NCBI GenBank assembly: GCA_964390805.1
Contig: CAYMKL010000014.1
Coordinates: 706 to 64,705, forward strand
Direction: 5' to 3'
Source of the DNA: an uncultured Anaerolineae bacterium
Lineage (GTDB): Bacteria > Chloroflexota > Anaerolineae > VGOG01
Length of the DNA: 64,000 bases
Every line of letters begins with the position of its first letter. Positions within the stretch are counted from its first letter, which is position 1. A program made the translations under genes and the position numbers. The notes under the pieces were generated by a model. That model was not told the origin of the DNA and ran no database searches. It was given only the letters and a program-made list of their open reading frames with translations. Positions 1 through 64,000 of the stretch are shown here, piece after piece.

Positions 1-19
1 AGGTCATAGAAGCTGCAAC

Positions 20-48
20 TTGACAATGACCCCATTAGGCAGTACAAT
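20..48 (+). promoter_or_regulatory. sigma70-like promoter for the GT-C/PA14/NHL gene array
   Basis: TTGACA at 20-25, 17-nt spacer, TACAAT at 43-48; first gene ATG at 82 with GAGAGG about 8 nt upstream. Confidence 0.4.
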
Positions 49-81
49 TGTTGAACCTAATTCCCTAGAGAGGTGACACCA

Positions 82-3000
82 ATGCAAGAATCTCCACCTG
101 AGAAAAGCAGTTTCCTTGACACCCCTATTCGGCTTCTTTTCAACGTGAATTGGGAAACCGTTCTCTATCTACTTCTTATCACTGTGGCCATAGTTACCCG
201 CTTCTACGACCTGGGGGCGCGGGCGTTTAGCCACGATGAGAGTTGGCATGGCAATTGGTCCTGGAAGCTGTATGCCGGCCAGGGCTACAAACACGACCCT
301 GCCAGCCACGGCCCCTTTCTCTTTGAAGCCAATGCCCTCATCCACTTGCTCTTTGGCGTGAATAGCTACACGGCCCGCATCGTGCCCGCCCTGTTCGGTG
401 TGATCCTGGTTGCATTGCCCTATCTCTTTCGCAAGTGGCTGGGGCGAACGGGAGCGCTGATTACTTCGCTGCTGTTTCTCATCTCGCCCTCTCTCCTCTT
501 TTACTCCCGCTACATCCGCAACGATATCTACATCGTCGTTTGGACCCTCCTTCTCATCTTCGCCATGCTCAGATACCTGGAGGAACGTAAGAGCTTTCAC
601 CTCTATCTGCTGGTTGTGATCCTGTCCCTCTCCTTTTGCACCAAGGAAGTTACCTATATGAATGGCGCTATCCTCGGTTCCTTCCTGGTGCTACTCTTCT
701 TCGTCCAATGGCTTGGCGATAAGGAGCGTACGATAAAGAGCTTTCCCGCCTTCGAGCTGGCCCTGGTGATGGCTACCTTAGTCTTGCCTCTCCTCTCCGC
801 TTTTCCCGTCAAATTTCTTCTGCGTGCTAATCCCCTGGACTATGGCCAGGCAGGAATCGTTCGCTCCGGCGCAACCTTTCTTGTCCTTCTAGCCATCTCT
901 GCTATTATCGGCATCTGGTGGGATTGGAAGCGATGGCTCATCTCTGCTGGGCTCTTTTACGGCATCTACATCGTCCTTTATACTACCTTCTTCACCAACG
1001 GCCAGGGCTTCGCCACGGGTGTGCTCGGTTCCCTGGGCTATTGGCTGGCCCAACAAGACGTCCATCGCGGCAGCCAACCCTGGTTCTACTATTTTGTCCT
1101 CATGCCCATGTATGAGTTCGTGCCGCTGCTGTTCAGTTTCATGGGGTTGGGGTATTGCGTTGTTAGAAGAAATAGAGACGAGGGAAAGGAAACTCCGTCA
1201 GTCCCCTTTATCCCCTTTCTGATTTACTGGTTGCTCGCCAGCCTGGTTATCTACACCTGGGCCAGTGAGAGGATGCCCTGGCTAGTCGTGCACCCTGTCC
1301 TCCCGATGATGGTCATGACCGGATACTTCATCGGCCGGGTTTTCGAGCGGATTGATTGGCGGCGGACATGGCAAGGCGGTGGGCCGGTCCTGGCTCTTCT
1401 GCTGATCCTCACTCTCTTCGCTGGTTCGGCTCTGGTTACGGCGGGGCCGTTTCAGGGGAGATCGCTGACTCAACTGAGCCGGACTCTACAGTGGCTGTCG
1501 GCTCTGGTGGTAGGCGCGATCCTTGTCTTTGGCGTGGTGCGCTACTGGCGCGGTCTGGGGACCAGGCACAGCTTGCAGGTGGTCTTCGTCACCGTGTTTG
1601 TGCTTCTATGCGTTCTGACCATTCGCTTCAGTGGGATGGCAGCTTACATCAACTACGATACCGCCAAGGAGTTCATCGTCTATGCTCATGGCACTCCTGA
1701 TATTACGCTGACCATGAAAGAGATCGAGGATATCTCGCGGCGCACGGTGGGTGACAAGCAGATCAAAGTGGCCTACGACAACGAATCCACCTGGCCTTTC
1801 GAGTGGTACCTGCAAGAATACTCCAACCTGGCCTATTATGGCGCTCAGCCGTCAAAACAGGCCCTGGACGCACCGATAGTCCTCGTCGGCCCACCCAACG
1901 ATTCCAAGGTCAGGCCCTTCCTGGGCGACAACTACTATTGGTTCAAGCGGCGGATGATCTGGTGGCCTATGGAAGAGTACAAGAACTGGACTCCAAGCAA
2001 GCTCCTTGCTATTTTGCGGGATCCGGCCAAGCGGCGTGAGTGGTGGAACATCCTTTGGTATCGCAAGTACCCTCGCTCCACCAGCGACTGGTATCACAGG
2101 GACGAGTTCTATTTCTGCGTGCGCAAGGACGTAATCAACCAGCTCTGGGACCACGGCGTCGGCCCGGCCCCGATAGAACTGGTGGAGGATCCCTATGAAA
2201 AGGGCAAGCGCGAGGTGCCGGCCTTGCAGATGTGGGGCAGCCAGGGTAAGGGCAATAGTCAGTTCCAAGATCCTCGAGGCATCGCAGTGGACGAGGCGGG
2301 CAACGTCTACGTCGCCGATAGCGGCAACCATCGCATCCAGAAGTTCGACTCGAATGGCAACTTCCTCACTCAATGGGGGAGCCAGGGAAGCGAGACAGGT
2401 CAATTCCAGGAGCCGTGGGGCATTGCCCTGAACGCCGAAGGCCACGTCTACGTAGCTGATACCTGGAGCCACCGCATTCAGAAGTTCGACGACGAGGGGA
2501 AATTCTTGGCACAGTGGGGCGGCTACCGAGCTACTGGTGGCGCTGCGGTCGGCGAAGAGGGCTTCTTCTGGGGGCCGCGCGACATAGCTGTTGACGCGGG
2601 GGGCAACGTGTATGTTACCGATACAGGGAACAAGAGGGTGCAGGTATTCGGGCCCGATGACCAGTTCCTCGACCAATGGGGCGGTGTCGGCGTGGAGGAC
2701 GGCCTTATGGACGAGCCTGTGGGTATCGCCACTGACGAGGAGGGCAACATCTACGTGAACGACACCTGGAATCAGCGAGTGCAGAAGTTCGACCAAGACT
2801 TCAACTTCGTCACCAGTTGGCCGATAACTGGCTGGTACGGCCAGTCGGTGGTCAACAAGCCCTACCTGGCCGCTAGTGGAGGGCGCGTCTACGTCACCGA
2901 TCCTGAGGGCTACCGAGTGCTAGTCTTCGACCAGGATGGCGAATTCGTAGCCACCTTCGGTGAGTACGGCCTCGACAGCAAATCCTTCGCTCTGCCGACC

Positions 3001-3087
3001 GGCATCGCCGTGGATGGGGACGGCAACGTCTACGTGGTAGATTCGGCCAACCATCGAGTGATGAAGTTTGCACCAATTGGCCAATAG
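82..3087 (+). CDS. polytopic membrane protein: GT-C-fold glycosyltransferase-like domain (PMT_2/TIGR03663-like) fused to C-terminal NHL-repeat beta-propeller
   Basis: 1004-aa ORF (GTG 73 or ATG 82); N-terminal about 700 aa multi-TM region shares motifs with ORF 60042-61892 (RIVPALFG, LISPSLLFYSRY); 2230-3084 carries NHL repeats (YVADSGNHRIQKFD, YVADTWSHRIQKFD, YVTDTGNKRVQVF, YVNDTWNQRVQKFD, YVVDSANHRVMKF). Confidence 0.8.
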   Translation: MQESPPEKSSFLDTPIRLLFNVNWETVLYLLLITVAIVTRFYDLGARAFSHDESWHGNWSWKLYAGQGYKHDPASHGPFLFEANALIHLLFGVNSYTARIVPALFGVILVALPYLFRKWLGRTGALITSLLFLISPSLLFYSRYIRNDIYIVVWTLLLIFAMLRYLEERKSFHLYLLVVILSLSFCTKEVTYMNGAILGSFLVLLFFVQWLGDKERTIKSFPAFELALVMATLVLPLLSAFPVKFLLRANPLDYGQAGIVRSGATFLVLLAISAIIGIWWDWKRWLISAGLFYGIYIVLYTTFFTNGQGFATGVLGSLGYWLAQQDVHRGSQPWFYYFVLMPMYEFVPLLFSFMGLGYCVVRRNRDEGKETPSVPFIPFLIYWLLASLVIYTWASERMPWLVVHPVLPMMVMTGYFIGRVFERIDWRRTWQGGGPVLALLLILTLFAGSALVTAGPFQGRSLTQLSRTLQWLSALVVGAILVFGVVRYWRGLGTRHSLQVVFVTVFVLLCVLTIRFSGMAAYINYDTAKEFIVYAHGTPDITLTMKEIEDISRRTVGDKQIKVAYDNESTWPFEWYLQEYSNLAYYGAQPSKQALDAPIVLVGPPNDSKVRPFLGDNYYWFKRRMIWWPMEEYKNWTPSKLLAILRDPAKRREWWNILWYRKYPRSTSDWYHRDEFYFCVRKDVINQLWDHGVGPAPIELVEDPYEKGKREVPALQMWGSQGKGNSQFQDPRGIAVDEAGNVYVADSGNHRIQKFDSNGNFLTQWGSQGSETGQFQEPWGIALNAEGHVYVADTWSHRIQKFDDEGKFLAQWGGYRATGGAAVGEEGFFWGPRDIAVDAGGNVYVTDTGNKRVQVFGPDDQFLDQWGGVGVEDGLMDEPVGIATDEEGNIYVNDTWNQRVQKFDQDFNFVTSWPITGWYGQSVVNKPYLAASGGRVYVTDPEGYRVLVFDQDGEFVATFGEYGLDSKSFALPTGIAVDGDGNVYVVDSANHRVMKFAPIGQ

Positions 3088-3135
3088 CTAATATCCATTA
3101 GCCAGTAAGTGGCTATTGGATATTGGCCGATAACA
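3084..3135. repeat. inverted repeat/hairpin between first and second GT-C genes (TTGGATA heptamer family)
   Basis: GCCAATAGCTAATATCCA ... GCTATTGGATATTGGC inverted arms. Confidence 0.4.
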
Positions 3136-3176
3136 CTGTCATCCACCAGCTATCTGCTATCAGCCATCTGCCAACT

Positions 3177-6100
3177 ATGCGAGAACGACGCAAAATCACC
3201 AATCTAGTACTGACCCTGGCGGCAGTGGGCCTGGGGTTCTTCGCCCAGAGCCGCTTTCGAACGGACGCCATTCGCGATGTCTTGATCCTCTACCTCGTGG
3301 CGGTTGTGCTCCTGGTCTATGCCAACCGCAGTCGAAGCTCAAAGTCCAAAGCTCGAAGCTCAAAGACCGACGCGGAGGACTCCCTGACCCTTCGACAAGC
3401 TCAGGATACCACGACACGGCTGGGGATCTCGACACGCCAGTTGGGCTGGGGCCCTTCGACCATAAGCGGAGCGACGCTCAGGGCAGGCCTGGCGTTGCTG
3501 GCCCTGGCTGGGGTCTGCATGCTTCTCTCGCTGCGTCTCTTCGGGCGTGGTGCTCCCACCACCCGCGCCTGGATCCTCTACCTGGCCAGCATTGCCCTCT
3601 TCGTAGCAGCCTTCTGGGCCATGGAATCCACCCCGAAGCAGTGGAACCTCCGACAACTTCTGTCATTCGACCCTTCGGCTATACTCAGGGCAGGCGGAAT
3701 TAAGACACTGGCTCGACTCTGGCCTCCTAAGATACAGACCGTTATCTTGATAGCGATCCTCATTGTCGCTGCTGTTGTGCGCCTCTACAACCTGGACTCC
3801 CTCCCCTTCGGCGTATGGTATGACGAGGCTGACAATGGCTTATGGGCGATTAGGATCATGGAGGATAGCAGTTATCGTCCCATCTACGTGCAGTCCACGA
3901 ACCTGCCAGCTCATTTCCTTTACCTCGTTGTTCTCTCATTCAAGCTCTTCGGTGTCAATGTATTGGCCATCCGCCTGATCACCGCCGGCTTAGGTGTATT
4001 GACAGTTGTTGCCGTCTATCTTCTGGTCGGGGAGATTCTCGATCATCGCCTGGCGCTTGTGGCGGCCTTCCTCTTGGCGATCTCCCGCTGGGATGTGAAC
4101 TTCAGTCGGTTGGGAATGCACGGAGTGAGCACCCCCCTCTTCACTGCCCTGGCTGCCTATTATCTTATCAAAGCGCTGCGCACCGAGCGGCATCTGGACT
4201 TTGCCTGGGGAGGTGTAGCTTTAGGCCTGGGACTTTGCTTCTATGCTCCTTTCCGTCTCTTCCCCTTTGTCATTGGGCTGTTCCTGGTCCACAAGTCAAT
4301 TGTCGAAAGGGGCTTCGTGAGGCGCTATTATCTGGGCATTCTGGTCTTCGTCTTAGCGGCTCTTCTGGTCTTTGCGCCGGTAGGTCAGTTCGCCTGGCAG
4401 CACCCCAAGACCTTCTTTGATCGCACCAGCGTCACCTCGATATTCAAGGATAAGACTCGCTCCCAGGCCATCGAAGCAGTGCGCCAGAGTGCCAAGCAGC
4501 ATCTCCTGATGTTCAACTATCGCGGAGATCCCAATGGCCGCCACAACCTGCCCGGCAAGCCGATGCTGGACTTTGCCACCTCTGCCCTCTTTGTCCTGGG
4601 TTTGGGCTACAGCCTATCCCGTTGGCGCCAGCCCAAATACTGGCTGCTAGCATTCTGGCTCTTGGTGATGCTGTGCGGGGGGATCCTCTCCCTGGAGTTC
4701 GAGGCTCCCCAATCCCTGCGAGCCATCGGCACCCTGCCCGCGGCCTACGTCCTGGCTTGTGTCCCCCTGTACCTAATCGTCACGGAATGGGATAAGTCAG
4801 TGGGGCGCTGGTCCTGGCTGCCAACTGCTGCCTGCTGCTTGCTGTTAACCCATATCGGCTGGAAGAACATGCACACCTACTTCCAGGTGCAGGCCAAAGA
4901 CTTCGCTGTCTGGAACGCTTTCTCCACCGCCGAGACCCTCACCGCCCGCCGCATGGCCGAAATGGGCCCTGATTACGACTTCCACGTCATTTCCCTCTAT
5001 CATAACCATCCTGTCCTGCGCTTTCTGGCCAGGAACATAACCCAGTACAAGCGCCTGGAGACCAACGCCACGATGCCCCTGCGGGAGAGCGGGGAGCGGG
5101 AGGCGGTGCTCTTCTTTGATCCTGAGAGGCGTCCCCTGTTCCTGGAGGCCAGGCGATACTATCCTGGGGGCACCTTTGAGGAGTTTCAACCTCCCCATGG
5201 CGGCCCCGCTGTGCTATACTCTTGCCAATTGACGCCTGGGCAGATCAAGGACATCCAGGGATTAGTGGGCCGTTATTACCAGGGAAGCGAGGGGGAAGGG
5301 AAGCCCATCCTGGAAAGCAAAGATGCCCAGCTTAGCTTCGACTGGGAAACCGAGCCGCCCTTGCCAGGGCCCTTCAGTGCCCGCTGGGAGGGAATACTCT
5401 ACGTCCCGCGATATGGACCCTATAACCTGGGCTTGGTGGCCCCTGCCGCAGGCCAGGTCTACCTGGATGAGAACGTCCTGCTAGAAGAGCCTGGCGAGGC
5501 CAAGCTTCTCCTGGCCAAAGGCAACCATGCCCTGCGAGTGGAAGCAGAAGACGGGGAAGGACGGGTGGATCTCTACTGGCAGCCACCGGGAGAGCCACCT
5601 AATCCGATTCCTCAACAGTTCCTGTATACCGCCCCGCCGGTGACCAACAACGGCCTCTTGGGCCGCTACTACCGGGGCCTGGATTGGGCGGGAGAGCCAG
5701 CCCTGGAACAGATTGACCCCTCCCTGGCTCTCTATTTTCACGTCACTCTGCTGAGTAGACCCTACACCGTAGAATGGACAGGCAAACTAGAAGCCCCTAC
5801 CGCTGGGAGCTACGGCTTCGGACTGGAGTCCATTGACGATTCCTGGCTCTATGTTGACGGCCAGCCGGTAGTGGAAACCCACGTGCCCAACCAGTACCGT
5901 GAGGGACAGATCAGCCTGACAGCGGGCTGGCACGACATCACCGTGCGTTATGTGGACAGGACCAACCATTCCCACATCAATCTTTATTGGAGACCCCCTG
6001 GCAGCGGGCAGCAGATCATACCCTCAGAACGGCTTCTTCCACCCCAGGGGGCTTACCCTGAACTCGTGGTGCATGCACCGACGGCTCCTCCTGTGCCCGC

Positions 6101-6938
6101 GAAACCCCAGGAGATGGCCTTGGGCCAGCCTGAGGTCTGGGGTGGGCCAGGAACAGACGAGGGGCTGTTCAACGAGCCCCGGGACATCGCCGTTGACAAG
6201 GAGGGGAACGTCTACGTGGCCGATACCGGCAACCGCCGCATCCAGAAGTTCGACAGTCAGGGTGAATTCCTCCTGACCTGGAGCGGCGAGGAGGAGAACT
6301 TCGTCGAGCCTCTGGCTGTGATCGTGACCAGTCAGGGTCAGGTATTCGTCCTCGACTCCGAGCCGGGATGGATCTATCGTTTCACGGCCGACGGCGAGCC
6401 TCTGGGGCGCTTCGGCGGGCCGGAGGCCCAGCTCTTCCATCCTCGGGGAATGGCCATTGATGCTCAGGACAACATCTACATCGCCGACACCGGAGGCTGT
6501 CGCTTAATCAAATACGATGTCCAGGGTAACCGATTGACCCAATTCGGGGAGAAGGGAAGTGGCCCCGGCCAGCTCCTGGAGCCCATTGACGTGGCCATCG
6601 GCCCGGGAGGTGACCTATACGTGACTGACGTGGCCAACCTGCGGATTCAGCACTGGGACTTCTTCGGCCGCTATCAGGGTGAATGGGCCGTCTCCCCGGC
6701 CAGCGCCTACAACGGTCCTCACCTGGCCCTGGCTGCTGACGGCAGCCTCTTCGTCACTACCCCTGAGCAGCACGAAGTGCGGCGCTATTCCCGCGGGGGC
6801 GAGCTTCTGGGCCAATGGGGTGGTCCGGAGCAGTTCCGCATCCCCGTGGGACTCACCGTGGATGAATCGGGCAACCTGTACGTGGCCGATACCTTGAACC
6901 ACCGCGTTCAGAAGCTCGAGAGCAGGACACTTGAGTGA
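3177..6938 (+). CDS. GT-C (ArnT/PMT family 39/83-like) membrane glycosyltransferase-like protein fused to two PA14 domains and C-terminal NHL repeats
   Basis: Open frame from 3123 (TTG inside repeat), ATG 3177 more plausible; YDEADNG acidic GT-C loop motif; PA14-like blocks about 5255-5640 and 5650-6040 (GLVGRYYQG..., GLLGRYYRG...WLYVDGQ); NHL repeats 6125-6935 (YVADTGNRRIQKFD, YVADTLNHRVQKL); stop overlaps next gene. Confidence 0.8.
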   Translation: MRERRKITNLVLTLAAVGLGFFAQSRFRTDAIRDVLILYLVAVVLLVYANRSRSSKSKARSSKTDAEDSLTLRQAQDTTTRLGISTRQLGWGPSTISGATLRAGLALLALAGVCMLLSLRLFGRGAPTTRAWILYLASIALFVAAFWAMESTPKQWNLRQLLSFDPSAILRAGGIKTLARLWPPKIQTVILIAILIVAAVVRLYNLDSLPFGVWYDEADNGLWAIRIMEDSSYRPIYVQSTNLPAHFLYLVVLSFKLFGVNVLAIRLITAGLGVLTVVAVYLLVGEILDHRLALVAAFLLAISRWDVNFSRLGMHGVSTPLFTALAAYYLIKALRTERHLDFAWGGVALGLGLCFYAPFRLFPFVIGLFLVHKSIVERGFVRRYYLGILVFVLAALLVFAPVGQFAWQHPKTFFDRTSVTSIFKDKTRSQAIEAVRQSAKQHLLMFNYRGDPNGRHNLPGKPMLDFATSALFVLGLGYSLSRWRQPKYWLLAFWLLVMLCGGILSLEFEAPQSLRAIGTLPAAYVLACVPLYLIVTEWDKSVGRWSWLPTAACCLLLTHIGWKNMHTYFQVQAKDFAVWNAFSTAETLTARRMAEMGPDYDFHVISLYHNHPVLRFLARNITQYKRLETNATMPLRESGEREAVLFFDPERRPLFLEARRYYPGGTFEEFQPPHGGPAVLYSCQLTPGQIKDIQGLVGRYYQGSEGEGKPILESKDAQLSFDWETEPPLPGPFSARWEGILYVPRYGPYNLGLVAPAAGQVYLDENVLLEEPGEAKLLLAKGNHALRVEAEDGEGRVDLYWQPPGEPPNPIPQQFLYTAPPVTNNGLLGRYYRGLDWAGEPALEQIDPSLALYFHVTLLSRPYTVEWTGKLEAPTAGSYGFGLESIDDSWLYVDGQPVVETHVPNQYREGQISLTAGWHDITVRYVDRTNHSHINLYWRPPGSGQQIIPSERLLPPQGAYPELVVHAPTAPPVPAKPQEMALGQPEVWGGPGTDEGLFNEPRDIAVDKEGNVYVADTGNRRIQKFDSQGEFLLTWSGEEENFVEPLAVIVTSQGQVFVLDSEPGWIYRFTADGEPLGRFGGPEAQLFHPRGMAIDAQDNIYIADTGGCRLIKYDVQGNRLTQFGEKGSGPGQLLEPIDVAIGPGGDLYVTDVANLRIQHWDFFGRYQGEWAVSPASAYNGPHLALAADGSLFVTTPEQHEVRRYSRGGELLGQWGGPEQFRIPVGLTVDESGNLYVADTLNHRVQKLESRTLE
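3331..3370. repeat. heptanucleotide tandem array (CGAAGCT/CAAAGTC) in-frame in N-terminus of ORF2
   Basis: gtcgaagctcaaagtccaaagctcgaagctcaaagaccga encodes RSSKSKARSSKTD. Confidence 0.6.
3383..3408. repeat. PEPVEG/LRQAQD element copy (CCCTTCGACAAGCTCAGGA)
   Basis: cccttcgacaagctcagga encodes LTLRQAQD in ORF2. Confidence 0.6.
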
Positions 6939-6942
6939 AAGA

Positions 6943-9561
6943 ATGAAGCCCCTGCTGCTACTCGCAATTGCATTTGTCCTGGCCCTGTCAGGTCAGCGCT
7001 GGGTGGACCAGCGGATTAACCTGAGCGATGCAGCCATCCTTTACGGCGCAGCTATGGTGCTGGCCGCCTGTGCCTACCGGTCATTGGACAAGCGTCCAAC
7101 CCCTGCTAGAGCACCCGAGACCTCAGCATGGACTCGCGCCTGGCGCAGGCTCACCAACCTGGGTAGCTCCGCAAAGCGGATTCCCGCACAGATGCGCCCC
7201 AGGCTTTCCGGCCTGGCTGCATCGGCAAGGCGGATCTTCTCTGACAGTCGGCCCAGGATTGCTGACCTGGCCGGATCGGCCAAGCGCACCTTCACCGAGA
7301 GTTGGCCCAGGATCGCTACGCTGGCCGGCGCTGTTCTCGTTGGGCTGCTGTCCCTGCGCGACTTCAACCTGGGGCGATCCAACCAGGGTGTGCGCCTCTG
7401 GCTGCTCAGCCTGGCTCTGCTAGTGCTGGCTGCACGTTCGCCCTTTTGGTGGCCCTCATTGGCCTGGCTCCGCTATCTGCGGTCAAAGGCAGCGAGCTTC
7501 CCGACACGGTGGCCTGTCCTCCGAGCCGATGTCACGGCTGCTCTGCACCGGCGGGAGCTGTGGCTATTCGGCCTACTGGTGCTGGCAGCTATCTTCTTCC
7601 GTCTGTGGAACCTGGACGAGGTGCCGCCGGCCCTCCACGACGATTCGGCCATCAATGCTCTCCTCTCTTTGGAGGTACTTCAGGACCGTCCTTATACGCC
7701 GTACATGACGGGCATTGGAGCTGGTCACGAAAGTCTCTTCATCTACCTCATGGCCGGCCTCATGAAGCTGATCGGCCCTACAGTTCTGGCCGTCAAGCTG
7801 GCGGCAGCCTTGGTGGGTCTGGCCACCGTGGTGGCCTTCTATGTCTTCGCTCGATCTCTCTTCAATGATGAGCGTGCCTTCTGGGCAAACTTTCTCCTGG
7901 CCGCAGGCGGCTGGCACATCACCTTCAGCAAGGTGGGCTGGCGGGCTGTCATGGTGCCTCTCTTCGAGGTGCTGGCCTTCTACTTCCTCTGGCGCGGCCT
8001 CAAATCGGCGCGGAAATTGGATTTCGTGTGGGCCGGCCTGGCCGTGGCCATGGGCCTCAACACCTACGAAGGCGGCCGTATTGTTCCTGTCATCGTGGGC
8101 CTCTTCGTTCTCTACAAGCTCGCCACCGAGCGCGGCTTCCTGCGACGCAACTATCAGGGTCTCGCGGTTCTCGCCCTTGCCTTCGCCATGGGCATGATCC
8201 CGCTCGGGATATACATCGTCAAGCATCCCACCGAGTTCGTGGCCCGCAGCCAACAGGTCATGGTTGCCGGGCGAATCCGCGAGGTGGGCAATCTCTCCCC
8301 ATTGTGGGACAACGTCAAAGCAGCACTGCTGCTGTTCAACTACCGGGGCAACGGCAACGATTTCTTCATCAACGAACCACTCATGGACTCGCCCATGTCT
8401 GTGTTCTTCGTGCTGGGCGTGATATATAGTTTGGTCAATTGGCGCAAGCCGGCTCACTTCCTGTTGCTGAGCTGGACTGTTCTGACACTGATGCTGGGCG
8501 TGCTGGCCGTGCCCAATGGCAACCGCTGCATCGGCGCCATCCCACCAGCCTACATGTTCGCCGGCCTTTTCCTGAGCGTATGTTGGGAGCAGTTGACGGC
8601 AATTGCGCGGGTTGCCCTGGGAGAACGCCGCCAATGGTTGCTCGTCGCACTGGCAGTCCCAGTGCTCGTTGTCATCGCACAGGGCACCTATCGCGACTAC
8701 ATTGGGCCTTCACGGCGCCCAATGCATGGCTTCTTCGAAGATGGATTGGCGGCGGGCAAACTCACCAAGTCCTACCTGGACGACTATCACATCTTCCTCG
8801 GTGATCGCTACTACGTGGCCCGAATAGTGCGTTTCATTACCTATCGCTCCGGCGAGTCACCCTCTCAACGCCCCTACAACCTCTTCGACCCTACGGCAGT
8901 GCTTCTCTTCAATCAGTTCCCTCAAGACCGGCCGCTGGCCTTCTTGCTGGAGCCCACTACCCGCAACCGTCAAATCATGGACCTGTTGCAAGATAAGTTT
9001 CCCAGCGCCACCTATGCCAGGCTTATGGACCCCGACAAACCGGGACGAGTGGGATTGCTGGCCCTGACCGTGCCGGGTGAGGCCGACGTCTCAGTCGCAG
9101 GCTACCAGCAGGGCCTTCTGGCGCGTTACTACCGCGGACCGGACTGGAATGGTTCGGTGTTGTATGAGATGGTAGATCCCCTCATCGCCGTTCATTGGCA
9201 CCTACAGATTCCCTCGTTCAGCGTATGGTGGCAGGGAATCATCATTGCCCCCGAGTCTGGCGACTACGTCTTTGAAACGCTGTCCGATGATGGCTCATGG
9301 CTGTACATTGACGGTCAACTGGTGGTAGACAACGGAGGTGTGCACAGCTCACGCCGTGCTTCCAACAGTGTGAACCTGCAAGCTGGCCCGCACGATATTG
9401 ATATAAAGTACTTCCAAGATGGCGGTGGCGCCACCATGGAGGTCTTGTGGCAACCGCCTCGTGGCCCCATGGAATTCCTGCCAGCCCAGGTGCTCTTTCC
9501 GCCAGGTACTGTGGATGTGGCTTCGTTGCCCCCTATCACGCTTCCACCTGTGATGGAGTAG
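6943..9561 (+). CDS. GT-C (ArnT/PMT-like) membrane glycosyltransferase-like protein with one PA14 domain, ended by an in-frame TAG before a residual NHL repeat
   Basis: Frame open from TTG 6931, ATG 6943 likelier; HDDSAIN GT-C loop motif; PA14-like block about 9100-9490 (GLLARYYRGPDWNG...WLYIDGQLVVDN); TAG at 9559-9561. Confidence 0.75.
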   Translation: MKPLLLLAIAFVLALSGQRWVDQRINLSDAAILYGAAMVLAACAYRSLDKRPTPARAPETSAWTRAWRRLTNLGSSAKRIPAQMRPRLSGLAASARRIFSDSRPRIADLAGSAKRTFTESWPRIATLAGAVLVGLLSLRDFNLGRSNQGVRLWLLSLALLVLAARSPFWWPSLAWLRYLRSKAASFPTRWPVLRADVTAALHRRELWLFGLLVLAAIFFRLWNLDEVPPALHDDSAINALLSLEVLQDRPYTPYMTGIGAGHESLFIYLMAGLMKLIGPTVLAVKLAAALVGLATVVAFYVFARSLFNDERAFWANFLLAAGGWHITFSKVGWRAVMVPLFEVLAFYFLWRGLKSARKLDFVWAGLAVAMGLNTYEGGRIVPVIVGLFVLYKLATERGFLRRNYQGLAVLALAFAMGMIPLGIYIVKHPTEFVARSQQVMVAGRIREVGNLSPLWDNVKAALLLFNYRGNGNDFFINEPLMDSPMSVFFVLGVIYSLVNWRKPAHFLLLSWTVLTLMLGVLAVPNGNRCIGAIPPAYMFAGLFLSVCWEQLTAIARVALGERRQWLLVALAVPVLVVIAQGTYRDYIGPSRRPMHGFFEDGLAAGKLTKSYLDDYHIFLGDRYYVARIVRFITYRSGESPSQRPYNLFDPTAVLLFNQFPQDRPLAFLLEPTTRNRQIMDLLQDKFPSATYARLMDPDKPGRVGLLALTVPGEADVSVAGYQQGLLARYYRGPDWNGSVLYEMVDPLIAVHWHLQIPSFSVWWQGIIIAPESGDYVFETLSDDGSWLYIDGQLVVDNGGVHSSRRASNSVNLQAGPHDIDIKYFQDGGGATMEVLWQPPRGPMEFLPAQVLFPPGTVDVASLPPITLPPVME
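7177..7332 (+). repeat. three tandem 54-nt (18-aa) repeats in N-terminal region of ORF3
   Basis: units 7177-7230, 7231-7284, 7285-7332 encode KRIPAQMRPRLSGLAASA / RRIFSDSRPRIADLAGSA / KRTFTESWPRIATLAGAV. Confidence 0.7.
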
Positions 9562-9798
9562 GCGACACCGACGCCAGGGGTGCAGCAACCCGTGGCCCTT
9601 GCCACCCCGCTGCCGGTAGAGACCCCCGTTGGTGAACTGGGCACTGGCCAGTTCATCCTCCAGTGGGGTAACCAGGGTTCCGCTGCGGGGCAGTTTGAGG
9701 AGCCGGCGGAGGTAGCAGTGGATGTGGAGGGCAACGTCTACGTGGCCGACCTGGGCAACAAGCGGGTGCAGAAGTTCGAAAGCAAGAGATTACAATGA
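9562..9798 (+). pseudogene. detached single NHL repeat in frame with ORF3 (truncated tail; ATG at 9580 would give a 72-aa ORF)
   Basis: Same frame as 6931-9561, separated only by TAG; encodes ...QWGNQGSAAGQFEEPAEVAVDVEGNVYVADLGNKRVQKFE; stop overlaps ATG of next gene (ATGA). Confidence 0.4.
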
Positions 9799-12700
9799 AG
9801 GAGCGAGCAACTTTCATTCTTCTTACCCTGGCTCTGGCGCTGGCCTTCACCGCTCAGCATTTCTTCTCCGCGGATAGAACCCATTACCGACAGGCGCTGC
9901 TCGTCTACGGCGTGGCCATCGTGGTGGTCTGGGTCTACGCTTTCTTAGAGGGGCACTGGTCGGGTTCGCTCCGGTCAGAAGAAGGCCAGTCTGCTCCGGC
10001 AGCGACCGACAATGAGCGCATCAATTTCACACCCCTTAGGTTTGCCCTGTTTTTTGCCTCTTTCCTGGCCCTGGCTTTCTCCCTGATGCTTCAACAAAGG
10101 AATAGCGCGTATCTGGGGCAGGTCATCTTCTGGCTGGTTGGCCTGGCCTTCTTGGTAGCCGCTTGCTGGCCTTACAGTACGCTAGGAGTTAGCTATTTCT
10201 GGCGCAAGTTGAAGTCCCACTGGGGCGAAATGTGCCTGGTGGTGCTGATCGTTGCGCTGGGATTCGCCCTGCGGGCCTATGGCCTAGATTCTATCCCTGG
10301 CGGCTTTCACGGTGACGAAGGCGAATGGGCGATGGATGCCGTGGCCATTATGGAGGGTAGATTGGTTCCTCCCTTCGGCACCGGCTGGGACAGGCACCCT
10401 AGCATGTTTTCATACCTGCAGGCCTTCACGATGAAGGTTTTTGGCATGAACGTAACGGGCGTGCGCATGCTCTCGGCCATAGCAGGCACGCTGACCTTGC
10501 TCGGCTTGTATCTGTTGGTCAGGCGGATGTTCGGTAGATGGGCAGCCATGGTGGCTGCTTTCCTGTTGGCGGTCTCCCACTGGCACATCCATTTCAGCCG
10601 CCTGGCCATGAACGACATTGAGGTCCCTTTGCTCACGATGCTGATCGTATACTTCCTGTATCGGGGGGTAGAGTCGCGGCGCCCCCTCGACTACTGCCTG
10701 TCGGGGATGAGCCTGGGACTTTGTTTCTATTTCGGCAACAAGTCGCATCTCCTTCCCCCCTTGATTGTCCTATTGTTCCTCTACCTGGTTATATTTAAGC
10801 GGGGCTTTCTCCGCCATCAGTGGCGCAACATCTTAGTCTTTCTCATTGCTACCCTCCTCACCTTCGCCCCCTTGGGGCTGTTCTATTCCCAGCGCAGATG
10901 GGAGGGCTTTGTGTTTGCCCGCTTGCAGAACCGCTCCATCTTCAACAACCTAGATCGCTTCTACGCAGTGTACGGCACTAAGGAAGTATGGGACGTGTTA
11001 CGCATCCAAACGGAGCGCACGGTGCTCCTTCTCAATTATTACACCGACGCCGGCATCTTCCTAACATTTACCCACGAGCCGCTGCTCGACTACTTCACCG
11101 CCGCAATCTATGTATTGGGCCTGGCCTACAGCCTGTATCATTGGCGGGAGGCGAAGCATGGGCTGCTCCTCTGCTGGTACGGTGTGACCCTCCAGGGCAG
11201 CATACTTTCCATTATTGCCCCGCAGGCCCATCGTATCGTGGGGATGATCCCTGTACCCTTTATCTTCGCTGCCATTGCCATTGAGCGTTTCCGGGGGGAG
11301 TTGGCCAAGGTGGCAAGTTGGCGCAAGGCCATCTACTCGGCCTTGCCCCTGGCCCTGTTCTTGGTCATTGTGGCCTACGTAAACATAGATGCCTACTTCG
11401 TCCGCTACGCCGAGAGGTGGCCCTGGTTGGACATTACGACCATGGCCAAGTACATCCGTGACCTGGGGCAGGATCACGCGATCTATTTCTTTGGGACGCC
11501 CCACACCTATGTCAAGCATGGTACCATACGCTTCATCGCTCACGGCGTAGACGGGGTGGACGTGGCGAACGCGGCCGACGTTGTGCCTGTCCGGCGAGAG
11601 GTTGACCGGAACGTGGCCTTTATATTGATGGGCAGCCATCTCCAGACCCTCTCCTTCATCGAGGCTTATTATCCCGGCGGCGTCTTGCGCAATTTCGAGG
11701 ATGCGAAAGGCAGAAAGCTATTCGCCGCCTATCTGGTTACGCAGCAAGAAGTGGCCAGTAATCAGGGTCTTGTGGCCCGCTACTACCGGGGTGCGGCCTG
11801 GGAGGGGGAGCCAGGGCTAACCAGGGAGGGAGTGGCGGTCTCGTTTGACCAGAGCGAAATCCGGTCCCCACCCTACAGTGTCCGATGGGAGGGCACCATA
11901 CATCTTCCCTCCCAAGGTAGTTACTTAATGGGATTGGACTCGACCCAACCCTCACGTCTGCTCATTGACGGCTCATTGTTGGTGAATAGTTCCGGCGGAC
12001 GACAGGCATCAGAGGCAACTTTGGCCGCTGGGCCTCATGCCATCACGGTGATGGGCATGGCTGCCAGCAGCGAAGACGCCATTGCCCTCTATTGGCGCCC
12101 TCCACACCAGGGTGAGAGAGTGGTTCCTAGCCATGTGCTGACGCCCAGGTCAGAGGCCAACGGCCTGCTGGGGAGTTACTACTCGAACAGCGATTGGGCA
12201 GGCGAGGCGGTTTTGCAGCGCATTGATCCTCTTATTTCCTTCCGATGGTTCCACCAGCCAAAGGCATCCCCCTTCTCCGTTCGCTGGGAGGGCTGGATTC
12301 GTGTGCCGGAGTCGGGCCGCTATACCTTCGAGACCTTCTCCAACGGCGAGGTTTGGCTCTCCATCGGTGGCCAATTGGTTCTCCATGACGATCAGCCGGT
12401 GGTGGAGAGATGGTATAGATCGGAGGCCGATCTGGTGGCTGGCTTGCACAAGCTGGAGCTTCGCTATCGCTATCTGTCTGGTTGGCGGTTGTTGGAACTC
12501 TATTGGACCAGGCCAGATGGGCTGAGGGAGTTGGTTCCAGCCGAGGGTTTCCTACCCAAGAGGGAAATCGTTCTGGCCTCCGGTATGGAGACGCAAGTTC
12601 CAGCGGCTGCAGGCTTGGCCTGGGGAACCCAAGGGGACGCTCCAGGCCAGTTCAATAACCCTCTAGACATCGCCGTTGATGACGAGGGCAACGTGTATGT

Positions 12701-13016
12701 GGCCGATAGCGGCAACCGCCGGGTGCAGGTCTTCGACGCGGCTGGCCGTTTTGTTGCCTACTGGCGAGGCGGCGATGAGAGGTTCGTCAGGCCTTCGGCC
12801 GTGGCTTGGGACGAGAGGGGATATGTCCTGGTGTTGGATTCTGGCACAGGGTGGATTCATCGTTTCACGGTTGATGGGCGTTTCCTGGAAAAGTTTGGTG
12901 GCCCTGCGGCTGGGGTTCTCTGCCCCTGCTGGCTGGCGGTGAATGAGGCTGGTCAGGTCTACGTGCTCGATAGCGGCCACAATCGGGTGCAGGTGTTGGA
13001 GCCGGCGGCCAGATAG
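9795..13016 (+). CDS. GT-C (ArnT/PMT-like) membrane glycosyltransferase-like protein fused to two PA14 domains and NHL repeats
   Basis: 1073 aa; HGDEGEW GT-C loop motif; PA14-like about 11765-12110 (GLVARYYRGAAWEGE) and 12160-12520 (GLLGSYYSNSDWAGE...); NHL repeats 12600-13013 (YVADSGNRRVQVFD, YVLDSGHNRVQVLE). Confidence 0.8.
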   Translation: MKERATFILLTLALALAFTAQHFFSADRTHYRQALLVYGVAIVVVWVYAFLEGHWSGSLRSEEGQSAPAATDNERINFTPLRFALFFASFLALAFSLMLQQRNSAYLGQVIFWLVGLAFLVAACWPYSTLGVSYFWRKLKSHWGEMCLVVLIVALGFALRAYGLDSIPGGFHGDEGEWAMDAVAIMEGRLVPPFGTGWDRHPSMFSYLQAFTMKVFGMNVTGVRMLSAIAGTLTLLGLYLLVRRMFGRWAAMVAAFLLAVSHWHIHFSRLAMNDIEVPLLTMLIVYFLYRGVESRRPLDYCLSGMSLGLCFYFGNKSHLLPPLIVLLFLYLVIFKRGFLRHQWRNILVFLIATLLTFAPLGLFYSQRRWEGFVFARLQNRSIFNNLDRFYAVYGTKEVWDVLRIQTERTVLLLNYYTDAGIFLTFTHEPLLDYFTAAIYVLGLAYSLYHWREAKHGLLLCWYGVTLQGSILSIIAPQAHRIVGMIPVPFIFAAIAIERFRGELAKVASWRKAIYSALPLALFLVIVAYVNIDAYFVRYAERWPWLDITTMAKYIRDLGQDHAIYFFGTPHTYVKHGTIRFIAHGVDGVDVANAADVVPVRREVDRNVAFILMGSHLQTLSFIEAYYPGGVLRNFEDAKGRKLFAAYLVTQQEVASNQGLVARYYRGAAWEGEPGLTREGVAVSFDQSEIRSPPYSVRWEGTIHLPSQGSYLMGLDSTQPSRLLIDGSLLVNSSGGRQASEATLAAGPHAITVMGMAASSEDAIALYWRPPHQGERVVPSHVLTPRSEANGLLGSYYSNSDWAGEAVLQRIDPLISFRWFHQPKASPFSVRWEGWIRVPESGRYTFETFSNGEVWLSIGGQLVLHDDQPVVERWYRSEADLVAGLHKLELRYRYLSGWRLLELYWTRPDGLRELVPAEGFLPKREIVLASGMETQVPAAAGLAWGTQGDAPGQFNNPLDIAVDDEGNVYVADSGNRRVQVFDAAGRFVAYWRGGDERFVRPSAVAWDERGYVLVLDSGTGWIHRFTVDGRFLEKFGGPAAGVLCPCWLAVNEAGQVYVLDSGHNRVQVLEPAAR

Positions 13017-13022
13017 CCAAAC

Positions 13023-13050
13023 TTGAAGAATCTCGCGAGTGTGGTATAAT
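13023..13050 (+). promoter_or_regulatory. sigma70-like promoter with extended -10 upstream of sucC
   Basis: TTGAAG 13023-13028, 16-nt spacer, TGgTATAAT 13042-13050; GAGGAGGAG RBS 13093-13101 then TTG start 13106. Confidence 0.45.
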
Positions 13051-13105
13051 TGGGGCGATCTTGGGTCCTGCCGATGGCGGGGCTTTGTTTTGAGGAGGAG
13101 AACCA

Positions 13106-14254
13106 TTGAAGCTTCAGGAGTATCAGTCCAAGCGCATCTTCGCTCAGCACGGCGTGCCTATCCCGGAGGGTGGAGTAGCTACCACCCCCCAACAGGCACG
13201 AGAGATCTCCGCGCGGCTGGGCAAGCCAGTGGTCGTAAAGGCCCAGGTGCTGGTGGGCGGCCGCGGGAAGGCGGGGGGCATCAAGCTGGCCGCGACGCCC
13301 GAGGAAGCGGAGGCCATCGCTACTCAAATCCTGTCCATGGATTTGAAGGGCTTGCCCGTTAGAAGCGTCCTCGTCGAGGAGGCTTCCGACATTGCCAGCG
13401 AGATCTACCTGGGAGTAGTCATTGACCGCGCTGCCAAGAGGCCGGTGATGATGGCCTCGTCCGAGGGCGGGGTCGAGATCGAGGAGGTGGCCCGCAGGAC
13501 TCCAGAGAAGATCATCAAGACCACTGTTGATCCCTTTCTGGGCTTGCAGGATTACCAGGTTCGAGAAGTGGCCTACGGAATCGGCCTGGGCAGCGACCTG
13601 ATACGGGGCTTCCTGAAAGTGGCCAAAGAGCTATATGCTGCTTTCACGAAGAGCGACGCCTCTCTGGCCGAGATCAATCCGCTGATCGTCACTGGTGACA
13701 GGACGTTGCTGGCCGTGGATGCCAAGATGATTTTGGACGACAACGCCCTCTTCCGCCACCCCGACCTGGCCGAGATGCGCAGCCTGGAAGAGGAGACGCC
13801 AGCGGAGCGCGAGGCGCGGGGCTACGGCATCAGCTACGTCCAACTCGATGGGATCGTTGGCTGTATGGTCAATGGGGCGGGGCTGGCTATGGCCACTATG
13901 GACCTCACCAAGCTACACGGTGGCGCACCGGCCAACTTCCTGGACATTGGCGGTGGGGCCAAAGCCGATAAGGTGGCCGCCGCCCTACGCCTCATCCTCT
14001 CGGACGAAAACGTCCAGGCTGTGCTGTTCAACATCTTCGGCGGCATCACCCGTTGCGACGAGGTAGCCAGGGGCATCCTGACCGCGTTGGAAGAAGTTGG
14101 GACCGATGTGCCCATGGTTGCTCGCCTGGTGGGTACGAATGAGGAGGAAGGCAGGGCAATCCTGGCTGAAGCCGATATGATCACCGCTGCTACTTTGGAG
14201 GAGGCGGCGCAAAAGGCGGTAGCTGCCGCGTCCACCTATGGAGAGCGAACATAA
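13106..14254 (+). CDS. sucC: succinyl-CoA synthetase (ADP-forming) beta subunit
   Basis: 382 aa; [20 protein letters not shown]...[21 protein letters not shown]-grasp N-terminus typical of SucC; TTG start with strong RBS. Confidence 0.92.
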
Positions 14255-14411
14255 CTCCGATTTCACTTTCACATGCACATCATCCCCCGGTGGTACGGCG
14301 ACGGGCTTCGTCTGGCCCGACCACCGGAGGTGAGAAGAACCATGCCCATCAAGGAAGCGGCAGCCAAGACCCGACGCGAGGTATCAGGGAATCAGGAAGA
14401 GGGGGCTGTCA

Positions 14412-15188
14412 ATGAAGGTTGATCTCAATTGTGACATGGGCGAGAGCTTCGGCCGCTATCGAATCGGCGCTGATGAGGCCATGATGCCGTACATCACCTC
14501 GGCCAACATCGCCTGCGGCTACCACGCGGGCGATCCGCTGGTGATGGACAGGACGGTTCGCTTGGCGGCGAAGCATGGGGTAGGAGTCGGCGCCCATCCC
14601 GGTTTCCCTGACCTCATGGGTTTTGGCCGTCGCGCCATGCAGCTCTCGCCTGAGGAGATCGAGAACTGCATCTTGTACCAGGTGGGGGCGTTGGCTGCCT
14701 TCGCCCGCGCCGCCGGTGTGGAATTGGTGCACGTGAAGCCCCACGGCGCTCTGTACAACATGGCGGCCAGAGACATGGAACTGGCCAGGGCCATCGTTCA
14801 TGGCATCGCACGCTTTGGCAAAGAACTCATCGTAGTTTGTCTGGCTGGCTCAACCATGATCGAGGCAGCAGAGGAGGCAGGCCTCCGTGTCGCTCAGGAG
14901 GGCTTCGCTGATCGGGCTTACAACCCGGATGGGACACTGCAATCCAGGAAGGAGCCCGGTTCCGTCATCCACGACCCGCAAGGGGCGGCTGAGCGGGCGG
15001 TGGCCATGGTGCGTGACAAAATAGTTGTCGCTCACACGGGCGAGGAGATACCCATCCACGTGGATACCATCTGCGTCCACGGCGACAGCCCAGGAGCCGT
15101 TCAAATCGCTAAGACCATTCGCGCAGAGCTGAAGGCGGCGGGGATCGAGGTGAAGCCCATGGAGAGTTTCGTCAGGAGGCTGATATGA
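14412..15188 (+). CDS. pxpA: 5-oxoprolinase subunit A (LamB/YcsF family)
   Basis: 258 aa; [14 protein letters not shown]...[13 protein letters not shown]...GAHPGFPD motifs of LamB/YcsF. Confidence 0.88.
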
Positions 15189-15409
15189 AGACCGCGGAAG
15201 TAGTGGCTACAAACGTTAAGACCCTACTGGAAAGCTTCGGTGATCAAGAGCTTGTCGTCATGCCTCTTTCCAGATACAGGGAGATAATAGAGATGATAGA
15301 GGACTTGGAGGATGCCATCGCTGTGAAAAGAGCGATGGAAACTTCAGAAAGGCTTCTCCCCTATGGTGAGGTTAGGGCACGCTTAGTAGCCAAAGGGATT
15401 TTAGAGTGA
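15185..15409 (+). CDS. type II antitoxin, Phd/YefM-like
   Basis: 74 aa, start overlaps pxpA stop (ATGA); [23 protein letters not shown] resembles Phd/YefM; immediately upstream of a RelE/ParE-like ORF with 4-nt overlap. Confidence 0.55.
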
Positions 15410-15675
15410 AATATGAGCTTTTCGTTGATGAGCGCATTGATGACAAACTCCTTCGCTTTCCTCGTGACGTGGTAAGGGGCATAGACAAGGCTCTTCGCGC
15501 TTTGAGAGATGACCCTCGACCGCGAGGCTGTAGAAAGATCAGAAGCACAAAGGATTGCTGGAGAGTTACAGTGCGGAAAGATTACCGCATATTGTACAGA
15601 GTTGATGATGAGGCAAAAGCAATTGAGGTGTATGAAATAACCCGCAAGGAGAAAGATACTTACCGAAGGCGATAG
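15406..15675 (+). CDS. type II toxin, RelE/ParE superfamily
   Basis: 89 aa; ...DDPRPRG..KIRSTKDCWRVTVRKDYRILYRVDDEAKAIEVYEITRKEKDTY matches RelE/ParE fold signature (YRI.Y.vd...i.v..i.hRk). Confidence 0.65.
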   Translation: MKYELFVDERIDDKLLRFPRDVVRGIDKALRALRDDPRPRGCRKIRSTKDCWRVTVRKDYRILYRVDDEAKAIEVYEITRKEKDTYRRR

Positions 15676-15729
15676 CTCATTGATAACCCATCAACTTCGG
15701 GAACTGGTGTTTCAGATCAGGAAGATCGA

Positions 15730-16416
15730 ATGACGTTTCGTGGCAAACTTCGCCTTCTTCTGGCTGGCGACTCGGCTTTGGTGGTCGAGTTCGGCGACGA
15801 GATAAGCCTGGAGGTGAACCGCAAGGTTCACGCCCTCGCTAGTGCCCTGGGGAAAGCTTCTCTCCTCGGCCTGGGGGAAGCCGTTCCCACCTATCGCTCT
15901 CTCCTGGTTCATTACGATCCCCTCCACCTTTCCTGCGACGAGGTCAAGGCTTTTGTCTCGGAGGTCCTCCAAGACTGCGAGGAGAAGCCCTTGCTCGAAC
16001 CCAGGCTGGTCGAGGTCCCGGTTGTCTACGGAGGTGAGTCTGGCCCAGACATGGAGTTCGTGGCCGAGCATAACGGCCTGTCGGTTGAGGAGGTGATAAG
16101 CCTCCACTCCGGTGCCACCTACACCGTTTACATGCTGGGTTTCGCACCTGGCTTCGCCTATCTGGGTGGGATGCCAGAGGCCATCGCCACCCCACGGTTG
16201 GAGACGCCTCACACTCTCGTGCCAGCGGGCTCAGCGGGCATCGCTGGAGAGCAGACGGGCATATACCCTATCGCTACCCCCGGTGGATGGCGTTTGATTG
16301 GCAGGACACCTCTTAAGCTTTTCGATCCGGAGCGCGACCCACCCACCCTGCTGAAAGCGGGGGATACAGTTCGCTTCGTGCCCATATCGGAAGGGGAGGA
16401 GCGAAGTGGCCCTTGA
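15730..16416 (+). CDS. pxpB: 5-oxoprolinase subunit B (KipI / allophanate hydrolase subunit 1 family)
   Basis: 228 aa; ...ALVVEFGDEISLEVNRKVHAL...PTYRSLLVHYDP typical of PxpB/KipI. Confidence 0.85.
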   Translation: MTFRGKLRLLLAGDSALVVEFGDEISLEVNRKVHALASALGKASLLGLGEAVPTYRSLLVHYDPLHLSCDEVKAFVSEVLQDCEEKPLLEPRLVEVPVVYGGESGPDMEFVAEHNGLSVEEVISLHSGATYTVYMLGFAPGFAYLGGMPEAIATPRLETPHTLVPAGSAGIAGEQTGIYPIATPGGWRLIGRTPLKLFDPERDPPTLLKAGDTVRFVPISEGEERSGP

Positions 16417-17374
16417 GGTTCTGGAAGGGGGAATGTTGACCACCGTCCAGGACCTGGGGCGCTACGGCTGCGAACGCTACGGCGTCCCGGTGGCTGGAGC
16501 GATGGACCCTTTCGCCTTGCAGGTGGCCAACGCCCTGGTGGGAAACAGCCCGGACGAGGCGGCTCTGGAGATAACCATCGTTGGTCCGACGCTTCGCGCT
16601 ACCGCGAGCTGCCTGATCGCTGTCACTGGTGCGGATCTGAATCTACGGGTGAACGGACGCCCGCTTCCTTCGTGGATGGCCGTGTTCGTGCGCAGGGGAT
16701 GGATCATCGAGTTCGGCGAACGGAAAAGGGGTTGCTGGGCTTATCTGGCCGTGGCGGGGGGAGTTGACGTGCCTCCCATCATGGGGTCGAAATCCACTTA
16801 CCTGCGGGGCGGCTTTGGCGGATTCCAGGGGCGCACTCTGAGAGAAGGCGATCTCATACCCATAGGCCAGACCGCTTCCCACCTCCCCAGTTTGGCGGGC
16901 AAGGAGTTCCCACCAGATCGAATCCCTGATTACAGTGACACGCCAGAATTACATGTCGTCCTCGGTCCTCAGGACGATTATTTCACCGAGGAGGGGATAG
17001 CGACCTTCCTTTCAAGCAAGTACCAGGTCAGCCCAACCTCGGATCGGATGGGCTATCGCCTCCAGGGAGCTGAGATAGTCCACCAGGGGCGGGCGGACAT
17101 CATCTCCGATGGGATTGCCCTGGGAGCAGTGCAGGTACCGGCTGATAAACAGCCCATCGTCATGATGGCCGACCGCCAGACGACGGGGGGATACCCTAAG
17201 ATCGCCACCGTCATCAGCGCCGACATACCCCTGCTGGCCCAATGCATGCCGGGTGGCAGCGCCGTCACTTTCAAGGCGATGACCGTCGAGGAGGCCCAAG
17301 GCCGCTATCGGGAGATGGTCAGAGCCCTGTTTCAAAATCCAAAATCCAAAGTTCAAATATCTAATACTCAATAG
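16406..17374 (+). CDS. pxpC: 5-oxoprolinase subunit C (KipA / allophanate hydrolase subunit 2 family)
   Basis: 322 aa; GGMLTTVQDLGRYGCERYGVPVAGAMD... typical PxpC; C-terminal FQNPKSKVQISNTQ is encoded by a heptamer array. Confidence 0.85.
   Translation: MALEVLEGGMLTTVQDLGRYGCERYGVPVAGAMDPFALQVANALVGNSPDEAALEITIVGPTLRATASCLIAVTGADLNLRVNGRPLPSWMAVFVRRGWIIEFGERKRGCWAYLAVAGGVDVPPIMGSKSTYLRGGFGGFQGRTLREGDLIPIGQTASHLPSLAGKEFPPDRIPDYSDTPELHVVLGPQDDYFTEEGIATFLSSKYQVSPTSDRMGYRLQGAEIVHQGRADIISDGIALGAVQVPADKQPIVMMADRQTTGGYPKIATVISADIPLLAQCMPGGSAVTFKAMTVEEAQGRYREMVRALFQNPKSKVQISNTQ
17331..17374. repeat. heptanucleotide tandem array (CAAAATC family) supplying the pxpC C-terminus and stop
   Basis: caaaatccaaaatccaaagttcaaatatctaatactcaatag. 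Confidence 0.6.
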
Positions 17375-17395
17375 ACACAGCAGGGGGTTTTCTAC

Positions 17396-18256
17396 ATGAG
17401 CATACTAGTTGATAAAAGCACTCGTCTTTTGGTTCAAGGCATCACCGGTCGCGAGGGGGAGTTTCACACCCGCCAGATGCTGGACTACGGCACCAAGGTG
17501 GTGGCTGGAGTAACGCCGGGCAAGGGTGGCATGGAGGTGGCTGGCGTGCCTGTCTTCAATACAGTCAAGGAAGCTGTTGAGACGACTGGCGCCAACACTT
17601 CCATCATCTATGTGCCATCCCGCTTTACGCCGGACGCCATTTACGAGGCCGCCGACGCGGGCATCCCGCTGATCGTGTGCATCACCGAGGGGATTCCCAC
17701 CCAGGACATGATCAAGGTGAAGGCGTATTTAGACCAGAGGGGAACGTGCCTGATTGGTCCCAACTGCCCCGGTTTGATCACCCCCGGCGAGGCCAAGGTG
17801 GGTATCATGTCCGGCCACATTCACAAGCCGGGGGCAGTAGGAGTGGTCTCCCGCAGTGGCACTCTGACCTACGAAGTGGTCTACGACCTGACCGCGCACG
17901 GTCTGGGCCAGTCCACCTGCGTGGGCATCGGCGGCGACCCCATTCCCGGCTCCGATTTCATAGACGTGCTGTCGCTATTCGAGGAAGACGCGGCCACCGA
18001 AAAAGTGGTGCTCATCGGCGAGATCGGAGGTACGGACGAGGAGCGGGCGGCCGATTTCATAGCCAGCAGAATGACCAAGCCTGTGGTCGCCTTCATCGCT
18101 GGAAGAACCGCCCCGCCGGGCAAACGCATGGGTCACGCTGGGGCCATCATCCAGGGCGGCACGGGCACGGCGGCGGAGAAGATCACGGCTCTGGAAGCGG
18201 TCGGCGTAAAGGTGGCCCGCTACCCCGGCGAGATACCTGGGTTGTTGCTTTCTTGA
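17396..18256 (+). CDS. sucD: succinyl-CoA synthetase alpha subunit
   Basis: 286 aa; [21 protein letters not shown]...[15 protein letters not shown]...SRSGTLTYE CoA-binding and ligase motifs. Confidence 0.92.
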
Positions 18257-18330
18257 CAAAATCATAGGAGGATGTTATACTTTTGCGCCAACAAGATGAG
18301 AACAACATCACGGCTTTCTGAAGGGACAGA

Positions 18331-18367
18331 CAGCGAGTTTGGCGGGGGATGAACTCCGGGGTTCCCC
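18331..18367 (+). terminator. rho-independent terminator candidate after sucD
   Basis: GGCGGGGGA (18331-18339) / TCCCCCGCC (18353-18361) 9-bp stem, 13-nt loop, followed by TTTCTT. Confidence 0.5.
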
Positions 18368-18417
18368 CGCCTTTCTTCGCCCAGTGAGCAGGAAAGGCGT
18401 GGCAACGGGAGGATGAA

Positions 18418-18690
18418 GTGAAGTATTGGCGAAAGCCACTGGACATCGAACAACAGGAGATCCCTCGTGGTCGAATCCACATTTTGAGGGAACGGTGCAA
18501 GGGTTGTGGCTTCTGCGTGGAATATTGCCCACGCCGTGTGCTGGAGGTATCAGAAGAGTTTAACACTAAAGGCTATCACCCGCCTCGCATCAAAGACGAG
18601 GCGGCTTGTGTCAACTGTGGTCTTTGCGAGATGCTCTGCCCTGAGTTTGCCATCTATTTGAATGAAGCGGGGGAGGTGCCGGTACCGTGA
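18418..18690 (+). CDS. korD: 2-oxoacid:ferredoxin oxidoreductase delta subunit (2x[4Fe-4S] ferredoxin)
   Basis: 90 aa; CKGCGFCVEYCP and CVNCGLCEMLCP motifs; GTG start after GGGAGG; overlaps korA start. Confidence 0.8.
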   Translation: MKYWRKPLDIEQQEIPRGRIHILRERCKGCGFCVEYCPRRVLEVSEEFNTKGYHPPRIKDEAACVNCGLCEMLCPEFAIYLNEAGEVPVP

Positions 18691-19847
18691 ACGGAGATGG
18701 GGTTCTGACTGGTGAGTTCTTCATGATGGGCGACATTGCCTGCGCCGAGGGGGCGATCTCCGCCGGTTGCCGTTTCTTTGGCGGCTACCCCATCACTCCG
18801 GCTACGGAAGTTGCCGAACGCATGGCTGCACGGATGCCCCAGGTGGGGGGGACCTATATCCAAATGGAGGATGAGCTGGCCTCCGTGATTGCTGTGCTGG
18901 GAGCTTCGTGGGGCGGGGTCAAAGCCATGACCGCTACTTCTGGCCCCGGTTTCAGTTTGATGATGGAGAACCTGGGCCTGGGGATCATGACCGAGACCCC
19001 TTGTGTGCTGGTTAATGTGCAGCGGGGTGGCCCGTCCACGGGATTGCCCACTCTGGTGGCACAGGGCGACATGATGCAAGCTCGCTGGGGCTCGCACGGC
19101 CCCTATGAGATCATCGCCCTGGCCCCCAGTTCCCCCCAAGAGCTTTTCGATTTGACCATCCGCGCCTTCAACCTCTCTGAGAAATACCGCACCCCGGTGC
19201 TGGTCATGACCGACGCTGAAGTGGGGCACATGACGGAGAAAGTAGTCATTCCCCCGCCAGAGGAGATCGAGACCTTCTCGCGCCGCAAGCCCACTGTTCC
19301 TCCCCATGAATATCTACCCTATAAGGCCGACGACGATCTCGTGCCCCCTATGGCCAACGCTGGCGAAGGCTACCGCTTTCACATAACGGGACTCACCCAC
19401 GACGATCGTGGCTACCCCGGCATGGACGCCAAAACCCAGGAGATATTGATCAATCGCCTGGTCGAGAAGATCAGAAGGAACAAGGACGATATAATTCAAC
19501 TCGAAGAGGATAGGTTAGAGGATGCTGAAGTAGTGGTCTGCTCCTATGGCATCTCCGCTCGCACGGCCCTCTGGCCGGTGGAGTTGGCCCGGCGGGAAGG
19601 CATAAAGGTGGGCACTTTGCGGCTGATTACGGTCTGGCCCTTTCCTGAGGAACAGATCAGGCAGTTGGCCAGGAAGGTGAAGGCTTTCGTTGTGCCAGAG
19701 CTGAACTATGGCCAGATCGTCCTGGAAGTGGAACGTTGCGCTGCTGGTCAGGCTGAGGCGATCCTGGTCCGCCATGCCGGCGGCGACATCCACAAGCCGG
19801 AGAAGGTACTGGAAGCGATCAGGAGGGCAGCAAACGGTGATCAGTAA
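18687..19847 (+). CDS. korA: 2-oxoacid (2-oxoglutarate/pyruvate):ferredoxin oxidoreductase alpha subunit
   Basis: 386 aa; ACAEGAISAGCRFFGGYPITPATE...TATSGPGFSLMMENLG typical KorA/PorA. Confidence 0.88.
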   Translation: MNGDGVLTGEFFMMGDIACAEGAISAGCRFFGGYPITPATEVAERMAARMPQVGGTYIQMEDELASVIAVLGASWGGVKAMTATSGPGFSLMMENLGLGIMTETPCVLVNVQRGGPSTGLPTLVAQGDMMQARWGSHGPYEIIALAPSSPQELFDLTIRAFNLSEKYRTPVLVMTDAEVGHMTEKVVIPPPEEIETFSRRKPTVPPHEYLPYKADDDLVPPMANAGEGYRFHITGLTHDDRGYPGMDAKTQEILINRLVEKIRRNKDDIIQLEEDRLEDAEVVVCSYGISARTALWPVELARREGIKVGTLRLITVWPFPEEQIRQLARKVKAFVVPELNYGQIVLEVERCAAGQAEAILVRHAGGDIHKPEKVLEAIRRAANGDQ

Positions 19848-19857
19848 TCAGTGTTAG
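19837..19857. repeat. heptamer array (ATCAGTG/AGTAATC) at korA 3' end
   Basis: ggtgatcagtaatcagtgtta. Confidence 0.5.
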
Positions 19858-19870
19858 GAGGTGAATAAGA

Positions 19871-20776
19871 ATGGCGAACAAGAGCAACAAACAGGCAATA
19901 ATCTCGAAACCCGAAACTCGAACCCCAAAACTCGAAACCCCAAATCCGAAACCCGACAGTCATCCTATGGACTATCTGCTGCGAGAGGATCGTCTGCCCC
20001 ACATTTGGTGCTCTGGGTGTGGCATCGGCGTGGCTTTGACCTGTTTTATCAAGGCCCTCCAGAAATCGGAGCTGGATTTGGACAAGGTGGCGGTGGTCTC
20101 AGGTATCGGCTGCACGGGGCGGGTGGCTGGCTACGTCAAGCTCGACTCCTTCCACACTACTCACGGGCGAGCGATCCCCTTCGCCACCGGGCTGAAGCTG
20201 GCCAATCCTGAGCTCAAAGTGGTGGTCTTCAGTGGCGACGGCGACCTGATCGCCATCGGCGGCAATCACCTCATACACGCCGCTCGCCGCAACTTAGATG
20301 TGGCCGTCATTTGCGTCAACAACTTCAATTACGGCATGACCGGTGGGCAGGTGGGACCGACCACGCCTCCAGGGGCCAGGACCAGCACTTCGCCCTACGG
20401 CTGCTTCGAGCACCCTTTCAACCTTCCCTACCTGGCTGCGGCTAGCGGAGCGGTGTACGTGGCCCGCTGGACGGCCCTTCACGTACGACGCCTGGAGAAG
20501 TCTATCCTCAATGCACTGCACAAAAGGGGGTTTAGTTTTGTGGAAGTCATCTCCCCTTGTCCCACTTTGTATGGTCGCTGGAACAAACAGCGCACGGGCC
20601 TGGCCCAGATGCAGTATTACCATGACCGGGGTGTCATAAAGCACGGCATTGATCCCAAAGAAGCTGACATTGATCTGCATGGGGAGATCATCGAAGGAGT
20701 GTTTGTGGACATCGAGAAGCCCACTTTTCTCGACTTCTGCAACGCGGCATTAACCAAAGGCATCAGTGATCAGTGA
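19871..20776 (+). CDS. korB: 2-oxoacid:ferredoxin oxidoreductase beta subunit (TPP-binding)
   Basis: 301 aa; WCSGCGIG...GIGCTGR...FSGDGD TPP motif; AGGAGGTG RBS before 19871; first 32 aa are encoded by a heptamer array. Confidence 0.88.
   Translation: MANKSNKQAIISKPETRTPKLETPNPKPDSHPMDYLLREDRLPHIWCSGCGIGVALTCFIKALQKSELDLDKVAVVSGIGCTGRVAGYVKLDSFHTTHGRAIPFATGLKLANPELKVVVFSGDGDLIAIGGNHLIHAARRNLDVAVICVNNFNYGMTGGQVGPTTPPGARTSTSPYGCFEHPFNLPYLAAASGAVYVARWTALHVRRLEKSILNALHKRGFSFVEVISPCPTLYGRWNKQRTGLAQMQYYHDRGVIKHGIDPKEADIDLHGEIIEGVFVDIEKPTFLDFCNAALTKGISDQ
19906..19957. repeat. heptanucleotide tandem array (CGAAACC family) encoding the N-terminal extension of KorB
   Basis: aaacccgaaactcgaaccccaaaactcgaaaccccaaatccgaaacccgac encodes KPETRTPKLETPNPKPD; reverse-complement family at 42030-42066. 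Confidence 0.6.
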
Positions 20777-20818
20777 TTAGTAAACAATGCCCGCTGATTA
20801 CTGATTACTCGTAACTGG
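20761..20818. repeat. inverted heptamer arrays (ATCAGTG ... TGATTAC) forming a hairpin between korB and korC
   Basis: catcagtgatcagtgattagta...ctgattactgattactcgtaactgg. Confidence 0.6.
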
Positions 20819-20834
20819 GCAAACCGGGGGAGTC

Positions 20835-21392
20835 ATGAGTCGAACAGAGATACGCTTAACTGGCTTTGGGGGGCAGGGCATCATTCTCTCAGGTTACATA
20901 ATAGGCAAAGCGGCGGCCATTCACGACAAGAAACAGGCCACTTTCACCCAGAGCTATGGCCCTGAGTCGCGAGGAGGAGCTTGTAGCGCTCAGTTGGTTA
21001 TCTCTGATGAGCACATTAGCTACCCTCATCTCACCGACCCGTCCATCTTAGTCGTGATGTCGCAGGAGGCCTACAACAAGTATGCTCCAACTCTGGGAGA
21101 AAAGGCTCTGCTCATCGTTGACGAGGACCTGGTGGAGATGGGCGAGGTAGCTGGCGATGTGAAGCTGCTCTCGGTCCCGGCTACGCGCCTGGCCGAGGAG
21201 CTGGGGCGGAAGATCGTGGCCAACATCGTCATGCTGGGCTTCTTCGCCGCTGTGACCGACGTGGTCTCCGTAGAGGCCATGCGGGAGGCAGTTCTTACCT
21301 CAGTCCCCAAAGGAACCGAGGAGTTGAACTCGAAGGCTTTTCAGAAGGGGTACGAGTACGGATCAGTGAACAGTAATCAGTGGACAGTCTGA
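20835..21392 (+). CDS. korC: 2-oxoacid:ferredoxin oxidoreductase gamma subunit
   Basis: 185 aa; IRLTGFGGQGIILSGYIIGKAA...QSYGPESRGG typical KorC/PorC. Confidence 0.88.
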   Translation: MSRTEIRLTGFGGQGIILSGYIIGKAAAIHDKKQATFTQSYGPESRGGACSAQLVISDEHISYPHLTDPSILVVMSQEAYNKYAPTLGEKALLIVDEDLVEMGEVAGDVKLLSVPATRLAEELGRKIVANIVMLGFFAAVTDVVSVEAMREAVLTSVPKGTEELNSKAFQKGYEYGSVNSNQWTV

Positions 21393-21420
21393 TTACTGAT
21401 TACTGGTAACTGGTAACTGT
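21361..21420. repeat. inverted heptamer arrays (ATCAGTG/TGATTAC/TGGTAAC) hairpin between korC and downstream gene
   Basis: gatcagtgaacagtaatcagtggacagtctgattactgattactggtaactggtaactg. Confidence 0.6.
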
Positions 21421-21433
21421 CCCGGGAGACACC

Positions 21434-24400
21434 ATGACCAATCCGGTATTGATCTTGGGCGGGAGCATTGGTGGCCTGCAGGCTGCTCTTGATCTAGCCA
21501 ACTCAGGGCTAGAAGTATGCCTGGTAGAGAGATCGCCCTTTCTGTGTCCTGAGCCTGTCGAAGGGCTTGAGGGTGATGTTGCAACGCCCTCGCACCTTCT
21601 GGCAAGCAAGTTCCTGGAGGCAGTTAAACACCCAAACATCCAGGTGTTCACCAATGCTGAGGTGACGCCCCCCCTTCATCCCCCCCAAAGCTGGGGGGGA
21701 AAAGCGGGAGGGCGGGGCGATTTCCAGATCGAGCTGCAGCAGCACCCCCGCTACGTGGACATGGCCAAGTGCACGGCTTGCGGAGAGTGCGTCCCCGTCT
21801 GTCCCGTGACGATACAGCGCCCCAGCGTCGTAGCGCCCCAGCGTCCAAGCGAGCAGCGCGTAGACGCCAAGACGCTTGGACGCTTCGACGCTGATCGACC
21901 CATCTACAAGCCCGATAACGCTGTGCCGAGCATTTTCGCCATCGAAAAGCGCGAGCCAGCGCCCTGCAAAGTAGCCTGCCCAGCCGGCATCCACGTCCAG
22001 GGCTACGTGGCCCTCATCGCCCAGGGCAAATCCGCCGAAGCCCTGGCCCTGATCCGCGAAGCCATCCCCTTCCCAGGCATCTGCGGCCGCGTCTGCCACC
22101 ACCCCTGCGAGGATGCCTGTCGGCGGGCCGAGCACGACCAGCCAATTGCCATCCAATACCTCAAGCGCTTTGTAGCAGATTGGGAAAAGTCCAACCTCCA
22201 ACCCCCAACCTCCAACCTCCAATGTCCAATATCCAATATCCAATATCCAACCAAAGTTGCCATCGTCGGCAGCGGCCCCGCCGGCCTCACTGCCGCCTAC
22301 TTTTTGGCCCGCGATGGCTATCCTGTCACCGTCTTCGAAGCCCTGCCTGTAGCTGGTGGCATGATGGCGGTGGGTATCCCCGCGTATCGCTTGCCCAGAG
22401 ATGTCCTCCAAAGCGAGATCGAGGCCATCAAGGATTTGGGGGTGGAGATCCGCACCAACACCGTCGTCGGCCCGAACGGTGATTTGTCTTTGGATGACCT
22501 CAGAAGGGACTACGATGCCGTGTTCGTGGCGGTGGGCGCTCATGGCAGCCGTAAGTTGAACGTTGAAGGTGAAGATTTAGCCGGCGTGCTTCACGGGGTA
22601 GATTTCCTGCGGGAGGTGAACCTGGACCCTTCGACAGGCTCAGGGCGCGGCCGGGAGGTCACGGTCGGCCAGAAGGTGCTGGTGATCGGTGGAGGCAACG
22701 TAGCCATTGATTCGGCCACGGTAGCCAGGCGATTGGGAGCACAGCAAGTCACCATACTCTACCGTCGTTCCCGCGAGGAGATGCCCGCCAATTCATGGGA
22801 GATCGAGGAGGCTGAAGAAGAGGACGTCGCCTTTCAATTTCTGACGACGCCGACCAGGGTGTTGGGCGAGAATGGACGGGTGACCGGGTTGGAATGTCTG
22901 CACATGGAGCTGGGCGAGCCCGACGAGAGCGGGCGAAGACGGCCCATGCCCCTCCCCGGTTCGGAGTTCGCGGTTGAGGCGGATACGGTTATTGTGGCCA
23001 TTGGCCAGGTGTTGGATATTGGATATTGGATATTGGAGGCCTGCCCTGAGCCTGGCCTAAGGGTTGGAAATTGGATCGTCGCGGATCCTGTGACTCTGCA
23101 GACGAATCTGGAGGGCGTTTTCGCTGGCGGCGATGCGGTGACGGGGCCGGCTACGGTCATCGAGGCCATCGCCGCGGGGAAGCGGGCGGCCGAGTCCATC
23201 GCGCGATACCTTAGGGGCGAAGACCTGGCCACCGGACGCAGGTTGGGGCGGCCTGACATCTCCGGCATCGAGTACTACACCCCACCCGTCGTCGAGCCAG
23301 AAGCCAGGGTGCCAATGCCCAAGCTCTCCTTAGCTGAAAGAGTGGATTTTGCCGAGACCAACCTGGGCTTCAGCGAGAGGGAGGCCATGGCCGAGGCGGA
23401 GCGCTGCCTCTCCTGCGGCGTCTGCTCTGAGTGCCTGGAGTGCGTCAAGGTCTGCGAGCCGGGAGCCATTGACCACAACGCTCAATGGGAGCGCCTGAGC
23501 CTGAACGTGGCGGCGGTGATTCTAGCGGATGGCAGGCAACAGCAGGGTGTGTATTCGATTAAGCCTGGGGACGCGTTAGAAGCCTCCGCTGCCGCTGCCA
23601 AAGTCATGGCCGACCTGGCCGCGTATCGAACATTCCCTCCAGTTCCCTCTTTCCCTTCTCTTTCCGCCCCTTCCAGAATTGGCGTGTTCGTCTGCTGCTG
23701 TGGCAACGAGATCAGCAGCGTCGTGGATGTTGATGTGGTGGTAGGCGAGATTTGCCGTTTGCCCGGCGTGGCTCTCGCTGAGAATGTTCCCTTTGCCTGC
23801 CATGAGGAGGGGACGGCGGCCATCCAGCAGGCCATCGTCGAGGAGGACCTGGATCGGGTGGTGCTGGCTGCCTGCTCTTGCTGCTCCCTCGACCAGGTCT
23901 GCGACAGTTGTACCTACCAGCGGGTGCGCTGCAAACTTCAAACGCTAAACTCTAAACTCCAAACTGGCTTCGAGTTTGTCAACATCCGCGAGCAGTGTGC
24001 CTGGGTGCACGCCGACGAGCCGCATAGAGCCACGGCCAAAGCCAGGAGCATCATCGCCTCTGCCGTAGCCAAGGCGCGTCAGGATGAAGCCAGGGCCAGG
24101 AGCACTGTTTCCCTCGACCAAAGCGTGTTGGTGATCGGGAACGGGATAGCTGGCGCGGTTTGCGCCGACGCACTACAGGCCCAAGGTTTCCAGGTTTTCC
24201 GAAGCGAGCCCCCGCCTCTGACTGTGAGAGGCTCCGTAGGCAACTTCACGGCGATCATGCCTGAATCAGGCGGGGAACGGGAGCTGAGGATCGGTGCCAT
24301 CGTCCTGGCCTCTGAGGGCGAGTTGGATATTGGAAATCCGGGAGTCTTCGCCTACGATCCGGAAGATGGGTGTGATCCGCAGGTCTGGGGTTTGGCCGTT

Positions 24401-24697
24401 GCCTCCAGGGTCGCGGCTTTGCTGAACAGGGGTTGGGCCCTGGTCGAGCCCGTCGTGGCCCAGGTTGATCCTGCCCGATGCCGGGCATGCGGTACCTGCC
24501 AGGAGATCTGTGGGTTCCACGCCGTCAGGGTGCGCGAGAATGGACGGGGTGTCCTGGTAGCTCAGGTGGATGAAGCCGCCTGCCTGGGTTGTGGCACCTG
24601 CGCCGCTCACTGTCCGTCGGGGGCGATCACGGCAGGCTATTCGACGGATAGGCAAATCGAAGCGATGCTAGTTGAGTTGGTAGGTTGTAGGGGGTGA
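21434..24697 (+). CDS. large FAD/FeS oxidoreductase: HdrA-like domains fused to a GltD-like NAD(P)H-binding domain (HdrL/Flox-like)
   Basis: 1087 aa; N-terminal GGSIGGLQAALDLA FAD fold; CTACGECVPVCPV 4Fe-4S; GltD-like block (CKVACPAGIHVQGYV, KVAIVGSGPAGLTAAYFLARDG); second half (IGVFVCCCGNEI...NIREQCAWVH) alignable with hdrA 28017-30638; C-terminal CRACGTCQEIC and CLGCGTCAAHC. Confidence 0.8.
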   Translation: MTNPVLILGGSIGGLQAALDLANSGLEVCLVERSPFLCPEPVEGLEGDVATPSHLLASKFLEAVKHPNIQVFTNAEVTPPLHPPQSWGGKAGGRGDFQIELQQHPRYVDMAKCTACGECVPVCPVTIQRPSVVAPQRPSEQRVDAKTLGRFDADRPIYKPDNAVPSIFAIEKREPAPCKVACPAGIHVQGYVALIAQGKSAEALALIREAIPFPGICGRVCHHPCEDACRRAEHDQPIAIQYLKRFVADWEKSNLQPPTSNLQCPISNIQYPTKVAIVGSGPAGLTAAYFLARDGYPVTVFEALPVAGGMMAVGIPAYRLPRDVLQSEIEAIKDLGVEIRTNTVVGPNGDLSLDDLRRDYDAVFVAVGAHGSRKLNVEGEDLAGVLHGVDFLREVNLDPSTGSGRGREVTVGQKVLVIGGGNVAIDSATVARRLGAQQVTILYRRSREEMPANSWEIEEAEEEDVAFQFLTTPTRVLGENGRVTGLECLHMELGEPDESGRRRPMPLPGSEFAVEADTVIVAIGQVLDIGYWILEACPEPGLRVGNWIVADPVTLQTNLEGVFAGGDAVTGPATVIEAIAAGKRAAESIARYLRGEDLATGRRLGRPDISGIEYYTPPVVEPEARVPMPKLSLAERVDFAETNLGFSEREAMAEAERCLSCGVCSECLECVKVCEPGAIDHNAQWERLSLNVAAVILADGRQQQGVYSIKPGDALEASAAAAKVMADLAAYRTFPPVPSFPSLSAPSRIGVFVCCCGNEISSVVDVDVVVGEICRLPGVALAENVPFACHEEGTAAIQQAIVEEDLDRVVLAACSCCSLDQVCDSCTYQRVRCKLQTLNSKLQTGFEFVNIREQCAWVHADEPHRATAKARSIIASAVAKARQDEARARSTVSLDQSVLVIGNGIAGAVCADALQAQGFQVFRSEPPPLTVRGSVGNFTAIMPESGGERELRIGAIVLASEGELDIGNPGVFAYDPEDGCDPQVWGLAVASRVAALLNRGWALVEPVVAQVDPARCRACGTCQEICGFHAVRVRENGRGVLVAQVDEAACLGCGTCAAHCPSGAITAGYSTDRQIEAMLVELVGCRG
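21549..21566. repeat. PEPVEG/LRQAQD element copy
   Basis: cctgagcctgtcgaaggg encodes PEPVEG. Confidence 0.55.
21667..21718. repeat. C7/G7 palindromic element inserted in-frame
   Basis: cccccccttcatcccccccaaagctgggggggaaaagcgggagggcgggg encodes PPLHPPQSWGGKAGGRG; near-identical copy at 30003-30050. Confidence 0.75.
22189..22250. repeat. heptamer tandem array (CCAACCT/CCAATAT) in-frame
   Basis: ccaacctccaacccccaacctccaacctccaatgtccaatatccaatatccaatatccaa encodes SNLQPPTSNLQCPISNIQYP. Confidence 0.65.
22627..22645. repeat. PEPVEG/LRQAQD element copy
   Basis: cccttcgacaggctcaggg encodes DPSTGSG. Confidence 0.5.
23012..23066. repeat. heptamer array TTGGATA x3 (inverse of 22189-22250) plus partial PEPVEG element
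   Basis: gttggatattggatattggatattggagg ... cctgccctgagcctggcctaagggttgg encodes VLDIGYWILEACPEPGLRVGNW. Confidence 0.6.
23932..23966. repeat. heptamer tandem array (CAAACTC/TAAACTC) in-frame
   Basis: gcaaacttcaaacgctaaactctaaactccaaactgg encodes KLQTLNSKLQT. Confidence 0.55.
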
Positions 24698-24866
24698 GTA
24701 CCATCTCTACCTGGCGGAGGAGCTGGGGTATTTGCAAAACGAAGATGCGAAAAGGCTATCGGCGATCAGCGATGAAGCAGCCAAAACCCTGCAGGGCCTC
24801 ATCAAATGGTTGGAAAAGCAGCTCCGAGCCGGCAAGCTCACCAAAGACGACCTGAAACGGTGAGCC
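24684..24866 (+). pseudogene. C-terminal remnant of a four-helix-bundle protein (23S rRNA IVS protein family), no start codon
   Basis: Frame +1 relative to upstream gene, open only from 24684: YHLYLAEELGYLQNEDAKRLSAISDEAAKTLQGLIKWLEKQL; matches C-terminal consensus (LgYi...ee...l.....ei.kmL.gLIk.L) of that family; bracketed by GGTTGTAGG and CCTACAACC repeats. Confidence 0.3.
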
Positions 24867-24900
24867 TACAACCTACCATCTACAACCTACTACCTGCTCA
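24866..24900. repeat. heptamer array CTACAAC/CTACCAT upstream of mvhD
   Basis: cctacaacctaccatctacaacctactacctgctc. Confidence 0.55.
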
Positions 24901-24911
24901 GTGGAGAAGCA

Positions 24912-25301
24912 ATGGCTGAAACGGAACCACGTGTCGTTGTGTTCACTTGTAACTGGAATGCCTACAGCGCGCTGGAGACGGCCGGCTCTAGGCGATTGGC
25001 TTATCCGGCCAACGTGCGCCCCATCCGGGTGATGTGCCTGGGACGGCTGCATCCGGGCCTCATTCTCAAGGCGTTTGAGTTGGGAGCCGATGGTGTCTTG
25101 CTCCTGGGCTGCCCGCCTGGAGAATGTCACTACGAGTTCGGCAACGAGCGGGTGGAAGAGCTTTTCCAGGAAACCAGCGCCATTGCCCATCTCCTGGGCA
25201 TCAAGGACGAGCGGTTGAAGCTGGATTCGGTGGGAGCAGGGGAAGGTGAGGCCTTCGTTCAGAAAGTGGCGGAGTTCTATCGGCAGGTTGTAGGGTTGTA
25301 G
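24912..25301 (+). CDS. mvhD: MvhD-like hydrogenase/heterodisulfide reductase iron-sulfur subunit D
   Basis: 129 aa; VVFTCNWNAYSALETAG...MCLGRLHPGL...GCPPGECHYEFGN Cys pattern of MvhD. Confidence 0.8.
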   Translation: MAETEPRVVVFTCNWNAYSALETAGSRRLAYPANVRPIRVMCLGRLHPGLILKAFELGADGVLLLGCPPGECHYEFGNERVEELFQETSAIAHLLGIKDERLKLDSVGAGEGEAFVQKVAEFYRQVVGL

Positions 25302-25347
25302 CAAGTAGTTGTAGCTATTTACTACAACCTACCATCTACCTACTGGA
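25285..25347. repeat. inverted heptamer arrays GTTGTAG ... CTACAAC (hairpin) at mvhD 3' end
   Basis: caggttgtagggttgtagcaagtagttgtagctatttactacaacctaccatctacctactgg. Confidence 0.55.
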
Positions 25348-25352
25348 GAACC

Positions 25353-26531
25353 ATGGAAGCCATTAAGCACATCATCAACAACACCAAAGCCTATTATTGC
25401 CTGGAGTGCGGCAAGTGCACTGCGATTTGTCCCATCTCGCGCCGGGAAGCTACCTACTCGCCTCGCCTGACGGTGGAGAGGGCCTTGTGGGGCGAAGGAG
25501 AGGAGCTATTGACCGATGCGCTGCTCTGGTCTTGCCTCACTTGCCAGCAATGCTCGACGCGCTGCCCCTCGGCTGTTCATTACGTGGAGTTCATCCGTGA
25601 CATGCGAGCTTTGGCGCGCGGGGAGGGTGAGGAGGGGCTCTGTTCGCACGGCGAAGCGATCCAGACCTGGATGCGGATGATGGCTTCGCCCGAGTTGAAG
25701 CAAAACCGCTTGGAGTGGCTCGATGAGGATCTAAAGGTTTCTGCCGACTCCGACACCGTCTACTTCGTCGGCTGCCTGCCGTATTACGACGTTCTTTTCA
25801 ACAAGATCGGCGCCCAGGGTGTGGAGATTGCCCAAAGCGCCGTCAGGGTGCTCAACCGATTGGGCATCAAGCCCATCATCTTGGAGAACGAGCGCTGCTG
25901 CGGCCACGACCTTCTGTGGGAGGGCGATGTCGCCAACTTCCGCAATCTGGCCGAACCGAACATCGCGATGCTCCAGGCGACAGGGGCCAAGCGCATCGTC
26001 ACCACCTGCCCCGAGTGCGCTCGCACACTAAAGGTTGACTACCCCGCCCACGTAGGCGACCTGGGGATGGAGGTAGTGCACATTTCACAGCTTCTGGCGG
26101 ATTGGAAGTTTGAAGTTGGAACTTCCCCCCCAAAGCCTGCCCTGAGCAAGGTCGAAGGGTTGGGGGGGATTGAGGGGGGGCTTAAAGTCACCTATCACGA
26201 TCCCTGTCGCCTGGGGCGGCACCTGGGCGTATACGAGGAACCGCGCCAGGTCATGAGTGTCCTGGGCCTGGAGTTGGTAGAGATGGAGCACAGCGGCAAG
26301 AACGCCCTGTGCTGCGGCACCAGTTGTTGGACCAATTGCGGGGCCGTCAACAAGCAGATCCAGGTGGACCGCCTGCGTGAAGCCCAGGCCACCGGTGCCG
26401 AGTTATTGGTTACTGCCTGCGCCAAGTGCCAGATCCATTTCAAATGCGCTCTGGACGATGCAAGAGTCAGTAACGAGATAGGGATTGAGATACGCGATTT
26501 GGTCACTTTGGTGGACGAAGCATTGGCTTAG
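25353..26531 (+). CDS. HdrC-HdrB-like fusion (2x4Fe-4S ferredoxin domain + two CCG cysteine-rich domains)
   Basis: 392 aa; CLECGKCTAICP and CLTCQQCSTRCP; CCGHDLLW and ...CCGTSCW...CAKC CCG-domain motifs. Confidence 0.8.
   Translation: MEAIKHIINNTKAYYCLECGKCTAICPISRREATYSPRLTVERALWGEGEELLTDALLWSCLTCQQCSTRCPSAVHYVEFIRDMRALARGEGEEGLCSHGEAIQTWMRMMASPELKQNRLEWLDEDLKVSADSDTVYFVGCLPYYDVLFNKIGAQGVEIAQSAVRVLNRLGIKPIILENERCCGHDLLWEGDVANFRNLAEPNIAMLQATGAKRIVTTCPECARTLKVDYPAHVGDLGMEVVHISQLLADWKFEVGTSPPKPALSKVEGLGGIEGGLKVTYHDPCRLGRHLGVYEEPRQVMSVLGLELVEMEHSGKNALCCGTSCWTNCGAVNKQIQVDRLREAQATGAELLVTACAKCQIHFKCALDDARVSNEIGIEIRDLVTLVDEALA
26097..26187. repeat. compound repeat: TTGGAAG heptamers + C7/G7 element carrying a nested PEPVEG element
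   Basis: ttggaagtttgaagttggaacttCCCCCCCAAAGcctgccctgagcaaggtcgaagggttGGGGGGGattgagGGGGGGG encodes WKFEVGTSPPKPALSKVEGLGGIEGGLKV in-frame in hdrCB-like gene. Confidence 0.7.
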
Positions 26532-26608
26532 TTTGGAAGTTGGACGTTGGAAGTTGGATGCTGGATGTTGGCCTTCAAATCTCTGACTTCCAACCTCTAA
26601 TCTCCAAC
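26532..26608. repeat. inverted heptamer arrays (TTGGAAG x5 ... TTCCAAC/CTCCAAC) intergenic hairpin
   Basis: ttggaagttggacgttggaagttggatgctggatgttgg...cttccaacctctaatctccaaca. Confidence 0.65.
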
Positions 26609-26620
26609 AAGGAGGAGGAA

Positions 26621-27961
26621 ATGGTTGAGAGAAAGATCGTGGTCATCGGTATGGGCTATGTGGGCATTCCTTGCGCAGTACTCTTGGCCGATGTGCCCGG
26701 CCACCAGGTGATAGGAGTGCAACGTCGCTCCGAGCGCTCCGGATGGAAGATTGATGTCTTGAATCAGGGCAAAAGCCCCTTTGAAGGAGACGAGCCAGGG
26801 CTGGCCGAGCTGATCGCCCGGGTGGTGGAAAAGGGAACGTTCCGAGTGACAGACGACATTTCGGTCTGTAAGGACGCCGACGTCATCTTGATTGACGTGC
26901 AGACGCCGACCGATACCCGCAGGGTCCCTCAATATCGCTCCCTGCGCGAGGTCAGCACCAGCGTAGGCCAGTACATGCAGAAGGGCACTCTGGTGACTAT
27001 TGAATCAACAGTCGCGCCCGGTACGACGCAGAACATCGTGCAGCCCATCCTGGAAGAGACCTCCGGACTGAAAGCGGGTCAGGACTTCTACCTGGCTTTT
27101 TCCTACGAGCGGGTGATGCCGGGCAAGCTTCTGGAATTCATGGTGGATTTCCCTCGCGTGGTGGGGGGCATTGATGCCAAGAGCACGGAGTTGGCAGTGG
27201 AGCTGTACAGCACCATTGTCCGGCAGGAGATCACGGCCACCGACGTCCTCACCGCCGAGCTGGCCAAGACGGTGGAAAACGCCTATCGGGACGTCAACAT
27301 CGCTTTCGCCAACGAAATAGCGCTGATCTGTGAGAGCCTGGGAGTGGACGTCTACGAGATGCGGGGGCTGATCAACGCCCGCCCGGACCGCTACATGCAC
27401 ATTCCAGGAGCCGGCGTGGGCGGACATTGCCTGCCCAAAGACACCTATTTGCTGCGCTTTGGGGTGAAGGAATACGGCTCCCGCGACGTGGACACGGCGA
27501 TGATCACCCTGGCCCGCCGTATCAACGACGCCATGCCGGATCAGATGGCTCGTCTGGTGGAGGAGGCGCTGACTGGGGTAGGCAGGGAGGTCAAGGGATC
27601 GCGGGTGGCCGTCTTGGGGCTCGCCTACCTGGAGGATTCGGACGATGTCCGCAACACCCCGGCTGAACCGCTGATCAATACCTTGCGGGCCAGAGGTGCC
27701 TGGGTCATGGCTCACGATCCCTTTGTCTGGGGCTACCAGGGCAAGGAGCTGACCCGTGATCTGGATGAAGCTCTGCGCGGAGCCGACTGTCTGGCCCTGG
27801 TCACCAAACACCAGATGTACTTTGGGTTGGATCTGGAGCGCGTGAAGGGATTAATGCGCACGCCGGTCATCGTTGATGGACGCAACGTCTTTGACGCAAC
27901 AACGTGCCGGGAAGCGGGGTTTGTTTATCGGGGAATTGGGAAGGGGATGCATGAAACGTGA
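26621..27961 (+). CDS. nucleotide-sugar dehydrogenase (UDP-glucose/GDP-mannose dehydrogenase family; WecC/WbpA-like)
   Basis: Start ATG 26621 after GGAGGAGG RBS (frame open from 26540 inside repeat); KIVVIGMGYVGIPCAVLLA Rossmann; GHCLPKD catalytic-Cys motif. Confidence 0.82.
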   Translation: MVERKIVVIGMGYVGIPCAVLLADVPGHQVIGVQRRSERSGWKIDVLNQGKSPFEGDEPGLAELIARVVEKGTFRVTDDISVCKDADVILIDVQTPTDTRRVPQYRSLREVSTSVGQYMQKGTLVTIESTVAPGTTQNIVQPILEETSGLKAGQDFYLAFSYERVMPGKLLEFMVDFPRVVGGIDAKSTELAVELYSTIVRQEITATDVLTAELAKTVENAYRDVNIAFANEIALICESLGVDVYEMRGLINARPDRYMHIPGAGVGGHCLPKDTYLLRFGVKEYGSRDVDTAMITLARRINDAMPDQMARLVEEALTGVGREVKGSRVAVLGLAYLEDSDDVRNTPAEPLINTLRARGAWVMAHDPFVWGYQGKELTRDLDEALRGADCLALVTKHQMYFGLDLERVKGLMRTPVIVDGRNVFDATTCREAGFVYRGIGKGMHET

Positions 27962-28003
27962 AACGTGAAACGTGAAGCGTGAGGACCACGTTTTACGTTT
28001 TCG
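27954..28003. repeat. inverted heptamer arrays (GAAACGT x4 ... ACGTTTT x2) hairpin between sugar dehydrogenase and hdrA
   Basis: gaaacgtgaaacgtgaaacgtgaagcgtgaggaccacgttttacgttttcg; supplies ET* terminus of upstream gene. Confidence 0.65.
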
Positions 28004-28016
28004 ACGGGAGGTGCAA

Positions 28017-30638
28017 ATGGCTAAGCAAGACCTGCGCATCGGCGTTTTCGTCTGCGACTGTGGGCTCAACATCGCTGGGAGCGTGGACACCGAGGCGGTG
28101 CGGGAGTACGCCGACACGCTGCCCGACGTGGTGGTGGCGGTTGGCAACAAGTACACCTGCGCCGACCCCGGCCAGCAGGAGATCAAGCGCCACGTGGTGG
28201 AACACAGGCTCAACCGGGTGGTGGTGGCCTCTTGTTCGCCCCGCCTGCATGAGCCAACCTTCCGCAACTGCATTCAGGAGGTGGGCCTCAATCCCTATCT
28301 CATGGAAATGGCCAACATTCGGGAGCACTGCTCCTGGGTGCATCTCCACGACAGGCAGGCGGCCACCCGCAAGGCCGAGGACATCGTGCGCGCGGCGGTG
28401 GCGCGGACCCGCTGGCTCCTTCCCCAGATCGAGGAACAGTTGCCCGTGACCGACGCAGTGCTGGTCATCGGCGGGGGTGTGGCTGGCATCCAGGCCTCTC
28501 TCGACCTGGCCGACGCCGGCCATCAGGTCTATCTCGTAGAAAAGGAGCCCTCCATCGGTGGGATCATGGCCAAACTGGACAAGACCTATCCCACTATGGA
28601 CTGTAGTATATGAATACTGGGCCCCAAGATGATGGATGTCGGTCGGCATCCCAAGATCGAACTTTTAGCTTATAGCGAGGTGGAGGACATCTCTGGCTAC
28701 GTGGGCAACTTCAAGATCAGAGTGCGCAGGAAAGCCCGCTACGTGGACGAGAGTGAGTGCACCGCCTGCGGCGACTGCGTCCCGGTCTGCCCGGTGGTCA
28801 AGCCCGACGAGTTCCAGACGGGCCTCTCCAGCCGCCGAGCCGTCTACATCCCCTTCCCCCAGGCTGTGCCTTCTTCGTATATCATCAACATCCAGGAATG
28901 TCTGGGCGATAACCCCATTGCCTGCGGCAAGTGCATGGAGGCTTGCGACAAGAAGTGCATTGATTTCGACATGCAGGATGGGATCGTCGAATTCCAGGCA
29001 GGGACCGTCATCGTAGCTACGGGGATGGAAGCCTACGACCCCACAGAGATGGATGAGTACGGCTATACTCGCTACGAGAACGTCATCACCAGCCTGGAGT
29101 TCGAGCGGCTGATCTCTGCCGGCGGTCCCACCGAAGGCCATTTAGTCCGCCCCACCGATCGGCGGACGCCCCAGCGCATCGGCTTCGTGCAGTGCGTCGG
29201 CTCCCGCTCCCAGGCTCGTACTGAGCCCGGTCGAAGTAATGGGCGGGGCAATCCCTACTGCTCCAACATTTGTTGCATGAACACCGTCAAAGACAGCCTC
29301 CTGCTCAAAGACCACTACCCAGACACCGACATCACCGTTTTCTACATGGACATGCGGGCTTTTGGCAAGGGCTTTGAAGACCTCTACATGCGCTCCAAAG
29401 CGGCGGGGGTCAGGTACATCAGGGGCTTGCCGGGCGAGGTGACGGAGGATGCCGAAACGCGCAACCTGCGGGTCTGGGTGGAGAATACCAGCGCGCGGCG
29501 GCTGGAGGAACACGAGTTGGACATGCTGGTGCTCTCCATCGGCGCCGTGCCCCGCCAAGACAGCGAGGTGGTCAAGCAACTCCTCACCCTCTCCCGCACC
29601 TCCGATGGCTTCTTCATGGAGTCGCATCCCAAGCTGAAGCCAGTGGACGCGCCGACGAAGGGCGTCTTCCTGGCCGGCTGTGCCGAATCGCCCAAGGACA
29701 TCAAAGACTCAGTTACCCAGGCCTCTGCCGCCGCCTCTCGCGCCGAGATCCTGTTGAGTGCTCCCACCATCAAAGTGGAGGCCATCACCGCCGTTGTTGA
29801 CGAAGCGCTGTGCAAGGCCTGCGGACTGTGTGCCCCGGTTTGTCCTTATGGCGCTATCACCTGGGAGAAGAAGCAGACGGCCCACGTGATCTCGGCCGCC
29901 TGTGCTGGGTGCGGCACTTGCGCCGCCGAATGTCAATATGAGGCCATCACCATGCGCCACTTCTCCGACCAGGCCATCTACGCCATGATAGATGCCATGC
30001 TCTCCCCCTTCATCCCCCCCAAAGTTGGGGGGGAAAGAGGGGGGGCGGCCAAGCCGCCCATCGTGGCTTTTGCCTGCAACTGGTGCTCGTATGCGGGAGC
30101 GGACACGGCGGGGGTGGGGCGCATGGAATACCCGCCCAATGCTCGCCTGATCCGCACCATGTGCTCCGGGCGAGTTGATCCTGAGTTTGTGTGGTACGCC
30201 TTCCGGAAAGGAGCGCCAGTGGTGCTGGTCTCCGGCTGTCACTACGCCGATTGCCACTACATCAACGCCAACCGCCAGACCGTGCGCCGTGTTGACGCCT
30301 TGTGGGAGGGCCTGGAGAAGCGGGGTGTGCGTCCTGAGCGCTTGCAGTTGGACTGGGTCAGCGCCGCCGAGGGGCAGAAGTGGGCCAAAGTGATGCAGGA
30401 TCTGGACGAGCTGTGGGCGGGGGTCACAGCCGAGGAAATGGAGCAGACTCGCCAGGCGTTGAAAGAGGCCAAGACGCCCATTCGTGGCTCCCTCGACCGG
30501 CTAAAGAAACCGACGGCGGCCACGATGGTTTGTGTGCGCTGCGGCAACAAGTGGGATGTCACCTACGATCCTGCTGTGGACGAGGAGCGTATGTGCTCGA
30601 AGTGTCGGAGCAACAGCGTGCGGGTGTTGATCGTGTAA
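28017..30638 (+). CDS. hdrA: heterodisulfide reductase subunit A fused to C-terminal MvhD-like domain; predicted selenoprotein (in-frame UGA 28611-28613)
   Basis: ATG 28017 after GGAGGTG (frame open from 27972); 27972-28613 and 28629-30638 share frame, separated only by TGA; readthrough gives FPTMDCSI-U-ILGPKMMDVGRHPKIELL = conserved HdrA motif with Sec at Cys position; downstream 4Fe-4S motifs; C-terminal CNWCSYAG...CSGRVD...GCHYADCHY MvhD domain. Confidence 0.75.
28611..28613 (+). other. predicted selenocysteine (UGA) codon within hdrA
   Basis: TGA aligned to the second Cys of the HdrA DCSxC-ILxPK motif. Confidence 0.6.
28634..28651 (+). promoter_or_regulatory. candidate SECIS-like hairpin downstream of UGA
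   Basis: GGAUG-UCGGUCGG-CAUCC, 5-bp stem, loop contains GGUC; begins 21 nt 3' of UGA. Confidence 0.3.
30003..30050. repeat. C7/G7 palindromic element inserted in-frame in hdrA
   Basis: cccccttcatcccccccaaagttgggggggaaagagggggggcgg encodes PFIPPKVGGERGGAAKP. Confidence 0.75.
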
Positions 30639-30671
30639 TCCAGCAGAGATAGCTGACAATTGATAATAGCG

Positions 30672-30706
30672 AAAGCCCCTCGGTTGTCATTTTACCGAGG
30701 GGCTTT
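30672..30706. terminator. bidirectional rho-independent terminator between convergent hdrA and giant gene A
   Basis: AAAGCCCCTCGG (30672-30683) / CCGAGGGGCTTT (30695-30706) perfect 12-bp stem, 11-nt loop, A/T-rich flanks. Confidence 0.6.
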
Positions 30707-30757
30707 ACACTTGGCAGTCGCGTCAGAAAGAACCTATTCGTTGTGACACTCGAAGGC

Positions 30758-33700
30758 TCACCGCGTACCGATCACCAGCAAATCGAACGGGCCGACCGAG
30801 CGGATGTTCCCGGCCCGGTCCAATGCCTCTACCTGCAAGGTGTACAGGCCAGCCGTCTTCGGCCTGGGCGTGTAGCTCCACGTCGAACCGCCCCGATCCG
30901 CGACGTGCCAGAAGGAGTCACCCTCGGGCGTGTCCAGACGAACGTAGACCTCGCTCACGCCGCCGCCGTCGCTGACCGTGCCGACCAGCACCGGCGGGGG
31001 CGCCGTCTCGGTCGCCTTGTCCGTATCCGTGACCGGCTGGTACGCATCCAGCAGGATTTCGCTGATATGGGTGATGACGGCCACTGCTGGCGGGACGGTG
31101 TCCACCTGATAGGTGCGGCTCAGCGGCACCGTCGAGCGGTTGCCCACCGCGTCGAGGCCGTAGAAGGCGATGGTCTGGTACTCGCCGTCCGCGTCCTGCA
31201 CCGTCGCCGGGGCGTAGGTCCAGGTGCCGGTGGGCGTCGTACCCGGGCGCACGTCCACAGGCCAGCAGGTTGGTTCGTCCGGAGCGACTGAAGTCGCTAC
31301 TACGGTGCTCTGCCGGCCCCTGTTGCTTCCCTTCATCTCCAGCCCTTCGGCCTCGCTCAGGACAAGTGGCAGGTAGATGGTGTAAGGATACCGCCTACGC
31401 GCCGGACTGACGCAGACCTCCAGCCCGCTGGCCTGCCGGTCGTCGTGCACCTGGCCCGTGAAGAGGTGCTCGCCGAGGCCCAGCACCGTGTCAACCAGCG
31501 CCGCGTCCACGTCGGCGTCGAGGGTGACGGTGGGCGGGGTGGTGTCCACGATCAGCGTCAGCCAGTCCGTCCAACTGCTGGTGTGGCCCAAATCGTCGGT
31601 GGCCTGGGCGCGCAGCGCGAACTGGTCGCCGTCGTTGGCTGCACCCACGTCCCAGAGGCACGACCACTGGCCGTCCTCGTGGGTGGCGTCGGGGCAGGCG
31701 ATGGTGACCGGCGAGCCACCTGGCAGTGCCTGCGCTTCCAGCGTGACGATGGGCACGCCAGAGGGGTCGTGGACGATGCCGTGCACGGCGTTGGCGTAGG
31801 GTCGGATATAGGTTGCCGGTGCTGTAATCGTCAGGCTGATGGGCGCGGCGCTGTCCACGTCGTGCTGCACCCAGATCCAGTCGAAGGTGCCATGGGTGCC
31901 ATCGGCGACGCTGGCCATCACCTCGGCCGAATCGTCGTCCAGGTCGCTCTCCACGATGCCGCTGAAGCCGAGGGTGGCCGTGATGCCTGCGCTCACGTCG
32001 CCCAGGCTCAGCACCAGCGTGTCGCTTCCGGCGAAGTGCAGCGCGCCGCGCGCGGTGGCAGTGACGCGTACGTCGGGGGCAACCTCCGTTCCCTCGTTGG
32101 CATAGCGGACGGTGTAGTTGATGACCTGCCCGTCGTGGACAGGTTCGGGGTCAACGTCGACTGGCAGGACCAGGTCCACGATGGAGTCCAGGTCGGCGTC
32201 GAGGAACTGGTCGGGCGTCAGCAGGCTGTACAGGTCGTGCTCCAGGAAGCCCAACTCGACGCCGGGCGGGTCGGCCACGATGTCGACGTGCACGTCGGCG
32301 TCGGTGAACTGGCCCTCGGCAGGGCAGACTCCCGCTCCCAGCGACGCCCACTCGTACTGCTGGGTGAGGGTGAAGTGCTGCGTCGTGAGGACCGGGCCGG
32401 GGGCGTCAATGACGCGCTCGCTGTTGAGAGGGTTCTTGTCCGGCATAGCGGCCCACAGCCGCAGCCCGTCCTCCTCGCTGGCCAGGGCGACCAGGTCGAG
32501 GGACGTAGCCGCCGGGTCGGTGATGCCCAACAGGTCGAACGGCAGGTAGACGTCGGTGTGGGGCAGTAAGTGGGCGGTGCGCTGTCCTGAGCCTGTCGAA
32601 GGATCGAACTCGTAGTATTGGGGTGGGAGAGGTGCGTCCTCGATCCACTCGTCCCCATCCCAGCGCATCAGCGCGACGGCATCGGCGTCCTCTATCCAGA
32701 GCATGTAGTCGGCCTCCAGTTGGCGGCCGTTTTGGGCCGGCAGACCGATGACGGTCACTTCGGCTGAGCTCAGTGCAGGATTGGTCATCGTAGCGGTGTA
32801 GGGGTTGAAGGCCGTCGTCGCGCCACCGGGTGCACCGGTGTCGAAGTAGACGAAGATGTCGCCATCGCCAGCCCAGTCGGCGCCGCCCCAGGCGAGTCGC
32901 AGGGCCTCGTCGTTCCAGGTCAGGTAGAGCTCCTGGACTTCATTGAGGGCCGCGCCGGTGTGAGCGTTGCGCAGCACTTCACGGTTGACGCCGATCTGAG
33001 AGCAGCCGCTATCCATCCAGCCGTGATAGTTGCCCCCACCCCCGGCCCCTCCCCCAACCCTGGGAGAGGGGAGGATGTAGTCAGGCGTGGTAGGCGTGTC
33101 TGCATAGATGGGTCCCAGGGTGTGCCAGCGTTGGTTGCCGTGCACGTCCTGGGCGACGACGTGGGCATAGAGCGCCTGGGCTTCGCCAGCCTGCTGCTCG
33201 TGGTGGCGGTCTGTGGCCAGAGCGTACGTGGTGAGCGCGGCCAGGTCGGGCGTGGGGCTCTCGGTCCAACCGGCGTAGTAACGACCTAGGTCATCGCTGC
33301 TGCTGGCGGTCCACTCGAGGATGAGTGTGGGGCCGAGGACGTCGCGGATGGTATGGCCGGATGTGAGCACCGTGCGCCTGCCCAGGCCGTTGATGTAAGC
33401 CAGCGTAACGGTGACGGGCGCGGGCTTCACCAGGTCCACGGTGACGGTCTCGGTGACCTGCGCGGTGCGCCCGGCCACGTCGGTGGCGCGGGCGGTGACG
33501 ACGTAGGCCACGCCGTCGGGCTCGCTGCCCAGGTTCCAGGTGTAGCGCCAGGCGCCATCGTGGAGGGAAGCGTCGTTCCAGGCGTCCGAAGTGGTTACCT
33601 GTACCCGCTCTACGCCCCCGGTGTCGGTGACGAGGCCGGTGAGGGCCACGCGCCCCAGGGAGAGGCGATGGGTGGTGGTCAGCACGGTTGGCTCGACGGA

Positions 33701-36700
33701 TACCCACGGCGGCTGCGTGTCCACGATGACGGTGTCTGGGCGCGGGTCGGCCTGCACGCGGCCGGCCCAGTCGGAGGCGACAGCCAACAGCGTGTGTGGC
33801 CCCTCATCTGTAAGCGTAAGCGACGGAACCCAGGTGGTGCTCCAGAGCGTGTCGGTGATGGCGCCGTCGGGCCAGGTGGCGGCGTCCAGGAACGCGCCGT
33901 CCACGGTGACGGTGATGGTGTGCAGGGAGTCCACCGCGTAGGCGCCCACGGTCACACTGACGGGCTCGGTGCTGGTCAGCACGCTCTCGTGGGTGGGGGT
34001 GAGGACGGCGGCGTCCAGCAGTGCGTCCTGCTGGGCCAGCGCCAGGAGCAGGGTGCCAGCCGTTTTCGTGGTGCAGCGACCATGGATGTCGCAGGCTGTG
34101 ACCTTGGGGAACGGAGGCGGATCCGGGTGCCCAGGGACGGTGCAGGAGGGCGTCAGTTGGTAGAGCTGCGTGGCGTCGCTGGTCCAGGTGCGCCACCAGT
34201 CCGTGTCGAAGTAGTGACGGTCAGCGGCCTGCACTGAGCAGGGGCCACATTCAAAGCCATCCTCGACCAGATTGAAGTCCTTGGCCCAACAATCATAGGT
34301 GGTCTCGGCACTGGCGCCTGCGCCACGGAGGGTGACAGTGATGGCGACGCGGGGGGCGAGAGTATCAATCTCTCCGCGCCAGTGGTTCCAGGTGGATTGA
34401 TTGTCGTTGCGGTTGTCGAAGACGTCGTTGCCGCGCAGGTCAATCTGGTAGATGCCGTCCAGGTCGGCCGGGATGGGGTGGCTCCAGCTCGAGGTGGTGA
34501 CACCCTTGCCCGACTGGGCCAGTGCGGTATCCTCCCAATCCGGCTCCGTTACAGCGTGCGAAGCTAAGCCATCGGCGGGGGTGAAGGCGATCTCCAGCCC
34601 ATCCAGCCCTATAGCAATGTAGGTGGGGTCCATCACCGCGCCGCTCAGGGTCACTGTCTGAGTGATGGTGGTCGTTGAGGGGTCCGGGTAGGTCAACTCG
34701 GCGACCGGGGCGGTGTGGTCCAGCAGGATGAGGATGCCTGGGTAGTCCTTCTCCGGCGTGCGATTGCCCACCTCGTCGGTGGCGCGGGTGATGAAGACGT
34801 AGTCACCGGTGGGATTGGCCACGGCCTCGGTGTCGTCGTTGAAGATGGGGAGGACGTAGTCAATGGCCCAGGCCCTGCCCTGAGCTTGTCGAAGGGTATC
34901 GCCGTCCAGTGTGGCTTCCTGCCAACCGTCGCCCGATATGACCTCTGCGTCCAGGGGATCAGGGTCGGTCAGGAGCACCTCAACAGACCGGACACCGCTG
35001 CCCGGCTCTGAGCCGGCCATCGGGTCGCTGACGGTGCCATGCAGCGAGACGGTCCAGCGGTTCTGGGCGGTGAGCGTGGCAGTGACGATGGTGAAGTTGA
35101 CGATGTCGGTGTCCAGTTGTGGCGGGGAGCTGTCGAGGATGACGTCGGTGCCGGGGCCGGGTGTCTCGGTGTGGCCGACGACGTCCACGGCGCGGGTGTG
35201 CAGGGTGTGGCGGCCGTCGGCGTACCTGTCCACGCGCCAGCCATAGGCCCAGGATTCGTGGCCTGTGGCCGCCTCCCAGGGGTCGTTGTCTACGCGGACC
35301 TCGACGCGGTCTATGCTGGAGGTGGGGTCGTGGGCGTCGCCGCCGATGATGAGCGTGCCGGTGGCGGAGATGTACTGGCCGTGACTGAGGGAGGTGAGGG
35401 TGGAGGTGGGCCAGTCGGCGTCAATGAGCACGGGGGCGGCCTCGTCCAGGCTGATGTCGCCCAGCCAGGGCAGCACCTCGCGCAGGTAGAGGCGGTGCAG
35501 GAAGATATACCTGAATTGCCCCCACTGCCACCACGGTGCGACATTCGTCGTGACGGCGCAGTTGTGGTCATCACACGCCAGTGACATGCCGCGGGGCACT
35601 AGCTCGGGGTACATGGTTTCGTACGTTCCCCGACCGGAGTACCGGCTCCAATGCACAGCGTACGATTGTCCAGAGGCTCTGACGCTACCATTGGCCGCCA
35701 AAGCCTGATAAGCCACACTGCTGGGGGAGTCCCACCAGTCAGGGCCGTGCTCCCACATCGCTAACCAGCCTTTGTGTTGGGGGTCGTAAGCCACCCGCGG
35801 GTAGTAGAGCTCGCGGTCGCTACCCTTGGTGCCGATGGTGAACGCGCTCCCTACGCTGGAATCCTGCACGAAGTGACCACGTATCTTTTCTCCCTCGTAG
35901 CGGTAGACCACCAGCGCCTTGTCGGTGTTGGGGTCGTAGGCCACCTGGGGCAACTCTTCCATGCTATTTGTGTAGGCGATCTTGCCGCAACTGTCACTGA
36001 CGTAGTGGCCGTTGCCGTCCAGGTAGGCGTACCACACGTCGAAGTCGGCACTGCTGAAGTGATTCTCCCAGACGGCGACGTAGTTGCCTCCGACGTAGGC
36101 CAGATCCACGTAGCGATCCTCTCTGACACCTTGCGCTCCACGGCTATCCAGCCGCTCCTCATGGCTGTCGACGTCGCCGTCGTTGGTCACGATCCGGGTC
36201 TTGATCTCCCAGTCATCGTGCAGCCGCTGCCAGCCGACAAGGAAGTCGGAGCCGTTGGTGGCGACGGAGGGTTCTTGCTCGTGGTCATGGCTCCTGACGA
36301 TGGAGAAGGACGACTTCACCAGTTGCAGATTTGGCCCAACGATGGCGGCGTAGATGTCGAAGTCGTCGGAGTGCTCCTCTGCCCACACCACCAGGCACCG
36401 ACCGTTGTTGGCGCAGGCGATGGCGGGTGGATGGGCGGCCTTGTCATAGTCGCCGTCATCCACGTGTAGGGAGGCACCGTCGAGATTGTCGCCGGCCTGA
36501 TAGACGACGATGCGGCCCGTGACCTCGTTGTCGTCCTCGTCTGTGGAGTCGGCCTCCAGCGCGGCCACCACGTAGTCGCCGCTCCAGCCCGACGCCGGGG
36601 CAATGGCTGAATACCAGGGGTACTTGCCACTGGCTGCCTCTCGATGGCTGTCCTGCCGCGGGTCCCAGGTCCAGGTGGACTCCACACTGCCGGCGTGCAA

Positions 36701-39700
36701 CTGCGAGGTCATCTCGTTGGCGATGTCCACGCTCTGAGAGCCGGCGCCGCCATCCACGACAACGTCGGTGGAGACGGTCTCTGCCTCTCCCTGGAAGAGG
36801 TCGAAGGAGGTGGACAGGTCGGTGGCCTCCAGCACGGACGGGAAGGTGACCGTCAGCCCACCCAGGGCATAGAGTTCCTGGGAGAGGTTGTTGCGCACGG
36901 TGGAGGTGTAGGCGAAGGTCACCCCAGGCGCGACGATCCAGTCCTCGTCGTCGCTCTCAGGATAGATGCCCAACCCGCTGGTGGTGAACGCCTTGGGGTG
37001 GGTCCCCAGGGTGTGCTCAGCTAAGTCGCTCAGACCGTCGCCGTCCTCGTCGGCTATGAACGGGCTAGAGGTGACGTGGGTCTTGAGGTGGTTGGCGGCG
37101 TCGTATTCGAAGTCCCAGCCGTCCAGTTCCTCTTTGTCGCTCAGGCCGTCGCGGTCCGTGTCGCGGTTGTCCGGATTGGTACCCAGGCGCACCTCCTCGC
37201 CATCGGAGAGGCCGTCGTTGTCGCTATCTCTCGACAGGGGGGAGATGTCGGCCCCACCGTTTTTGGCCCCGGCGGCGCGCATCCGCAGCTCGTATTTGTC
37301 GGACAGGCCATCGCCGTCGGAGTCCCACCTGCTGTCGTCGGGGTCGTTGCCGTGGTGGGCGAAGGAGAGCAGGCCATCGCCATCGGCGTCCGCCTGTGGC
37401 CGGAAATCGTCGCCCCAGTTGAGGGCATAGAACTCGTCCAGCGTGGCGGGGAAGACGTCGAACACGACGTGTTGGCCCATGTGTAGTGACAGACTGTCGT
37501 CAAACGTCTGGTCGCTGCACACGAAGCCATGGCTGGTGGTCCAGCACTCGACGCAGGGGATGGCGTAGCCCACGTTGAGGTAAACCGGCATGGTGCGGTT
37601 GACGCCGGCCTGGAGTGGGACGTCGTTGACTGACAGACCGCTTTGCACCCAACCTCGGTACATCGTATTGAACGAATAGGTGTGATCCTCCTCGACGTCC
37701 TGCCAGGCGGAGGACATCTCACCACGGCTGGCAGAGACATCCTGTTCACTTCGGTTCAGTTGGTAGTTGAAAGTGGTAGATCGTAGATTACTCTCAGTGT
37801 ACAAGACCGGCACCCAGCCTGTTACGCGCCAGCCCTCCGGGTCCTGATGGACAATGGTTGTGGTCAGGTTTGTGCTGAGGGCCAACGTGTTGCCTGCCCT
37901 GAGACCTCGTGAGGGATTGCCCAGCGACATATTGAGTTCGCCCATAGTTGCGTCGGACTCGATGGTGGGCTCTACGTGGTAGATGAGACTGGCTATCTTC
38001 TCCGTCAACCAGCCGCTGATGGTCGGCAGACCCAATGCCGCGAGGACGACGTCAATCAGCGACACGATGGCGACGATGATGAGGCCAATCACGGTGAGGG
38101 CGATGATGAACATCACGATGAGCAGGATGGTGGCAGCGATGCTCTGAGCTAGCAGTTGGTTGTACTCGATGCTTCCCGCCTCCATGTCGCTGGCCTGGAC
38201 GAAAAAGGTCACCCAGACGATGATGGCGCCGATGATCAGGCCGATGAGGCCGCCCCATTTGGTGGCGCCGACCCAGGTGTGCGATGCGCACAAGTAGATC
38301 TTCATGGAGGCGAGGAAGCCGAAAGCGGAACTCCTGATCATCTCCACCACCGCCGTGATGTAGCCGATGAGCTTGATAGTGGTCATCAACCCGCCTATGA
38401 GGATGTTCAGCCCAATCTCGACCCACTTGACCCCGTTGAAGTAGGCGGAAACCAGCATAGTAACCAGGGCCACGACGGCGGCCAGGGTCAGGGTGACGGC
38501 GATACCCCGGCCCCAGCCTGAGCCCAGCCACTTCAGCCAGTCGTACTTTTCGGCCAGTGCACTGGGCCACCGCCAGAGCCACTCGACGTAAGCGAGTCTC
38601 GCTAATCCCGCTTTCAGCGACACCTGGCCCAGATACCTCCAGAAGGACTCCACTGAGCGGGGGTTGATTCCCGCCAGAGCCAGCTTGTAAACTGCCTCGA
38701 TGACTTTCTCGATCACTTTACCGCCTGTCTTCAGGGCCTCGGGCTCCTCCAACTGGGCAGCCTGCGATTGCAGCACATCGTCTCCCACCTGGACGATGCT
38801 GTTGACCCCATTGTAGAGCACGAGGTAATACAACTGGATGCCCAGCAACAGGCCGGCCGCCAACTCTTCATCCTCATTGAGAGTGGGATAACGGCGCGCC
38901 AGTTCGCGCCAGTATTCGTCAATCGGGCAGGCTTCCCATGCCCCGCTGCGGTAGCGGTAGGGAGCCCAGTTGATTCCGGCCAATGTTTGTACTGGCACTC
39001 CGTCAGCACCGCTAGGGGGCAGGTCCACGGTGAGCTGGCTGCCGCTCCATTGGACGTTGCTGCCGTGGCCCTGGACGTCCAGGTTGACCACACGGTAGTG
39101 CTCTTCGCGGGCGAACATGAGCGTGGGGGTGATGGGCCCCGACGGCGACCAGTGGGCGGTGAACACATCATTCAGGATAGCCTTGGTGTCGGTCATGGGG
39201 ATGGTGGCCCGTGCCACGTCCAGGTGCTCGTAGGTGTGGATTTCCACGTGCAGGATGTTGGGGATGTTCCAGCGTTGCTCCTCGGTGTACGCGCCGTTGG
39301 TGGTGCGGTTGAAGCGGTTGTAGATTTCGGCCACGGTGACGTCGCGCTGACCATTCTCGTCTGCGTCTTGCCCGGACAGGAAGGTGTAGTCCAGCCCGTT
39401 GGCCAGCACGACGAGGCTGGCGTCGTCGTTGAGGTCATCATCTACCTGCGGGTCTTCGTAGATGAAGGCCACATCTGTGCCATGATCCTCGCGCACGCTC
39501 AGGCCAGTCAGACGCCAGTCATCGTGGTAGGTCTGCACCACGCGCAACTGGTTCTTCTCACTGTACTTCGCGCAGATGCCGTCATCGTACTCCTCGCAGA
39601 CGTCCACCAACGCGTGCACTAGCCAGACCAGCCGCACCTGCTGGGCATTGCCCCAACCCCCCTCGGTCCCCCCAGGTAGGGGGGAGGATGGCCGGTAGAG

Positions 39701-41695
39701 CATCTTGCCATAGAAAGCGACGTGCGCGTCGCCTTTGTCATCGGTGACCAACTGCAACGGCACGTAGGCCGCCTTCTCGTAGGGATGCCGTTTATCCCCG
39801 CCGTCAGCCTCCAAATCCTGGACGGAGATGCCGTAGCGAGTCAGCTCGTCCTGGGACGGCAGGTTGGTGGGAGAGCCGATGATGCGGATCTCCAGCATCG
39901 GCACCAGCTTCATGTCGCCGTTGTCGTTGGGCGAGACTGAGGTGTTGGGGTCGAGATCGTGGAAGGTCACTCCATCGGCGTCCTGTACCTGACCCCGCTT
40001 GTCGTCCTTGGGCCAATCGAGCACGTTGAAGGCATACCACAGGCGGTCGGGGTTGGTAGGGCGCAGTTGGAACTCGACGTAGGTGGCCTTGCCTTCCTCC
40101 AGGTCATCTACTTTCAGAGAGAGAGGATTGCTGCCGCTGAAAGTGGCGCTGCTCTGGTGGGGCGAGAGGTCGAGGTTGTCGGGTACGCCGTCGCCGTCGT
40201 TGTCGCGGTCAAAGAGATCGGGCGTGCCATCGTTGTCGGTGTCCCAGGTGGTTTGCGTGCTGCCGGGGAGGTTCCACTCCTGTCCGTCGCCGATGCCGTC
40301 TCTGTTGGTGTCCTTCTCCAGCGGGTCGGTGTACCAGGTCTGGCCGTCGTAGTCGAAGCCAACGACCTCGCTGTAGTCGGACACGCCGTCGCCGTCGGAG
40401 TCCCCGTAGGCGGGATTGGTGCCCAACTGTGCTTCCTGGTAGTCGGTGAGACCATCATTGTCGGCATCAGTGCCATCGTCGTCAGATTGCGGACTGTTCG
40501 ATTGCGGATTGATTCCGAATTCCGAATTCCGAATTCCGAAATCACGAGGGTTGGCGTGGGGGTTGATGGTTGGGTGGGACTGGAGGTCACGCAGAGTGCG
40601 CGCCATGTCGCTCTCCTGCTGGCGCTGTTCCTGCTCCTGGACGCGGGCTGCCTGGCGGTGGCCGAAGCTCGCTGCCTGTAGTTGTTGCAGGAACGGGCCG
40701 CAGACCATCGAGGCGATGAGGGCCACCGCCAGTGCCACGTACAGTTTCTTCGAGCGGCTGTGGGTGGCCATCACGACGACCAGCGCCAGCGTGCCGGCGA
40801 GAAACGTCGCCTGCTGGGGCGCACGAGGTGGCACGGTCAGGAGACCGGCGACAACAGCCAGGGCAGAGCGGGTTTGTGCGCGGGCCACCCTGTCACCGAA
40901 GTCGGAGAAATCGACGGTGACGTCCGCCTCGATCTGGTGGTCGTCGGGGCGTGGGGGGAACTGCAGGTGGATGATCTGGCGCAGCGGCAGGCCATCCTCG
41001 CCAACCCACAGCTCGCCCTCGCCCGCCATTCCTGCGTACTGGCGGGGCAGGTCCAGGCTCACGCCCGGCGGGAGCTCGCCCGTCTCGGTCAGGTGCTGCT
41101 GGAGTTGGTCGCGCAGGTAGGCGGCGAAGCCCGGCCCGTTGATCTCGAAGGTGTAGCGGGTAAAGGTGACCTCTCCAGCCCCCCCTCGGTCCCCCCCAAC
41201 TCTGGGGGGGAGGGTACGAGTCTCGGTGCCCTGATTGATGGCGTCCCGCGCGGCTGCCAGGTAGGCCAGGAAGTCGCCTTCGGGGGCGAAGAGGCCAGTG
41301 AAGTCGTTGACCTCCTGCCAGGGTTCGGCGCCCTGACGGGCGAAGGCGCGGTCGCCCTCGACGCGCACCTCGACGCCGCTTTCGGCGTTCAGCACGCTGC
41401 CGCCCTGGGACCAGAGGGTGAGGCGCATCGTCTGGTCAGGCAGGTTGGTCTGCCCCTCAATGCGCAGCGCGTCGCGTTTGCTCTGCCGCCCGACGTTGGT
41501 GACAGTGGGCAGCGGGACAGTGGTTTGCACGACGTCGGCGGCGAAGCGGTAGGAGCCGGCCTCGCGGGCACGCTGCCAGGCCGCCTCGATACTGCCTTGC
41601 TCGTCCGAAGACGCGATAGCGGGGTAGATGAGCGTCGCCAGGATGAGTACACCCAGGATACCCCACAGAAGATTGAGAGAACGTAGCCTTTTCAT
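30758..41695 (-). CDS. giant (3645 aa) membrane-anchored surface protein A: N-terminal signal anchor + conserved domain, TSP type-3-like Ca-binding repeats, internal multi-TM block, beta-propeller-like and Ig-like ectodomains
   Basis: Uninterrupted 10.9-kb ORF; ATG 41695 with AAAGGAGG 8 nt upstream; N-terminal 330 aa paralogous to giant B (AGSYRFAAD..., GELWVGEDGLPLRQI); DxDxDG repeats at about 40130-40500 and 37080-37400; hydrophobic block about 38000-38570 (about 8 predicted TM); C-terminal repeated ..ATD..GN.. Ig-like modules. Confidence 0.85.
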   Translation of the reverse strand: MKRLRSLNLLWGILGVLILATLIYPAIASSDEQGSIEAAWQRAREAGSYRFAADVVQTTVPLPTVTNVGRQSKRDALRIEGQTNLPDQTMRLTLWSQGGSVLNAESGVEVRVEGDRAFARQGAEPWQEVNDFTGLFAPEGDFLAYLAAARDAINQGTETRTLPPRVGGDRGGAGEVTFTRYTFEINGPGFAAYLRDQLQQHLTETGELPPGVSLDLPRQYAGMAGEGELWVGEDGLPLRQIIHLQFPPRPDDHQIEADVTVDFSDFGDRVARAQTRSALAVVAGLLTVPPRAPQQATFLAGTLALVVVMATHSRSKKLYVALAVALIASMVCGPFLQQLQAASFGHRQAARVQEQEQRQQESDMARTLRDLQSHPTINPHANPRDFGIRNSEFGINPQSNSPQSDDDGTDADNDGLTDYQEAQLGTNPAYGDSDGDGVSDYSEVVGFDYDGQTWYTDPLEKDTNRDGIGDGQEWNLPGSTQTTWDTDNDGTPDLFDRDNDGDGVPDNLDLSPHQSSATFSGSNPLSLKVDDLEEGKATYVEFQLRPTNPDRLWYAFNVLDWPKDDKRGQVQDADGVTFHDLDPNTSVSPNDNGDMKLVPMLEIRIIGSPTNLPSQDELTRYGISVQDLEADGGDKRHPYEKAAYVPLQLVTDDKGDAHVAFYGKMLYRPSSPLPGGTEGGWGNAQQVRLVWLVHALVDVCEEYDDGICAKYSEKNQLRVVQTYHDDWRLTGLSVREDHGTDVAFIYEDPQVDDDLNDDASLVVLANGLDYTFLSGQDADENGQRDVTVAEIYNRFNRTTNGAYTEEQRWNIPNILHVEIHTYEHLDVARATIPMTDTKAILNDVFTAHWSPSGPITPTLMFAREEHYRVVNLDVQGHGSNVQWSGSQLTVDLPPSGADGVPVQTLAGINWAPYRYRSGAWEACPIDEYWRELARRYPTLNEDEELAAGLLLGIQLYYLVLYNGVNSIVQVGDDVLQSQAAQLEEPEALKTGGKVIEKVIEAVYKLALAGINPRSVESFWRYLGQVSLKAGLARLAYVEWLWRWPSALAEKYDWLKWLGSGWGRGIAVTLTLAAVVALVTMLVSAYFNGVKWVEIGLNILIGGLMTTIKLIGYITAVVEMIRSSAFGFLASMKIYLCASHTWVGATKWGGLIGLIIGAIIVWVTFFVQASDMEAGSIEYNQLLAQSIAATILLIVMFIIALTVIGLIIVAIVSLIDVVLAALGLPTISGWLTEKIASLIYHVEPTIESDATMGELNMSLGNPSRGLRAGNTLALSTNLTTTIVHQDPEGWRVTGWVPVLYTESNLRSTTFNYQLNRSEQDVSASRGEMSSAWQDVEEDHTYSFNTMYRGWVQSGLSVNDVPLQAGVNRTMPVYLNVGYAIPCVECWTTSHGFVCSDQTFDDSLSLHMGQHVVFDVFPATLDEFYALNWGDDFRPQADADGDGLLSFAHHGNDPDDSRWDSDGDGLSDKYELRMRAAGAKNGGADISPLSRDSDNDGLSDGEEVRLGTNPDNRDTDRDGLSDKEELDGWDFEYDAANHLKTHVTSSPFIADEDGDGLSDLAEHTLGTHPKAFTTSGLGIYPESDDEDWIVAPGVTFAYTSTVRNNLSQELYALGGLTVTFPSVLEATDLSTSFDLFQGEAETVSTDVVVDGGAGSQSVDIANEMTSQLHAGSVESTWTWDPRQDSHREAASGKYPWYSAIAPASGWSGDYVVAALEADSTDEDDNEVTGRIVVYQAGDNLDGASLHVDDGDYDKAAHPPAIACANNGRCLVVWAEEHSDDFDIYAAIVGPNLQLVKSSFSIVRSHDHEQEPSVATNGSDFLVGWQRLHDDWEIKTRIVTNDGDVDSHEERLDSRGAQGVREDRYVDLAYVGGNYVAVWENHFSSADFDVWYAYLDGNGHYVSDSCGKIAYTNSMEELPQVAYDPNTDKALVVYRYEGEKIRGHFVQDSSVGSAFTIGTKGSDRELYYPRVAYDPQHKGWLAMWEHGPDWWDSPSSVAYQALAANGSVRASGQSYAVHWSRYSGRGTYETMYPELVPRGMSLACDDHNCAVTTNVAPWWQWGQFRYIFLHRLYLREVLPWLGDISLDEAAPVLIDADWPTSTLTSLSHGQYISATGTLIIGGDAHDPTSSIDRVEVRVDNDPWEAATGHESWAYGWRVDRYADGRHTLHTRAVDVVGHTETPGPGTDVILDSSPPQLDTDIVNFTIVTATLTAQNRWTVSLHGTVSDPMAGSEPGSGVRSVEVLLTDPDPLDAEVISGDGWQEATLDGDTLRQAQGRAWAIDYVLPIFNDDTEAVANPTGDYVFITRATDEVGNRTPEKDYPGILILLDHTAPVAELTYPDPSTTTITQTVTLSGAVMDPTYIAIGLDGLEIAFTPADGLASHAVTEPDWEDTALAQSGKGVTTSSWSHPIPADLDGIYQIDLRGNDVFDNRNDNQSTWNHWRGEIDTLAPRVAITVTLRGAGASAETTYDCWAKDFNLVEDGFECGPCSVQAADRHYFDTDWWRTWTSDATQLYQLTPSCTVPGHPDPPPFPKVTACDIHGRCTTKTAGTLLLALAQQDALLDAAVLTPTHESVLTSTEPVSVTVGAYAVDSLHTITVTVDGAFLDAATWPDGAITDTLWSTTWVPSLTLTDEGPHTLLAVASDWAGRVQADPRPDTVIVDTQPPWVSVEPTVLTTTHRLSLGRVALTGLVTDTGGVERVQVTTSDAWNDASLHDGAWRYTWNLGSEPDGVAYVVTARATDVAGRTAQVTETVTVDLVKPAPVTVTLAYINGLGRRTVLTSGHTIRDVLGPTLILEWTASSSDDLGRYYAGWTESPTPDLAALTTYALATDRHHEQQAGEAQALYAHVVAQDVHGNQRWHTLGPIYADTPTTPDYILPSPRVGGGAGGGGNYHGWMDSGCSQIGVNREVLRNAHTGAALNEVQELYLTWNDEALRLAWGGADWAGDGDIFVYFDTGAPGGATTAFNPYTATMTNPALSSAEVTVIGLPAQNGRQLEADYMLWIEDADAVALMRWDGDEWIEDAPLPPQYYEFDPSTGSGQRTAHLLPHTDVYLPFDLLGITDPAATSLDLVALASEEDGLRLWAAMPDKNPLNSERVIDAPGPVLTTQHFTLTQQYEWASLGAGVCPAEGQFTDADVHVDIVADPPGVELGFLEHDLYSLLTPDQFLDADLDSIVDLVLPVDVDPEPVHDGQVINYTVRYANEGTEVAPDVRVTATARGALHFAGSDTLVLSLGDVSAGITATLGFSGIVESDLDDDSAEVMASVADGTHGTFDWIWVQHDVDSAAPISLTITAPATYIRPYANAVHGIVHDPSGVPIVTLEAQALPGGSPVTIACPDATHEDGQWSCLWDVGAANDGDQFALRAQATDDLGHTSSWTDWLTLIVDTTPPTVTLDADVDAALVDTVLGLGEHLFTGQVHDDRQASGLEVCVSPARRRYPYTIYLPLVLSEAEGLEMKGSNRGRQSTVVATSVAPDEPTCWPVDVRPGTTPTGTWTYAPATVQDADGEYQTIAFYGLDAVGNRSTVPLSRTYQVDTVPPAVAVITHISEILLDAYQPVTDTDKATETAPPPVLVGTVSDGGGVSEVYVRLDTPEGDSFWHVADRGGSTWSYTPRPKTAGLYTLQVEALDRAGNIRSVGPFDLLVIGTR
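31343..31369. repeat. PEPVEG/LRQAQD element copy
   Basis: cccttcggcctcgctcaggacaagtgg. Confidence 0.5.
32585..32603. repeat. PEPVEG/LRQAQD element copy
   Basis: tcctgagcctgtcgaagga. Confidence 0.5.
33034..33075. repeat. diverged C-run/G-run palindromic element in-frame in giant A
   Basis: cccccacccccggcccctcccccaaccctgggagaggggagg encodes (minus strand) PSPRVGGGAGGGGN. Confidence 0.5.
34874..34896. repeat. PEPVEG/LRQAQD element copy
   Basis: cctgccctgagcttgtcgaaggg. Confidence 0.5.
38000..38570 (-). other. internal polytopic transmembrane block of giant protein A (about 8 hydrophobic helices)
   Basis: WLKWLGSGWGRGIAVTLTLAAVVALVTMLV...IGLIIVAIVSLIDVVLAALGLPTISGW; flanked on both sides by DxDxDG repeats. 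Confidence 0.6.
39651..39687. repeat. C7/G7 palindromic element in-frame in giant A
   Basis: ccccaacccccctcggtccccccaggtaggggggagg encodes (minus) LPGGTEGGWG. Confidence 0.65.
40483..40542. repeat. heptamer tandem arrays (GATTGCG; AATTCCG x4) in-frame in giant A
   Basis: gattgcggactgttcgattgcggattgattccgaattccgaattccgaattccgaaatcac encodes (minus) DFGIRNSEFGINPQSNSPQS. Confidence 0.6.
41178..41214. repeat. C7/G7 palindromic element in-frame in giant A N-terminal domain
   Basis: agccccccctcggtcccccccaactctgggggggaggg encodes (minus) PPRVGGDRGGAG. Confidence 0.7.
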
Positions 41696-41862
41696 TATCT
41701 TTGCCTCCTTTTGTGTTGTGCTTGCTCTGTTTTTCTGGCCCTCCTAATGCCACAACATCTTGGTCTTGCAAGCTCCGTCTTGCTGTGTCAACGAATACCA
41801 AGCGAACAGACGAATGATCAGCTTCAGACATCTTCTGCTGGGGCAGACACGCCCCACACTTA

Positions 41863-44800
41863 TTAGCTCTTCAGCACCAACGGCAACCAGAAGCGAGACA
41901 CAACCATGTGGACTACTACTGTCGGTCCAGTGAGCTCTGCGTTGCCCGCCCTATCCCCACTGCGGGCCCGGATGAAGTACTCCACTTGATCCTCAGGCAG
42001 GGTGCCAGCGAAGGCCCACAGTGTGGCTGTTTCGGGTTTCGGGTTCTGGGTTTCGGGTTGAGGTGTTGGGGACTGCGACCTCTCCGCCAGCAACTTCTCG
42101 GCTCCATCCGCCAGCACCGCGTTGCGCCAGGTGAGGCCGCCGTCCAGGCTGACTTCGACGCGGTCCACACCTACCCCGTCCTCGCTCCAGCCCCAGACGA
42201 GGACCTGTGTCACATCAGGCTCTAGCCAGGTGCCGTCGGCCGGGTGGGCGATGGTGGTCGTTGGGGCCACCGCGTCCACGATGACTTCCACGGGCACTGA
42301 AGGCTCGCCCACGTTGCCCGCCGCGTCTATCGCGCGGACGCGCAGGGTGTAGGTGATGCCTTCCTCGCCAGCCGGCAGCCACCAGCGCCAGGTCCACGTG
42401 TACGTACCATCCGCTTGTCGCACCGGCTGGTCCACCACACCCCACGGGCCGCCGTCGAGTTGGATCTCCACGGCGTTCAGCGCACCGTTGGCCGGGAAGG
42501 AGTCAAAGGCCCGGCCAGCGATCTCTAGTGCCCGACCGCCTACCAGCGTCGGACTGACAGCCGGCTGCTCAATGGCCGCTTGCGGCCCAACCGCATCTAC
42601 CAGCATCTCAGTGCCTGCGACTGGCCCGACGTTGCCCAGCACGTCCCAGGCCCGCGCCCAGACCCACACGGTCTCGACGCCTTCGGGTACGTCCACCTTC
42701 CCGGTCCAGAAGAGCGTGCCATGGGCCGTCTGCCAATCCGCTGATGCGGGGGCCTCGCTTACGGTGACGGCTACCTCTACTCGCGCCGCGCTGGCCCCCT
42801 GGCCTGGCGGCACGGTGCCCAGCACCGTCACCCAGCCGGGCCGAACGGCGTCCTCGCCGCTGGGATCGGTCAGTTCCACGCGCAGGCCCTCGGCGTCCAC
42901 CGCGTGGCTCAGGGTGACCAAGTTGTCGCTGGGGCTGGCGTCGGGCCACGTGGTGTGCAGCGTGGCCGTCGTGGTCACAGCGCCACCTGCCGTCAGGGCG
43001 TCCACCACCTGGGCTTCCACAGTGAGCGACCGCCATTCGCCGCTGGGCAGGTCGCCGAACTGCCAGGCCCAGATAGCGCTGCCGGGGCCACAGCTCTCGC
43101 ACGCGCCGTCGCCCTCCGCGCTGAAGTAGGCCAGGCCGGGCGAGGCCTCCAGGGTCAGTCGCGCGTCCTCTGCCGCCTGCAGGCCGGAGCTCCCCAGTCG
43201 GACCTCGTAGGTGATGACGCTCCCCTGGCCCAGATGCACGGCCGGCGGCTGCAGGCTCGACACCACGAGCCAGGTATGGTCGGCCACGGGCTGACCAGCG
43301 CTGGGCATCACCTGAGGTCCCAACTCGGGCCAGGTGTAGGCATCGGTCCACGGACCGGCCAGCGGGTTGGTGGCCGGGAAGACGGCCCAGGCAGCCCCAC
43401 CATCCTCCGGCACGGCGAAGGCCATGAATCCCAGGCCCACCGGCTGCCCCAGCGCTGCCAGTGGGATGCGCACCTCCGTCCCACCCAGGCTGCTGTGGGC
43501 GTATTCGACGCTCGCGTCCTCCACCGCCACCCAGGTGCTTCCATTCCAGGCCAGGAAGCTCGCCACGTCGTGCTCGTCCACGGTGAAGGCGTATTCGGCG
43601 TGGAAGGGGAGAGTATGACCCGCCACATCGGTGGCGCCGCCAGCGCCGGTGTCGAACAGGAACCAGGCCTCCCCATCCAGGCTCCAGATGCCGCCCTGCC
43701 AGCCCAGGAAGAGGTCATCGGCGTCCCACTGGGTGTAGAGCTGGGCTGTCTGGCCGGCGGTGCGCACGTCTTCGTCCAGCAGGTGGAACTCCGGCAGCCA
43801 CTCGCCGTGAGGGATGTCCACCACCCCGTCCACAACCACTATGCTCGTGCCGCCACTCAAGCCCAGGCCGGCGTCGGAGACGTGCCAGGGGCCATAGTGG
43901 CGGATGAGCCAGTTGCTGGCATTGTCGGCTGCCCTCAGGTGGAAGTACCAGTCGCCGGGGGAATCGAAACTGCCGCTGAAGCTGGTGCCCGCTGCTGGTG
44001 CTGTGGGCACGGTGTTGGTGATCTGATCCAGGGCCACGAACGTGCCCGCGATGCCGCTGCCGTCAGTGGCCGCGTTCCAGGTGGCCTGCAGCGACGCGCC
44101 CACGCCGGTATGCGTGCCCTCCTCCAGGTTGAACGTCACCGGTGTCAGTCCGCCGGGCAGGACGTTGTCCACCGTGAGGGCGATCCGCTGCTGTGTCGTC
44201 AGCCCGCCCCGGTCGGTGGCCTCCACCGCCAGGTGCCAGGTCTGCCCATCCAGCCTGGGCACGTCCCAGGTGGCAGACCAAGTGCCGCCGTCTTGAGAAG
44301 CTTCGCGCCAGGAGGCGGTGTTGTCTGGACTGAAGCGGACTGCCGTTACCCCTGAGGTGGCGTCGGTGGCCGTGCCGGTGACGGTGATGCGACCCGTGGT
44401 AGTGATCACGCTGCCGCCAGTCGGGCCGGTGAAGGAGGCTACAGGCGATGTCGCGTCTACGATGATGCGTACCGGATCGGTCACGTACTCTGCACCGTCG
44501 GTATCCCTTACACTGGCGGTGGCGTTGTGAGCGCCATCCTCCCATCTGCTGAGAACGACGAAGTCGCGCGCGTAGGCCCAGTGGAAACGGTGAGGGTTGC
44601 CATCGGGAGCGATACACGATCCCGTGGTCGCAGTGCGCACGCATATCTGGGCGATGCCTTGCGAGGCAACGGCCGTACCCTCAATGGGGGGGAGGCTTTC
44701 TGTGGAGATATCGCCGTCGGCGTAGTTCTCAACGATGTTGCCCAGGTCTGGTACAGAGACAGCGATCGTGCGCTCCTGGCCGTAATCCACGTTGCCCAGC

Positions 44801-47800
44801 CAGTCCACCGCCTGGGGGCGGACGGTCTTGCTAGCAGGAATGTATCGCCAGAAAGCGTCTGAATCATAGCCTGCTGTGGCGTAGAGCGCACCATTCAGCC
44901 AGGCAAAGCCGCCTTCGTCGAACCCACCAGGAGTCGCTGCCAGGCTCTCCCAGGCGTCGGTATGCAGGTCGTAGCGGTAGAGGGCCGATGTCGACCTACT
45001 GCCACGCAGAGCGTATATGAAGCGCGCTCCATCCCACGCCAGACCCCCGTCCCAGATGTTGTCCGGAGCGTCAGCCAGGCGCGTCCAGGTATCAGTGGCC
45101 GGACTGTAGCGATAGAAGGCAGCGGAGCCATATCCAGGGAAGGCATAAACGGCGTCAGTGGCCCAGGTCATGGCACCACCCCACGTCACTGCTTGAGGAA
45201 TGTCGGCCTTCTTCTCCCAATAGTTGCTGGCGATGTCGAAGCGGTAGAAGTCCTTTCTGTCCTGGCGGGTGGTCATGTCCACACCGACGATCAGGTAAAG
45301 AGACCCGACGCCATCGCCAGCCAGAGCGGCGCCCCCGTAGGGCGCGGTGGGGACATTGGCGCGCCACAGCCATTCGTCGTTCAACGGGTCGTAGCGATAG
45401 AAACTCTCATTGCCTCCCGGTGTTGCATACAGATAGCCATCGCCGCCAGCGGTTAGGCCGGCTCCCCAACCGGTAGCTCCTGGGAAGTCGGTCTTCTGCT
45501 GCCAGGTGTCGGACTGCGGGTCATAGACAAAAAGATTCTTGGGATACCGCAGCAAAGCCATCGCCCAGATACGGCCGTCCCACCCTGCAATGCGGCTGCC
45601 CTTGGTCAGATAGGATGGTGTTCTGGCCAACTCTTGCCAGCCCATCTCCACGGCCGAGATAGCTGCCGACCAAATCTCCGATCCAGGGTGATACGTCGCC
45701 GGCAGCGGGGCTCCGTTCACGTCGAAAGCCACGCTCTGTACCCCGGCCAATGTATCGGTCACACAAGCCGTCAGCACCAGCGAGGGGGCGGTGACTTCTG
45801 TCGCCGTCGGCTCCCAGGTGATCTGCGACGGCGTGCGGTCTACCAACAACAGATCGTCCCAGCGCCAGAAGTGACGAGAGTGATAGCGCGATTGGCCGTC
45901 CCAGTGCTGGCCGCGCAGTGCGAAGAGTCCGCCCTGTCCCCACGCCAGGGAACCACCCTCCCAGATAGTTTCTGGGGCATTGGGCATGGTCTCCCAGCGA
46001 CCTGTCGGGATGTGGTAGCGGTAGAAATGCCCGCTAGCATTGCCAGCAAAGGCATAGAGATAGTCGCCGCTATCACATTCCCCTGACCCAATGCAGGCCC
46101 AGGCCAGTGCGCCGCCCCAACCGACGATGCTGGGAAGGCCAACCAGCACGTCCCAGACATCCCGTGCCGGGTCGTAGCGCCAGAAGCCGGAGGTGTAACC
46201 GCCACGCAGGGCGTAGATGGTCACGCCATTGCTTGTCCGATGAACCGCCAGCGCGATACCTTCCCGGCCCGCAGGGGCCGGCGCGTCGGCCAGTCGCTCC
46301 CAACCTCTGGCTGGAGCATAGCGGTGGAAGGCTTTGCTCTGCTGTGAGTTCAGGGCGTAAAGCGTTCCCAACCCGTCGCTGGCGAGGGCAGCAGCCGTGC
46401 CGATAGCGCTCGGAGAAGAAGCAACGGATTGCCAGGTGTCGGTAGCGATGTTGTAGCGCCACAACTGATCACTGGCCAGCAGGTAGATGCCGCCGTCTTC
46501 GGCTGGGGCCAGACCTTCACCCAGCCGGACATCAGTTGGCGTCTCGGCAAGAGCCTGCCAGCCTCCTGCCGATGGGCCTTGCCAGGCGGCCCTCACCGGG
46601 AAGCTGAAGAAACCACGCCTGCCTTCCCCAATGGTAACGTAGACCCGGTCGCCTACCACAACCATACGCCCGCCGTCGCCCACTGCCTGGGGCACATCGG
46701 GCAACGTGCGCCAGCGCCCCGCTGTCCACGCCACCGGGTCGGAGGCCTCGTTGCCCACGTTGTCCGTGCCACGAGCGTAGGTGCGAAGCAGGCCCTCTGT
46801 TGGCTCAACGACGTTAGCTTGCCACGTGCCTCCGGACGCAGTGGCCTGTTGCCACGTGACTGGGAGCGTGGCAGTCAACGGCTGGGTCGGGTCGTGCACT
46901 TGCCCCAGGCCAACCTCGACCTGGGCGACCCCCGTATCGGCCACGGCGCAGGAGGAGCCGACTGAACCGAAGAAGAGCCCGGCCCGGCCGCCCACAGCAG
47001 GAATGAGCAGGTCGGGCGAGGCGTCGCAGTTGGCGTCGCCGGAGCAGGGTGAAAGGGCTGGCGAGCTTGACCCGTTGGTCCAGGTGGCGTCGGCGCCGGA
47101 GAGGGGGGGCCAGCCGCCAGTGCGACCGTGCAGCAACCAGGCCCTGCTGCCTTCGCCGGCTACCAGGAAGTCGTCCAGACTATCGCTATTCACGTCTCCT
47201 GCAGGTCCGACAGCGGAACCTGCTCGGTCACCGCTCCCGCCCGTCAGGGTAGCGTCGGCGTCGGAGGTGAAGAGGGTGTAAGGCCAGGGTTGTCGTCCCT
47301 TGAAGAGGAACACCCGGCCGGCGTCGTTGTTGTAACCCGGCTCGCCCACCAGGAAGTCGTCCAGGCCATCGCCGTCCACGTCGCCCACGCCGGCCACGGC
47401 CGCGCCGGTGCGCAGGGCAGGATCAGGCACCGAGTGCGCCACGGAGACATGGGTTGACGCTGCCAGTGTGCGATCCTGGCGGCCTTGGAAGAGGAACACG
47501 GTGCCCGAGTCCAAATCAGCGACAGCGAAGTCGTCCAGGCCATCACCATTGATGTCGCCCAGGCCAGCCAGCCGGACGTTCGCGATGCTCGGAGCGTAGA
47601 TACGCCAAAAGTCGGGCTTACGGTCGCCACGGGCGGCATAGAGGTAGCCATCAAGCCAGGCCAGGGCGCCCCCTTCATGAACGACTTCCGGCACAGTTGG
47701 CAATGCCTCCCAGGTGTTGGTTTGCAGGTCATAACGGTAGGAGTGCGACTTCGCCTGACCGCGCAGTGCGTAGATATACCGACCTCTATTCCACGCCAGG

Positions 47801-50800
47801 GACCCGCCGCTGCCGATGCTGCCTGGCGCATTCGCAAGGCGCGTCCAGGTGTTCTCCACCGGGTCGTAGCGGTAAAGGGCGTTGGAATCTTTGCCTGGGA
47901 AGGCGTAGAGAGCGCCAGCAGCCCAGGTCAGGGCGCCGCCCCTTTGAACCGGCTGGGGGATCTCATGGAGTGACGTCCAGCTATTGATAGCGATGTCGTA
48001 GCGACAGAAGCCTTGCTGCCCATTGCCGGCAAGCAGGTAGAGATGGCCGGCGCCATCAGCAGCCAGGGCAGCGCCTTCGCCGGGCACGATGAGAGTGTTC
48101 GCCCGTCTGTCCCAGGTGTCCGTGGATACGCTGTAACGGTAAAAACCCAACCAACCGCCCAAGGTAGCGTAGATATAGCCATCGCCGCCCGCAGCCAGAG
48201 TGCCACCCAAAGTCACATACTTACCCGGAGGCAGGTTAGTCGTCTCCTCCCAGGCATTGCGCTGGGGGTCATATACGAAGAACCCGACACTTTGGCTGCC
48301 CTCCGTGGCCCAGATGCGACCATCCCAGGCGGCGATGCGGCCGCCCCAACCCGTTCCTTCCGGCGCGCTGGCCTGCACCTGCCAACTGGGGGCCTGAGCT
48401 GGCATCGTCAAGGACGCGGGCTGCAGGCTCAATCCGGCATCCCCCAGGGCCAGGTAGGCTGTGCCGCTAGTCGCGACGAGCAGGTCATCCATCCCGTCGC
48501 CGTTGACGTCGCCTGCTAATGCGGCACGGGTGGCTTGGTCGGCGAACAACACCGCCTCGGCAGCATTGGGGGCGAGGCGGCCCGGCCAGCCGCGATCGTG
48601 GCCCAGGAAGACGCGCACGCCCTTCTCGCTGCCCACCACCAATTCGTCGTAGCCGTCGCCGTTGAGGTCACCTGCATCCAGGTCCATAATCTCGCCGGAG
48701 AAGGGGCCGGCGGTTACATCGGCCGCCGCCAGGTTCAACTCTGGCGGCCAGCCGCCTGGCCGCCCGAAGAGCACGTGCACCGTGCTTGCCTGGACGTTGG
48801 ATATGGCCAGGTCGTCCAGATCGTCGCCGTTGAAGTCGCCCCAGGTGTTCAGGGTCAGCGCTCCGTCGCCGGTCGCCGGCTTCAGCCACACCGTGGCGTC
48901 GCCGGAGGCGTTCAGGGCGCCTTGTAGCGGCTTGGGCTGGGGCAGTGCGCCGAAGGGAGCCAACTCGTCAGCCGTCAGTTGCAGGGCTATCGGGTTGGTG
49001 CCCGTGACAGCAATGCCAGGTGCCTCGATCAAAGTGACCTGGGGTGGCGTGTTGTCCACAGTGACGTGCACCGCCGTCTGGCCGGTCTCCACGTTGCCAG
49101 CGCCATCGCGCGCCGTAGCCGCCAGGTCGAAGCGGCCATTGGGCCGCCCAGTGGGCAAGCGCAGGGTCGTCTGCCAGGCCGTCGCGTCTCCGCCGGGGTT
49201 GTCCAGGACGGCGTCTTGTCTGGGGCGAACGGGGCTGACCCGCACCTGGGCCACGCCGCTCAAGTTGTCCTGGGACTGACCGGTGACAGCCAGCGTGCGG
49301 TAGCCGTTGGCGCCGATGGGCACGGTGGTCTGGCTGCCGTCCGCTGGGCTCTGGATCGCGCTTTGGGGCGGGGTCTGGTCCACGACCACATGCACCTCAG
49401 GGCCAGGGGTTTCGCGGTGGCCGGGGACGTCGGGGAAGACGTCGCTGGCCTGGGAGCGCAGGGTGTAGGGGCCGTCTGGCGGCAGTTCCCAAGTGTAGGC
49501 CCAGCTCTCCCGGCCGCTGGCCAGCCGCCATTGCTGGTCGTGGTTCACGTCTAGCTCGACCTTGCCCATCTGGCTGGTGGGGTCGCGAGCTTCGCCGGCT
49601 ACCACCACGTGGCCGCCGGTGAGGAAGTCGCCCTCGGCGGGATAGAGGATGGTGGATTCGGGGGCGTCGCCGTCCACTTTGTAGACGAAGCGGTCGGCCA
49701 TAGTGCGTGGGTCTCCCTCCCAGGTGTATTCGACGATGCCGGTGGTGGTGAGTACCGTGGTAGCTGTGGGGGAGATGACGTTGGCGGCAACTACGAAGGT
49801 AACCCACTCTCCTGGGTCCACCCCGCTGTAAATCGTCAGCCGCCGCCCCAGGGTGCCGTCAGGACACTGTGGGTTACGCTCGTAAATGCGATAGTGCACG
49901 TCGTGAACGCTGGTCAAATGCTGGAACAAGTCCAGGTAATCTATGGTAACGAGGTCTCCCATGCAGATGATCACGTCGGGGGCAATGGTCGCGGGACTGA
50001 AGTTGAGGGCGGAGACGGTCACGCTCATGGGCGAACCGGCGGCGAGCACGGTATCGGGTGTGGGCTGGGGACTGACGATGACGGTCAGGCCAGACACGAA
50101 GGCGCGTGGGTTGGTGTTCAGCGCATACTCCTGATTATCGGTGAGACCGTCGCTGTCGGGGTCGGCGTTGTTGGGCAACGGCCAGGCCTGGGCAGGATCG
50201 AAGTGGCCTCCGAAGTCCATCTCCCAGCCACCCTGGAGCTCCGGCGTGCCGCCGGACGGGTGCACCACCCGCACCAGGTCTTTTTCGTCGCTCAGGCCGT
50301 CGGCGTCGGTATCGGCCCAGTCGGGGCGGATGTTCCACTTGAGCTCCTCGGCATCGGTGAGGGTGTCGCCGTCGGCGTCGGCGCGAACCGGATCCACGCC
50401 CAGCTTGTAGCGCTGCTGAATCTCGTAGCTGTCCAGCAGGCCGTCGCCGTCGCTGTCTGCGCATCTCCAACTGGTCTTGCTCTTTCCCTGAACTTGGTCG
50501 CAGGCATAGTCGTCTTCTTGAGTGTCGGGCACGCCATCGGCGTCCTTATCGTAGTTGTGCAACGAGGGCCACTCCCACAGCCCGTCCAGGGTCTCAGGGA
50601 ACACATCCACGTACATGTCGGAGAGGTCTTCTTCCTTGCTTTCTGCTTGGCCTTCGGTCTGTTCTGTCTCACAGAAGATGCCCCAGTAGTTCAAGGGGGA
50701 GCGCCAGCAGTGGCGGAAGGCGAAGCTGTAGCCCATGTCCAATCCAAACTTGAGGGGCAGGTTGATGGTTGGATCGGGCAAGGTGTAGTGGCCTTCCAGT

Positions 50801-53800
50801 GGATTGGTGCAAACCCGCCGCTCCGGATCGCCGTCCTCCTGGCAGGTCTCGCTGCCCCGCCAAAGTCCCACGGTGACAGTGACCGGCGCAGCGACGTGGG
50901 CGTCAGCCCACACCTTGCTGCGGGCCACGTCATCCGCGCTGCCGTCTTCGGTGGCCACCACGTAGCCGCGGAAAGCGCCAGCAAGGATGAAACGATTGCC
51001 CTTGGTGAAGCCGGCCTGGGCGTCGGCCAGTTTGGCGTTGGCGTCGTCGAAGAAGACGCTGTCCTCGTCTGGCATGGTCGCCAGCAGCTTGACCTCCAGC
51101 ACCAGGTTGCCTAAGAACTCCGCCACCTTGCTCTCCAGGTCGTAGCCGAACCAACTGGCGATCCAGAAGATCAACTGGATGATGAAGACGATGATCAGCC
51201 CCACCACGGTGAGCCCCAACACGAAGAAGATAATGGCCAGGATGGTGGCTCCGATGGCCATCTGCAGCGCCAGCCACCACTGCATGTTGGTGATGCCAGG
51301 CTGGCTGGTGATCTCGTAGAACATGTACCAGATCAGGGCAATCTGGATGACCAGCACGATGATGCCGGCCCACATCTTGGCGTTCTTCAGTCCCCACTCC
51401 AGACGTGTCCAACTGCCCTGACTGGTACCGGCCCACTTGATGGCTCGGTAGACGCTTACGGTCTCCTTGGCCACGTTGGCCGCTTTGGTGACTTCGACCA
51501 GGAACTTGATCTCATCGGAGATGGCCTTGGTGGCAATGAGCACAGTCAGGATGAAGATAGCCGCCATCAGGACCATCTGAGTGACCCTCATGTTGCTCTT
51601 GGCCCACTTGAGGGTGTCCCACCAGCCCCAGCCAGCCCTCGTCTCGGCGGTGAGGTATTTGCCAAGCAGCTTGGGCAGCTTGTCCAGCGTGGCCGGCCCT
51701 GCGATTTTCAGGGCCTTGAAGACCATTCCGGTGGGGTCATCGGGATATTCGAGGTCGTGGCTGTCTATCTTCACCGCCGCCTGGATGCCCTGGGAGGCAA
51801 CCAGCCAGAAGAGCTTCGTGGCCTGGAATTGCGAGCTACTGATCTGCCCTTCGGGAATCTCGTCGGTCTCGACCACGAAAGGGCCAAAGCGCTGTTCCAC
51901 GCTCTGCAGCACTTCCTTGACGCTCATCAACTTCCAGCCACCGGCATCGTACTGGTATTGGCTGATCTGCAGGGCGCGGATGACCATGATGGGCGCGTCG
52001 CCCAGGTTGACTACCAGGCCGCTGTATTGCTGGCTGAAATCCTCCAGGCCCAGCTCCCCGCCCTGGTGTTCCGTGGCGTGGAGCAGGAAGGCGGTGTCTG
52101 CCTGGGCGAAGTGGGTGTCCAGCAGCTCGTTGGTCATGGTCATGGTGAGGCTCGCCACGGCTTCGTCGGCGTGCTCGAAGTCGTCACAGATGCTGACCAC
52201 AGGGGTTGGGATGAAGAAGGTCTGCGTGATGGGGTATGAGGTCGGATTGCGGAATCGCTCCACGACTTCGTCCAGGCGGTCGGGTCTGCGGTTTTCGCCT
52301 GTCTCCGACGCACGCCAGGGAGGAGTCTCCAGGAAGCTTTTCTCCAGGCCGAAGAACAGGGCGGCCAGGTCTCCCTCGTCATCGCGGTCGGGGGTGGCGA
52401 AGACCGCTGTCTCCATGCCGGCCTCTTTGCTGACGTGGGCACCGGTGACTGCGAACTGGTCGGTGTACACGTGCAGCGGGGTTTGGGCGGTCTCGATTCG
52501 ACAGTTGGTTTTGTCGTCCTCGTCGCAGACTTGGGTGTCCACCCTGGCCTGGATAACCCACACCAGTTCTACCTGTAGCTCGATGGCTCCACCTGGAGGT
52601 ACGTCAGCGCCGGAAAAGGCGGCGCGGCTGTGGAAAGCGGCCGGGTAGCCGCCAGCATCCACCAAAGTCAGCGGGACGTAGAGGGTATCCTTGCCTGTAT
52701 CAGGGTCGTGCTGCAAGGCGATGCCGTACTGGGTGGCCTGCATGGGGGCCACGTTGCTCTCCATGCGCAGCATGGGGATCAGGGTGAGGTCGTCGGTGCT
52801 CTGGTCCAGGTCGCGCATCTGGCCCCTGTCGTCGTCGGGCCAATCGAGGGTCTTGAGGGTGTAACGCAGGTGGTCGGCGTTGGTGGGGCGTAGCTCGAGA
52901 TCAACGTAGATGGGGCCCTGGTGACCGCTGGGGTTGACGGTCAGCGGCAGTGAGGTTGTGCCAAACTCCGTTTGGCCTGCGCCAGATAGAGCGCGGAAGG
53001 GGGAGACGTCCACCTCATCGGGTACGCCGTCGCCGTCGTTGTCGTCGTCCCACAGGTCGGGCACGCCGTCCAGGTCGGTATCGAAGCGTTGGTCGAGAGG
53101 ACGGGTGAGAGGGTTGGGACCACCCGCTTGGCCGATGGGGTAAGCCCACTCAAGGTTGTCCTTCAGGGAGTCGCGGTTGGTGTCGGGGTCCAGGGGGCTG
53201 GTGGCCCAGTGCTTCCCATTGTAGTCGAAGCCTTCCACTTCTAGTGTGTCGGTGATCAGGTCGAAGTCGCTGTCCACTGTGTCGGTGAAGGTGCCCAGGA
53301 CCATTTCGTAGGCATCGCTGAGACCGTCCCTGTCATAGTCCTGGCCGTCGTATTTGAGCGCTAGCTCCTCGTAGTAGGCGGTGATGCCCAACTGGTCGCG
53401 CCAGGTAGCGGCCTGGGCGTCCAGCCGCGCCGCTTCTGGCGAACCAGGCGGAGCCGCGCCAGGGGTTGCCGCCAGGTCCAGGCCCTTCAGCAGGTCTTGC
53501 AGGGATGACGGCTCCTGGGGGGATGGCTCATCAGGAAGTGGCTCATCGGTGGGTGGTGCCGCTTCGGCAATAGACGGGCCGTAGCGGGCTTTGAAGCGGG
53601 CCAGCTTCCAGCCCGGTATGAAGGGCTGGATCAGCATGGCGATGATAACAAGGATAGCAACGCTGGCATAGACGCCGGGGCGCTGGCGGTAGGTCAGCAA
53701 CATCGCTAGGCTGACCAAAGCCACCAGGAAAATCAATCTTTTCAGGAAACCGGGTTCGTAGTCAGGCACGGAACGAAGTGAAGTGCCGTTGGACGCCACT

Positions 53801-54630
53801 CCGCTGGCGCTACGTGGCTTAGTACGAGCGGCGGCTTCACGCAACCCGAAGTCGGAGAAGTCGGTCACGATGCGGGCCTCAGTGGCGTAGTCTTCGCTGG
53901 CGTCGGGCAGGGTCAGCTCCAGGATCTGCCGCCGGGGCAGGCCGTCGGGTCCGATCCACAGCTCGCCCTGGCCGCTCAGGGTCTTCAAGGATGCTGGCGG
54001 TTGCAGGCGGGCGCCCTGAGGAAGGTCGGCTGCTACCTGCTCTTCCAGGCGACGCCGCACGTGCTCGGCGAAAGCGGGTCCGTCCAGGATGAAAGCCAGG
54101 CGGTCGTAACGCACGCCACCTGCCTCCACGACCGTTAGCTCGCCCACCTCGCGGGCCGCCTCCAGGTAGGCCAGGTAGTCGCCAGTGGGTGCGGCAATGC
54201 CCGCCGGGTCATCCATGCGCTGGCGCTTGCCGTCCATGGTCACCCACGTCTCGGCGCCGATGCGTTCGACCTCGATGGGCGTTAGCTCGGCACCGGGGGG
54301 CGCCAGGACGGGCAGCAGGCGTAGGTAACTGTAATCGGGCAGGCGCACCTGTCCCTCGGCCCGCAGGGCCACGTGCTCGTCGCTGCGACCGACGTTGTAG
54401 ATGGTCGGTTTGGGGATTAGCGTCTGCTCGATGTCAGCAGTGAAGGCGTAGCTACCGGCCTTCTGAGCCTGTTTCCAGGCATCGTGCAACTGGGCAGCGG
54501 GGTCGGGGGGTGAGGTGGCAGTGGCCAGTCCGGCCATGGTGATGACGAGGAGTAGTGCACCAAGCAGCAGGGAGCCCAGCACGAGCCAGATGCGGCGGGA
54601 ACAGGACGTGAACGTATCCAATGCCTTCAT
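41863..54630 (-). CDS. giant (about 4255 aa) membrane-anchored surface protein B, paralog of A: TSP3-like repeats, internal multi-TM block, FG-GAP repeats, three Kelch-type beta-propellers, Ig-like modules
   Basis: Uninterrupted 12.8-kb ORF (GTG 54648; ATG 54630 with AAGGAG 7 nt upstream preferred); N-terminus MKALDTF...LLLGALLLVITMAGLATA hydrophobic anchor; AGSYAFTADIEQT / GELWIGPDGLPRRQI shared with A; DxDxDG repeats about 52980-53070 and 50080-50560; TM block about 51090-51610; FG-GAP (DFNGDDLDDLAIS, DLNGDGYDELVVG); Kelch blades (FYRYSVSTDTW, LYRYDPVENTW). Confidence 0.85.
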   Translation of the reverse strand: MKALDTFTSCSRRIWLVLGSLLLGALLLVITMAGLATATSPPDPAAQLHDAWKQAQKAGSYAFTADIEQTLIPKPTIYNVGRSDEHVALRAEGQVRLPDYSYLRLLPVLAPPGAELTPIEVERIGAETWVTMDGKRQRMDDPAGIAAPTGDYLAYLEAAREVGELTVVEAGGVRYDRLAFILDGPAFAEHVRRRLEEQVAADLPQGARLQPPASLKTLSGQGELWIGPDGLPRRQILELTLPDASEDYATEARIVTDFSDFGLREAAARTKPRSASGVASNGTSLRSVPDYEPGFLKRLIFLVALVSLAMLLTYRQRPGVYASVAILVIIAMLIQPFIPGWKLARFKARYGPSIAEAAPPTDEPLPDEPSPQEPSSLQDLLKGLDLAATPGAAPPGSPEAARLDAQAATWRDQLGITAYYEELALKYDGQDYDRDGLSDAYEMVLGTFTDTVDSDFDLITDTLEVEGFDYNGKHWATSPLDPDTNRDSLKDNLEWAYPIGQAGGPNPLTRPLDQRFDTDLDGVPDLWDDDNDGDGVPDEVDVSPFRALSGAGQTEFGTTSLPLTVNPSGHQGPIYVDLELRPTNADHLRYTLKTLDWPDDDRGQMRDLDQSTDDLTLIPMLRMESNVAPMQATQYGIALQHDPDTGKDTLYVPLTLVDAGGYPAAFHSRAAFSGADVPPGGAIELQVELVWVIQARVDTQVCDEDDKTNCRIETAQTPLHVYTDQFAVTGAHVSKEAGMETAVFATPDRDDEGDLAALFFGLEKSFLETPPWRASETGENRRPDRLDEVVERFRNPTSYPITQTFFIPTPVVSICDDFEHADEAVASLTMTMTNELLDTHFAQADTAFLLHATEHQGGELGLEDFSQQYSGLVVNLGDAPIMVIRALQISQYQYDAGGWKLMSVKEVLQSVEQRFGPFVVETDEIPEGQISSSQFQATKLFWLVASQGIQAAVKIDSHDLEYPDDPTGMVFKALKIAGPATLDKLPKLLGKYLTAETRAGWGWWDTLKWAKSNMRVTQMVLMAAIFILTVLIATKAISDEIKFLVEVTKAANVAKETVSVYRAIKWAGTSQGSWTRLEWGLKNAKMWAGIIVLVIQIALIWYMFYEITSQPGITNMQWWLALQMAIGATILAIIFFVLGLTVVGLIIVFIIQLIFWIASWFGYDLESKVAEFLGNLVLEVKLLATMPDEDSVFFDDANAKLADAQAGFTKGNRFILAGAFRGYVVATEDGSADDVARSKVWADAHVAAPVTVTVGLWRGSETCQEDGDPERRVCTNPLEGHYTLPDPTINLPLKFGLDMGYSFAFRHCWRSPLNYWGIFCETEQTEGQAESKEEDLSDMYVDVFPETLDGLWEWPSLHNYDKDADGVPDTQEDDYACDQVQGKSKTSWRCADSDGDGLLDSYEIQQRYKLGVDPVRADADGDTLTDAEELKWNIRPDWADTDADGLSDEKDLVRVVHPSGGTPELQGGWEMDFGGHFDPAQAWPLPNNADPDSDGLTDNQEYALNTNPRAFVSGLTVIVSPQPTPDTVLAAGSPMSVTVSALNFSPATIAPDVIICMGDLVTIDYLDLFQHLTSVHDVHYRIYERNPQCPDGTLGRRLTIYSGVDPGEWVTFVVAANVISPTATTVLTTTGIVEYTWEGDPRTMADRFVYKVDGDAPESTILYPAEGDFLTGGHVVVAGEARDPTSQMGKVELDVNHDQQWRLASGRESWAYTWELPPDGPYTLRSQASDVFPDVPGHRETPGPEVHVVVDQTPPQSAIQSPADGSQTTVPIGANGYRTLAVTGQSQDNLSGVAQVRVSPVRPRQDAVLDNPGGDATAWQTTLRLPTGRPNGRFDLAATARDGAGNVETGQTAVHVTVDNTPPQVTLIEAPGIAVTGTNPIALQLTADELAPFGALPQPKPLQGALNASGDATVWLKPATGDGALTLNTWGDFNGDDLDDLAISNVQASTVHVLFGRPGGWPPELNLAAADVTAGPFSGEIMDLDAGDLNGDGYDELVVGSEKGVRVFLGHDRGWPGRLAPNAAEAVLFADQATRAALAGDVNGDGMDDLLVATSGTAYLALGDAGLSLQPASLTMPAQAPSWQVQASAPEGTGWGGRIAAWDGRIWATEGSQSVGFFVYDPQRNAWEETTNLPPGKYVTLGGTLAAGGDGYIYATLGGWLGFYRYSVSTDTWDRRANTLIVPGEGAALAADGAGHLYLLAGNGQQGFCRYDIAINSWTSLHEIPQPVQRGGALTWAAGALYAFPGKDSNALYRYDPVENTWTRLANAPGSIGSGGSLAWNRGRYIYALRGQAKSHSYRYDLQTNTWEALPTVPEVVHEGGALAWLDGYLYAARGDRKPDFWRIYAPSIANVRLAGLGDINGDGLDDFAVADLDSGTVFLFQGRQDRTLAASTHVSVAHSVPDPALRTGAAVAGVGDVDGDGLDDFLVGEPGYNNDAGRVFLFKGRQPWPYTLFTSDADATLTGGSGDRAGSAVGPAGDVNSDSLDDFLVAGEGSRAWLLHGRTGGWPPLSGADATWTNGSSSPALSPCSGDANCDASPDLLIPAVGGRAGLFFGSVGSSCAVADTGVAQVEVGLGQVHDPTQPLTATLPVTWQQATASGGTWQANVVEPTEGLLRTYARGTDNVGNEASDPVAWTAGRWRTLPDVPQAVGDGGRMVVVGDRVYVTIGEGRRGFFSFPVRAAWQGPSAGGWQALAETPTDVRLGEGLAPAEDGGIYLLASDQLWRYNIATDTWQSVASSPSAIGTAAALASDGLGTLYALNSQQSKAFHRYAPARGWERLADAPAPAGREGIALAVHRTSNGVTIYALRGGYTSGFWRYDPARDVWDVLVGLPSIVGWGGALAWACIGSGECDSGDYLYAFAGNASGHFYRYHIPTGRWETMPNAPETIWEGGSLAWGQGGLFALRGQHWDGQSRYHSRHFWRWDDLLLVDRTPSQITWEPTATEVTAPSLVLTACVTDTLAGVQSVAFDVNGAPLPATYHPGSEIWSAAISAVEMGWQELARTPSYLTKGSRIAGWDGRIWAMALLRYPKNLFVYDPQSDTWQQKTDFPGATGWGAGLTAGGDGYLYATPGGNESFYRYDPLNDEWLWRANVPTAPYGGAALAGDGVGSLYLIVGVDMTTRQDRKDFYRFDIASNYWEKKADIPQAVTWGGAMTWATDAVYAFPGYGSAAFYRYSPATDTWTRLADAPDNIWDGGLAWDGARFIYALRGSRSTSALYRYDLHTDAWESLAATPGGFDEGGFAWLNGALYATAGYDSDAFWRYIPASKTVRPQAVDWLGNVDYGQERTIAVSVPDLGNIVENYADGDISTESLPPIEGTAVASQGIAQICVRTATTGSCIAPDGNPHRFHWAYARDFVVLSRWEDGAHNATASVRDTDGAEYVTDPVRIIVDATSPVASFTGPTGGSVITTTGRITVTGTATDATSGVTAVRFSPDNTASWREASQDGGTWSATWDVPRLDGQTWHLAVEATDRGGLTTQQRIALTVDNVLPGGLTPVTFNLEEGTHTGVGASLQATWNAATDGSGIAGTFVALDQITNTVPTAPAAGTSFSGSFDSPGDWYFHLRAADNASNWLIRHYGPWHVSDAGLGLSGGTSIVVVDGVVDIPHGEWLPEFHLLDEDVRTAGQTAQLYTQWDADDLFLGWQGGIWSLDGEAWFLFDTGAGGATDVAGHTLPFHAEYAFTVDEHDVASFLAWNGSTWVAVEDASVEYAHSSLGGTEVRIPLAALGQPVGLGFMAFAVPEDGGAAWAVFPATNPLAGPWTDAYTWPELGPQVMPSAGQPVADHTWLVVSSLQPPAVHLGQGSVITYEVRLGSSGLQAAEDARLTLEASPGLAYFSAEGDGACESCGPGSAIWAWQFGDLPSGEWRSLTVEAQVVDALTAGGAVTTTATLHTTWPDASPSDNLVTLSHAVDAEGLRVELTDPSGEDAVRPGWVTVLGTVPPGQGASAARVEVAVTVSEAPASADWQTAHGTLFWTGKVDVPEGVETVWVWARAWDVLGNVGPVAGTEMLVDAVGPQAAIEQPAVSPTLVGGRALEIAGRAFDSFPANGALNAVEIQLDGGPWGVVDQPVRQADGTYTWTWRWWLPAGEEGITYTLRVRAIDAAGNVGEPSVPVEVIVDAVAPTTTIAHPADGTWLEPDVTQVLVWGWSEDGVGVDRVEVSLDGGLTWRNAVLADGAEKLLAERSQSPTPQPETQNPKPETATLWAFAGTLPEDQVEYFIRARSGDRAGNAELTGPTVVVHMVVSRFWLPLVLKS
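42030..42066. repeat. heptamer tandem array (GTTTCGG family) in-frame near C-terminus of giant B
   Basis: gtttcgggtttcgggttctgggtttcgggttgagg encodes (minus) PQPETQNPKPET; reverse complement of KorB N-terminal array family. Confidence 0.6.
51090..51610 (-). other. internal polytopic transmembrane block of giant protein B
   Basis: MRVTQMVLMAAIFILTVLIATKAI...GLTVVGLIIVFIIQLIFWIASWFGY; flanked by DxDxDG repeats. Confidence 0.6.
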
Positions 54631-54650
54631 GGTAAACTCCTTTCGCACTC

Positions 54651-55286
54651 CTATTTCCCCGCTAAGACATGCTCCAACCGCAATTCAGCCCCCGGGGGGA
54701 TACCGTAGCTCTGCGGCGAGCGGTGGCCAGCCAACTCCGTGTCTTCCCACCACAGGCGGAGCTCGCTGGCTGGAAGGCCAGTCTTGGCCGCCAGGTCGGC
54801 CAGAAGTCGGTCCAGCGTGGCATCGGGCGCCACTTCCACAGCCAGCGTCTGGCCATCGGGTGTGTGGATGGTCAGTGACAACCCGGTAACGACGGAACCT
54901 GCAATCTCACTCCCCTGGCCCCAGGGGTGGAGGAGCATCCCTCCCACCACCAGGACCACGGCCGCTACCGCCAGCGCTGACGCCGCCTGTACAGGTGTCA
55001 CCGAGGTCGAGAGCCACTCGATCAGTCGCTGCCAGAGGGAGAAGCGGGCCAGCGGTACAGGCAATCGCAGCGTCCGGCCAAGGAGCGCTGGCCGTTCCTG
55101 GGGGGCCACGATCTCGACCTGGACGCCAGGCGGCAGTTCGACACCCAGACGGGCTAGGGTGCCGGCTGGATCGAGCCGGAGCTGCTGCGCCAGGCCGGGG
55201 TCCGTCCGGGCCCGCCGGACGATGGTTCCAATCCTGGCCACCATCTCAGTGTTTCCTTCAGTCCGGTCTGGTGATTGGTACATCAT
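54651..55286 (-). CDS. small membrane protein: NHLP-like N-terminal domain, one TM helix, C-terminal ubiquitin-like (beta-grasp) domain; translationally coupled to giant gene B
   Basis: 211 aa; DPGLAQQLRLDPAGTLARLGVELPPGVQVEIV resembles NHLP/Nif11-type leader domains; ASALAVAAVVLVVGGMLL TM; LTIHTPDGQTLAVEVAPDATLDRLLADLAAKTGLPASELRLWWEDTELAGHRSPQSYGIPPGAELRLE aligns to ubiquitin/YukD pattern; stop TAG 20 nt before giant B ATG. Confidence 0.55.
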   Translation of the reverse strand: MMYQSPDRTEGNTEMVARIGTIVRRARTDPGLAQQLRLDPAGTLARLGVELPPGVQVEIVAPQERPALLGRTLRLPVPLARFSLWQRLIEWLSTSVTPVQAASALAVAAVVLVVGGMLLHPWGQGSEIAGSVVTGLSLTIHTPDGQTLAVEVAPDATLDRLLADLAAKTGLPASELRLWWEDTELAGHRSPQSYGIPPGAELRLEHVLAGK

Positions 55287-55295
55287 GATATCTAC

Positions 55296-55304
55296 ATTAT
55301 ACCA
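55296..55304 (-). promoter_or_regulatory. extended -10 (TGgTATAAT) 9 nt upstream of the small ORF start, possible leaderless transcript
   Basis: minus-strand aatggtataatgtagatatcATGATG. Confidence 0.3.
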
Positions 55305-55435
55305 TTGAGAGCTTGTGGAGGGCTTAAGGCGCGGGGGGCATATCTTCAGGATTGCTTTAGATCTGTCGTGGGGATAAGTTCTTCTGATGCGGGAAGCGTG
55401 AGGCGTGAACTGATCCTCCCGTTTTGCGTTTCACG

Positions 55436-57607
55436 TTATTGCCGACGCTCAAAGCAGTAGCCCAGGCCGGGTTCGGTCTGGATAAACTCCGGATGAGCCG
55501 GGTCCGGCTCGATCTTGCGGCGCAGGTTGTGGATGTGCGGCCAAAGGAGATGCACGTCCTCTTGCGCGGCGTCGCCCCATACCTCGCGTAAGAGCTCACG
55601 GTAGGTGACGATGCGGCCAGGTCGGTACACTAAGACCTTCAGGAGTTCAAACTCGGTCGGTGTGAGGCGCACCTCTTGACCGCTTAGCGTCACCCGTTGC
55701 CGGGCGAGGTCAACGAGCAAGGGACCAGCGATCAGACAGCGATCTGGTCCCGGTCCGGCCGGCGGCTGGGCTCGGCGGAGGCAAGCCCAAACTCGCGAGA
55801 CCAGTTCCTCGGGGTCAGGCAACCCAGTCATGACGTCGTCCGCGCCAGCATCGAGGAGGCCGGCCGCCGCGTGGCGCGCTCTGACATCAGTGATGACCAG
55901 AACGGGCACATCCGACAACTGGCGTACCTGGCGACACACCTCCTCGGCTGGACCGACCGGCCACTGCCCCTGCAACATCACCACGTCGGCTGGTCGCTCT
56001 GCCAGCCAGTCGTACACGTCGGCGCCGTCGGGCAGGCGGTGGACACGGAACTTGGCTTCTTCCAGCGTGTTCTGAACGAAGCGACCCACAGCCGCGTCGG
56101 TGCAGGCAACCAGTGCCAAGTTGCCGGGAGGGAGCAGCGCCGGTTGGTAATCCGCGATCCGCCTGACCAGACGCGGGCTGGCTATCAGGCGTCCCATCGC
56201 CCAGCCCAGATAGCGCCCAAACCCTGCCAGGGCCTCCAGGTCAGCAGAACTGTACGGCGCAGCGCTGGTCTTAGTGCCCAGAGCCAGGACGCCGGTCAGT
56301 CGCGGGCCGTCTCGGAGCGGCACGTAGAGTAGCGGGAAGAATGGGAGTAGACCAGCCGCGTGCAGGTCGGCCGGCGCGTCGTTGGCGTGGCAGGGCGTAG
56401 TCAAGTCGGCCCAGTCACTGGAGGGGAATGGCGGGTCAGGTGACATCCAGCGCTCACCGCTCCGCAGCAAGAAATGGCCCTCGCGGATGACGGTCACGGC
56501 GCTGTGGAGCAGCCCCATCTCGGCCAGGCAATCCGCCGTCCAGTCCAGTAGCTCCCCTACGTCGGCCAGCGACGGCAGGGCCTGGCTCAGTCGGAGGATC
56601 AATGCCTCCTGGCGCAGCGGTTGGGGGAACATCCAGCGCAACACCCGGCTGTGCAGAAGGGTGCCCAGCGGGTAGAGCAGAGCCGCCAGGGTCAGCACCA
56701 GCAGCCACTGGGCCTGCCGTTCCCAGGCGGCGCCGGCTGGCAGCCGCGAGCCGAGCCAGCTCAGGGCGGCCAGCCCAACGCCGTAGATGAGGGCGATGGT
56801 CGCTGTCATCAGAGCGCTGGTCACGGTGCGGTGGATGACTACGTCAATGTCGAGGAGCCGATAGCGAAAGATGGCAACCAGGCAGGCAACGGGGACAGCC
56901 AGCATAGGCAGGAGGGTGAGTTCCTCGGGCAGGAGCGGTACGCCTTCAAGGGCGCGGGGGATGGCCACCAGCACCAGATAGGGTGTCAGCCCGACGCCCA
57001 GTCCCCAGAGGAGCCAGCGAAGCTGGTATCGCTCTGTCGGGCTCTGCGTGCGGCGATACTGATAGACGAAGGCGACGATGGCCAGGCTGCAGTAGACGGC
57101 GATGAGGAAATGGGCCACCCGGTCGGCTGGATCGGGGCCCAGGGTCTCAAAGGCTACCAGGAAGGCCGCTGGGACGAGTGTGTGGAGGGCGACGGGGAAC
57201 CAACGGTGGCGGAGGGCGAGGGCGGGGCGGGGGAAGCTGAGGGCAGTGTGCAAGGCCAAGCTGCCGGCCAGCCAGAAGGCGACGTCCTCGATCCGCCGGC
57301 CAACCTGCCACATCGGTGATCGGCGTGGCCAGAGGTCGAGGGCGGCTGTAGTCGCCAGCTCAGCGCTGATGACCAGGAAGGCCAGGAAAAACAAGCGCGG
57401 CGCCGGCTCGTCGAGCGGCCGCAGGGCCAGGACGAAGGCCAAGCCGAGGAAGGCCACCGCCGCCAATAGGTAGGGCCCCGTAGCGGCAATGGTTCTCAGG
57501 CTGAGTTGATAGGCCAGGCCCCCCAGCGCCAGAGTGGTGTAGCCAGCTACACCACCAAGAGCCATCCACGGCCATCTGGAAGCGGTTTGAGGTCGCAGCT
57601 TGTGCAT
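55436..57607 (-). CDS. membrane-bound OmpR-family transcriptional regulator: N-terminal 7TM-type sensor domain, GAF-like domain, atypical (pseudo) receiver, winged-helix DNA-binding domain
   Basis: 723 aa; about 330-aa polytopic N-terminus; GVLALGTKTSAAPYSSADLEALAGFGRYLGW GAF-like; REC-like block where phospho-Asp, and Lys are replaced (DVVMLQGQWP, MTGLPD); C-terminal VRLTPTEFELLKVL...GLGYCFE trans_reg_C. Confidence 0.78.
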   Translation of the reverse strand: MHKLRPQTASRWPWMALGGVAGYTTLALGGLAYQLSLRTIAATGPYLLAAVAFLGLAFVLALRPLDEPAPRLFFLAFLVISAELATTAALDLWPRRSPMWQVGRRIEDVAFWLAGSLALHTALSFPRPALALRHRWFPVALHTLVPAAFLVAFETLGPDPADRVAHFLIAVYCSLAIVAFVYQYRRTQSPTERYQLRWLLWGLGVGLTPYLVLVAIPRALEGVPLLPEELTLLPMLAVPVACLVAIFRYRLLDIDVVIHRTVTSALMTATIALIYGVGLAALSWLGSRLPAGAAWERQAQWLLVLTLAALLYPLGTLLHSRVLRWMFPQPLRQEALILRLSQALPSLADVGELLDWTADCLAEMGLLHSAVTVIREGHFLLRSGERWMSPDPPFPSSDWADLTTPCHANDAPADLHAAGLLPFFPLLYVPLRDGPRLTGVLALGTKTSAAPYSSADLEALAGFGRYLGWAMGRLIASPRLVRRIADYQPALLPPGNLALVACTDAAVGRFVQNTLEEAKFRVHRLPDGADVYDWLAERPADVVMLQGQWPVGPAEEVCRQVRQLSDVPVLVITDVRARHAAAGLLDAGADDVMTGLPDPEELVSRVWACLRRAQPPAGPGPDRCLIAGPLLVDLARQRVTLSGQEVRLTPTEFELLKVLVYRPGRIVTYRELLREVWGDAAQEDVHLLWPHIHNLRRKIEPDPAHPEFIQTEPGLGYCFERRQ

Positions 57608-57732
57608 GGCTCACGTTCCCGTCAAGCATGTACCAAACTCGCGCACATTGCTCCTCAACGAGGGCTACTGGTGGGGGAGGCTGTCACTCCCGTAGCGAGT
57701 GTTGCCAGGCGGCCACAACTGCCCAAGTTGGA

Positions 57733-58389
57733 TCAGTCATCACTAGCTCTGAGCAGGGCCAGATGCTGCAGCGCGATGATGGTCTTGGCATCGCAGATCT
57801 CGCCGCTTGCTATCATATCCATAGCCTCATCGAAGGGAACCTCCACGACTTGAGTGTCCTCCCCCTCTGTCACGACGCCGCCGCCTTTGCCAATGCGTTG
57901 GCCATGATCCACCTCGCCCAGGAACAGATGAACACCCTCCGAGGTGCCGCCGGGGCTGGGATAGATGGTGGCGATGAGTTGCAGTTCACCCTTGACCTCG
58001 TAGCCGGCTTCCTCCAGCAGTTCCTTGTTGGCCACTTCCTTGACGGTCCGGCCCTCATCCACAACACCGGCCACAATCTCCAGAAGCCAAGCCCCTCTGG
58101 CACCATCACCCTCACGCTCATGGGGGGCAAGCCGGGCGTAGATGGGGTAGCGAAATTGGCGGACCAGGATCACAGCATCGTCCTGGGGATTATACAGCAG
58201 CACGCCCACGGAGTCACCGCGCTCGAAGTTGATGCGGGTGACAGGCTCACTCATCCGGCCGTCGAAGCGGCGATACTGGAGCGTGGCGCGGATAACTCGA
58301 AATAACTTGCCGAACGAGTAGTCCTCGACCTGGTCAAGGATCTTCACCCTCAGACTGGCATCATCTGGTCGAGGTGAATCTGAGAACAT
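57733..58389 (-). CDS. NUDIX hydrolase (ADP-ribose pyrophosphatase-like)
   Basis: 218 aa; Nudix box GVVDEGRTVKEVANKELLEEAGY. Confidence 0.82.
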   Translation of the reverse strand: MFSDSPRPDDASLRVKILDQVEDYSFGKLFRVIRATLQYRRFDGRMSEPVTRINFERGDSVGVLLYNPQDDAVILVRQFRYPIYARLAPHEREGDGARGAWLLEIVAGVVDEGRTVKEVANKELLEEAGYEVKGELQLIATIYPSPGGTSEGVHLFLGEVDHGQRIGKGGGVVTEGEDTQVVEVPFDEAMDMIASGEICDAKTIIALQHLALLRASDD

Positions 58390-58409
58390 AGGCGTTTCCT
58401 CTTCTCTTT

Positions 58410-59090
58410 CTACAGCGCATCATCAACCCACGTGATCTTTGCATCAGGCAGATTCTTCGCCCGCCAGGAAAGACACCGCTCGGCCAGCCGGCGGGCATGC
58501 TCGTAATAGTCGGGCTCGTTTCGACGGCGACTCTCGTAATCCACATACGGTTCTAGTTTGACCCAGGCTTTGACAATCATTGGGTTCATCCACGGCATAA
58601 TCATCTCTTCGGGGATCCAGCCGGCCTGGGTAAGGAACGCTACCCGGTCCAGCGAGTTCAAGGTCCGCTTCACAAACGCCTGCCCCTCCGGCGTCAGAGA
58701 GCGTATGCCTTCTTGGGCATCATCTGGCAGGTCTTGGAAGATCCAGCGCCGGGCTTCGATGTTCTCGGGCGAGTTCAACTCATTGAACAGCCGATCAGCC
58801 ACCTCCATATATCGGCTGCTGGCAACCTCAGACAATTCACGGTAGGCGACGAAGCCGGCACCGAGTACGCCTGCTGCGGCCACAGCCGTTGATAGCGCCT
58901 CGGTCATCGCCCAGAAGTCGACTGAGATCCCCACACTTCGTAAGAAAACCCACAGCGAGAACAAACCAAGAAGCCAGAAAAAAAAGCCAATCACTGTGCT
59001 CGCAACAATGACGATCAGCGTCAAGCGTCCTGACCAGTTAGCGCTCATTGATTGAGTCCTCCTCGTTGGGCAGGTAGCAAGCGAGGACAA
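58410..59090 (-). CDS. hypothetical membrane protein
   Basis: 226 aa; two N-terminal hydrophobic helices (LTLIVIVASTVIGFFFWLLGLFSLWVFL), no recognised family. Confidence 0.5.
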   Translation of the reverse strand: MSSLATCPTRRTQSMSANWSGRLTLIVIVASTVIGFFFWLLGLFSLWVFLRSVGISVDFWAMTEALSTAVAAAGVLGAGFVAYRELSEVASSRYMEVADRLFNELNSPENIEARRWIFQDLPDDAQEGIRSLTPEGQAFVKRTLNSLDRVAFLTQAGWIPEEMIMPWMNPMIVKAWVKLEPYVDYESRRRNEPDYYEHARRLAERCLSWRAKNLPDAKITWVDDAL

Positions 59091-59180
59091 GCCTCGCCCG
59101 CTACCAGAAAACCATGCGCAGTAGGGCCACTTTCACAATCGTCACCTTGAGTGAGAAGAAGCCACCTCGGACAGGGTGGA

Positions 59181-59206
59181 GAACACGGATCCCTTCGACA
59201 AGCTCA
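59181..59206. repeat. PEPVEG/LRQAQD element copy, intergenic
   Basis: cccttcgacaagctcaggacaagtgg. Confidence 0.6.
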
Positions 59207-59348
59207 GGACAAGTGGCGGGATTAACGGATCAGATAATTGCTACTGAAGAGCAATCCGCAAATCCTGCGCATCCGTGTTCTAAACCCGCGACAGCCTCAG
59301 CAGACCTCGCATTAACCGCCCGAAGTGCCCCACTCTTCGTCCCCCTCT

Positions 59349-59960
59349 TTACTGTGTTGCGGGGTCTTTCCCTGGCTCTGGCTTGGACAGCAGAGTTTCA
59401 GCCACTTGTTTGAGCTTCAGCACCGCCTGCTCTGAGAACATGCCCACCAGGGCACCCAGCCCCGCGAAGCCAAAGGGACTGGTTTGCTCGATCGTCGCCT
59501 CGGTTGAGAAGAACCCACCTCGGATGACGAAATAGAAAACAAGCCCCAGGGTTGAGCCGACGAAGGGCAACAGGATGTACATCACCAACCAGCTAAACAC
59601 CAGTTCCCGGTTGCCAATATACCGGTAGAGCGACCGAAGCGCATGCACCATGCTGCCCAGGGCGCCAGCCATCGCCACGATGAAGATCAAGCGCACCTCA
59701 TCCGAAACTGAAAGCGTACAGAAGAGGAAGATTACTGTCGAGAAAGTCGGAGCCGACCCCTCGACTGGAGGTGTGGGAGGCCAGAACTGCACCAGGCCGT
59801 ACAGCAGCAGCATGGAAGCCAGGATGAGATAGGCTGTGATCAAGACAATCCCAACGGGGGGTACGAGGCTTGCTCCCACGCCAGTACGCCTCGACTTAAC
59901 GGTTTCTTTTACCTCTTCTTTCACCTCTGCTTCTGTCGCCGTGTTAAGTTCCTCAGTCAT
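59349..59960 (-). CDS. hypothetical polytopic membrane protein
   Basis: 203 aa; 4-5 hydrophobic helices; Glu/Lys-rich N-terminus. Confidence 0.5.
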   Translation of the reverse strand: MTEELNTATEAEVKEEVKETVKSRRTGVGASLVPPVGIVLITAYLILASMLLLYGLVQFWPPTPPVEGSAPTFSTVIFLFCTLSVSDEVRLIFIVAMAGALGSMVHALRSLYRYIGNRELVFSWLVMYILLPFVGSTLGLVFYFVIRGGFFSTEATIEQTSPFGFAGLGALVGMFSEQAVLKLKQVAETLLSKPEPGKDPATQ

Positions 59961-60041
59961 TTTTCTTTCTCCTTTCGTTGTTGTTGGTGTGGGGGCGCCA
60001 ACCCGCCACGAACGGTGGAGCCAGAATGTTTAGTTCATATT

Positions 60042-61892
60042 CTACTCCTTTGCCTGCAGCGGCTCTTGCTTCACCCACAGGATCAAGTTATCGGTTTGCA
60101 CCGGCGTTGAGGCTCGGCGGTAGAACAGCCAACGCATCAGGTTGGACCCTGAGAGGCCCTGGGGATTCCAAGAGGACGCCAGCGCAAAATCCTGCCCGCT
60201 GTACTGGGCCCCCAGGGTCGGTTCCTGCTGGCCAGCCGGAGCGATGACCACCGGAGTATCTATGGAAGAGCTGAGCTGGGCGACGAAACTGACGTTTTCG
60301 AAATCGCGCAGGTACCAGGCCAAAGCAGGCCCCGCGCCCTGATGCACCGTCATAGGAATAGCACTGGGCTTGCCTTCTCTGCTGGACACAACTTCCAGGG
60401 TCTCCAGCAAATCGAAGATGCCACGGGAGGTTGGAGAAGCAACCATGATCTCGCGGGGGTCACTGACCCGCCGATAGTTCAAGTAACAACTGACGCTCAC
60501 GGTCAGGGTAATCAGAACGAGCAACAAGACCAGCCCTCCCGCCCGCAAGGCTGGCCTTGGGCCGAAGGAGATCCAACTAAGAACGAGCAAGCCCAGCAAA
60601 ACGAAACCGCCAGCCAGAGCCAGATACAGATAATCGCGACGGCCGGAAGTAACATGAGCCCCCAACTGCAGACCCAGATGCACGACGACAGCGCACGCCA
60701 CCGCCGCGAACAAACCTTCCTGCACCCAGGAAGCTTTCGCCGCCAGCTCTTCGAGCAGACGACCGATGAACGCGCCCGCCAGCAAAGCCAATGGCAACAC
60801 AATCAGCAAGACATCGCCCGGCCCCCGTCCGCCAGCCACGACGTAGATCAATAACGCCATCGCCGACCAATAGGCCAGGAAAAGGGAGAAGAGATCGCGT
60901 CGCCTCAGCAGATAGACCACCGCCGCCAGGCCGAAGACGAGGATCAGCGGCTCGTAGATGAGCAGCAACTGGAGATGGTAGTACCACGGCTGCCCTGTCC
61001 TGAGCGTCGCTCCGCTTACGGTCGAAGGGCCCCCAACCTGCGGTTGGAAAGCGGACAGCCAACCAGAGAACAGGTCTATGCCGTCCTGCAAGCCCGACAG
61101 GTGAAGCAAGAAGCCGGTGCAAACCAGTACGAAGATAAGGATGAGCCAGGCTGCGCAATCCCTCAGCAAGCCTGCTTGCCATAGGCCGTTTTGCCCACGC
61201 GCTGCCTGCCAGGCGGCGGAAAACCTCGCGTCGGAAATCCGCTGCCAGTACTCGCTGGAACCTGAGAATCTGTTGGCCAGAGCGAGCACCAGCCCGAAGG
61301 TGACGACGGTGAAGAGAAAGGTGTAGGTCCCTGCGCCCGCGCTCAAGGCCAGGCCCAGGGCCGCTGTCACCAGGTATAGATACTTCGACTGTCTCTGATC
61401 GAGGTAGCCGAACAGCCCCCAGGTCATGGCCAGAGCGCAGGCCGCGACGATGACCTCTCCCCCCAGATAACGGGAGAAGAAGAGGACCGAGGGTGAGAGC
61501 GCCAGGAGGAGCGAGGCCGCCAGAGCGCCCATCCGCCCCAGGCGTTGGCGCAGGAAGTAAGGCCCAATCGCCAGCAACGCTCCGCCGAGGGCCGGCACCA
61601 GCCGGGCCAGAAAGTCGTTGGCCCCGAACAGAGCAAAGAGGAACATGTTGCTGGTGAAGAGGATAGGGCTGGATTGTGCCAGGGCCGAATCCTGGGGCAA
61701 TCCTTGCGCCGAACGCCAGGCCGCCAATGCCTGGGCCGCTTCGCCCGCTTGCATGGGCCGACCGTCCAGCTTGTAGAGCCGCAGGCCCACTGCAATCAGA
61801 GCGACGATGAAATAGAGCGCCAACTCCACCGTCAGTGACGACGGCTTGGCAGTTTGTCTCGTTCGTTCTCTAGTACGTTTCGCTACAGTCAT
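60042..61892 (-). CDS. GT-C-fold glycosyltransferase-like polytopic membrane protein (PMT_2/TIGR03663-like), paralog of N-terminal domain of gene 82-3087
   Basis: 616 aa; FLARLVPALGGALLAIGPYFLRQRLGRMGALAASLLLALSPSVLFFSRYL parallels ORF1 TARIVPALFGVILVALPYLFRKWLGRTGALITSLLFLISPSLLFYSRYI. Confidence 0.72.
   Translation of the reverse strand: MTVAKRTRERTRQTAKPSSLTVELALYFIVALIAVGLRLYKLDGRPMQAGEAAQALAAWRSAQGLPQDSALAQSSPILFTSNMFLFALFGANDFLARLVPALGGALLAIGPYFLRQRLGRMGALAASLLLALSPSVLFFSRYLGGEVIVAACALAMTWGLFGYLDQRQSKYLYLVTAALGLALSAGAGTYTFLFTVVTFGLVLALANRFSGSSEYWQRISDARFSAAWQAARGQNGLWQAGLLRDCAAWLILIFVLVCTGFLLHLSGLQDGIDLFSGWLSAFQPQVGGPSTVSGATLRTGQPWYYHLQLLLIYEPLILVFGLAAVVYLLRRRDLFSLFLAYWSAMALLIYVVAGGRGPGDVLLIVLPLALLAGAFIGRLLEELAAKASWVQEGLFAAVACAVVVHLGLQLGAHVTSGRRDYLYLALAGGFVLLGLLVLSWISFGPRPALRAGGLVLLLVLITLTVSVSCYLNYRRVSDPREIMVASPTSRGIFDLLETLEVVSSREGKPSAIPMTVHQGAGPALAWYLRDFENVSFVAQLSSSIDTPVVIAPAGQQEPTLGAQYSGQDFALASSWNPQGLSGSNLMRWLFYRRASTPVQTDNLILWVKQEPLQAKE
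60990..61029. repeat. extended PEPVEG/LRQAQD element copy in-frame
   Basis: ctgccctgtcctgagcgtcgctccgcttacggtcgaaggg. Confidence 0.5.
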
Positions 61893-61919
61893 CCCCTCAT
61901 TCCTTCCTTAGGCCCCGCT

Positions 61920-61960
61920 ACTCGTTGCCTCGTTCCTCATTGCCTCGTCCCTCATCCCCT
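61920..61960. repeat. heptamer tandem array (CTCGTTG/CCTCATT) intergenic
   Basis: ctcgttgcctcgttcctcattgcctcgtccctcatccccta. Confidence 0.55.
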
Positions 61961-63990
61961 ACGGCCGCCGTTCATAGATGACCACGTTCCCCTGCTGGAA
62001 CGCCACATCCATGAAGCGCTCGAACTTGGCCAGGGCGGCCGGGCTATACTTGCCTCGCTCCAGGGAGCCCACGTAGACATAGGTTATATCATACTTTTCC
62101 AATAGCGTCAAGACGTGCTGGGTATCCAGGCTGTTGTAGATAGCATTTATGTCAGGCTCGCGGCGGCCCGGCTCCTCATAGCTTCCTCGCCACTGTAACT
62201 CGTGGCCGCCCCAACCCAGCAGCGTGGGCAGCCCCGTGCGGCTGGATACGCGCGCGTACTCGGTGAAGGAGCCGCCCGTGACCTCCAAAATGACCGACGT
62301 GTCCAGCACGTGTTGGTTGAGCCACTCGACGGCGGCGTACTCGTCGGGGGAATATTGGCGCACGTAGGCCAGGCCGTCCAAGGTTGGTTGGTGGGCAAAG
62401 CCGCCGGCCTTGTCGAATCCCGCAGCCAGCGGGTAGACCATGCCCATGGCGAAAAGCACCGCGAAGCCCGCCAGGAACAATAGCCGCCCCAATCCCCCCG
62501 CCCTTTCGATGATGTAGTACACGCCATAGGCACTGGCCAGGGCCAGCAGCACCCAGGCCTGATAGTAGAACTTGAACACGGTGTTCATGCGAGTGCCGAA
62601 GGTATCCCGCAAGTACACGAACTCTACGCCGAGGGTAAGCACCAGGCCAGTGAAAATTATGAGCATCACGAACAGCGTGCTCGGCTCGGCAATTCTCCCC
62701 GCGTCCAAAGCTGCTCTAAGGGGATTGTGTGCAACCGCGGTTGCCTCCCGCTTTTGGCCTGGATCCGGCGCTTGTCTTGAACTCTGTCGAAGGGATCCAG
62801 GCTGAGCAGAATTCGATCCGCTGATTCGCAATCCTCCCCACAGCAAAGCAACAATCCAGGCGATCAGCAGGGCCAGGAAGAGCCAGGTGCAGGGGTTGCC
62901 AAGCCGGACGGTGATGAACATCTTGAACAACGAGGGCAAATCGGCCCCGCCGATCTGCTGGCGGATCCTCTCGTTCTCCAGAATGCTTCGCAGAAAGGCC
63001 TGCCCCGGGGCGGTGAGCATGAGCAGAGTGATTGAGCCCAGGACGGCCAGAGGTGGCAGAAGAATGGTCCAAAACAGAGCGTTCAAGCCGCTACTCACCA
63101 GCCTCTTGCTCTCAACCTCAGCCCTCAACCGTCTCGTCACCAGCGCTCCGAAAGCGATGATCACAAACAAGAACGGCCCGAAGAAGATCAGGTACTGGTG
63201 CAACCTGGTGGGATTGAAAACGTGGGGTAGGATACCCCCGGCCTGTGACTGGAAGCCAACGTAGAAGGGCAGATAGAGAACACCCCCCAGAAGTCCCAAG
63301 CCAACGACCGTGTAAGCCACGTCTCTCACCAAAGCCCAGTTTACTTTGCCATAATGTCCGTAGCGGTGCAACCCGTAGGCCATCGCCACCACGAACAGGT
63401 AGATGGGAAAGTCCCAGGTGTTGAGGAAGCCGAGGCTGCCCAGGCAGAGGGCGTAGATGATTGGATGTTGGAGGGTGGAGGTTGGAAGTTGGAAGTTGGA
63501 GATTAGAGATTGGATATTGGAGATTGGAAGTTTGTTTTTTGATTTTTGATTTTTGATTTTGGATTTTGGGACCTCTTGCCTAAGTACATTCAGCGCCAGA
63601 GCTAGTGCCAGCAGCACAAAAGGCAATGCCAGAACGTGGGGGTGCATGTCGCCTAGCATGAAGCTGAAGAAGGGGAACTCGTCAATGACCTCCATGGTGT
63701 TGCCCAGCAGGTCCTTGTCGTGGATGACGCGGGAGGCGCGCCACCACCACCATCCGCCGCCAAGATCAAACCACCGCCCGGTGACCCGCCCATTGCTCAC
63801 CAGCTCTTTTATGTCAAGCCAATTCCAGAAACCGGCTGAGCCGAGCCCCTTGGCGTGGAGCACCTCCAAGATCCCCTCCAGATTGCCGAGGACGGCGACG
63901 AATACAGGGCCGAGCAGGGGAACGAGGTAACGAATCAACGAGTCACCGAGTCTCCCCTGCTCCCCTGCCCCCTTGCTCCCCTGCTCCTGT
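61959..63990 (-). CDS. DUF2298 / TIGR03662 (Chlor_Arch_YYY)-like large polytopic membrane protein; 5' end probably beyond window edge
   Basis: Frame remains open to position 63990 (TTG at 63938 is the only candidate start inside window); many TM helices; the TIGR03662/TIGR03663 pair is a known co-occurring set in Chloroflexi/archaea. Confidence 0.65.
62770..62793. repeat. PEPVEG/LRQAQD element copy in-frame
   Basis: cttgtcttgaactctgtcgaaggg. Confidence 0.5.
63461..63570. repeat. long compound heptamer array (TTGGAAG/TTGGAGA/TTTTTGA) in-frame in DUF2298-like gene
   Basis: ttggatgttggagggtggaggttggaagttggaagttggagattagagattggatattggagattggaagtttgttttttgatttttgatttttgattttggattttggg encodes (minus) KSKIKNQKSKNKLPISNIQSLISNFQLPTSTLQHP. 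Confidence 0.7.
63949..63982. repeat. octamer tandem array (CCCCTGCT) at window edge
   Basis: ctcccctgctcccctgcccccttgctcccctgctcc. Confidence 0.5.
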
Positions 63991-64000
63991 AAGCGAAGCG

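Follow-up and report, generated by a model that had tools for sequence, protein, structure and literature searches.

A probable selenocysteine codon in a bacterial hdrA2 gene, followed by a conserved SECIS-type hairpin

Results

The window, by which we mean the whole 64-kb stretch of DNA analysed here, carries genes for Hdr-type proteins on its forward strand, including an hdrA2 gene whose reading frame contains a TGA codon. The relevant features are listed below with the evidence used to define them.

21434..24697, + strand: gene for a mosaic flavoprotein of 1087 aa, first in the conserved gene order (domain searches)
24912..25301, + strand: stand-alone MvhD gene of the same cluster (PF02662, E = 4e-41)
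25353..26531, + strand: HdrC/HdrB-like fusion with a 4Fe-4S dicluster and two CCG domains (Pfam CCG and Fer4_8; NCBIfam HdrC/TfrB-like)
28006..28013, + strand: Shine-Dalgarno-like sequence GGGAGGTG, 3 nt 5' of ATG 28017 (read from the sequence)
28017..30638, + strand: hdrA2, encoding HdrA with a C-terminal MvhD domain and a tail (translation, 5odc_A, Pfam, NF040770)
28602..28604, + strand: codon for Cys196 (TGT), the Cys of the CxxU pair (translation)
28611..28613, + strand: UGA probably read as selenocysteine (Sec199), aligned with Cys197 of HdrA 5odc_A (alignment, relatives)
28634..28651, + strand: SECIS-type hairpin GGAUGUC-GGUC-GGCAUCC (folding, pairing across 66 sequences, synonymous entropy)
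30060..30410, + strand: MvhD (FlpD) domain, residues 682-798 (PF02662, E = 2e-45)

The initial annotation had described two open reading frames, 27972-28613 and 28629-30638, lying in one frame with TGA 28611-28613 between them, and both translation and alignment with 5odc_A bear this out. It had placed the gene start at GTG 27972; the start is instead ATG 28017, which follows the Shine-Dalgarno-like sequence and encodes the Met (residue 1 of MAKQDL) from which the tblastn matches of relatives begin. The arrangement GGAGGTG-N-ATG is kept in two related loci (L001 and L003). Defined in this way, hdrA2 spans 873 codons including one UGA, and the TGA at 28611-28613 is its sole interruption.

The hdrA2 product aligns with the solved HdrA 5odc_A in a single HMMER stretch (residues 5-662 against 3-650, E = 5e-237) that is unbroken across the TGA. 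The Cys motifs are conserved in this alignment, and the order of the HdrA core is colinear with that of the solved protein, with an N-terminal Fe-S domain, a thioredoxin reductase (TrxR)-like FAD domain, an inserted ferredoxin domain and a C-terminal ferredoxin domain. Pfam identified FlpD, Fer4 and FAD domains. The MvhD (FlpD) domain is all-Cys and holds no further UGA, and PDB MvhD chains match the C-terminal part of the protein (E = 1e-36 to 1e-42). When the query carried Cys in place of Sec, the NCBIfam model NF040770 ('HdrA2') scored 1177.5 bits over profile positions 1-775 of 777, above its curated cutoff of 1100 bits. The product therefore has the HdrA2 architecture, an HdrA-MvhD fusion as originally proposed, and is extended at the C-terminus by a CxxC...CxxC tail of about 55-70 aa.

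The TGA takes the place of the second Cys in the motif D-C-S-I-C, which by count is Cys197 of 5odc_A, in agreement with the earlier proposal that the UGA falls exactly at a conserved Cys. Read as Sec, the hdrA2 motif becomes D-C-S-I-U, matching the CxxU pattern that is given for HdrA selenoproteins and for NF040770. The literature supports the premise that HdrA counts among the established selenoprotein families, with members in both archaea and bacteria (PMC1794560, PMC13188914, PMC9312934), and CxxU is listed as its selenoprotein motif (PMC13188914, PMC9312934). In Methanococcus maripaludis HdrA, Sec has been observed structurally at residue 197 (PMC13518236). This reported number agrees with our own count for the 5odc_A residue aligned with the UGA, as a match of numbers only.

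We compared the codon across 80 related genomic loci, taken at species level from at least eight bacterial phyla. TGA is present in 65 of the 80 and TGT or TGC in the remaining 15. The TGA relatives belong to Chloroflexota, Zixibacteria, Calditrichota, Ignavibacteria, Fidelibacterota/Marinimicrobia, KSB1, Eiseniibacteria and others; the metagenome-assembled genomes (MAGs) with the Sec form, mostly from uncultured anaerobes, include Anaerolineae and ones labelled Ignavibacteria or Cytophagia. The 15 Cys loci form one nested clade, marked by a decayed SECIS and by two neighbouring substitutions, I to V at codon +1 and Y to F at codon -8. At codon -3, corresponding to Cys196, Cys is found in all Sec loci (58/58) and all Cys loci (15/15). 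Downstream of the TGA, codons +1 to +5 (I-L-G-P-K) are invariant in amino acid but vary at synonymous sites (58/58 Sec loci), indicating that this segment is translated and that the ribosome reads through the TGA. Because the high-scoring alignment runs unbroken across the stop and the identical TGA recurs in 65 of 80 relatives, chance can be ruled out.

Among the protein matches listed, the 25 closest homologs (84-100% identity) all start after the TGA and are 638-683 aa long; identity to the hdrA2 product is only 65-68% for the full-length homologs, which measure about 817 aa. As annotated, the Sec form of HdrA2 is systematically shortened to about 640-680 aa.

A hairpin begins 20 nt past the UGA, inside the open reading frame, where it overlies the codons for D-V-G-R-H-P. 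A candidate SECIS had been placed here previously as a 5-bp stem with an 8-nt loop. The location has held up, supported by frozen synonymous sites and by compensatory changes, both found only in UGA homologs; the structure has not, and is better described as a 7-bp stem, with one G-U pair in the window, closed by a GGUC tetraloop at 28641-28644. The sequence GGAUG(U/C)C-GGUC-G(A/G)CAUCC occurs in every TGA locus with its stem starting 20 nt past the UGA. The hairpin is present in 66 of 66 UGA sequences (99.8% of cells paired), and its GGUC loop is invariant in all of them. Variation is confined to one of the seven pairs, the other six being constant, and structural covariation therefore rests on that one: pair 6 is U-A in 51 sequences, C-G in 7, U-G in 7 and mismatched in 1 (Fisher p = 4e-5). 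On the protein tree, the C-G state is scattered over seven tips, corresponding to about seven independent double changes from U-A.

Synonymous entropy is 0 at codons +8, +9, +10 and +12 (GAT, GTC, GGT and CAT) in the Sec loci only, where flanking codons show 0.8-2.2 bits; the same four codons in the Cys loci show 1.0-2.0 bits. The hairpin is decayed in all 15 Cys loci, which retain 3-6 of the 7 pairs. Single-sequence folding of the 60 nt after the UGA was no better than that of shuffled sequences (z = +0.44), and the case for the hairpin is consequently a comparative one. Rfam returned no family matching the hairpin, either for the whole window at gathering thresholds or for 28540-28740 at E <= 10; it may simply have no model for this element. 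The stem is perfect, and the bulged U equivalent to U17 of E. coli fdhF is absent from it. To our knowledge, a bulged U is not universal among bacterial SECIS elements.

It should also be noted that the hairpin overlies a conserved peptide, MDVGRHP, and part of the sequence is constrained independently of any RNA function.

Turning to the capacity for Sec decoding, ARAGORN detected no tRNA-Sec in the 64-kb window or in the first 60 flanking related loci, and Pfam and NCBIfam scans detected no selA, selB or selD among the large open reading frames of the window. Chloroflexi are reported to have selenoproteins and tRNA-Sec (PMC1794560, PMC5389517), and a tRNA-Sec of the 8/4 type is on record for them. 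The source organism, which its closest relatives mark as Anaerolineae-like within Chloroflexota, is probably a Sec decoder. Reassignment of the genetic code can be ruled out, since TGA is the ordinary stop of 9 of the 22 confident genes in the window. A further 106 candidate reading frames in the window are interrupted by TGA with flanks of at least 50 aa; spurious cases of this kind are numerous because the sequence is 61% GC, and, judged by flank length and sequence context alone, none besides 28611 was convincing.

The genes upstream belong to a conserved order. The HdrC/HdrB-like fusion (hdrCB) at 25353-26531 is likely a partner subunit of the hdrA2 product: a homolog of about 380 aa lies directly 5' of hdrA2 in three relatives from other phyla (L023, L025 and L039) and two genes 5' of it in L001, and in the window a UDP-glucose dehydrogenase gene sits between the two. 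The position of the stand-alone mvhD is also kept in L023 and L039. The product of 21434-24697, regarded in the initial annotation as a sibling HdrA, is not a simple HdrA paralog. It is a mosaic that joins a TrxR-like HdrA fragment without CxxC/U, a GltD/NfnB-like module and an HdrA N-terminal Fe-S domain, and it ends in a C-terminal ferredoxin; relatives of its C-terminal parts are found 5' of mvhD in L023, L025 and L039. The region of the CxxC motif is missing altogether from this protein, and the lack of a UGA in its gene is therefore uninformative.

Discussion

Taken together, the codon-level and comparative evidence makes it very probable that TGA 28611-28613 is a selenocysteine codon within a single hdrA2 gene, read by means of the downstream SECIS-type hairpin. 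This Sec-HdrA2 adds one more protein, so far mis-annotated, to a familiar selenoprotein family, since Sec-HdrA is established in methanogens and several bacterial groups.

One alternative to a single gene is that the TGA is a true stop separating an N-terminal Fe-S fragment of about 198 aa from a fragment of about 669 aa that starts at ATG 28629, the two assembling non-covalently. Gene callers annotate the locus in this manner, the database entries of about 640-680 aa begin after the TGA, ATG codons lie 6-7 codons 3' of it, and split or permuted HdrA genes (hdrA_N-unknown-hdrA_C) are on record in Deltaproteobacteria (PMC1794560). However, in 58 of 58 loci the codons from the TGA to the ATG are invariant in amino acid and synonymously free, hence translated, and the Cys homologs, which have no interruption, conserve both Met codons to the same degree. 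Moreover, the stop falls exactly at a Cys that homologs retain, the hairpin strictly co-occurs with the TGA, no ribosome-binding site is evident ahead of 28629, and close relatives show no true division into two genes. We consider such a split highly improbable. An error of sequencing or assembly that changed TGT or TGC to TGA, or a pseudogene, deserves almost no weight: the source is probably a metagenome-assembled genome, in which single-base errors occur, and one base separates TGY from TGA, but the identical TGA appears in 65 independently assembled genomes, the 669 downstream codons are under strong purifying selection (84-91% amino-acid identity to the closest relatives) and the synonymous constraint is specific to the hairpin. 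Codon-level conservation leads us to reject both the split-gene and the pseudogene explanations.

It could also be supposed that read-through of the UGA inserts Cys, Trp or Gly instead, whether through a suppressor or near-cognate tRNA or because the code is reassigned, with the hairpin acting only as a generic stimulator of read-through. The Sec machinery was not seen in the window and the hairpin does not have the bulged U of the E. coli SECIS, which would fit this idea. Against it, TGA is a normal stop in the window, excluding reassignment; the codon occupies a Cys/Sec pair position in a family where Sec has been seen structurally at a residue of the matching number (PMC13518236); the invariant GGUC loop contains the G-U recognised by SelB (PMC8659212); and tRNA-Sec and selenoproteins are known in Chloroflexi (PMC1794560, PMC5389517). 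Insertion of an amino acid other than Sec accordingly seems very unlikely.

If the UGA is decoded as Sec, the known bacterial mechanism suggests how. The mRNA hairpin at 28634-28651 would serve as a bacterial SECIS that brings SelB·GTP·Sec-tRNA(Sec) to the ribosome and thereby makes the UGA yield Sec rather than termination. The predicted product is an 873-residue HdrA-MvhD flavo-iron-sulfur protein in which, by alignment with archaeal HdrA, Sec199 and Cys196 would form the CxxU pair of the TrxR-like FAD domain. The Cys197 position of archaeal HdrA has been described as a ligand given across the HdrA dimer to the [4Fe-4S] cluster of the N-terminal domain, and in the Sec-containing HdrA of M. 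maripaludis as belonging to a Cys-Sec selenylsulfide feature that lies between this cluster and the bifurcating FAD (PMC9012536, PMC13518236). Under either description, Sec199 would lie on the low-potential branch toward ferredoxin. Gene order suggests that the most likely partners of HdrA2 are the HdrC/B fusion, MvhD and the large mosaic flavoprotein, all encoded upstream; with them, the hdrA2 product is predicted to form a flavin-based electron-bifurcating module.

These results call for the annotation of one selenoprotein gene of 873 codons instead of two open reading frames, and dozens of database proteins of about 640-680 aa, from related MAGs, need correcting in the same way. The signature UGA-N20-GGAUGYC-GGUC-GRCAUCC is reusable for finding further Sec-HdrA2 genes. 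If the source organism does decode Sec, its electron-bifurcating Hdr-type module would depend on selenium. It is possible, and we put this forward only tentatively, that Sec with the almost invariant 18-nt SECIS is the majority form of bacterial HdrA2 and that one clade has reverted to Cys; in that case Sec decoding in these lineages would be much wider than catalogued. Current understanding of Sec-HdrA itself, long established in methanogens and several bacterial groups, is unchanged.

Comparison with known systems

The Sec-HdrA of Methanococcales (HdrAu; M. maripaludis and M. jannaschii) shares with hdrA2 its family, its domain order over residues 5-662 and the CxxU motif. In archaea the SECIS is found in the 3' UTR and thus outside the coding sequence. 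The substrate that the archaeal enzyme reduces is CoM-S-S-CoB, whereas the source bacterium is not a methanogen. The solved complexes have MvhD/VhuD as a subunit of its own; in hdrA2 the MvhD part is fused to HdrA.

The HdrA2 family of NF040770, an HdrA-MvhD fusion named after Methanosarcina HdrA2, includes Cys-type proteins of Dehalococcoidia/Chloroflexota. The full-length Chloroflexota proteins have the identity given above, and the upstream mvhD and hdrCB are common to both. The Cys-type proteins have Cys at the second CxxC position, where hdrA2 has UGA/Sec and, in addition, the SECIS hairpin. Among the protein matches listed, most of the homologs of about 817 aa lack the CxxC...CxxC tail (94% coverage), and the Cys-type loci differ from the window in that here hdrCB and hdrA2 are separated by the UDP-glucose dehydrogenase gene.

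Sec-HdrA has also been described in Deltaproteobacteria and Clostridia, including Syntrophobacter, Syntrophus, Moorella and Carboxydothermus (Zhang et al. 2006, PMC1794560). These bacterial proteins come from anaerobes, have the SECIS within the open reading frame and often occur with MvhD/FrhD and GlpC-like CCG proteins; their genes belong to glpC-hdrA-frhD-frhG-frhA hydrogenase operons in which several of the partners are selenoproteins as well (PMC1794560). Compared by description, the hdrA2 cluster contains no hydrogenase genes, and its MvhD and CCG protein use Cys.

The E. coli fdhF SECIS resembles the hdrA2 hairpin in lying within the open reading frame just 3' of the UGA and in having G-U in its apical loop. 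The fdhF loop, too, is GGUC. The distance from the UGA to the stem is 20 nt in hdrA2 and 11 nt in fdhF. In the latter, G23 and U24 of the apical loop are the SelB-binding determinants and a bulged U17 in the 5' arm of the upper stem is essential (PMC8659212), whereas the hdrA2 stem consists of seven perfect base pairs.

An hdrA2 reading frame interrupted by TGA

The TGA at 28611-28613 lies in frame between two open reading frames of the window, 27972-28613 and 28629-30638. The initial annotation was right that only this TGA separates them, but not about where the first begins: the start of hdrA2 is ATG 28017, 3 nt past GGGAGGTG (28006-13), and relatives' matches start at the Met encoded there. 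The read-through product (873 codons) aligns in a single stretch to a solved HdrA (5odc_A residues 3-650, E = 5e-237) and, after the HdrA portion, to MvhD chains (E about 1e-42 to 1e-36). The proposed HdrA-MvhD fusion was borne out by Pfam (FAD and Fer4 domains, C-terminal FlpD/MvhD domain with E = 2e-45) and by the NCBIfam model NF040770 'HdrA2', where the product, scored with Cys put in at the stop, reached 1177.5 bits against a curated cutoff of 1100. The TGA corresponds to residue 199, the second Cys of D-C-S-I-C and Cys197 of 5odc_A (counted from the printed alignment), which agrees with its earlier assignment to a conserved Cys position.

The ~70 residues past MvhD (30429-30638) carry a zinc-ribbon-like CxxC...CxxC pattern (MVCVRCGNKW...MCSKCRSN). 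This tail is missing in most ~817-aa homologs (94% coverage) and found in a few, e.g. the 865-aa database protein P0074.

The TGA is conserved and read through

Among the protein database matches listed, the 25 closest homologs, at 84-100% identity, all have lengths of about 640-680 aa and span just 75-77% of the query, as gene callers begin them past the same stop. Full-length homologs (~817 aa), several named HdrA2 and assigned to Dehalococcoidia or Chloroflexota, are merely 65-68% identical. Scanning one genome for each GTDB species gave 80 loci. The closest, 80-91% identical, come from Anaerolineae or Chloroflexota MAGs; further loci are labelled Zixibacteria, Calditrichota, Ignavibacteria, Cytophagia, Fidelibacterota/Marinimicrobia, KSB1, Eiseniibacteria, Desulfobacterales and Dehalococcoidia. 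The aligned codon is TGA in 65 (Sec loci), TGT in 10 and TGC in 5 (Cys loci). In a neighbour-joining tree of 340 residues around the codon, all 15 Cys loci group in a single clade inside the Sec loci, one change by parsimony, and they would represent revertants from Sec.

Since 65 independent assemblies share the TGA, it can be neither a sequencing error nor the mark of a recent pseudogene. The genetic code is not reassigned either, because TGA is the ordinary stop for 9/22 confident genes in the window. Two separate genes split at the TGA, which the initial annotation had named as a possible refutation, were not found in close relatives. The five codons from the UGA to the first downstream ATG encode I-L-G-P-K, invariant in 58 Sec sequences yet synonymously free (1.25-1.83 bits at the four degenerate codons, 0.87 bits at the two-codon Lys), as expected if the stretch is translated, and unlike a noncoding spacer separating two genes.

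Sec and Cys loci also differ around the UGA. Codon -1 (28608-28610) is ATA in 55/58 Sec loci (0.29 bits, versus 1.27 bits in Cys loci), and base +4 (28614) is always A in 58 Sec loci, so that codon +1 is Ile, versus Val in Cys loci; codon -8 is Tyr in Sec loci and Phe in Cys loci. The ATA bias and the fixed A may reflect an influence of the surrounding bases on how efficiently Sec is inserted or translation terminates.

A conserved SECIS-type hairpin

Every UGA sequence contains the hairpin GGAUG(U/C)C-GGUC-G(A/G)CAUCC, beginning 20 nt past the UGA:

28634-28651, + strand, SECIS-type hairpin (7-bp stem, GGUC tetraloop, one G-U pair in the window copy)

The candidate SECIS had been located correctly; the 5-bp stem drawn for it, with an 8-nt loop, covers the outer portion of the 7-bp structure. 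The hairpin codons spell D-V-G-R-H-P. Because Cys homologs conserve this peptide too, some of the hairpin's conservation is explained by protein constraint alone. Synonymous sites tell the two constraints apart. In Sec loci the hairpin codons are GAT (58/58), GTC (50/50), GGT (58/58) and CAT (58/58), with only CGA or CGG for Arg, and codons flanking the hairpin in the same sequences vary by 0.8-2.2 bits. At the same hairpin codons the 15 Cys loci vary by 1.0-2.0 bits, and they keep just 3-6 of the 7 pairs.

Six of the seven stem pairs are invariant, and covariation was seen at the remaining one (U-A 51, C-G 7, U-G 7, C-A mismatch 1; Fisher p = 4e-5 for the 58-sequence set). To reach the C-G state, Val GUC must become Ala GCC, an amino-acid replacement, and Arg must switch silently from CGA to CGG. 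Seven scattered tree tips carry this state, each beside U-A sisters, which indicates independent double events. Rfam held no model matching the hairpin, and single-sequence folding of the region was no better than shuffles (z = +0.44). Overall, it is very probable that TGA 28611-28613 genuinely encodes Sec and that its SECIS works.

Gene neighbourhood and window content

The genes upstream of hdrA2 are:

18687-21392, 2-oxoacid:ferredoxin oxidoreductase subunits
21434-24697, + strand, mosaic flavoprotein (1087 aa)
24912-25301, mvhD
25353-26531, HdrC/B-fusion CCG protein
26540-27961, UDP-glucose dehydrogenase (ugd), directly before hdrA2

Relatives from other phyla show the arrangement large flavoprotein, mvhD, hdrCB, hdrA2, with hdrCB immediately next to hdrA2 in three of them (L023, L025, L039). 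A UDP-glucose/GDP-mannose dehydrogenase gene lies between hdrCB and hdrA2 only in the window and in the closest relative examined, locus L001 (1525-2889); it seems to have been inserted into a redox operon that is otherwise conserved.

The intergenic stretch 27952-28003, between the ugd stop (27959-61) and the hdrA2 ribosome-binding site, can fold into a long hairpin in which three tandem TGAAACG heptamers and two degenerate copies pair with downstream ACGTTTT repeats (-27.7 kcal/mol, z = -3.37). L001 (91% identical) has a different hairpin at this site (about 2885-2990), with GGGACAA repeats paired with CCCTAGT/CCCTGAT repeats; the related locus L003 has no heptamer-repeat hairpin there. The structure might terminate transcription of the inserted ugd gene, or it might be a repeat-hairpin element.

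The 1087-aa protein combines an N-terminal HdrA-like TrxR fragment, a GltD/NfnB-like NAD(P)-binding module, an HdrA N-terminal Fe-S domain and a C-terminal ferredoxin domain. This mosaic make-up, with a TrxR fragment devoid of the CxxC/U motif, rules out a simple HdrA paralog; that this sibling gene uses no UGA, as noted initially, is true but uninformative, as the motif is absent. Having the N-terminal domain but no counterpart of Cys197, it is reminiscent of the complementary pairs of HdrA proteins described in ANME archaea (PMC9012536).

Judged by flank lengths and context only, no other TGA-interrupted gene in the window was convincing, and the 64 kb contain no tRNA or sel genes. Two adjacent giant ORFs, 30758-41695 (-, 3645 aa) and 41863-54648 (-, 4261 aa), occupy 24 kb and contain repeats of the bacterial Ig-like, TSP3, Kelch, FG-GAP and DUF11 types; they are presumably huge surface or adhesin-like proteins. 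The regions 73-13016 (+), 60042-61892 (-) and 61959-63938 (-) encode several large paralogous proteins that combine an Agl23-like (flippase-associated) membrane domain with NHL/ScyF-like repeats, and a chlor_Arch_YYY domain protein. These families are typical of Chloroflexota and Archaea, in agreement with the placement from the HdrA2 relatives.

Comparison with known systems

The invariant GGUC apical loop contains the G-U that is the SelB determinant of the E. coli fdhF SECIS (PMC8659212), whereas the hairpin here lacks the bulged U and its spacer is 20 nt rather than 11 nt. In the HdrA dimer, Cys197 of one protomer ligates the [4Fe-4S] cluster in the N-terminal domain of its partner, along the FAD-to-ferredoxin path (PMC9012536). 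In the M. maripaludis Hdr-Vhu-Fwd assembly, studied by cryo-EM in 2026, Sec197 and a Cys form a selenylsulfide-like feature located between FAD and the A3 cluster; the authors proposed a thiol-selenol relay and regarded the role as unresolved (PMC13518236). Judging from the alignment to 5odc_A, Sec199 and Cys196 of the hdrA2 product would be the same CxxU pair.

HdrA is listed among the selenoprotein families, with the motif CxxU and its own NCBIfam model, NF040770 (PMC13188914; PMC9312934). As the initial annotation held, the Sec form is established in Methanococcales and Methanopyrus (PMC2933860; PMC11097638) and in bacteria, namely Deltaproteobacteria and Clostridia (PMC1794560). Selenoproteins and tRNA-Sec are also known from Chloroflexi (PMC1794560; PMC5389517). 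The selenoprotein call for hdrA2 is correct and the gene mis-annotated, within a family already known; only the spread and uniformity of the Sec form and its SECIS across uncultured anaerobic phyla, and the single nested clade of apparent Cys revertants, are mildly new.

Follow-up and report, generated by a model that had tools for sequence, protein, structure and literature searches.

Gli349 and Gli521 of Mycoplasma mobile are surface proteins of 3000-4700 aa that are anchored by their own transmembrane segments in the cytoplasmic membrane of a cell that lacks an outer membrane, and the eukaryotic adhesion GPCRs, like polycystin-1, covalently join a polytopic membrane core to a very large adhesion ectodomain of modular build. 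Multi-thousand-residue chains of Ig-like and propeller domains, calcium dependence and variable ligand-binding regions are found in the RTX adhesins of type I secretion systems (T1SS; LapA, SiiE) and in LPXTG-anchored proteins of the Bap/Ebh type. Runs of DxDxDG calcium motifs characterize extracytoplasmic proteins with TSP3 repeats (Pfam PF18884), such as CglD and MtsD of Myxococcus. Additionally, the giant proteins of the Omnitrophota (Archaeovorins, Dockerin type) are mostly extracellular with predicted transmembrane regions, exceed 30,000 aa and contain SecA-DEAD, HEAT or dockerin domains (bioRxiv 10.1101/2023.11.21.568195).

The two giant genes analyzed here, A and B, lie in a 64-kb window (the whole stretch of DNA that was analyzed) and belong to a large, undescribed family of giant surface proteins that is essentially confined to the Chloroflexota. 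Both proteins have the features named above for the RTX and Bap/Ebh-type adhesins, but an RTX nonapeptide domain, T1SS genes and an LPXTG signal are absent, and A and B are anchored N-terminally, with several membrane helices in a conserved module of 1600 aa. The similarity to CglD and MtsD is limited to the shared repeats, CglD scoring 61 bits where the cutoff is 400 and MtsD 26 bits where it is 800; these two proteins are much smaller and have neither an internal hydrophobic block nor a LolA-like domain. The design of A and B is like that of Gli349 and Gli521, although homology is not detectable and a motility role of A and B is hypothetical. The likeness to the adhesion GPCRs and polycystin-1, in which the ectodomain comes first, is an analogy only, A and B being unrelated to them in sequence and fold. 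TSP3 repeats also occur in the Omnitrophota Dockerin type (bioRxiv 10.1101/2023.11.21.568195), which belongs to another phylum, whereas SecA-DEAD, HEAT and dockerin domains were not found in A or B and no sequence relation was seen.

Neither gene is interrupted, and each is preceded by a strong ribosome-binding site (Table 1). The two unbroken minus-strand giant ORFs described in an earlier, sequence-only reading of the window were recovered, at 3645 aa for A and 4255 aa for B counted from its ATG. The ORF of B, read from its GTG (41863-54648), has 4261 codons, but translation most likely starts from the ATG at 54630, which is preceded by AAAGGAG at a distance of 7 nt. Residues 26-1715 of A align with residues 44-1687 of B at 29% identity (E 2e-135, about 1700 residues), and two further, shorter matches are found in the C-terminal parts. 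Judging from these alignments, A and B are old paralogues, in agreement with what had been proposed.

Table 1. Positions in the window of genes A and B and of the features of their products. Residues marked "ORF" are numbered along the B open reading frame.
Feature	Residues	Coordinates	Strand	Basis and remarks
Gene A	3645 aa	30758..41695	-	ATG start, AAGGAGG just 5'
A signal peptide (Sec)	1-32	41600..41695	-	basic n-region, hydrophobic core, AIA/SS site
A LolA/LprG/LppX-fold domain	33-285	40841..41599	-	strongly conserved; AGSY.F.AD..QT, GELW.G.DGLP.RQI
A transmembrane hairpin	288-342	40670..40834	-	hydropathy; basic turn HSRSKK
A TSP3 block 1	400-515	40151..40498	-	5 motifs spanning 410-506
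A conserved beta-rich domain	515-975	38771..40153	-	three ~20-residue strands; conserved Cys700
A helical hydrophobic block	985-1238	37982..38743	-	helices a 1060-1087, b 1092-1120, c 1141-1168, d 1176-1199, e 1202-1221
A second conserved beta domain	1239-1425	37421..37981	-	conserved Cys1384/Cys1393 pair
A TSP3 block 2	1430-1600	36896..37408	-	4 motifs spanning 1458-1557
A variable ectodomain	1601-3645	30761..36895	-	Big_7, Big_3_3, Big_13, weak DUF11; candidate propeller-like stretch ~1740-2080; internal IYLPLVLS at aa 3441
Gene B	4255 aa from ATG	41863..54630	-	RBS AAAGGAG; ORF open from GTG at 54648
B signal peptide	ORF 7-47	54508..54630	-	hydropathy, conserved AxA-type site
B LolA/LprG-like domain	ORF 48-295	53764..54507	-	homology to A
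B transmembrane hairpin	ORF 299-350	53599..53754	-	hydropathy
B TSP3 block 1		52999..53346	-	5 motifs spanning 437-544
B conserved beta domain	ORF 551-965	51754..52998	-	homology to A
B helical block	ORF 966-1185	51094..51753	-	clear helices 1020-1044, 1092-1111, 1124-1169 (double)
B second beta domain	ORF 1186-1362	50563..51093	-	homology to A
B TSP3 block 2		50119..50556	-	4 motifs spanning 1367-1504
B variable ectodomain		41866..50118	-	Ig-like modules, two FG-GAP stretches, three Kelch units, DUF11, E-set domains; C-terminal FWLPLVLKS
B Kelch propeller unit	ORF 2075-2345	47614-48426	-	ectodomain domain search
B Kelch propeller unit	ORF 2630-2965	45754-46761	-	ectodomain domain search
B Kelch propeller unit	ORF 3025-3340	44629-45576	-	ectodomain domain search

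The 66 close homologues are all from Chloroflexota MAGs and are, without exception, named "hypothetical" or after a C-terminal domain. Relatives of the base module number 1065, 847 and 535 cluster representatives at E ≤ 1e-3, 1e-10 and 1e-30, respectively; in nearly all of the best 150 of the 1065, the core lies between roughly residues 500 and 1500, and the proteins reach up to 6469 aa. At least 42 genomic loci, with ORFs open for at least 3700 aa, were found in Ardenticatenaceae, Caldilineaceae, Anaerolineales, Chloroflexales, Kouleothrix and the isolate Herpetosiphon giganteus DSM 589, and the named members are nearly all filamentous Chloroflexota. Searches of the base-specific parts against Pfam and NCBIfam, even at E ≤ 10, gave no coverage, only the TSP3, Ig, Kelch and FG-GAP parts being covered; no description of such a family was found in the literature searched, and none of the members' annotations was tied to adhesion. 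The suggestion that this was not a described family is thus borne out, and the architecture proposed with it, a membrane-embedded core with more than 2000 aa of adhesin-type ectodomain, is real. The further suggestion that the pair forms a dedicated system did not hold: A and B, at 29% identity, belong to a large stand-alone family, of which one to several scattered copies occur per genome, and the 10 kb upstream contained another N-terminal module at 0 of 48 family loci. None of the window neighbours (GT-C, ubiquitin-like protein, regulator and others) recurs at these 48 loci, and the tandem pairing, like the flanking GT-C genes, is a local feature.

The base module common to A and B comprises about 1600 aa in the order signal peptide, LolA-like domain, hairpin, five TSP3 motifs, beta domain, helical block, second beta domain and four TSP3 motifs. 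The N-terminal segment previously taken for a hydrophobic anchor resembles a cleavable Sec signal peptide, whose AxA-type cleavage site is conserved across the family. The shared domain that follows, estimated before at about 270 aa, can now be assigned the LolA/LprG/LppX fold, common to mycobacterial LprG, LprF and LppX and to the LolA/LolB superfamily, although a sequence-model match of the A and B domains to these proteins was not found. In contrast to LprG, LprF and LppX, the domain has no lipobox and is tethered by the transmembrane hairpin that follows instead of a lipid anchor; it comes first in a giant protein, and its ligand binding is putative. The hairpin itself had been recognized correctly, and its region has two helices in 77 of 97 long relatives. 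The two thrombospondin-type-3-like blocks per protein were likewise confirmed: in A and B alike the first holds five and the second four DxDxDG-type motifs, where shuffled sequences lead one to expect 0.1-0.2 (about 50 times chance), and Pfam TSP3_bac or TSP_3 matches occur in both blocks. Both beta domains have Cys residues conserved across the family; no solved structural relative was found for the 460-aa beta domain of A.

The internal block had been credited with about eight packed helices, which is an overcount. Hydropathy gives four to five helices in A and four in B; among 87 relatives, helices c, d and e are hydrophobic in all, helices a and b in 82-97% and a sixth candidate, helix x, in just 17-28%, so that three are invariant and five are usual. 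The helices are supported on two scales and in the family mean, and the closest relatives of A (P0002 and P0121) have only three clearly hydrophobic ones. G1204 in the turn is conserved in 85 of the 87 relatives, and the position of D1215 in helix e is D or E in 84; B has Phe at this position. The AF2 model of the first half of the block is unconfident (pLDDT 36-50), and the membrane topology is not settled: since five is an odd number and both flanks look extracytoplasmic, either helix x, weakly hydrophobic as it is, crosses the membrane too or helix b fails to cross it.

The C-terminal variable part has 2000-2700 aa, and all Pfam families detected in the ectodomains are of extracellular type. 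Pfam matches agree with the Ig-like modules proposed for both proteins and with the FG-GAP repeats and three Kelch units proposed for B; the Kelch units moreover resemble one another. In the "propeller-like" region of A, Pfam gave no match and self-similarity is not significant; all that recurs is a P.VA...LVVW-like motif. The C-termini of the relatives differ, with LamG, PKD, PA14 and a Rax2 propeller.

We consider that A and B are probably giant adhesins that are rooted in the membrane, stiffened by calcium and equipped with an unusually elaborate anchor. Each protein would be exported by Sec via its cleavable signal peptide, the conserved base of about 1600 residues would root it in the cytoplasmic membrane, and the lineage-variable chain of 2000-2700 residues would project outward, its Ig-like, propeller and lectin-type domains binding outside ligands (for instance other cells, the envelope of the filament itself or the substratum), with calcium on the TSP3 blocks stiffening the segments that emerge from the membrane. 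The envelope location is well supported by the signal peptides, the conserved Cys pairs and the extracellular-type domains; we infer the export route, the extracytoplasmic place of the large domains and a role in adhesion. The strong conservation, the lipid-carrier fold and the near-invariant Asp in helix e suggest that the base does more than anchor the protein passively; passive anchoring would not require 1600 conserved residues, so that "adhesin" is probably too narrow a term for the function. The family may bear on surface attachment of filamentous Chloroflexota, its putative function.

Alternatively, the base could couple the external chain to a force or track system of the membrane, the proteins being gliding "feet" of filamentous Chloroflexota in a role likened to that of Gli349/Gli521 or the Myxococcus CglB/CglD adhesin complexes. 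A carboxylate within the membrane is a mark of ion-driven stators, and the near-invariant acidic residue within hydrophobic helix e would fit, as would the conserved base with its variable head and the TSP3 similarity to CglD and MtsD; however, B lacks the helix-e Asp, the CglD match is confined to the repeats at the low score given above, and many host lineages (Anaerolineae, Caldilineae) are described as non-motile. The named hosts are filamentous lineages including known gliders (Herpetosiphon, Chloroflexales), and the gliding machinery of Chloroflexota is unknown according to a review (PMC13104615), but a motor-like or cytoskeletal gene was never a conserved neighbour at the family loci examined, and we regard such coupling as unlikely. 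The sequence-only reading had suggested a dedicated cell-envelope system (adhesion, sheath or surface-layer anchoring), perhaps glycosylated by the flanking GT-C genes; as such an envelope scaffold, the proteins would anchor or organize a sheath, S-layer or wall polymer and be glycosylated by nearby GT-C enzymes. Six GT-C-type genes do occur in the window, but they are not adjacent to A and B: one group (60042-63938) lies 5.4 kb upstream of B and the other (73-13016) 17.7 kb past A, with unrelated genes between, and their absence from all 48 family loci speaks against the proposed glycosylation. A scaffold would suit the N-terminal fold, which in LprG and LppX carries lipids and lipoglycans in other bacteria, the Pro/Glu-rich linkers 3' of the B hairpin, and a weak match to 5wtl, an OmpA-family protein whose TSP3 repeats adjoin wall-binding domains. 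Nevertheless, with several divergent copies per genome and C-terminal domains that diverge strongly among paralogues and species, ligand binding fits better than a uniform lattice, and a scaffold seems rather improbable.

It is highly doubtful that the proteins are membrane-inserting toxins or contact weapons, in which the block would resemble the insertion domains of colicins and Bcl-2, with amphipathic helices shielding a hydrophobic hairpin, and would enter a target membrane once the C-terminal domains bind prey. The roughly ten helices, with an invariant, very hydrophobic d-e hairpin and upstream helices of varying hydrophobicity, would be compatible with this, as would weak matches to the pore domain of pyocin S5 (E 0.004, long profile) and, past TSP3 block 2, to anthrax PA-63 (E 0.004), and Herpetosiphon is presented as a predator (PMC6210107). 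The pyocin match drops to E 1.7 with a block-only profile, though, most host lineages are not known as predators, and the separate, strongly hydrophobic N-terminal hairpin argues for a permanent stay in the producer membrane. Moreover, neither a variable C-terminal toxin domain nor an immunity-like downstream gene was found at A and B, and domain searches of both proteins found no toxin, enzyme or secretion-system domains. That the long ORFs are assembly artefacts or decaying pseudogenes yielding no protein has a practically negligible probability: the exact A protein was not found in the gene-position collection and many MAG homologues are fragmented, but short relatives are explicable by contig ends and frameshifts, such as the split gene at locus L004. 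Against an artefact stand 11-13 kb of stop-free DNA at 63-69% GC with strong ribosome-binding sites, domain-by-domain conservation with hundreds of relatives, and independent genomes, including that of an isolate, with unbroken ORFs of 2754-3701 aa or ORFs open for at least 3700 aa.

The minus strand of the window between positions 30758 and 54648 is occupied by two unbroken ORFs of 3645 and 4261 codons, which we named gene A (30758-41695) and gene B (41863-54630). The ATG of gene A lies eight bases 3' of AAGGAGG. The first ATG of gene B, at 54630, is located seven bases past AAAGGAG, and protein B is therefore most likely 4255 aa long, close to the length proposed in a previous sequence-only reading. 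The spacer between B and A comprises 167 nt with no terminator-like site inside. The G+C content of the giant genes (window 30001-57000) is 0.61-0.69, compared to 0.57-0.61 across most of the surrounding sequence, a difference that may simply reflect their Gly/Ala/Asp/Pro-rich composition. Residues 26-1715 of protein A can be aligned to residues 44-1687 of protein B with 29% identity (E = 2e-135), and two more C-terminal segments are alignable at 26-29% identity. To judge from these alignments, A and B appear to be old paralogues and not the products of a recent duplication. An exact look-up of the protein A sequence gave no match. The sucC gene of the window occurs in metagenome run SRR24302423.

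In order to define the extent of the family, the shared N-terminal part of about 1600 aa (designated the base module) was used for homology searches. The query A 1-1440 retrieved 66 clear homologues with 27-55% identity over the matched segments, nearly all of them from Chloroflexota where the source was named, and all annotated as "hypothetical" or called after a C-terminal domain. A phmmer search with A 515-1440, exhaustive over 1.84 billion representatives, yielded 1065, 847 and 535 matches at E <= 1e-3, 1e-10 and 1e-30, respectively. In most of the best 150 matches the core is located at approximately residues 500-1500, and the proteins themselves reach 6469 aa. A related core is also present in Asgard archaea. 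A genome scan identified at least 42 loci; among those listed, the hosts include Ardenticatenaceae, Caldilineaceae, Anaerolineales, Chloroflexales, Kouleothrix, Thermoflexales, Promineifilaceae and the isolate Herpetosiphon giganteus DSM 589, and several genomes carry two or three copies. Some MAGs contain several divergent copies each, and two bins with non-Chloroflexota names (Halieaceae and Ilumatobacter) may be misbinned. In seven loci the ORF continues without a stop over 3700 aa or more, and in others it is complete, with a length of 2754-3701 aa. Members of the family are thus giant as a rule, and the size is no artefact of the present assembly, a reading that can effectively be excluded for A and B. 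Frameshifts and contig ends can account for the short relatives. The 205-aa "gene" upstream at locus L004, for example, is only the frameshifted N-terminus of a giant gene. We found no description of the family in the literature on TSP3 and Chloroflexota giant proteins, or on Herpetosiphon surface or gliding proteins.

Features of proteins A and B and of their genomic surroundings. Positions preceded by A are residues of protein A; the others are window coordinates, with the strand in parentheses.
Feature	Position	Description
Signal peptide	A 1-32	Typical Sec type; hydrophobic core of relatives likewise ends with AxA/ASA/VSA-type sites
Transmembrane hairpin	A 288-342	Two hydrophobic helices and basic turn HSRSKK; in 77 of 97 long relatives
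TSP3 block 1	A 400-515	Five DxDxDG motifs
Beta-rich domain	A 515-975	Three strands of ~20 residues, nearly invariant Cys700; pLDDT mostly 85-95
Hydrophobic block	A 985-1238	About ten helices, five hydrophobic
Second beta domain	A 1239-1425	Confident prediction; conserved Cys1384/Cys1393 pair
TSP3 block 2	A 1430-1600	Four further motifs
Ectodomain of A		Big_7, Big_3_3 and Big_13 modules
Ectodomain of B		Ig-like modules, two FG-GAP stretches, three Kelch propeller units, DUF11, E-set domains
Four tandem GT-C (PMT/PMT_2) fusions	73-13016 (+)	Fused to PA14 and/or NHL-propeller; 1004, 1271, 876 and 1073 aa
Central-metabolism genes		Convergent, past 3' end of A
211-aa protein	54651-55286 (-)	One hydrophobic helix (~aa 100-120), C-terminal ubiquitin-like beta-grasp (PF00240, E 5e-8)
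GAF-receiver-winged-helix regulator	55436-57607	Upstream of B, same strand
NUDIX, DUF4760 and unknown gene		Upstream of B beyond the regulator, same strand as B
PMT_2 gene and DUF2298 gene	60042-63938 (-)	GT-C-type; farther upstream of B

The N-terminal domain of the base module adopts the LolA / LppX-LprAFG fold, an unclosed beta half-barrel with a helical plug. This fold is common to the family and to LprG, LppX and LolA, whereas the sequence signature and the lipobox are not: the domain did not match the Pfam models LolA, LppX_LprAFG or related ones even at E <= 10, and the family signal peptides end at AxA-type sites with no Cys at +1, so that the lipobox Cys of LprG/LppX is absent. The TSP3 blocks of A and B are ordinary. 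Both proteins contain tandem DxDxDG..D calcium-binding motifs of the bacterial TSP3 repeat (PF18884 / PF02412), in a five plus four arrangement as opposed to 0.1-0.2 motifs in shuffled sequences; TSP3_bac scores above threshold in A (46 bits, cutoff 25), and TSP_3 reaches 17.5 bits in B, under the cutoff of 25. With its two beta domains, the family provides two confidently predicted domains without a solved relative.

The hydrophobic block had been described as about eight closely packed helices, which is too many: hydropathy scans and an alignment of 87 family members indicate about five hydrophobic ones. Kyte-Doolittle and Hessa-type scans placed the spans of A at 1060-1087, 1092-1120 (weak), 1141-1169 and a double span at 1176-1231, and those of B at 1020-1044, 1092-1111 and a double span at 1124-1169. 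We named the candidate spans x, a, b, c, d and e. Across the 87 members, hydrophobic character is seen in ~100% for each of c, d and e, in 94-97% for helix a and in 82-91% for helix b, and in only 17-28% for the upstream candidate x; in the closest relatives of A, only c-e are clearly hydrophobic. The AF2 model is confident for c-e (pLDDT 80-90) and not for the first half of the block (36-50). The glycine of the d-e turn (G1204) is kept in 85 of the 87 members, and position D1215, halfway along helix e, is Asp or Glu in 84. Protein B is an exception, with Phe at this position (window about 51150-51180), and may have lost whatever role the acidic residue plays.

Stretches rich in K/R are found ahead of helix a and between b and c, and the sequence following e is acidic. 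Such a charge distribution agrees with six spans (x, a, b, c, d, e) and all large parts outside. Against this model, x is usually too polar, and five, the number obtained by simple counting, is odd, although the regions on either side of the block both look external; co-occurrence of x and b, which would rescue an even topology, is reflected in a weak correlation only (r 0.35). For protein B, four spans (a, c, d, e) would be consistent. As the helices are hydrophobic by the Kyte-Doolittle as well as the Hessa scale, and also when averaged over the family, the predicted membrane embedding of the block is well supported; the exact topology is not.

The remainder of each protein is a variable ectodomain. 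The FG-GAP repeats, three Kelch propellers and Ig-like modules attributed to B by the sequence-only reading were recovered, the FG-GAP and Kelch repeats with Pfam matches above threshold (Kelch_6 110 bits, Kelch_1 81, FG-GAP 51, FG-GAP_3 51), and the Kelch units are 31-50% identical to each other. For the propeller-like region suggested for A, a recurring motif at blade-like spacing was seen at residues ~1740-2080, with no Pfam match and no significant self-similarity. Relatives carry LamG, PKD, PA14, Rax2-like propeller and cadherin-like domains instead.

Taken together, we consider it probable that A and B are Sec-exported giant adhesins rooted in the cytoplasmic membrane by a new type of anchor, displaying a long, calcium-stiffened and lineage-variable binding chain. 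On this reading, the widely conserved membrane base is what is new, and the family is a rare example among bacteria of a very large adhesion ectodomain joined to a membrane core of several helices. The ectodomain resembles that of classical giant adhesins, whose RTX/T1SS and LPXTG features A and B lack: no HemolysinCabind or T1SS family was found in A, B or their neighbours, and no LPxTG-like motif close to either C-terminus. Matches to Myxococcus CglD (NF033765; 61 and 34 bits, cutoff 400) and to MtsD (NF047639; 26 and 18 bits, cutoff 800) were confined to the TSP3 block. The Omnitrophota giant proteins of the Archaeovorin / Dockerin type, which exceed 30,000 aa, are a different thing, as their SecA-DEAD, HEAT and dockerin domains are absent from A and B.

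The conservation over 1600 residues, the lipid-carrier fold and the near-invariant carboxylate in a hydrophobic helix suggest a function of the base beyond mere anchoring. We regard it as a speculative option that the base is an unseen kind of membrane machine, in which LolA-like lipid handling, the two novel beta domains and a helical core containing a buried carboxylate work together, either to pass force or ion-motive energy on to the chain outside, or to pull lipids out of the envelope and present them. A role coupled to motility is similarly unlikely. In design, the nearest counterparts of the family are the gliding proteins of Mycoplasma and those eukaryotic adhesion receptors that have a polytopic core, by analogy only. 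The chance that the proteins serve as an envelope scaffold is lower still. The least probable of these alternatives is a membrane-inserting toxin, for which there were weak leads only, lost in a focused test: the ten-helix bundle gave no significant sequence or fold match to the colicin/pyocin pore-forming domain, and the pyocin S5 pore-domain lead fell from E 0.004 to 1.7 with a profile of the helical block only and had no structural support. Matches to anthrax PA-63 and C2-II after TSP3 block 2 had marginal E-values and probably arose from the calcium-site motif that these proteins have in common.

Filamentous Chloroflexota are dominant organisms of activated sludge, of hot-spring mats and of many sediments, and we know of no mechanism established for their attachment, bundling or gliding. 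A 2023 survey likewise regarded the surface adhesion mechanism of Chloroflexota filaments as still unclear (PMC10746286). With hundreds of divergent clusters and several copies per genome in some MAGs, the present family of giant proteins is a concrete candidate for these functions, and a force-transmitting base, if true, would be the missing gliding or surface-translocation apparatus of these bacteria. The presence of a member in the culturable H. giganteus DSM 589 makes the role of the family testable.

The proposals that A and B form a dedicated pair and that the GT-C (membrane glycosyltransferase) genes glycosylate them are not backed by synteny. None of 48 family loci has another N-terminus of the family in the 10 kb upstream of it, and GT-C neighbours recur at none of the 48. 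The tandem GT-C fusions lie 17.7 kb beyond the 3' end of A; GT-C enzymes are unusually concentrated in the window, with no synteny to the family. The 211-aa gene stops 20 nt ahead of the B ATG and is thus probably co-transcribed with B; its ubiquitin-like product adjoins none of the 48 loci. Similarly, tblastn of eleven window neighbours against these loci and six contig look-ups revealed no conserved partner gene. Two family genes ~10-35 kb apart were observed at L004 and L007 (Ardenticatenaceae FR_9, JAOSJS010000001.1, 4.055-4.112 Mb) and at L003, the intervening DNA encoding a regulator or other genes; paralogues can thus be loosely clustered, although no tight tandem pairs were seen. In four of the six looked-up loci (L001-L004, three of them named as Caldilineaceae, Caldilinea sp. 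and Ardenticatenaceae), a large BTAD-type STAND regulator (BTAD-NB-ARC/AAA_16-WD40/TPR) is located upstream on the opposite strand, and receiver-domain regulators are encoded upstream (8000-9930) in L043, the locus of the closest relative of B. Regulators beside many family genes suggest conditional expression; the family genes are stand-alone and probably regulated.

Protein B ends in ...RFWLPLVLKS (window 41866-41895), and a similar motif is terminal in 15 of 97 long family members. The pattern is (I/L)(Y/F)LP(L/V)(V/I)(L/F/M)(R/K) followed by 0-3 residues, as in AIYLPLVFRNH and RIYMPLVLR, with a background of 0.0026 per 25 aa. Protein A has the motif at an internal position, 204 aa short of the C-terminus (aa 3439-3451, window about 31343-31381). 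No description of this motif was found in the literature, and it resembles a C-terminal tag for sorting or processing of a kind not yet described. The motif was also recorded at L003, L007, L013, L017 and L018, and at two of these Chloroflexota loci the same ending occurs on unrelated signal-peptide proteins (...LFLPMIVK at L018 and ...IYLPLIMRNP at L013).
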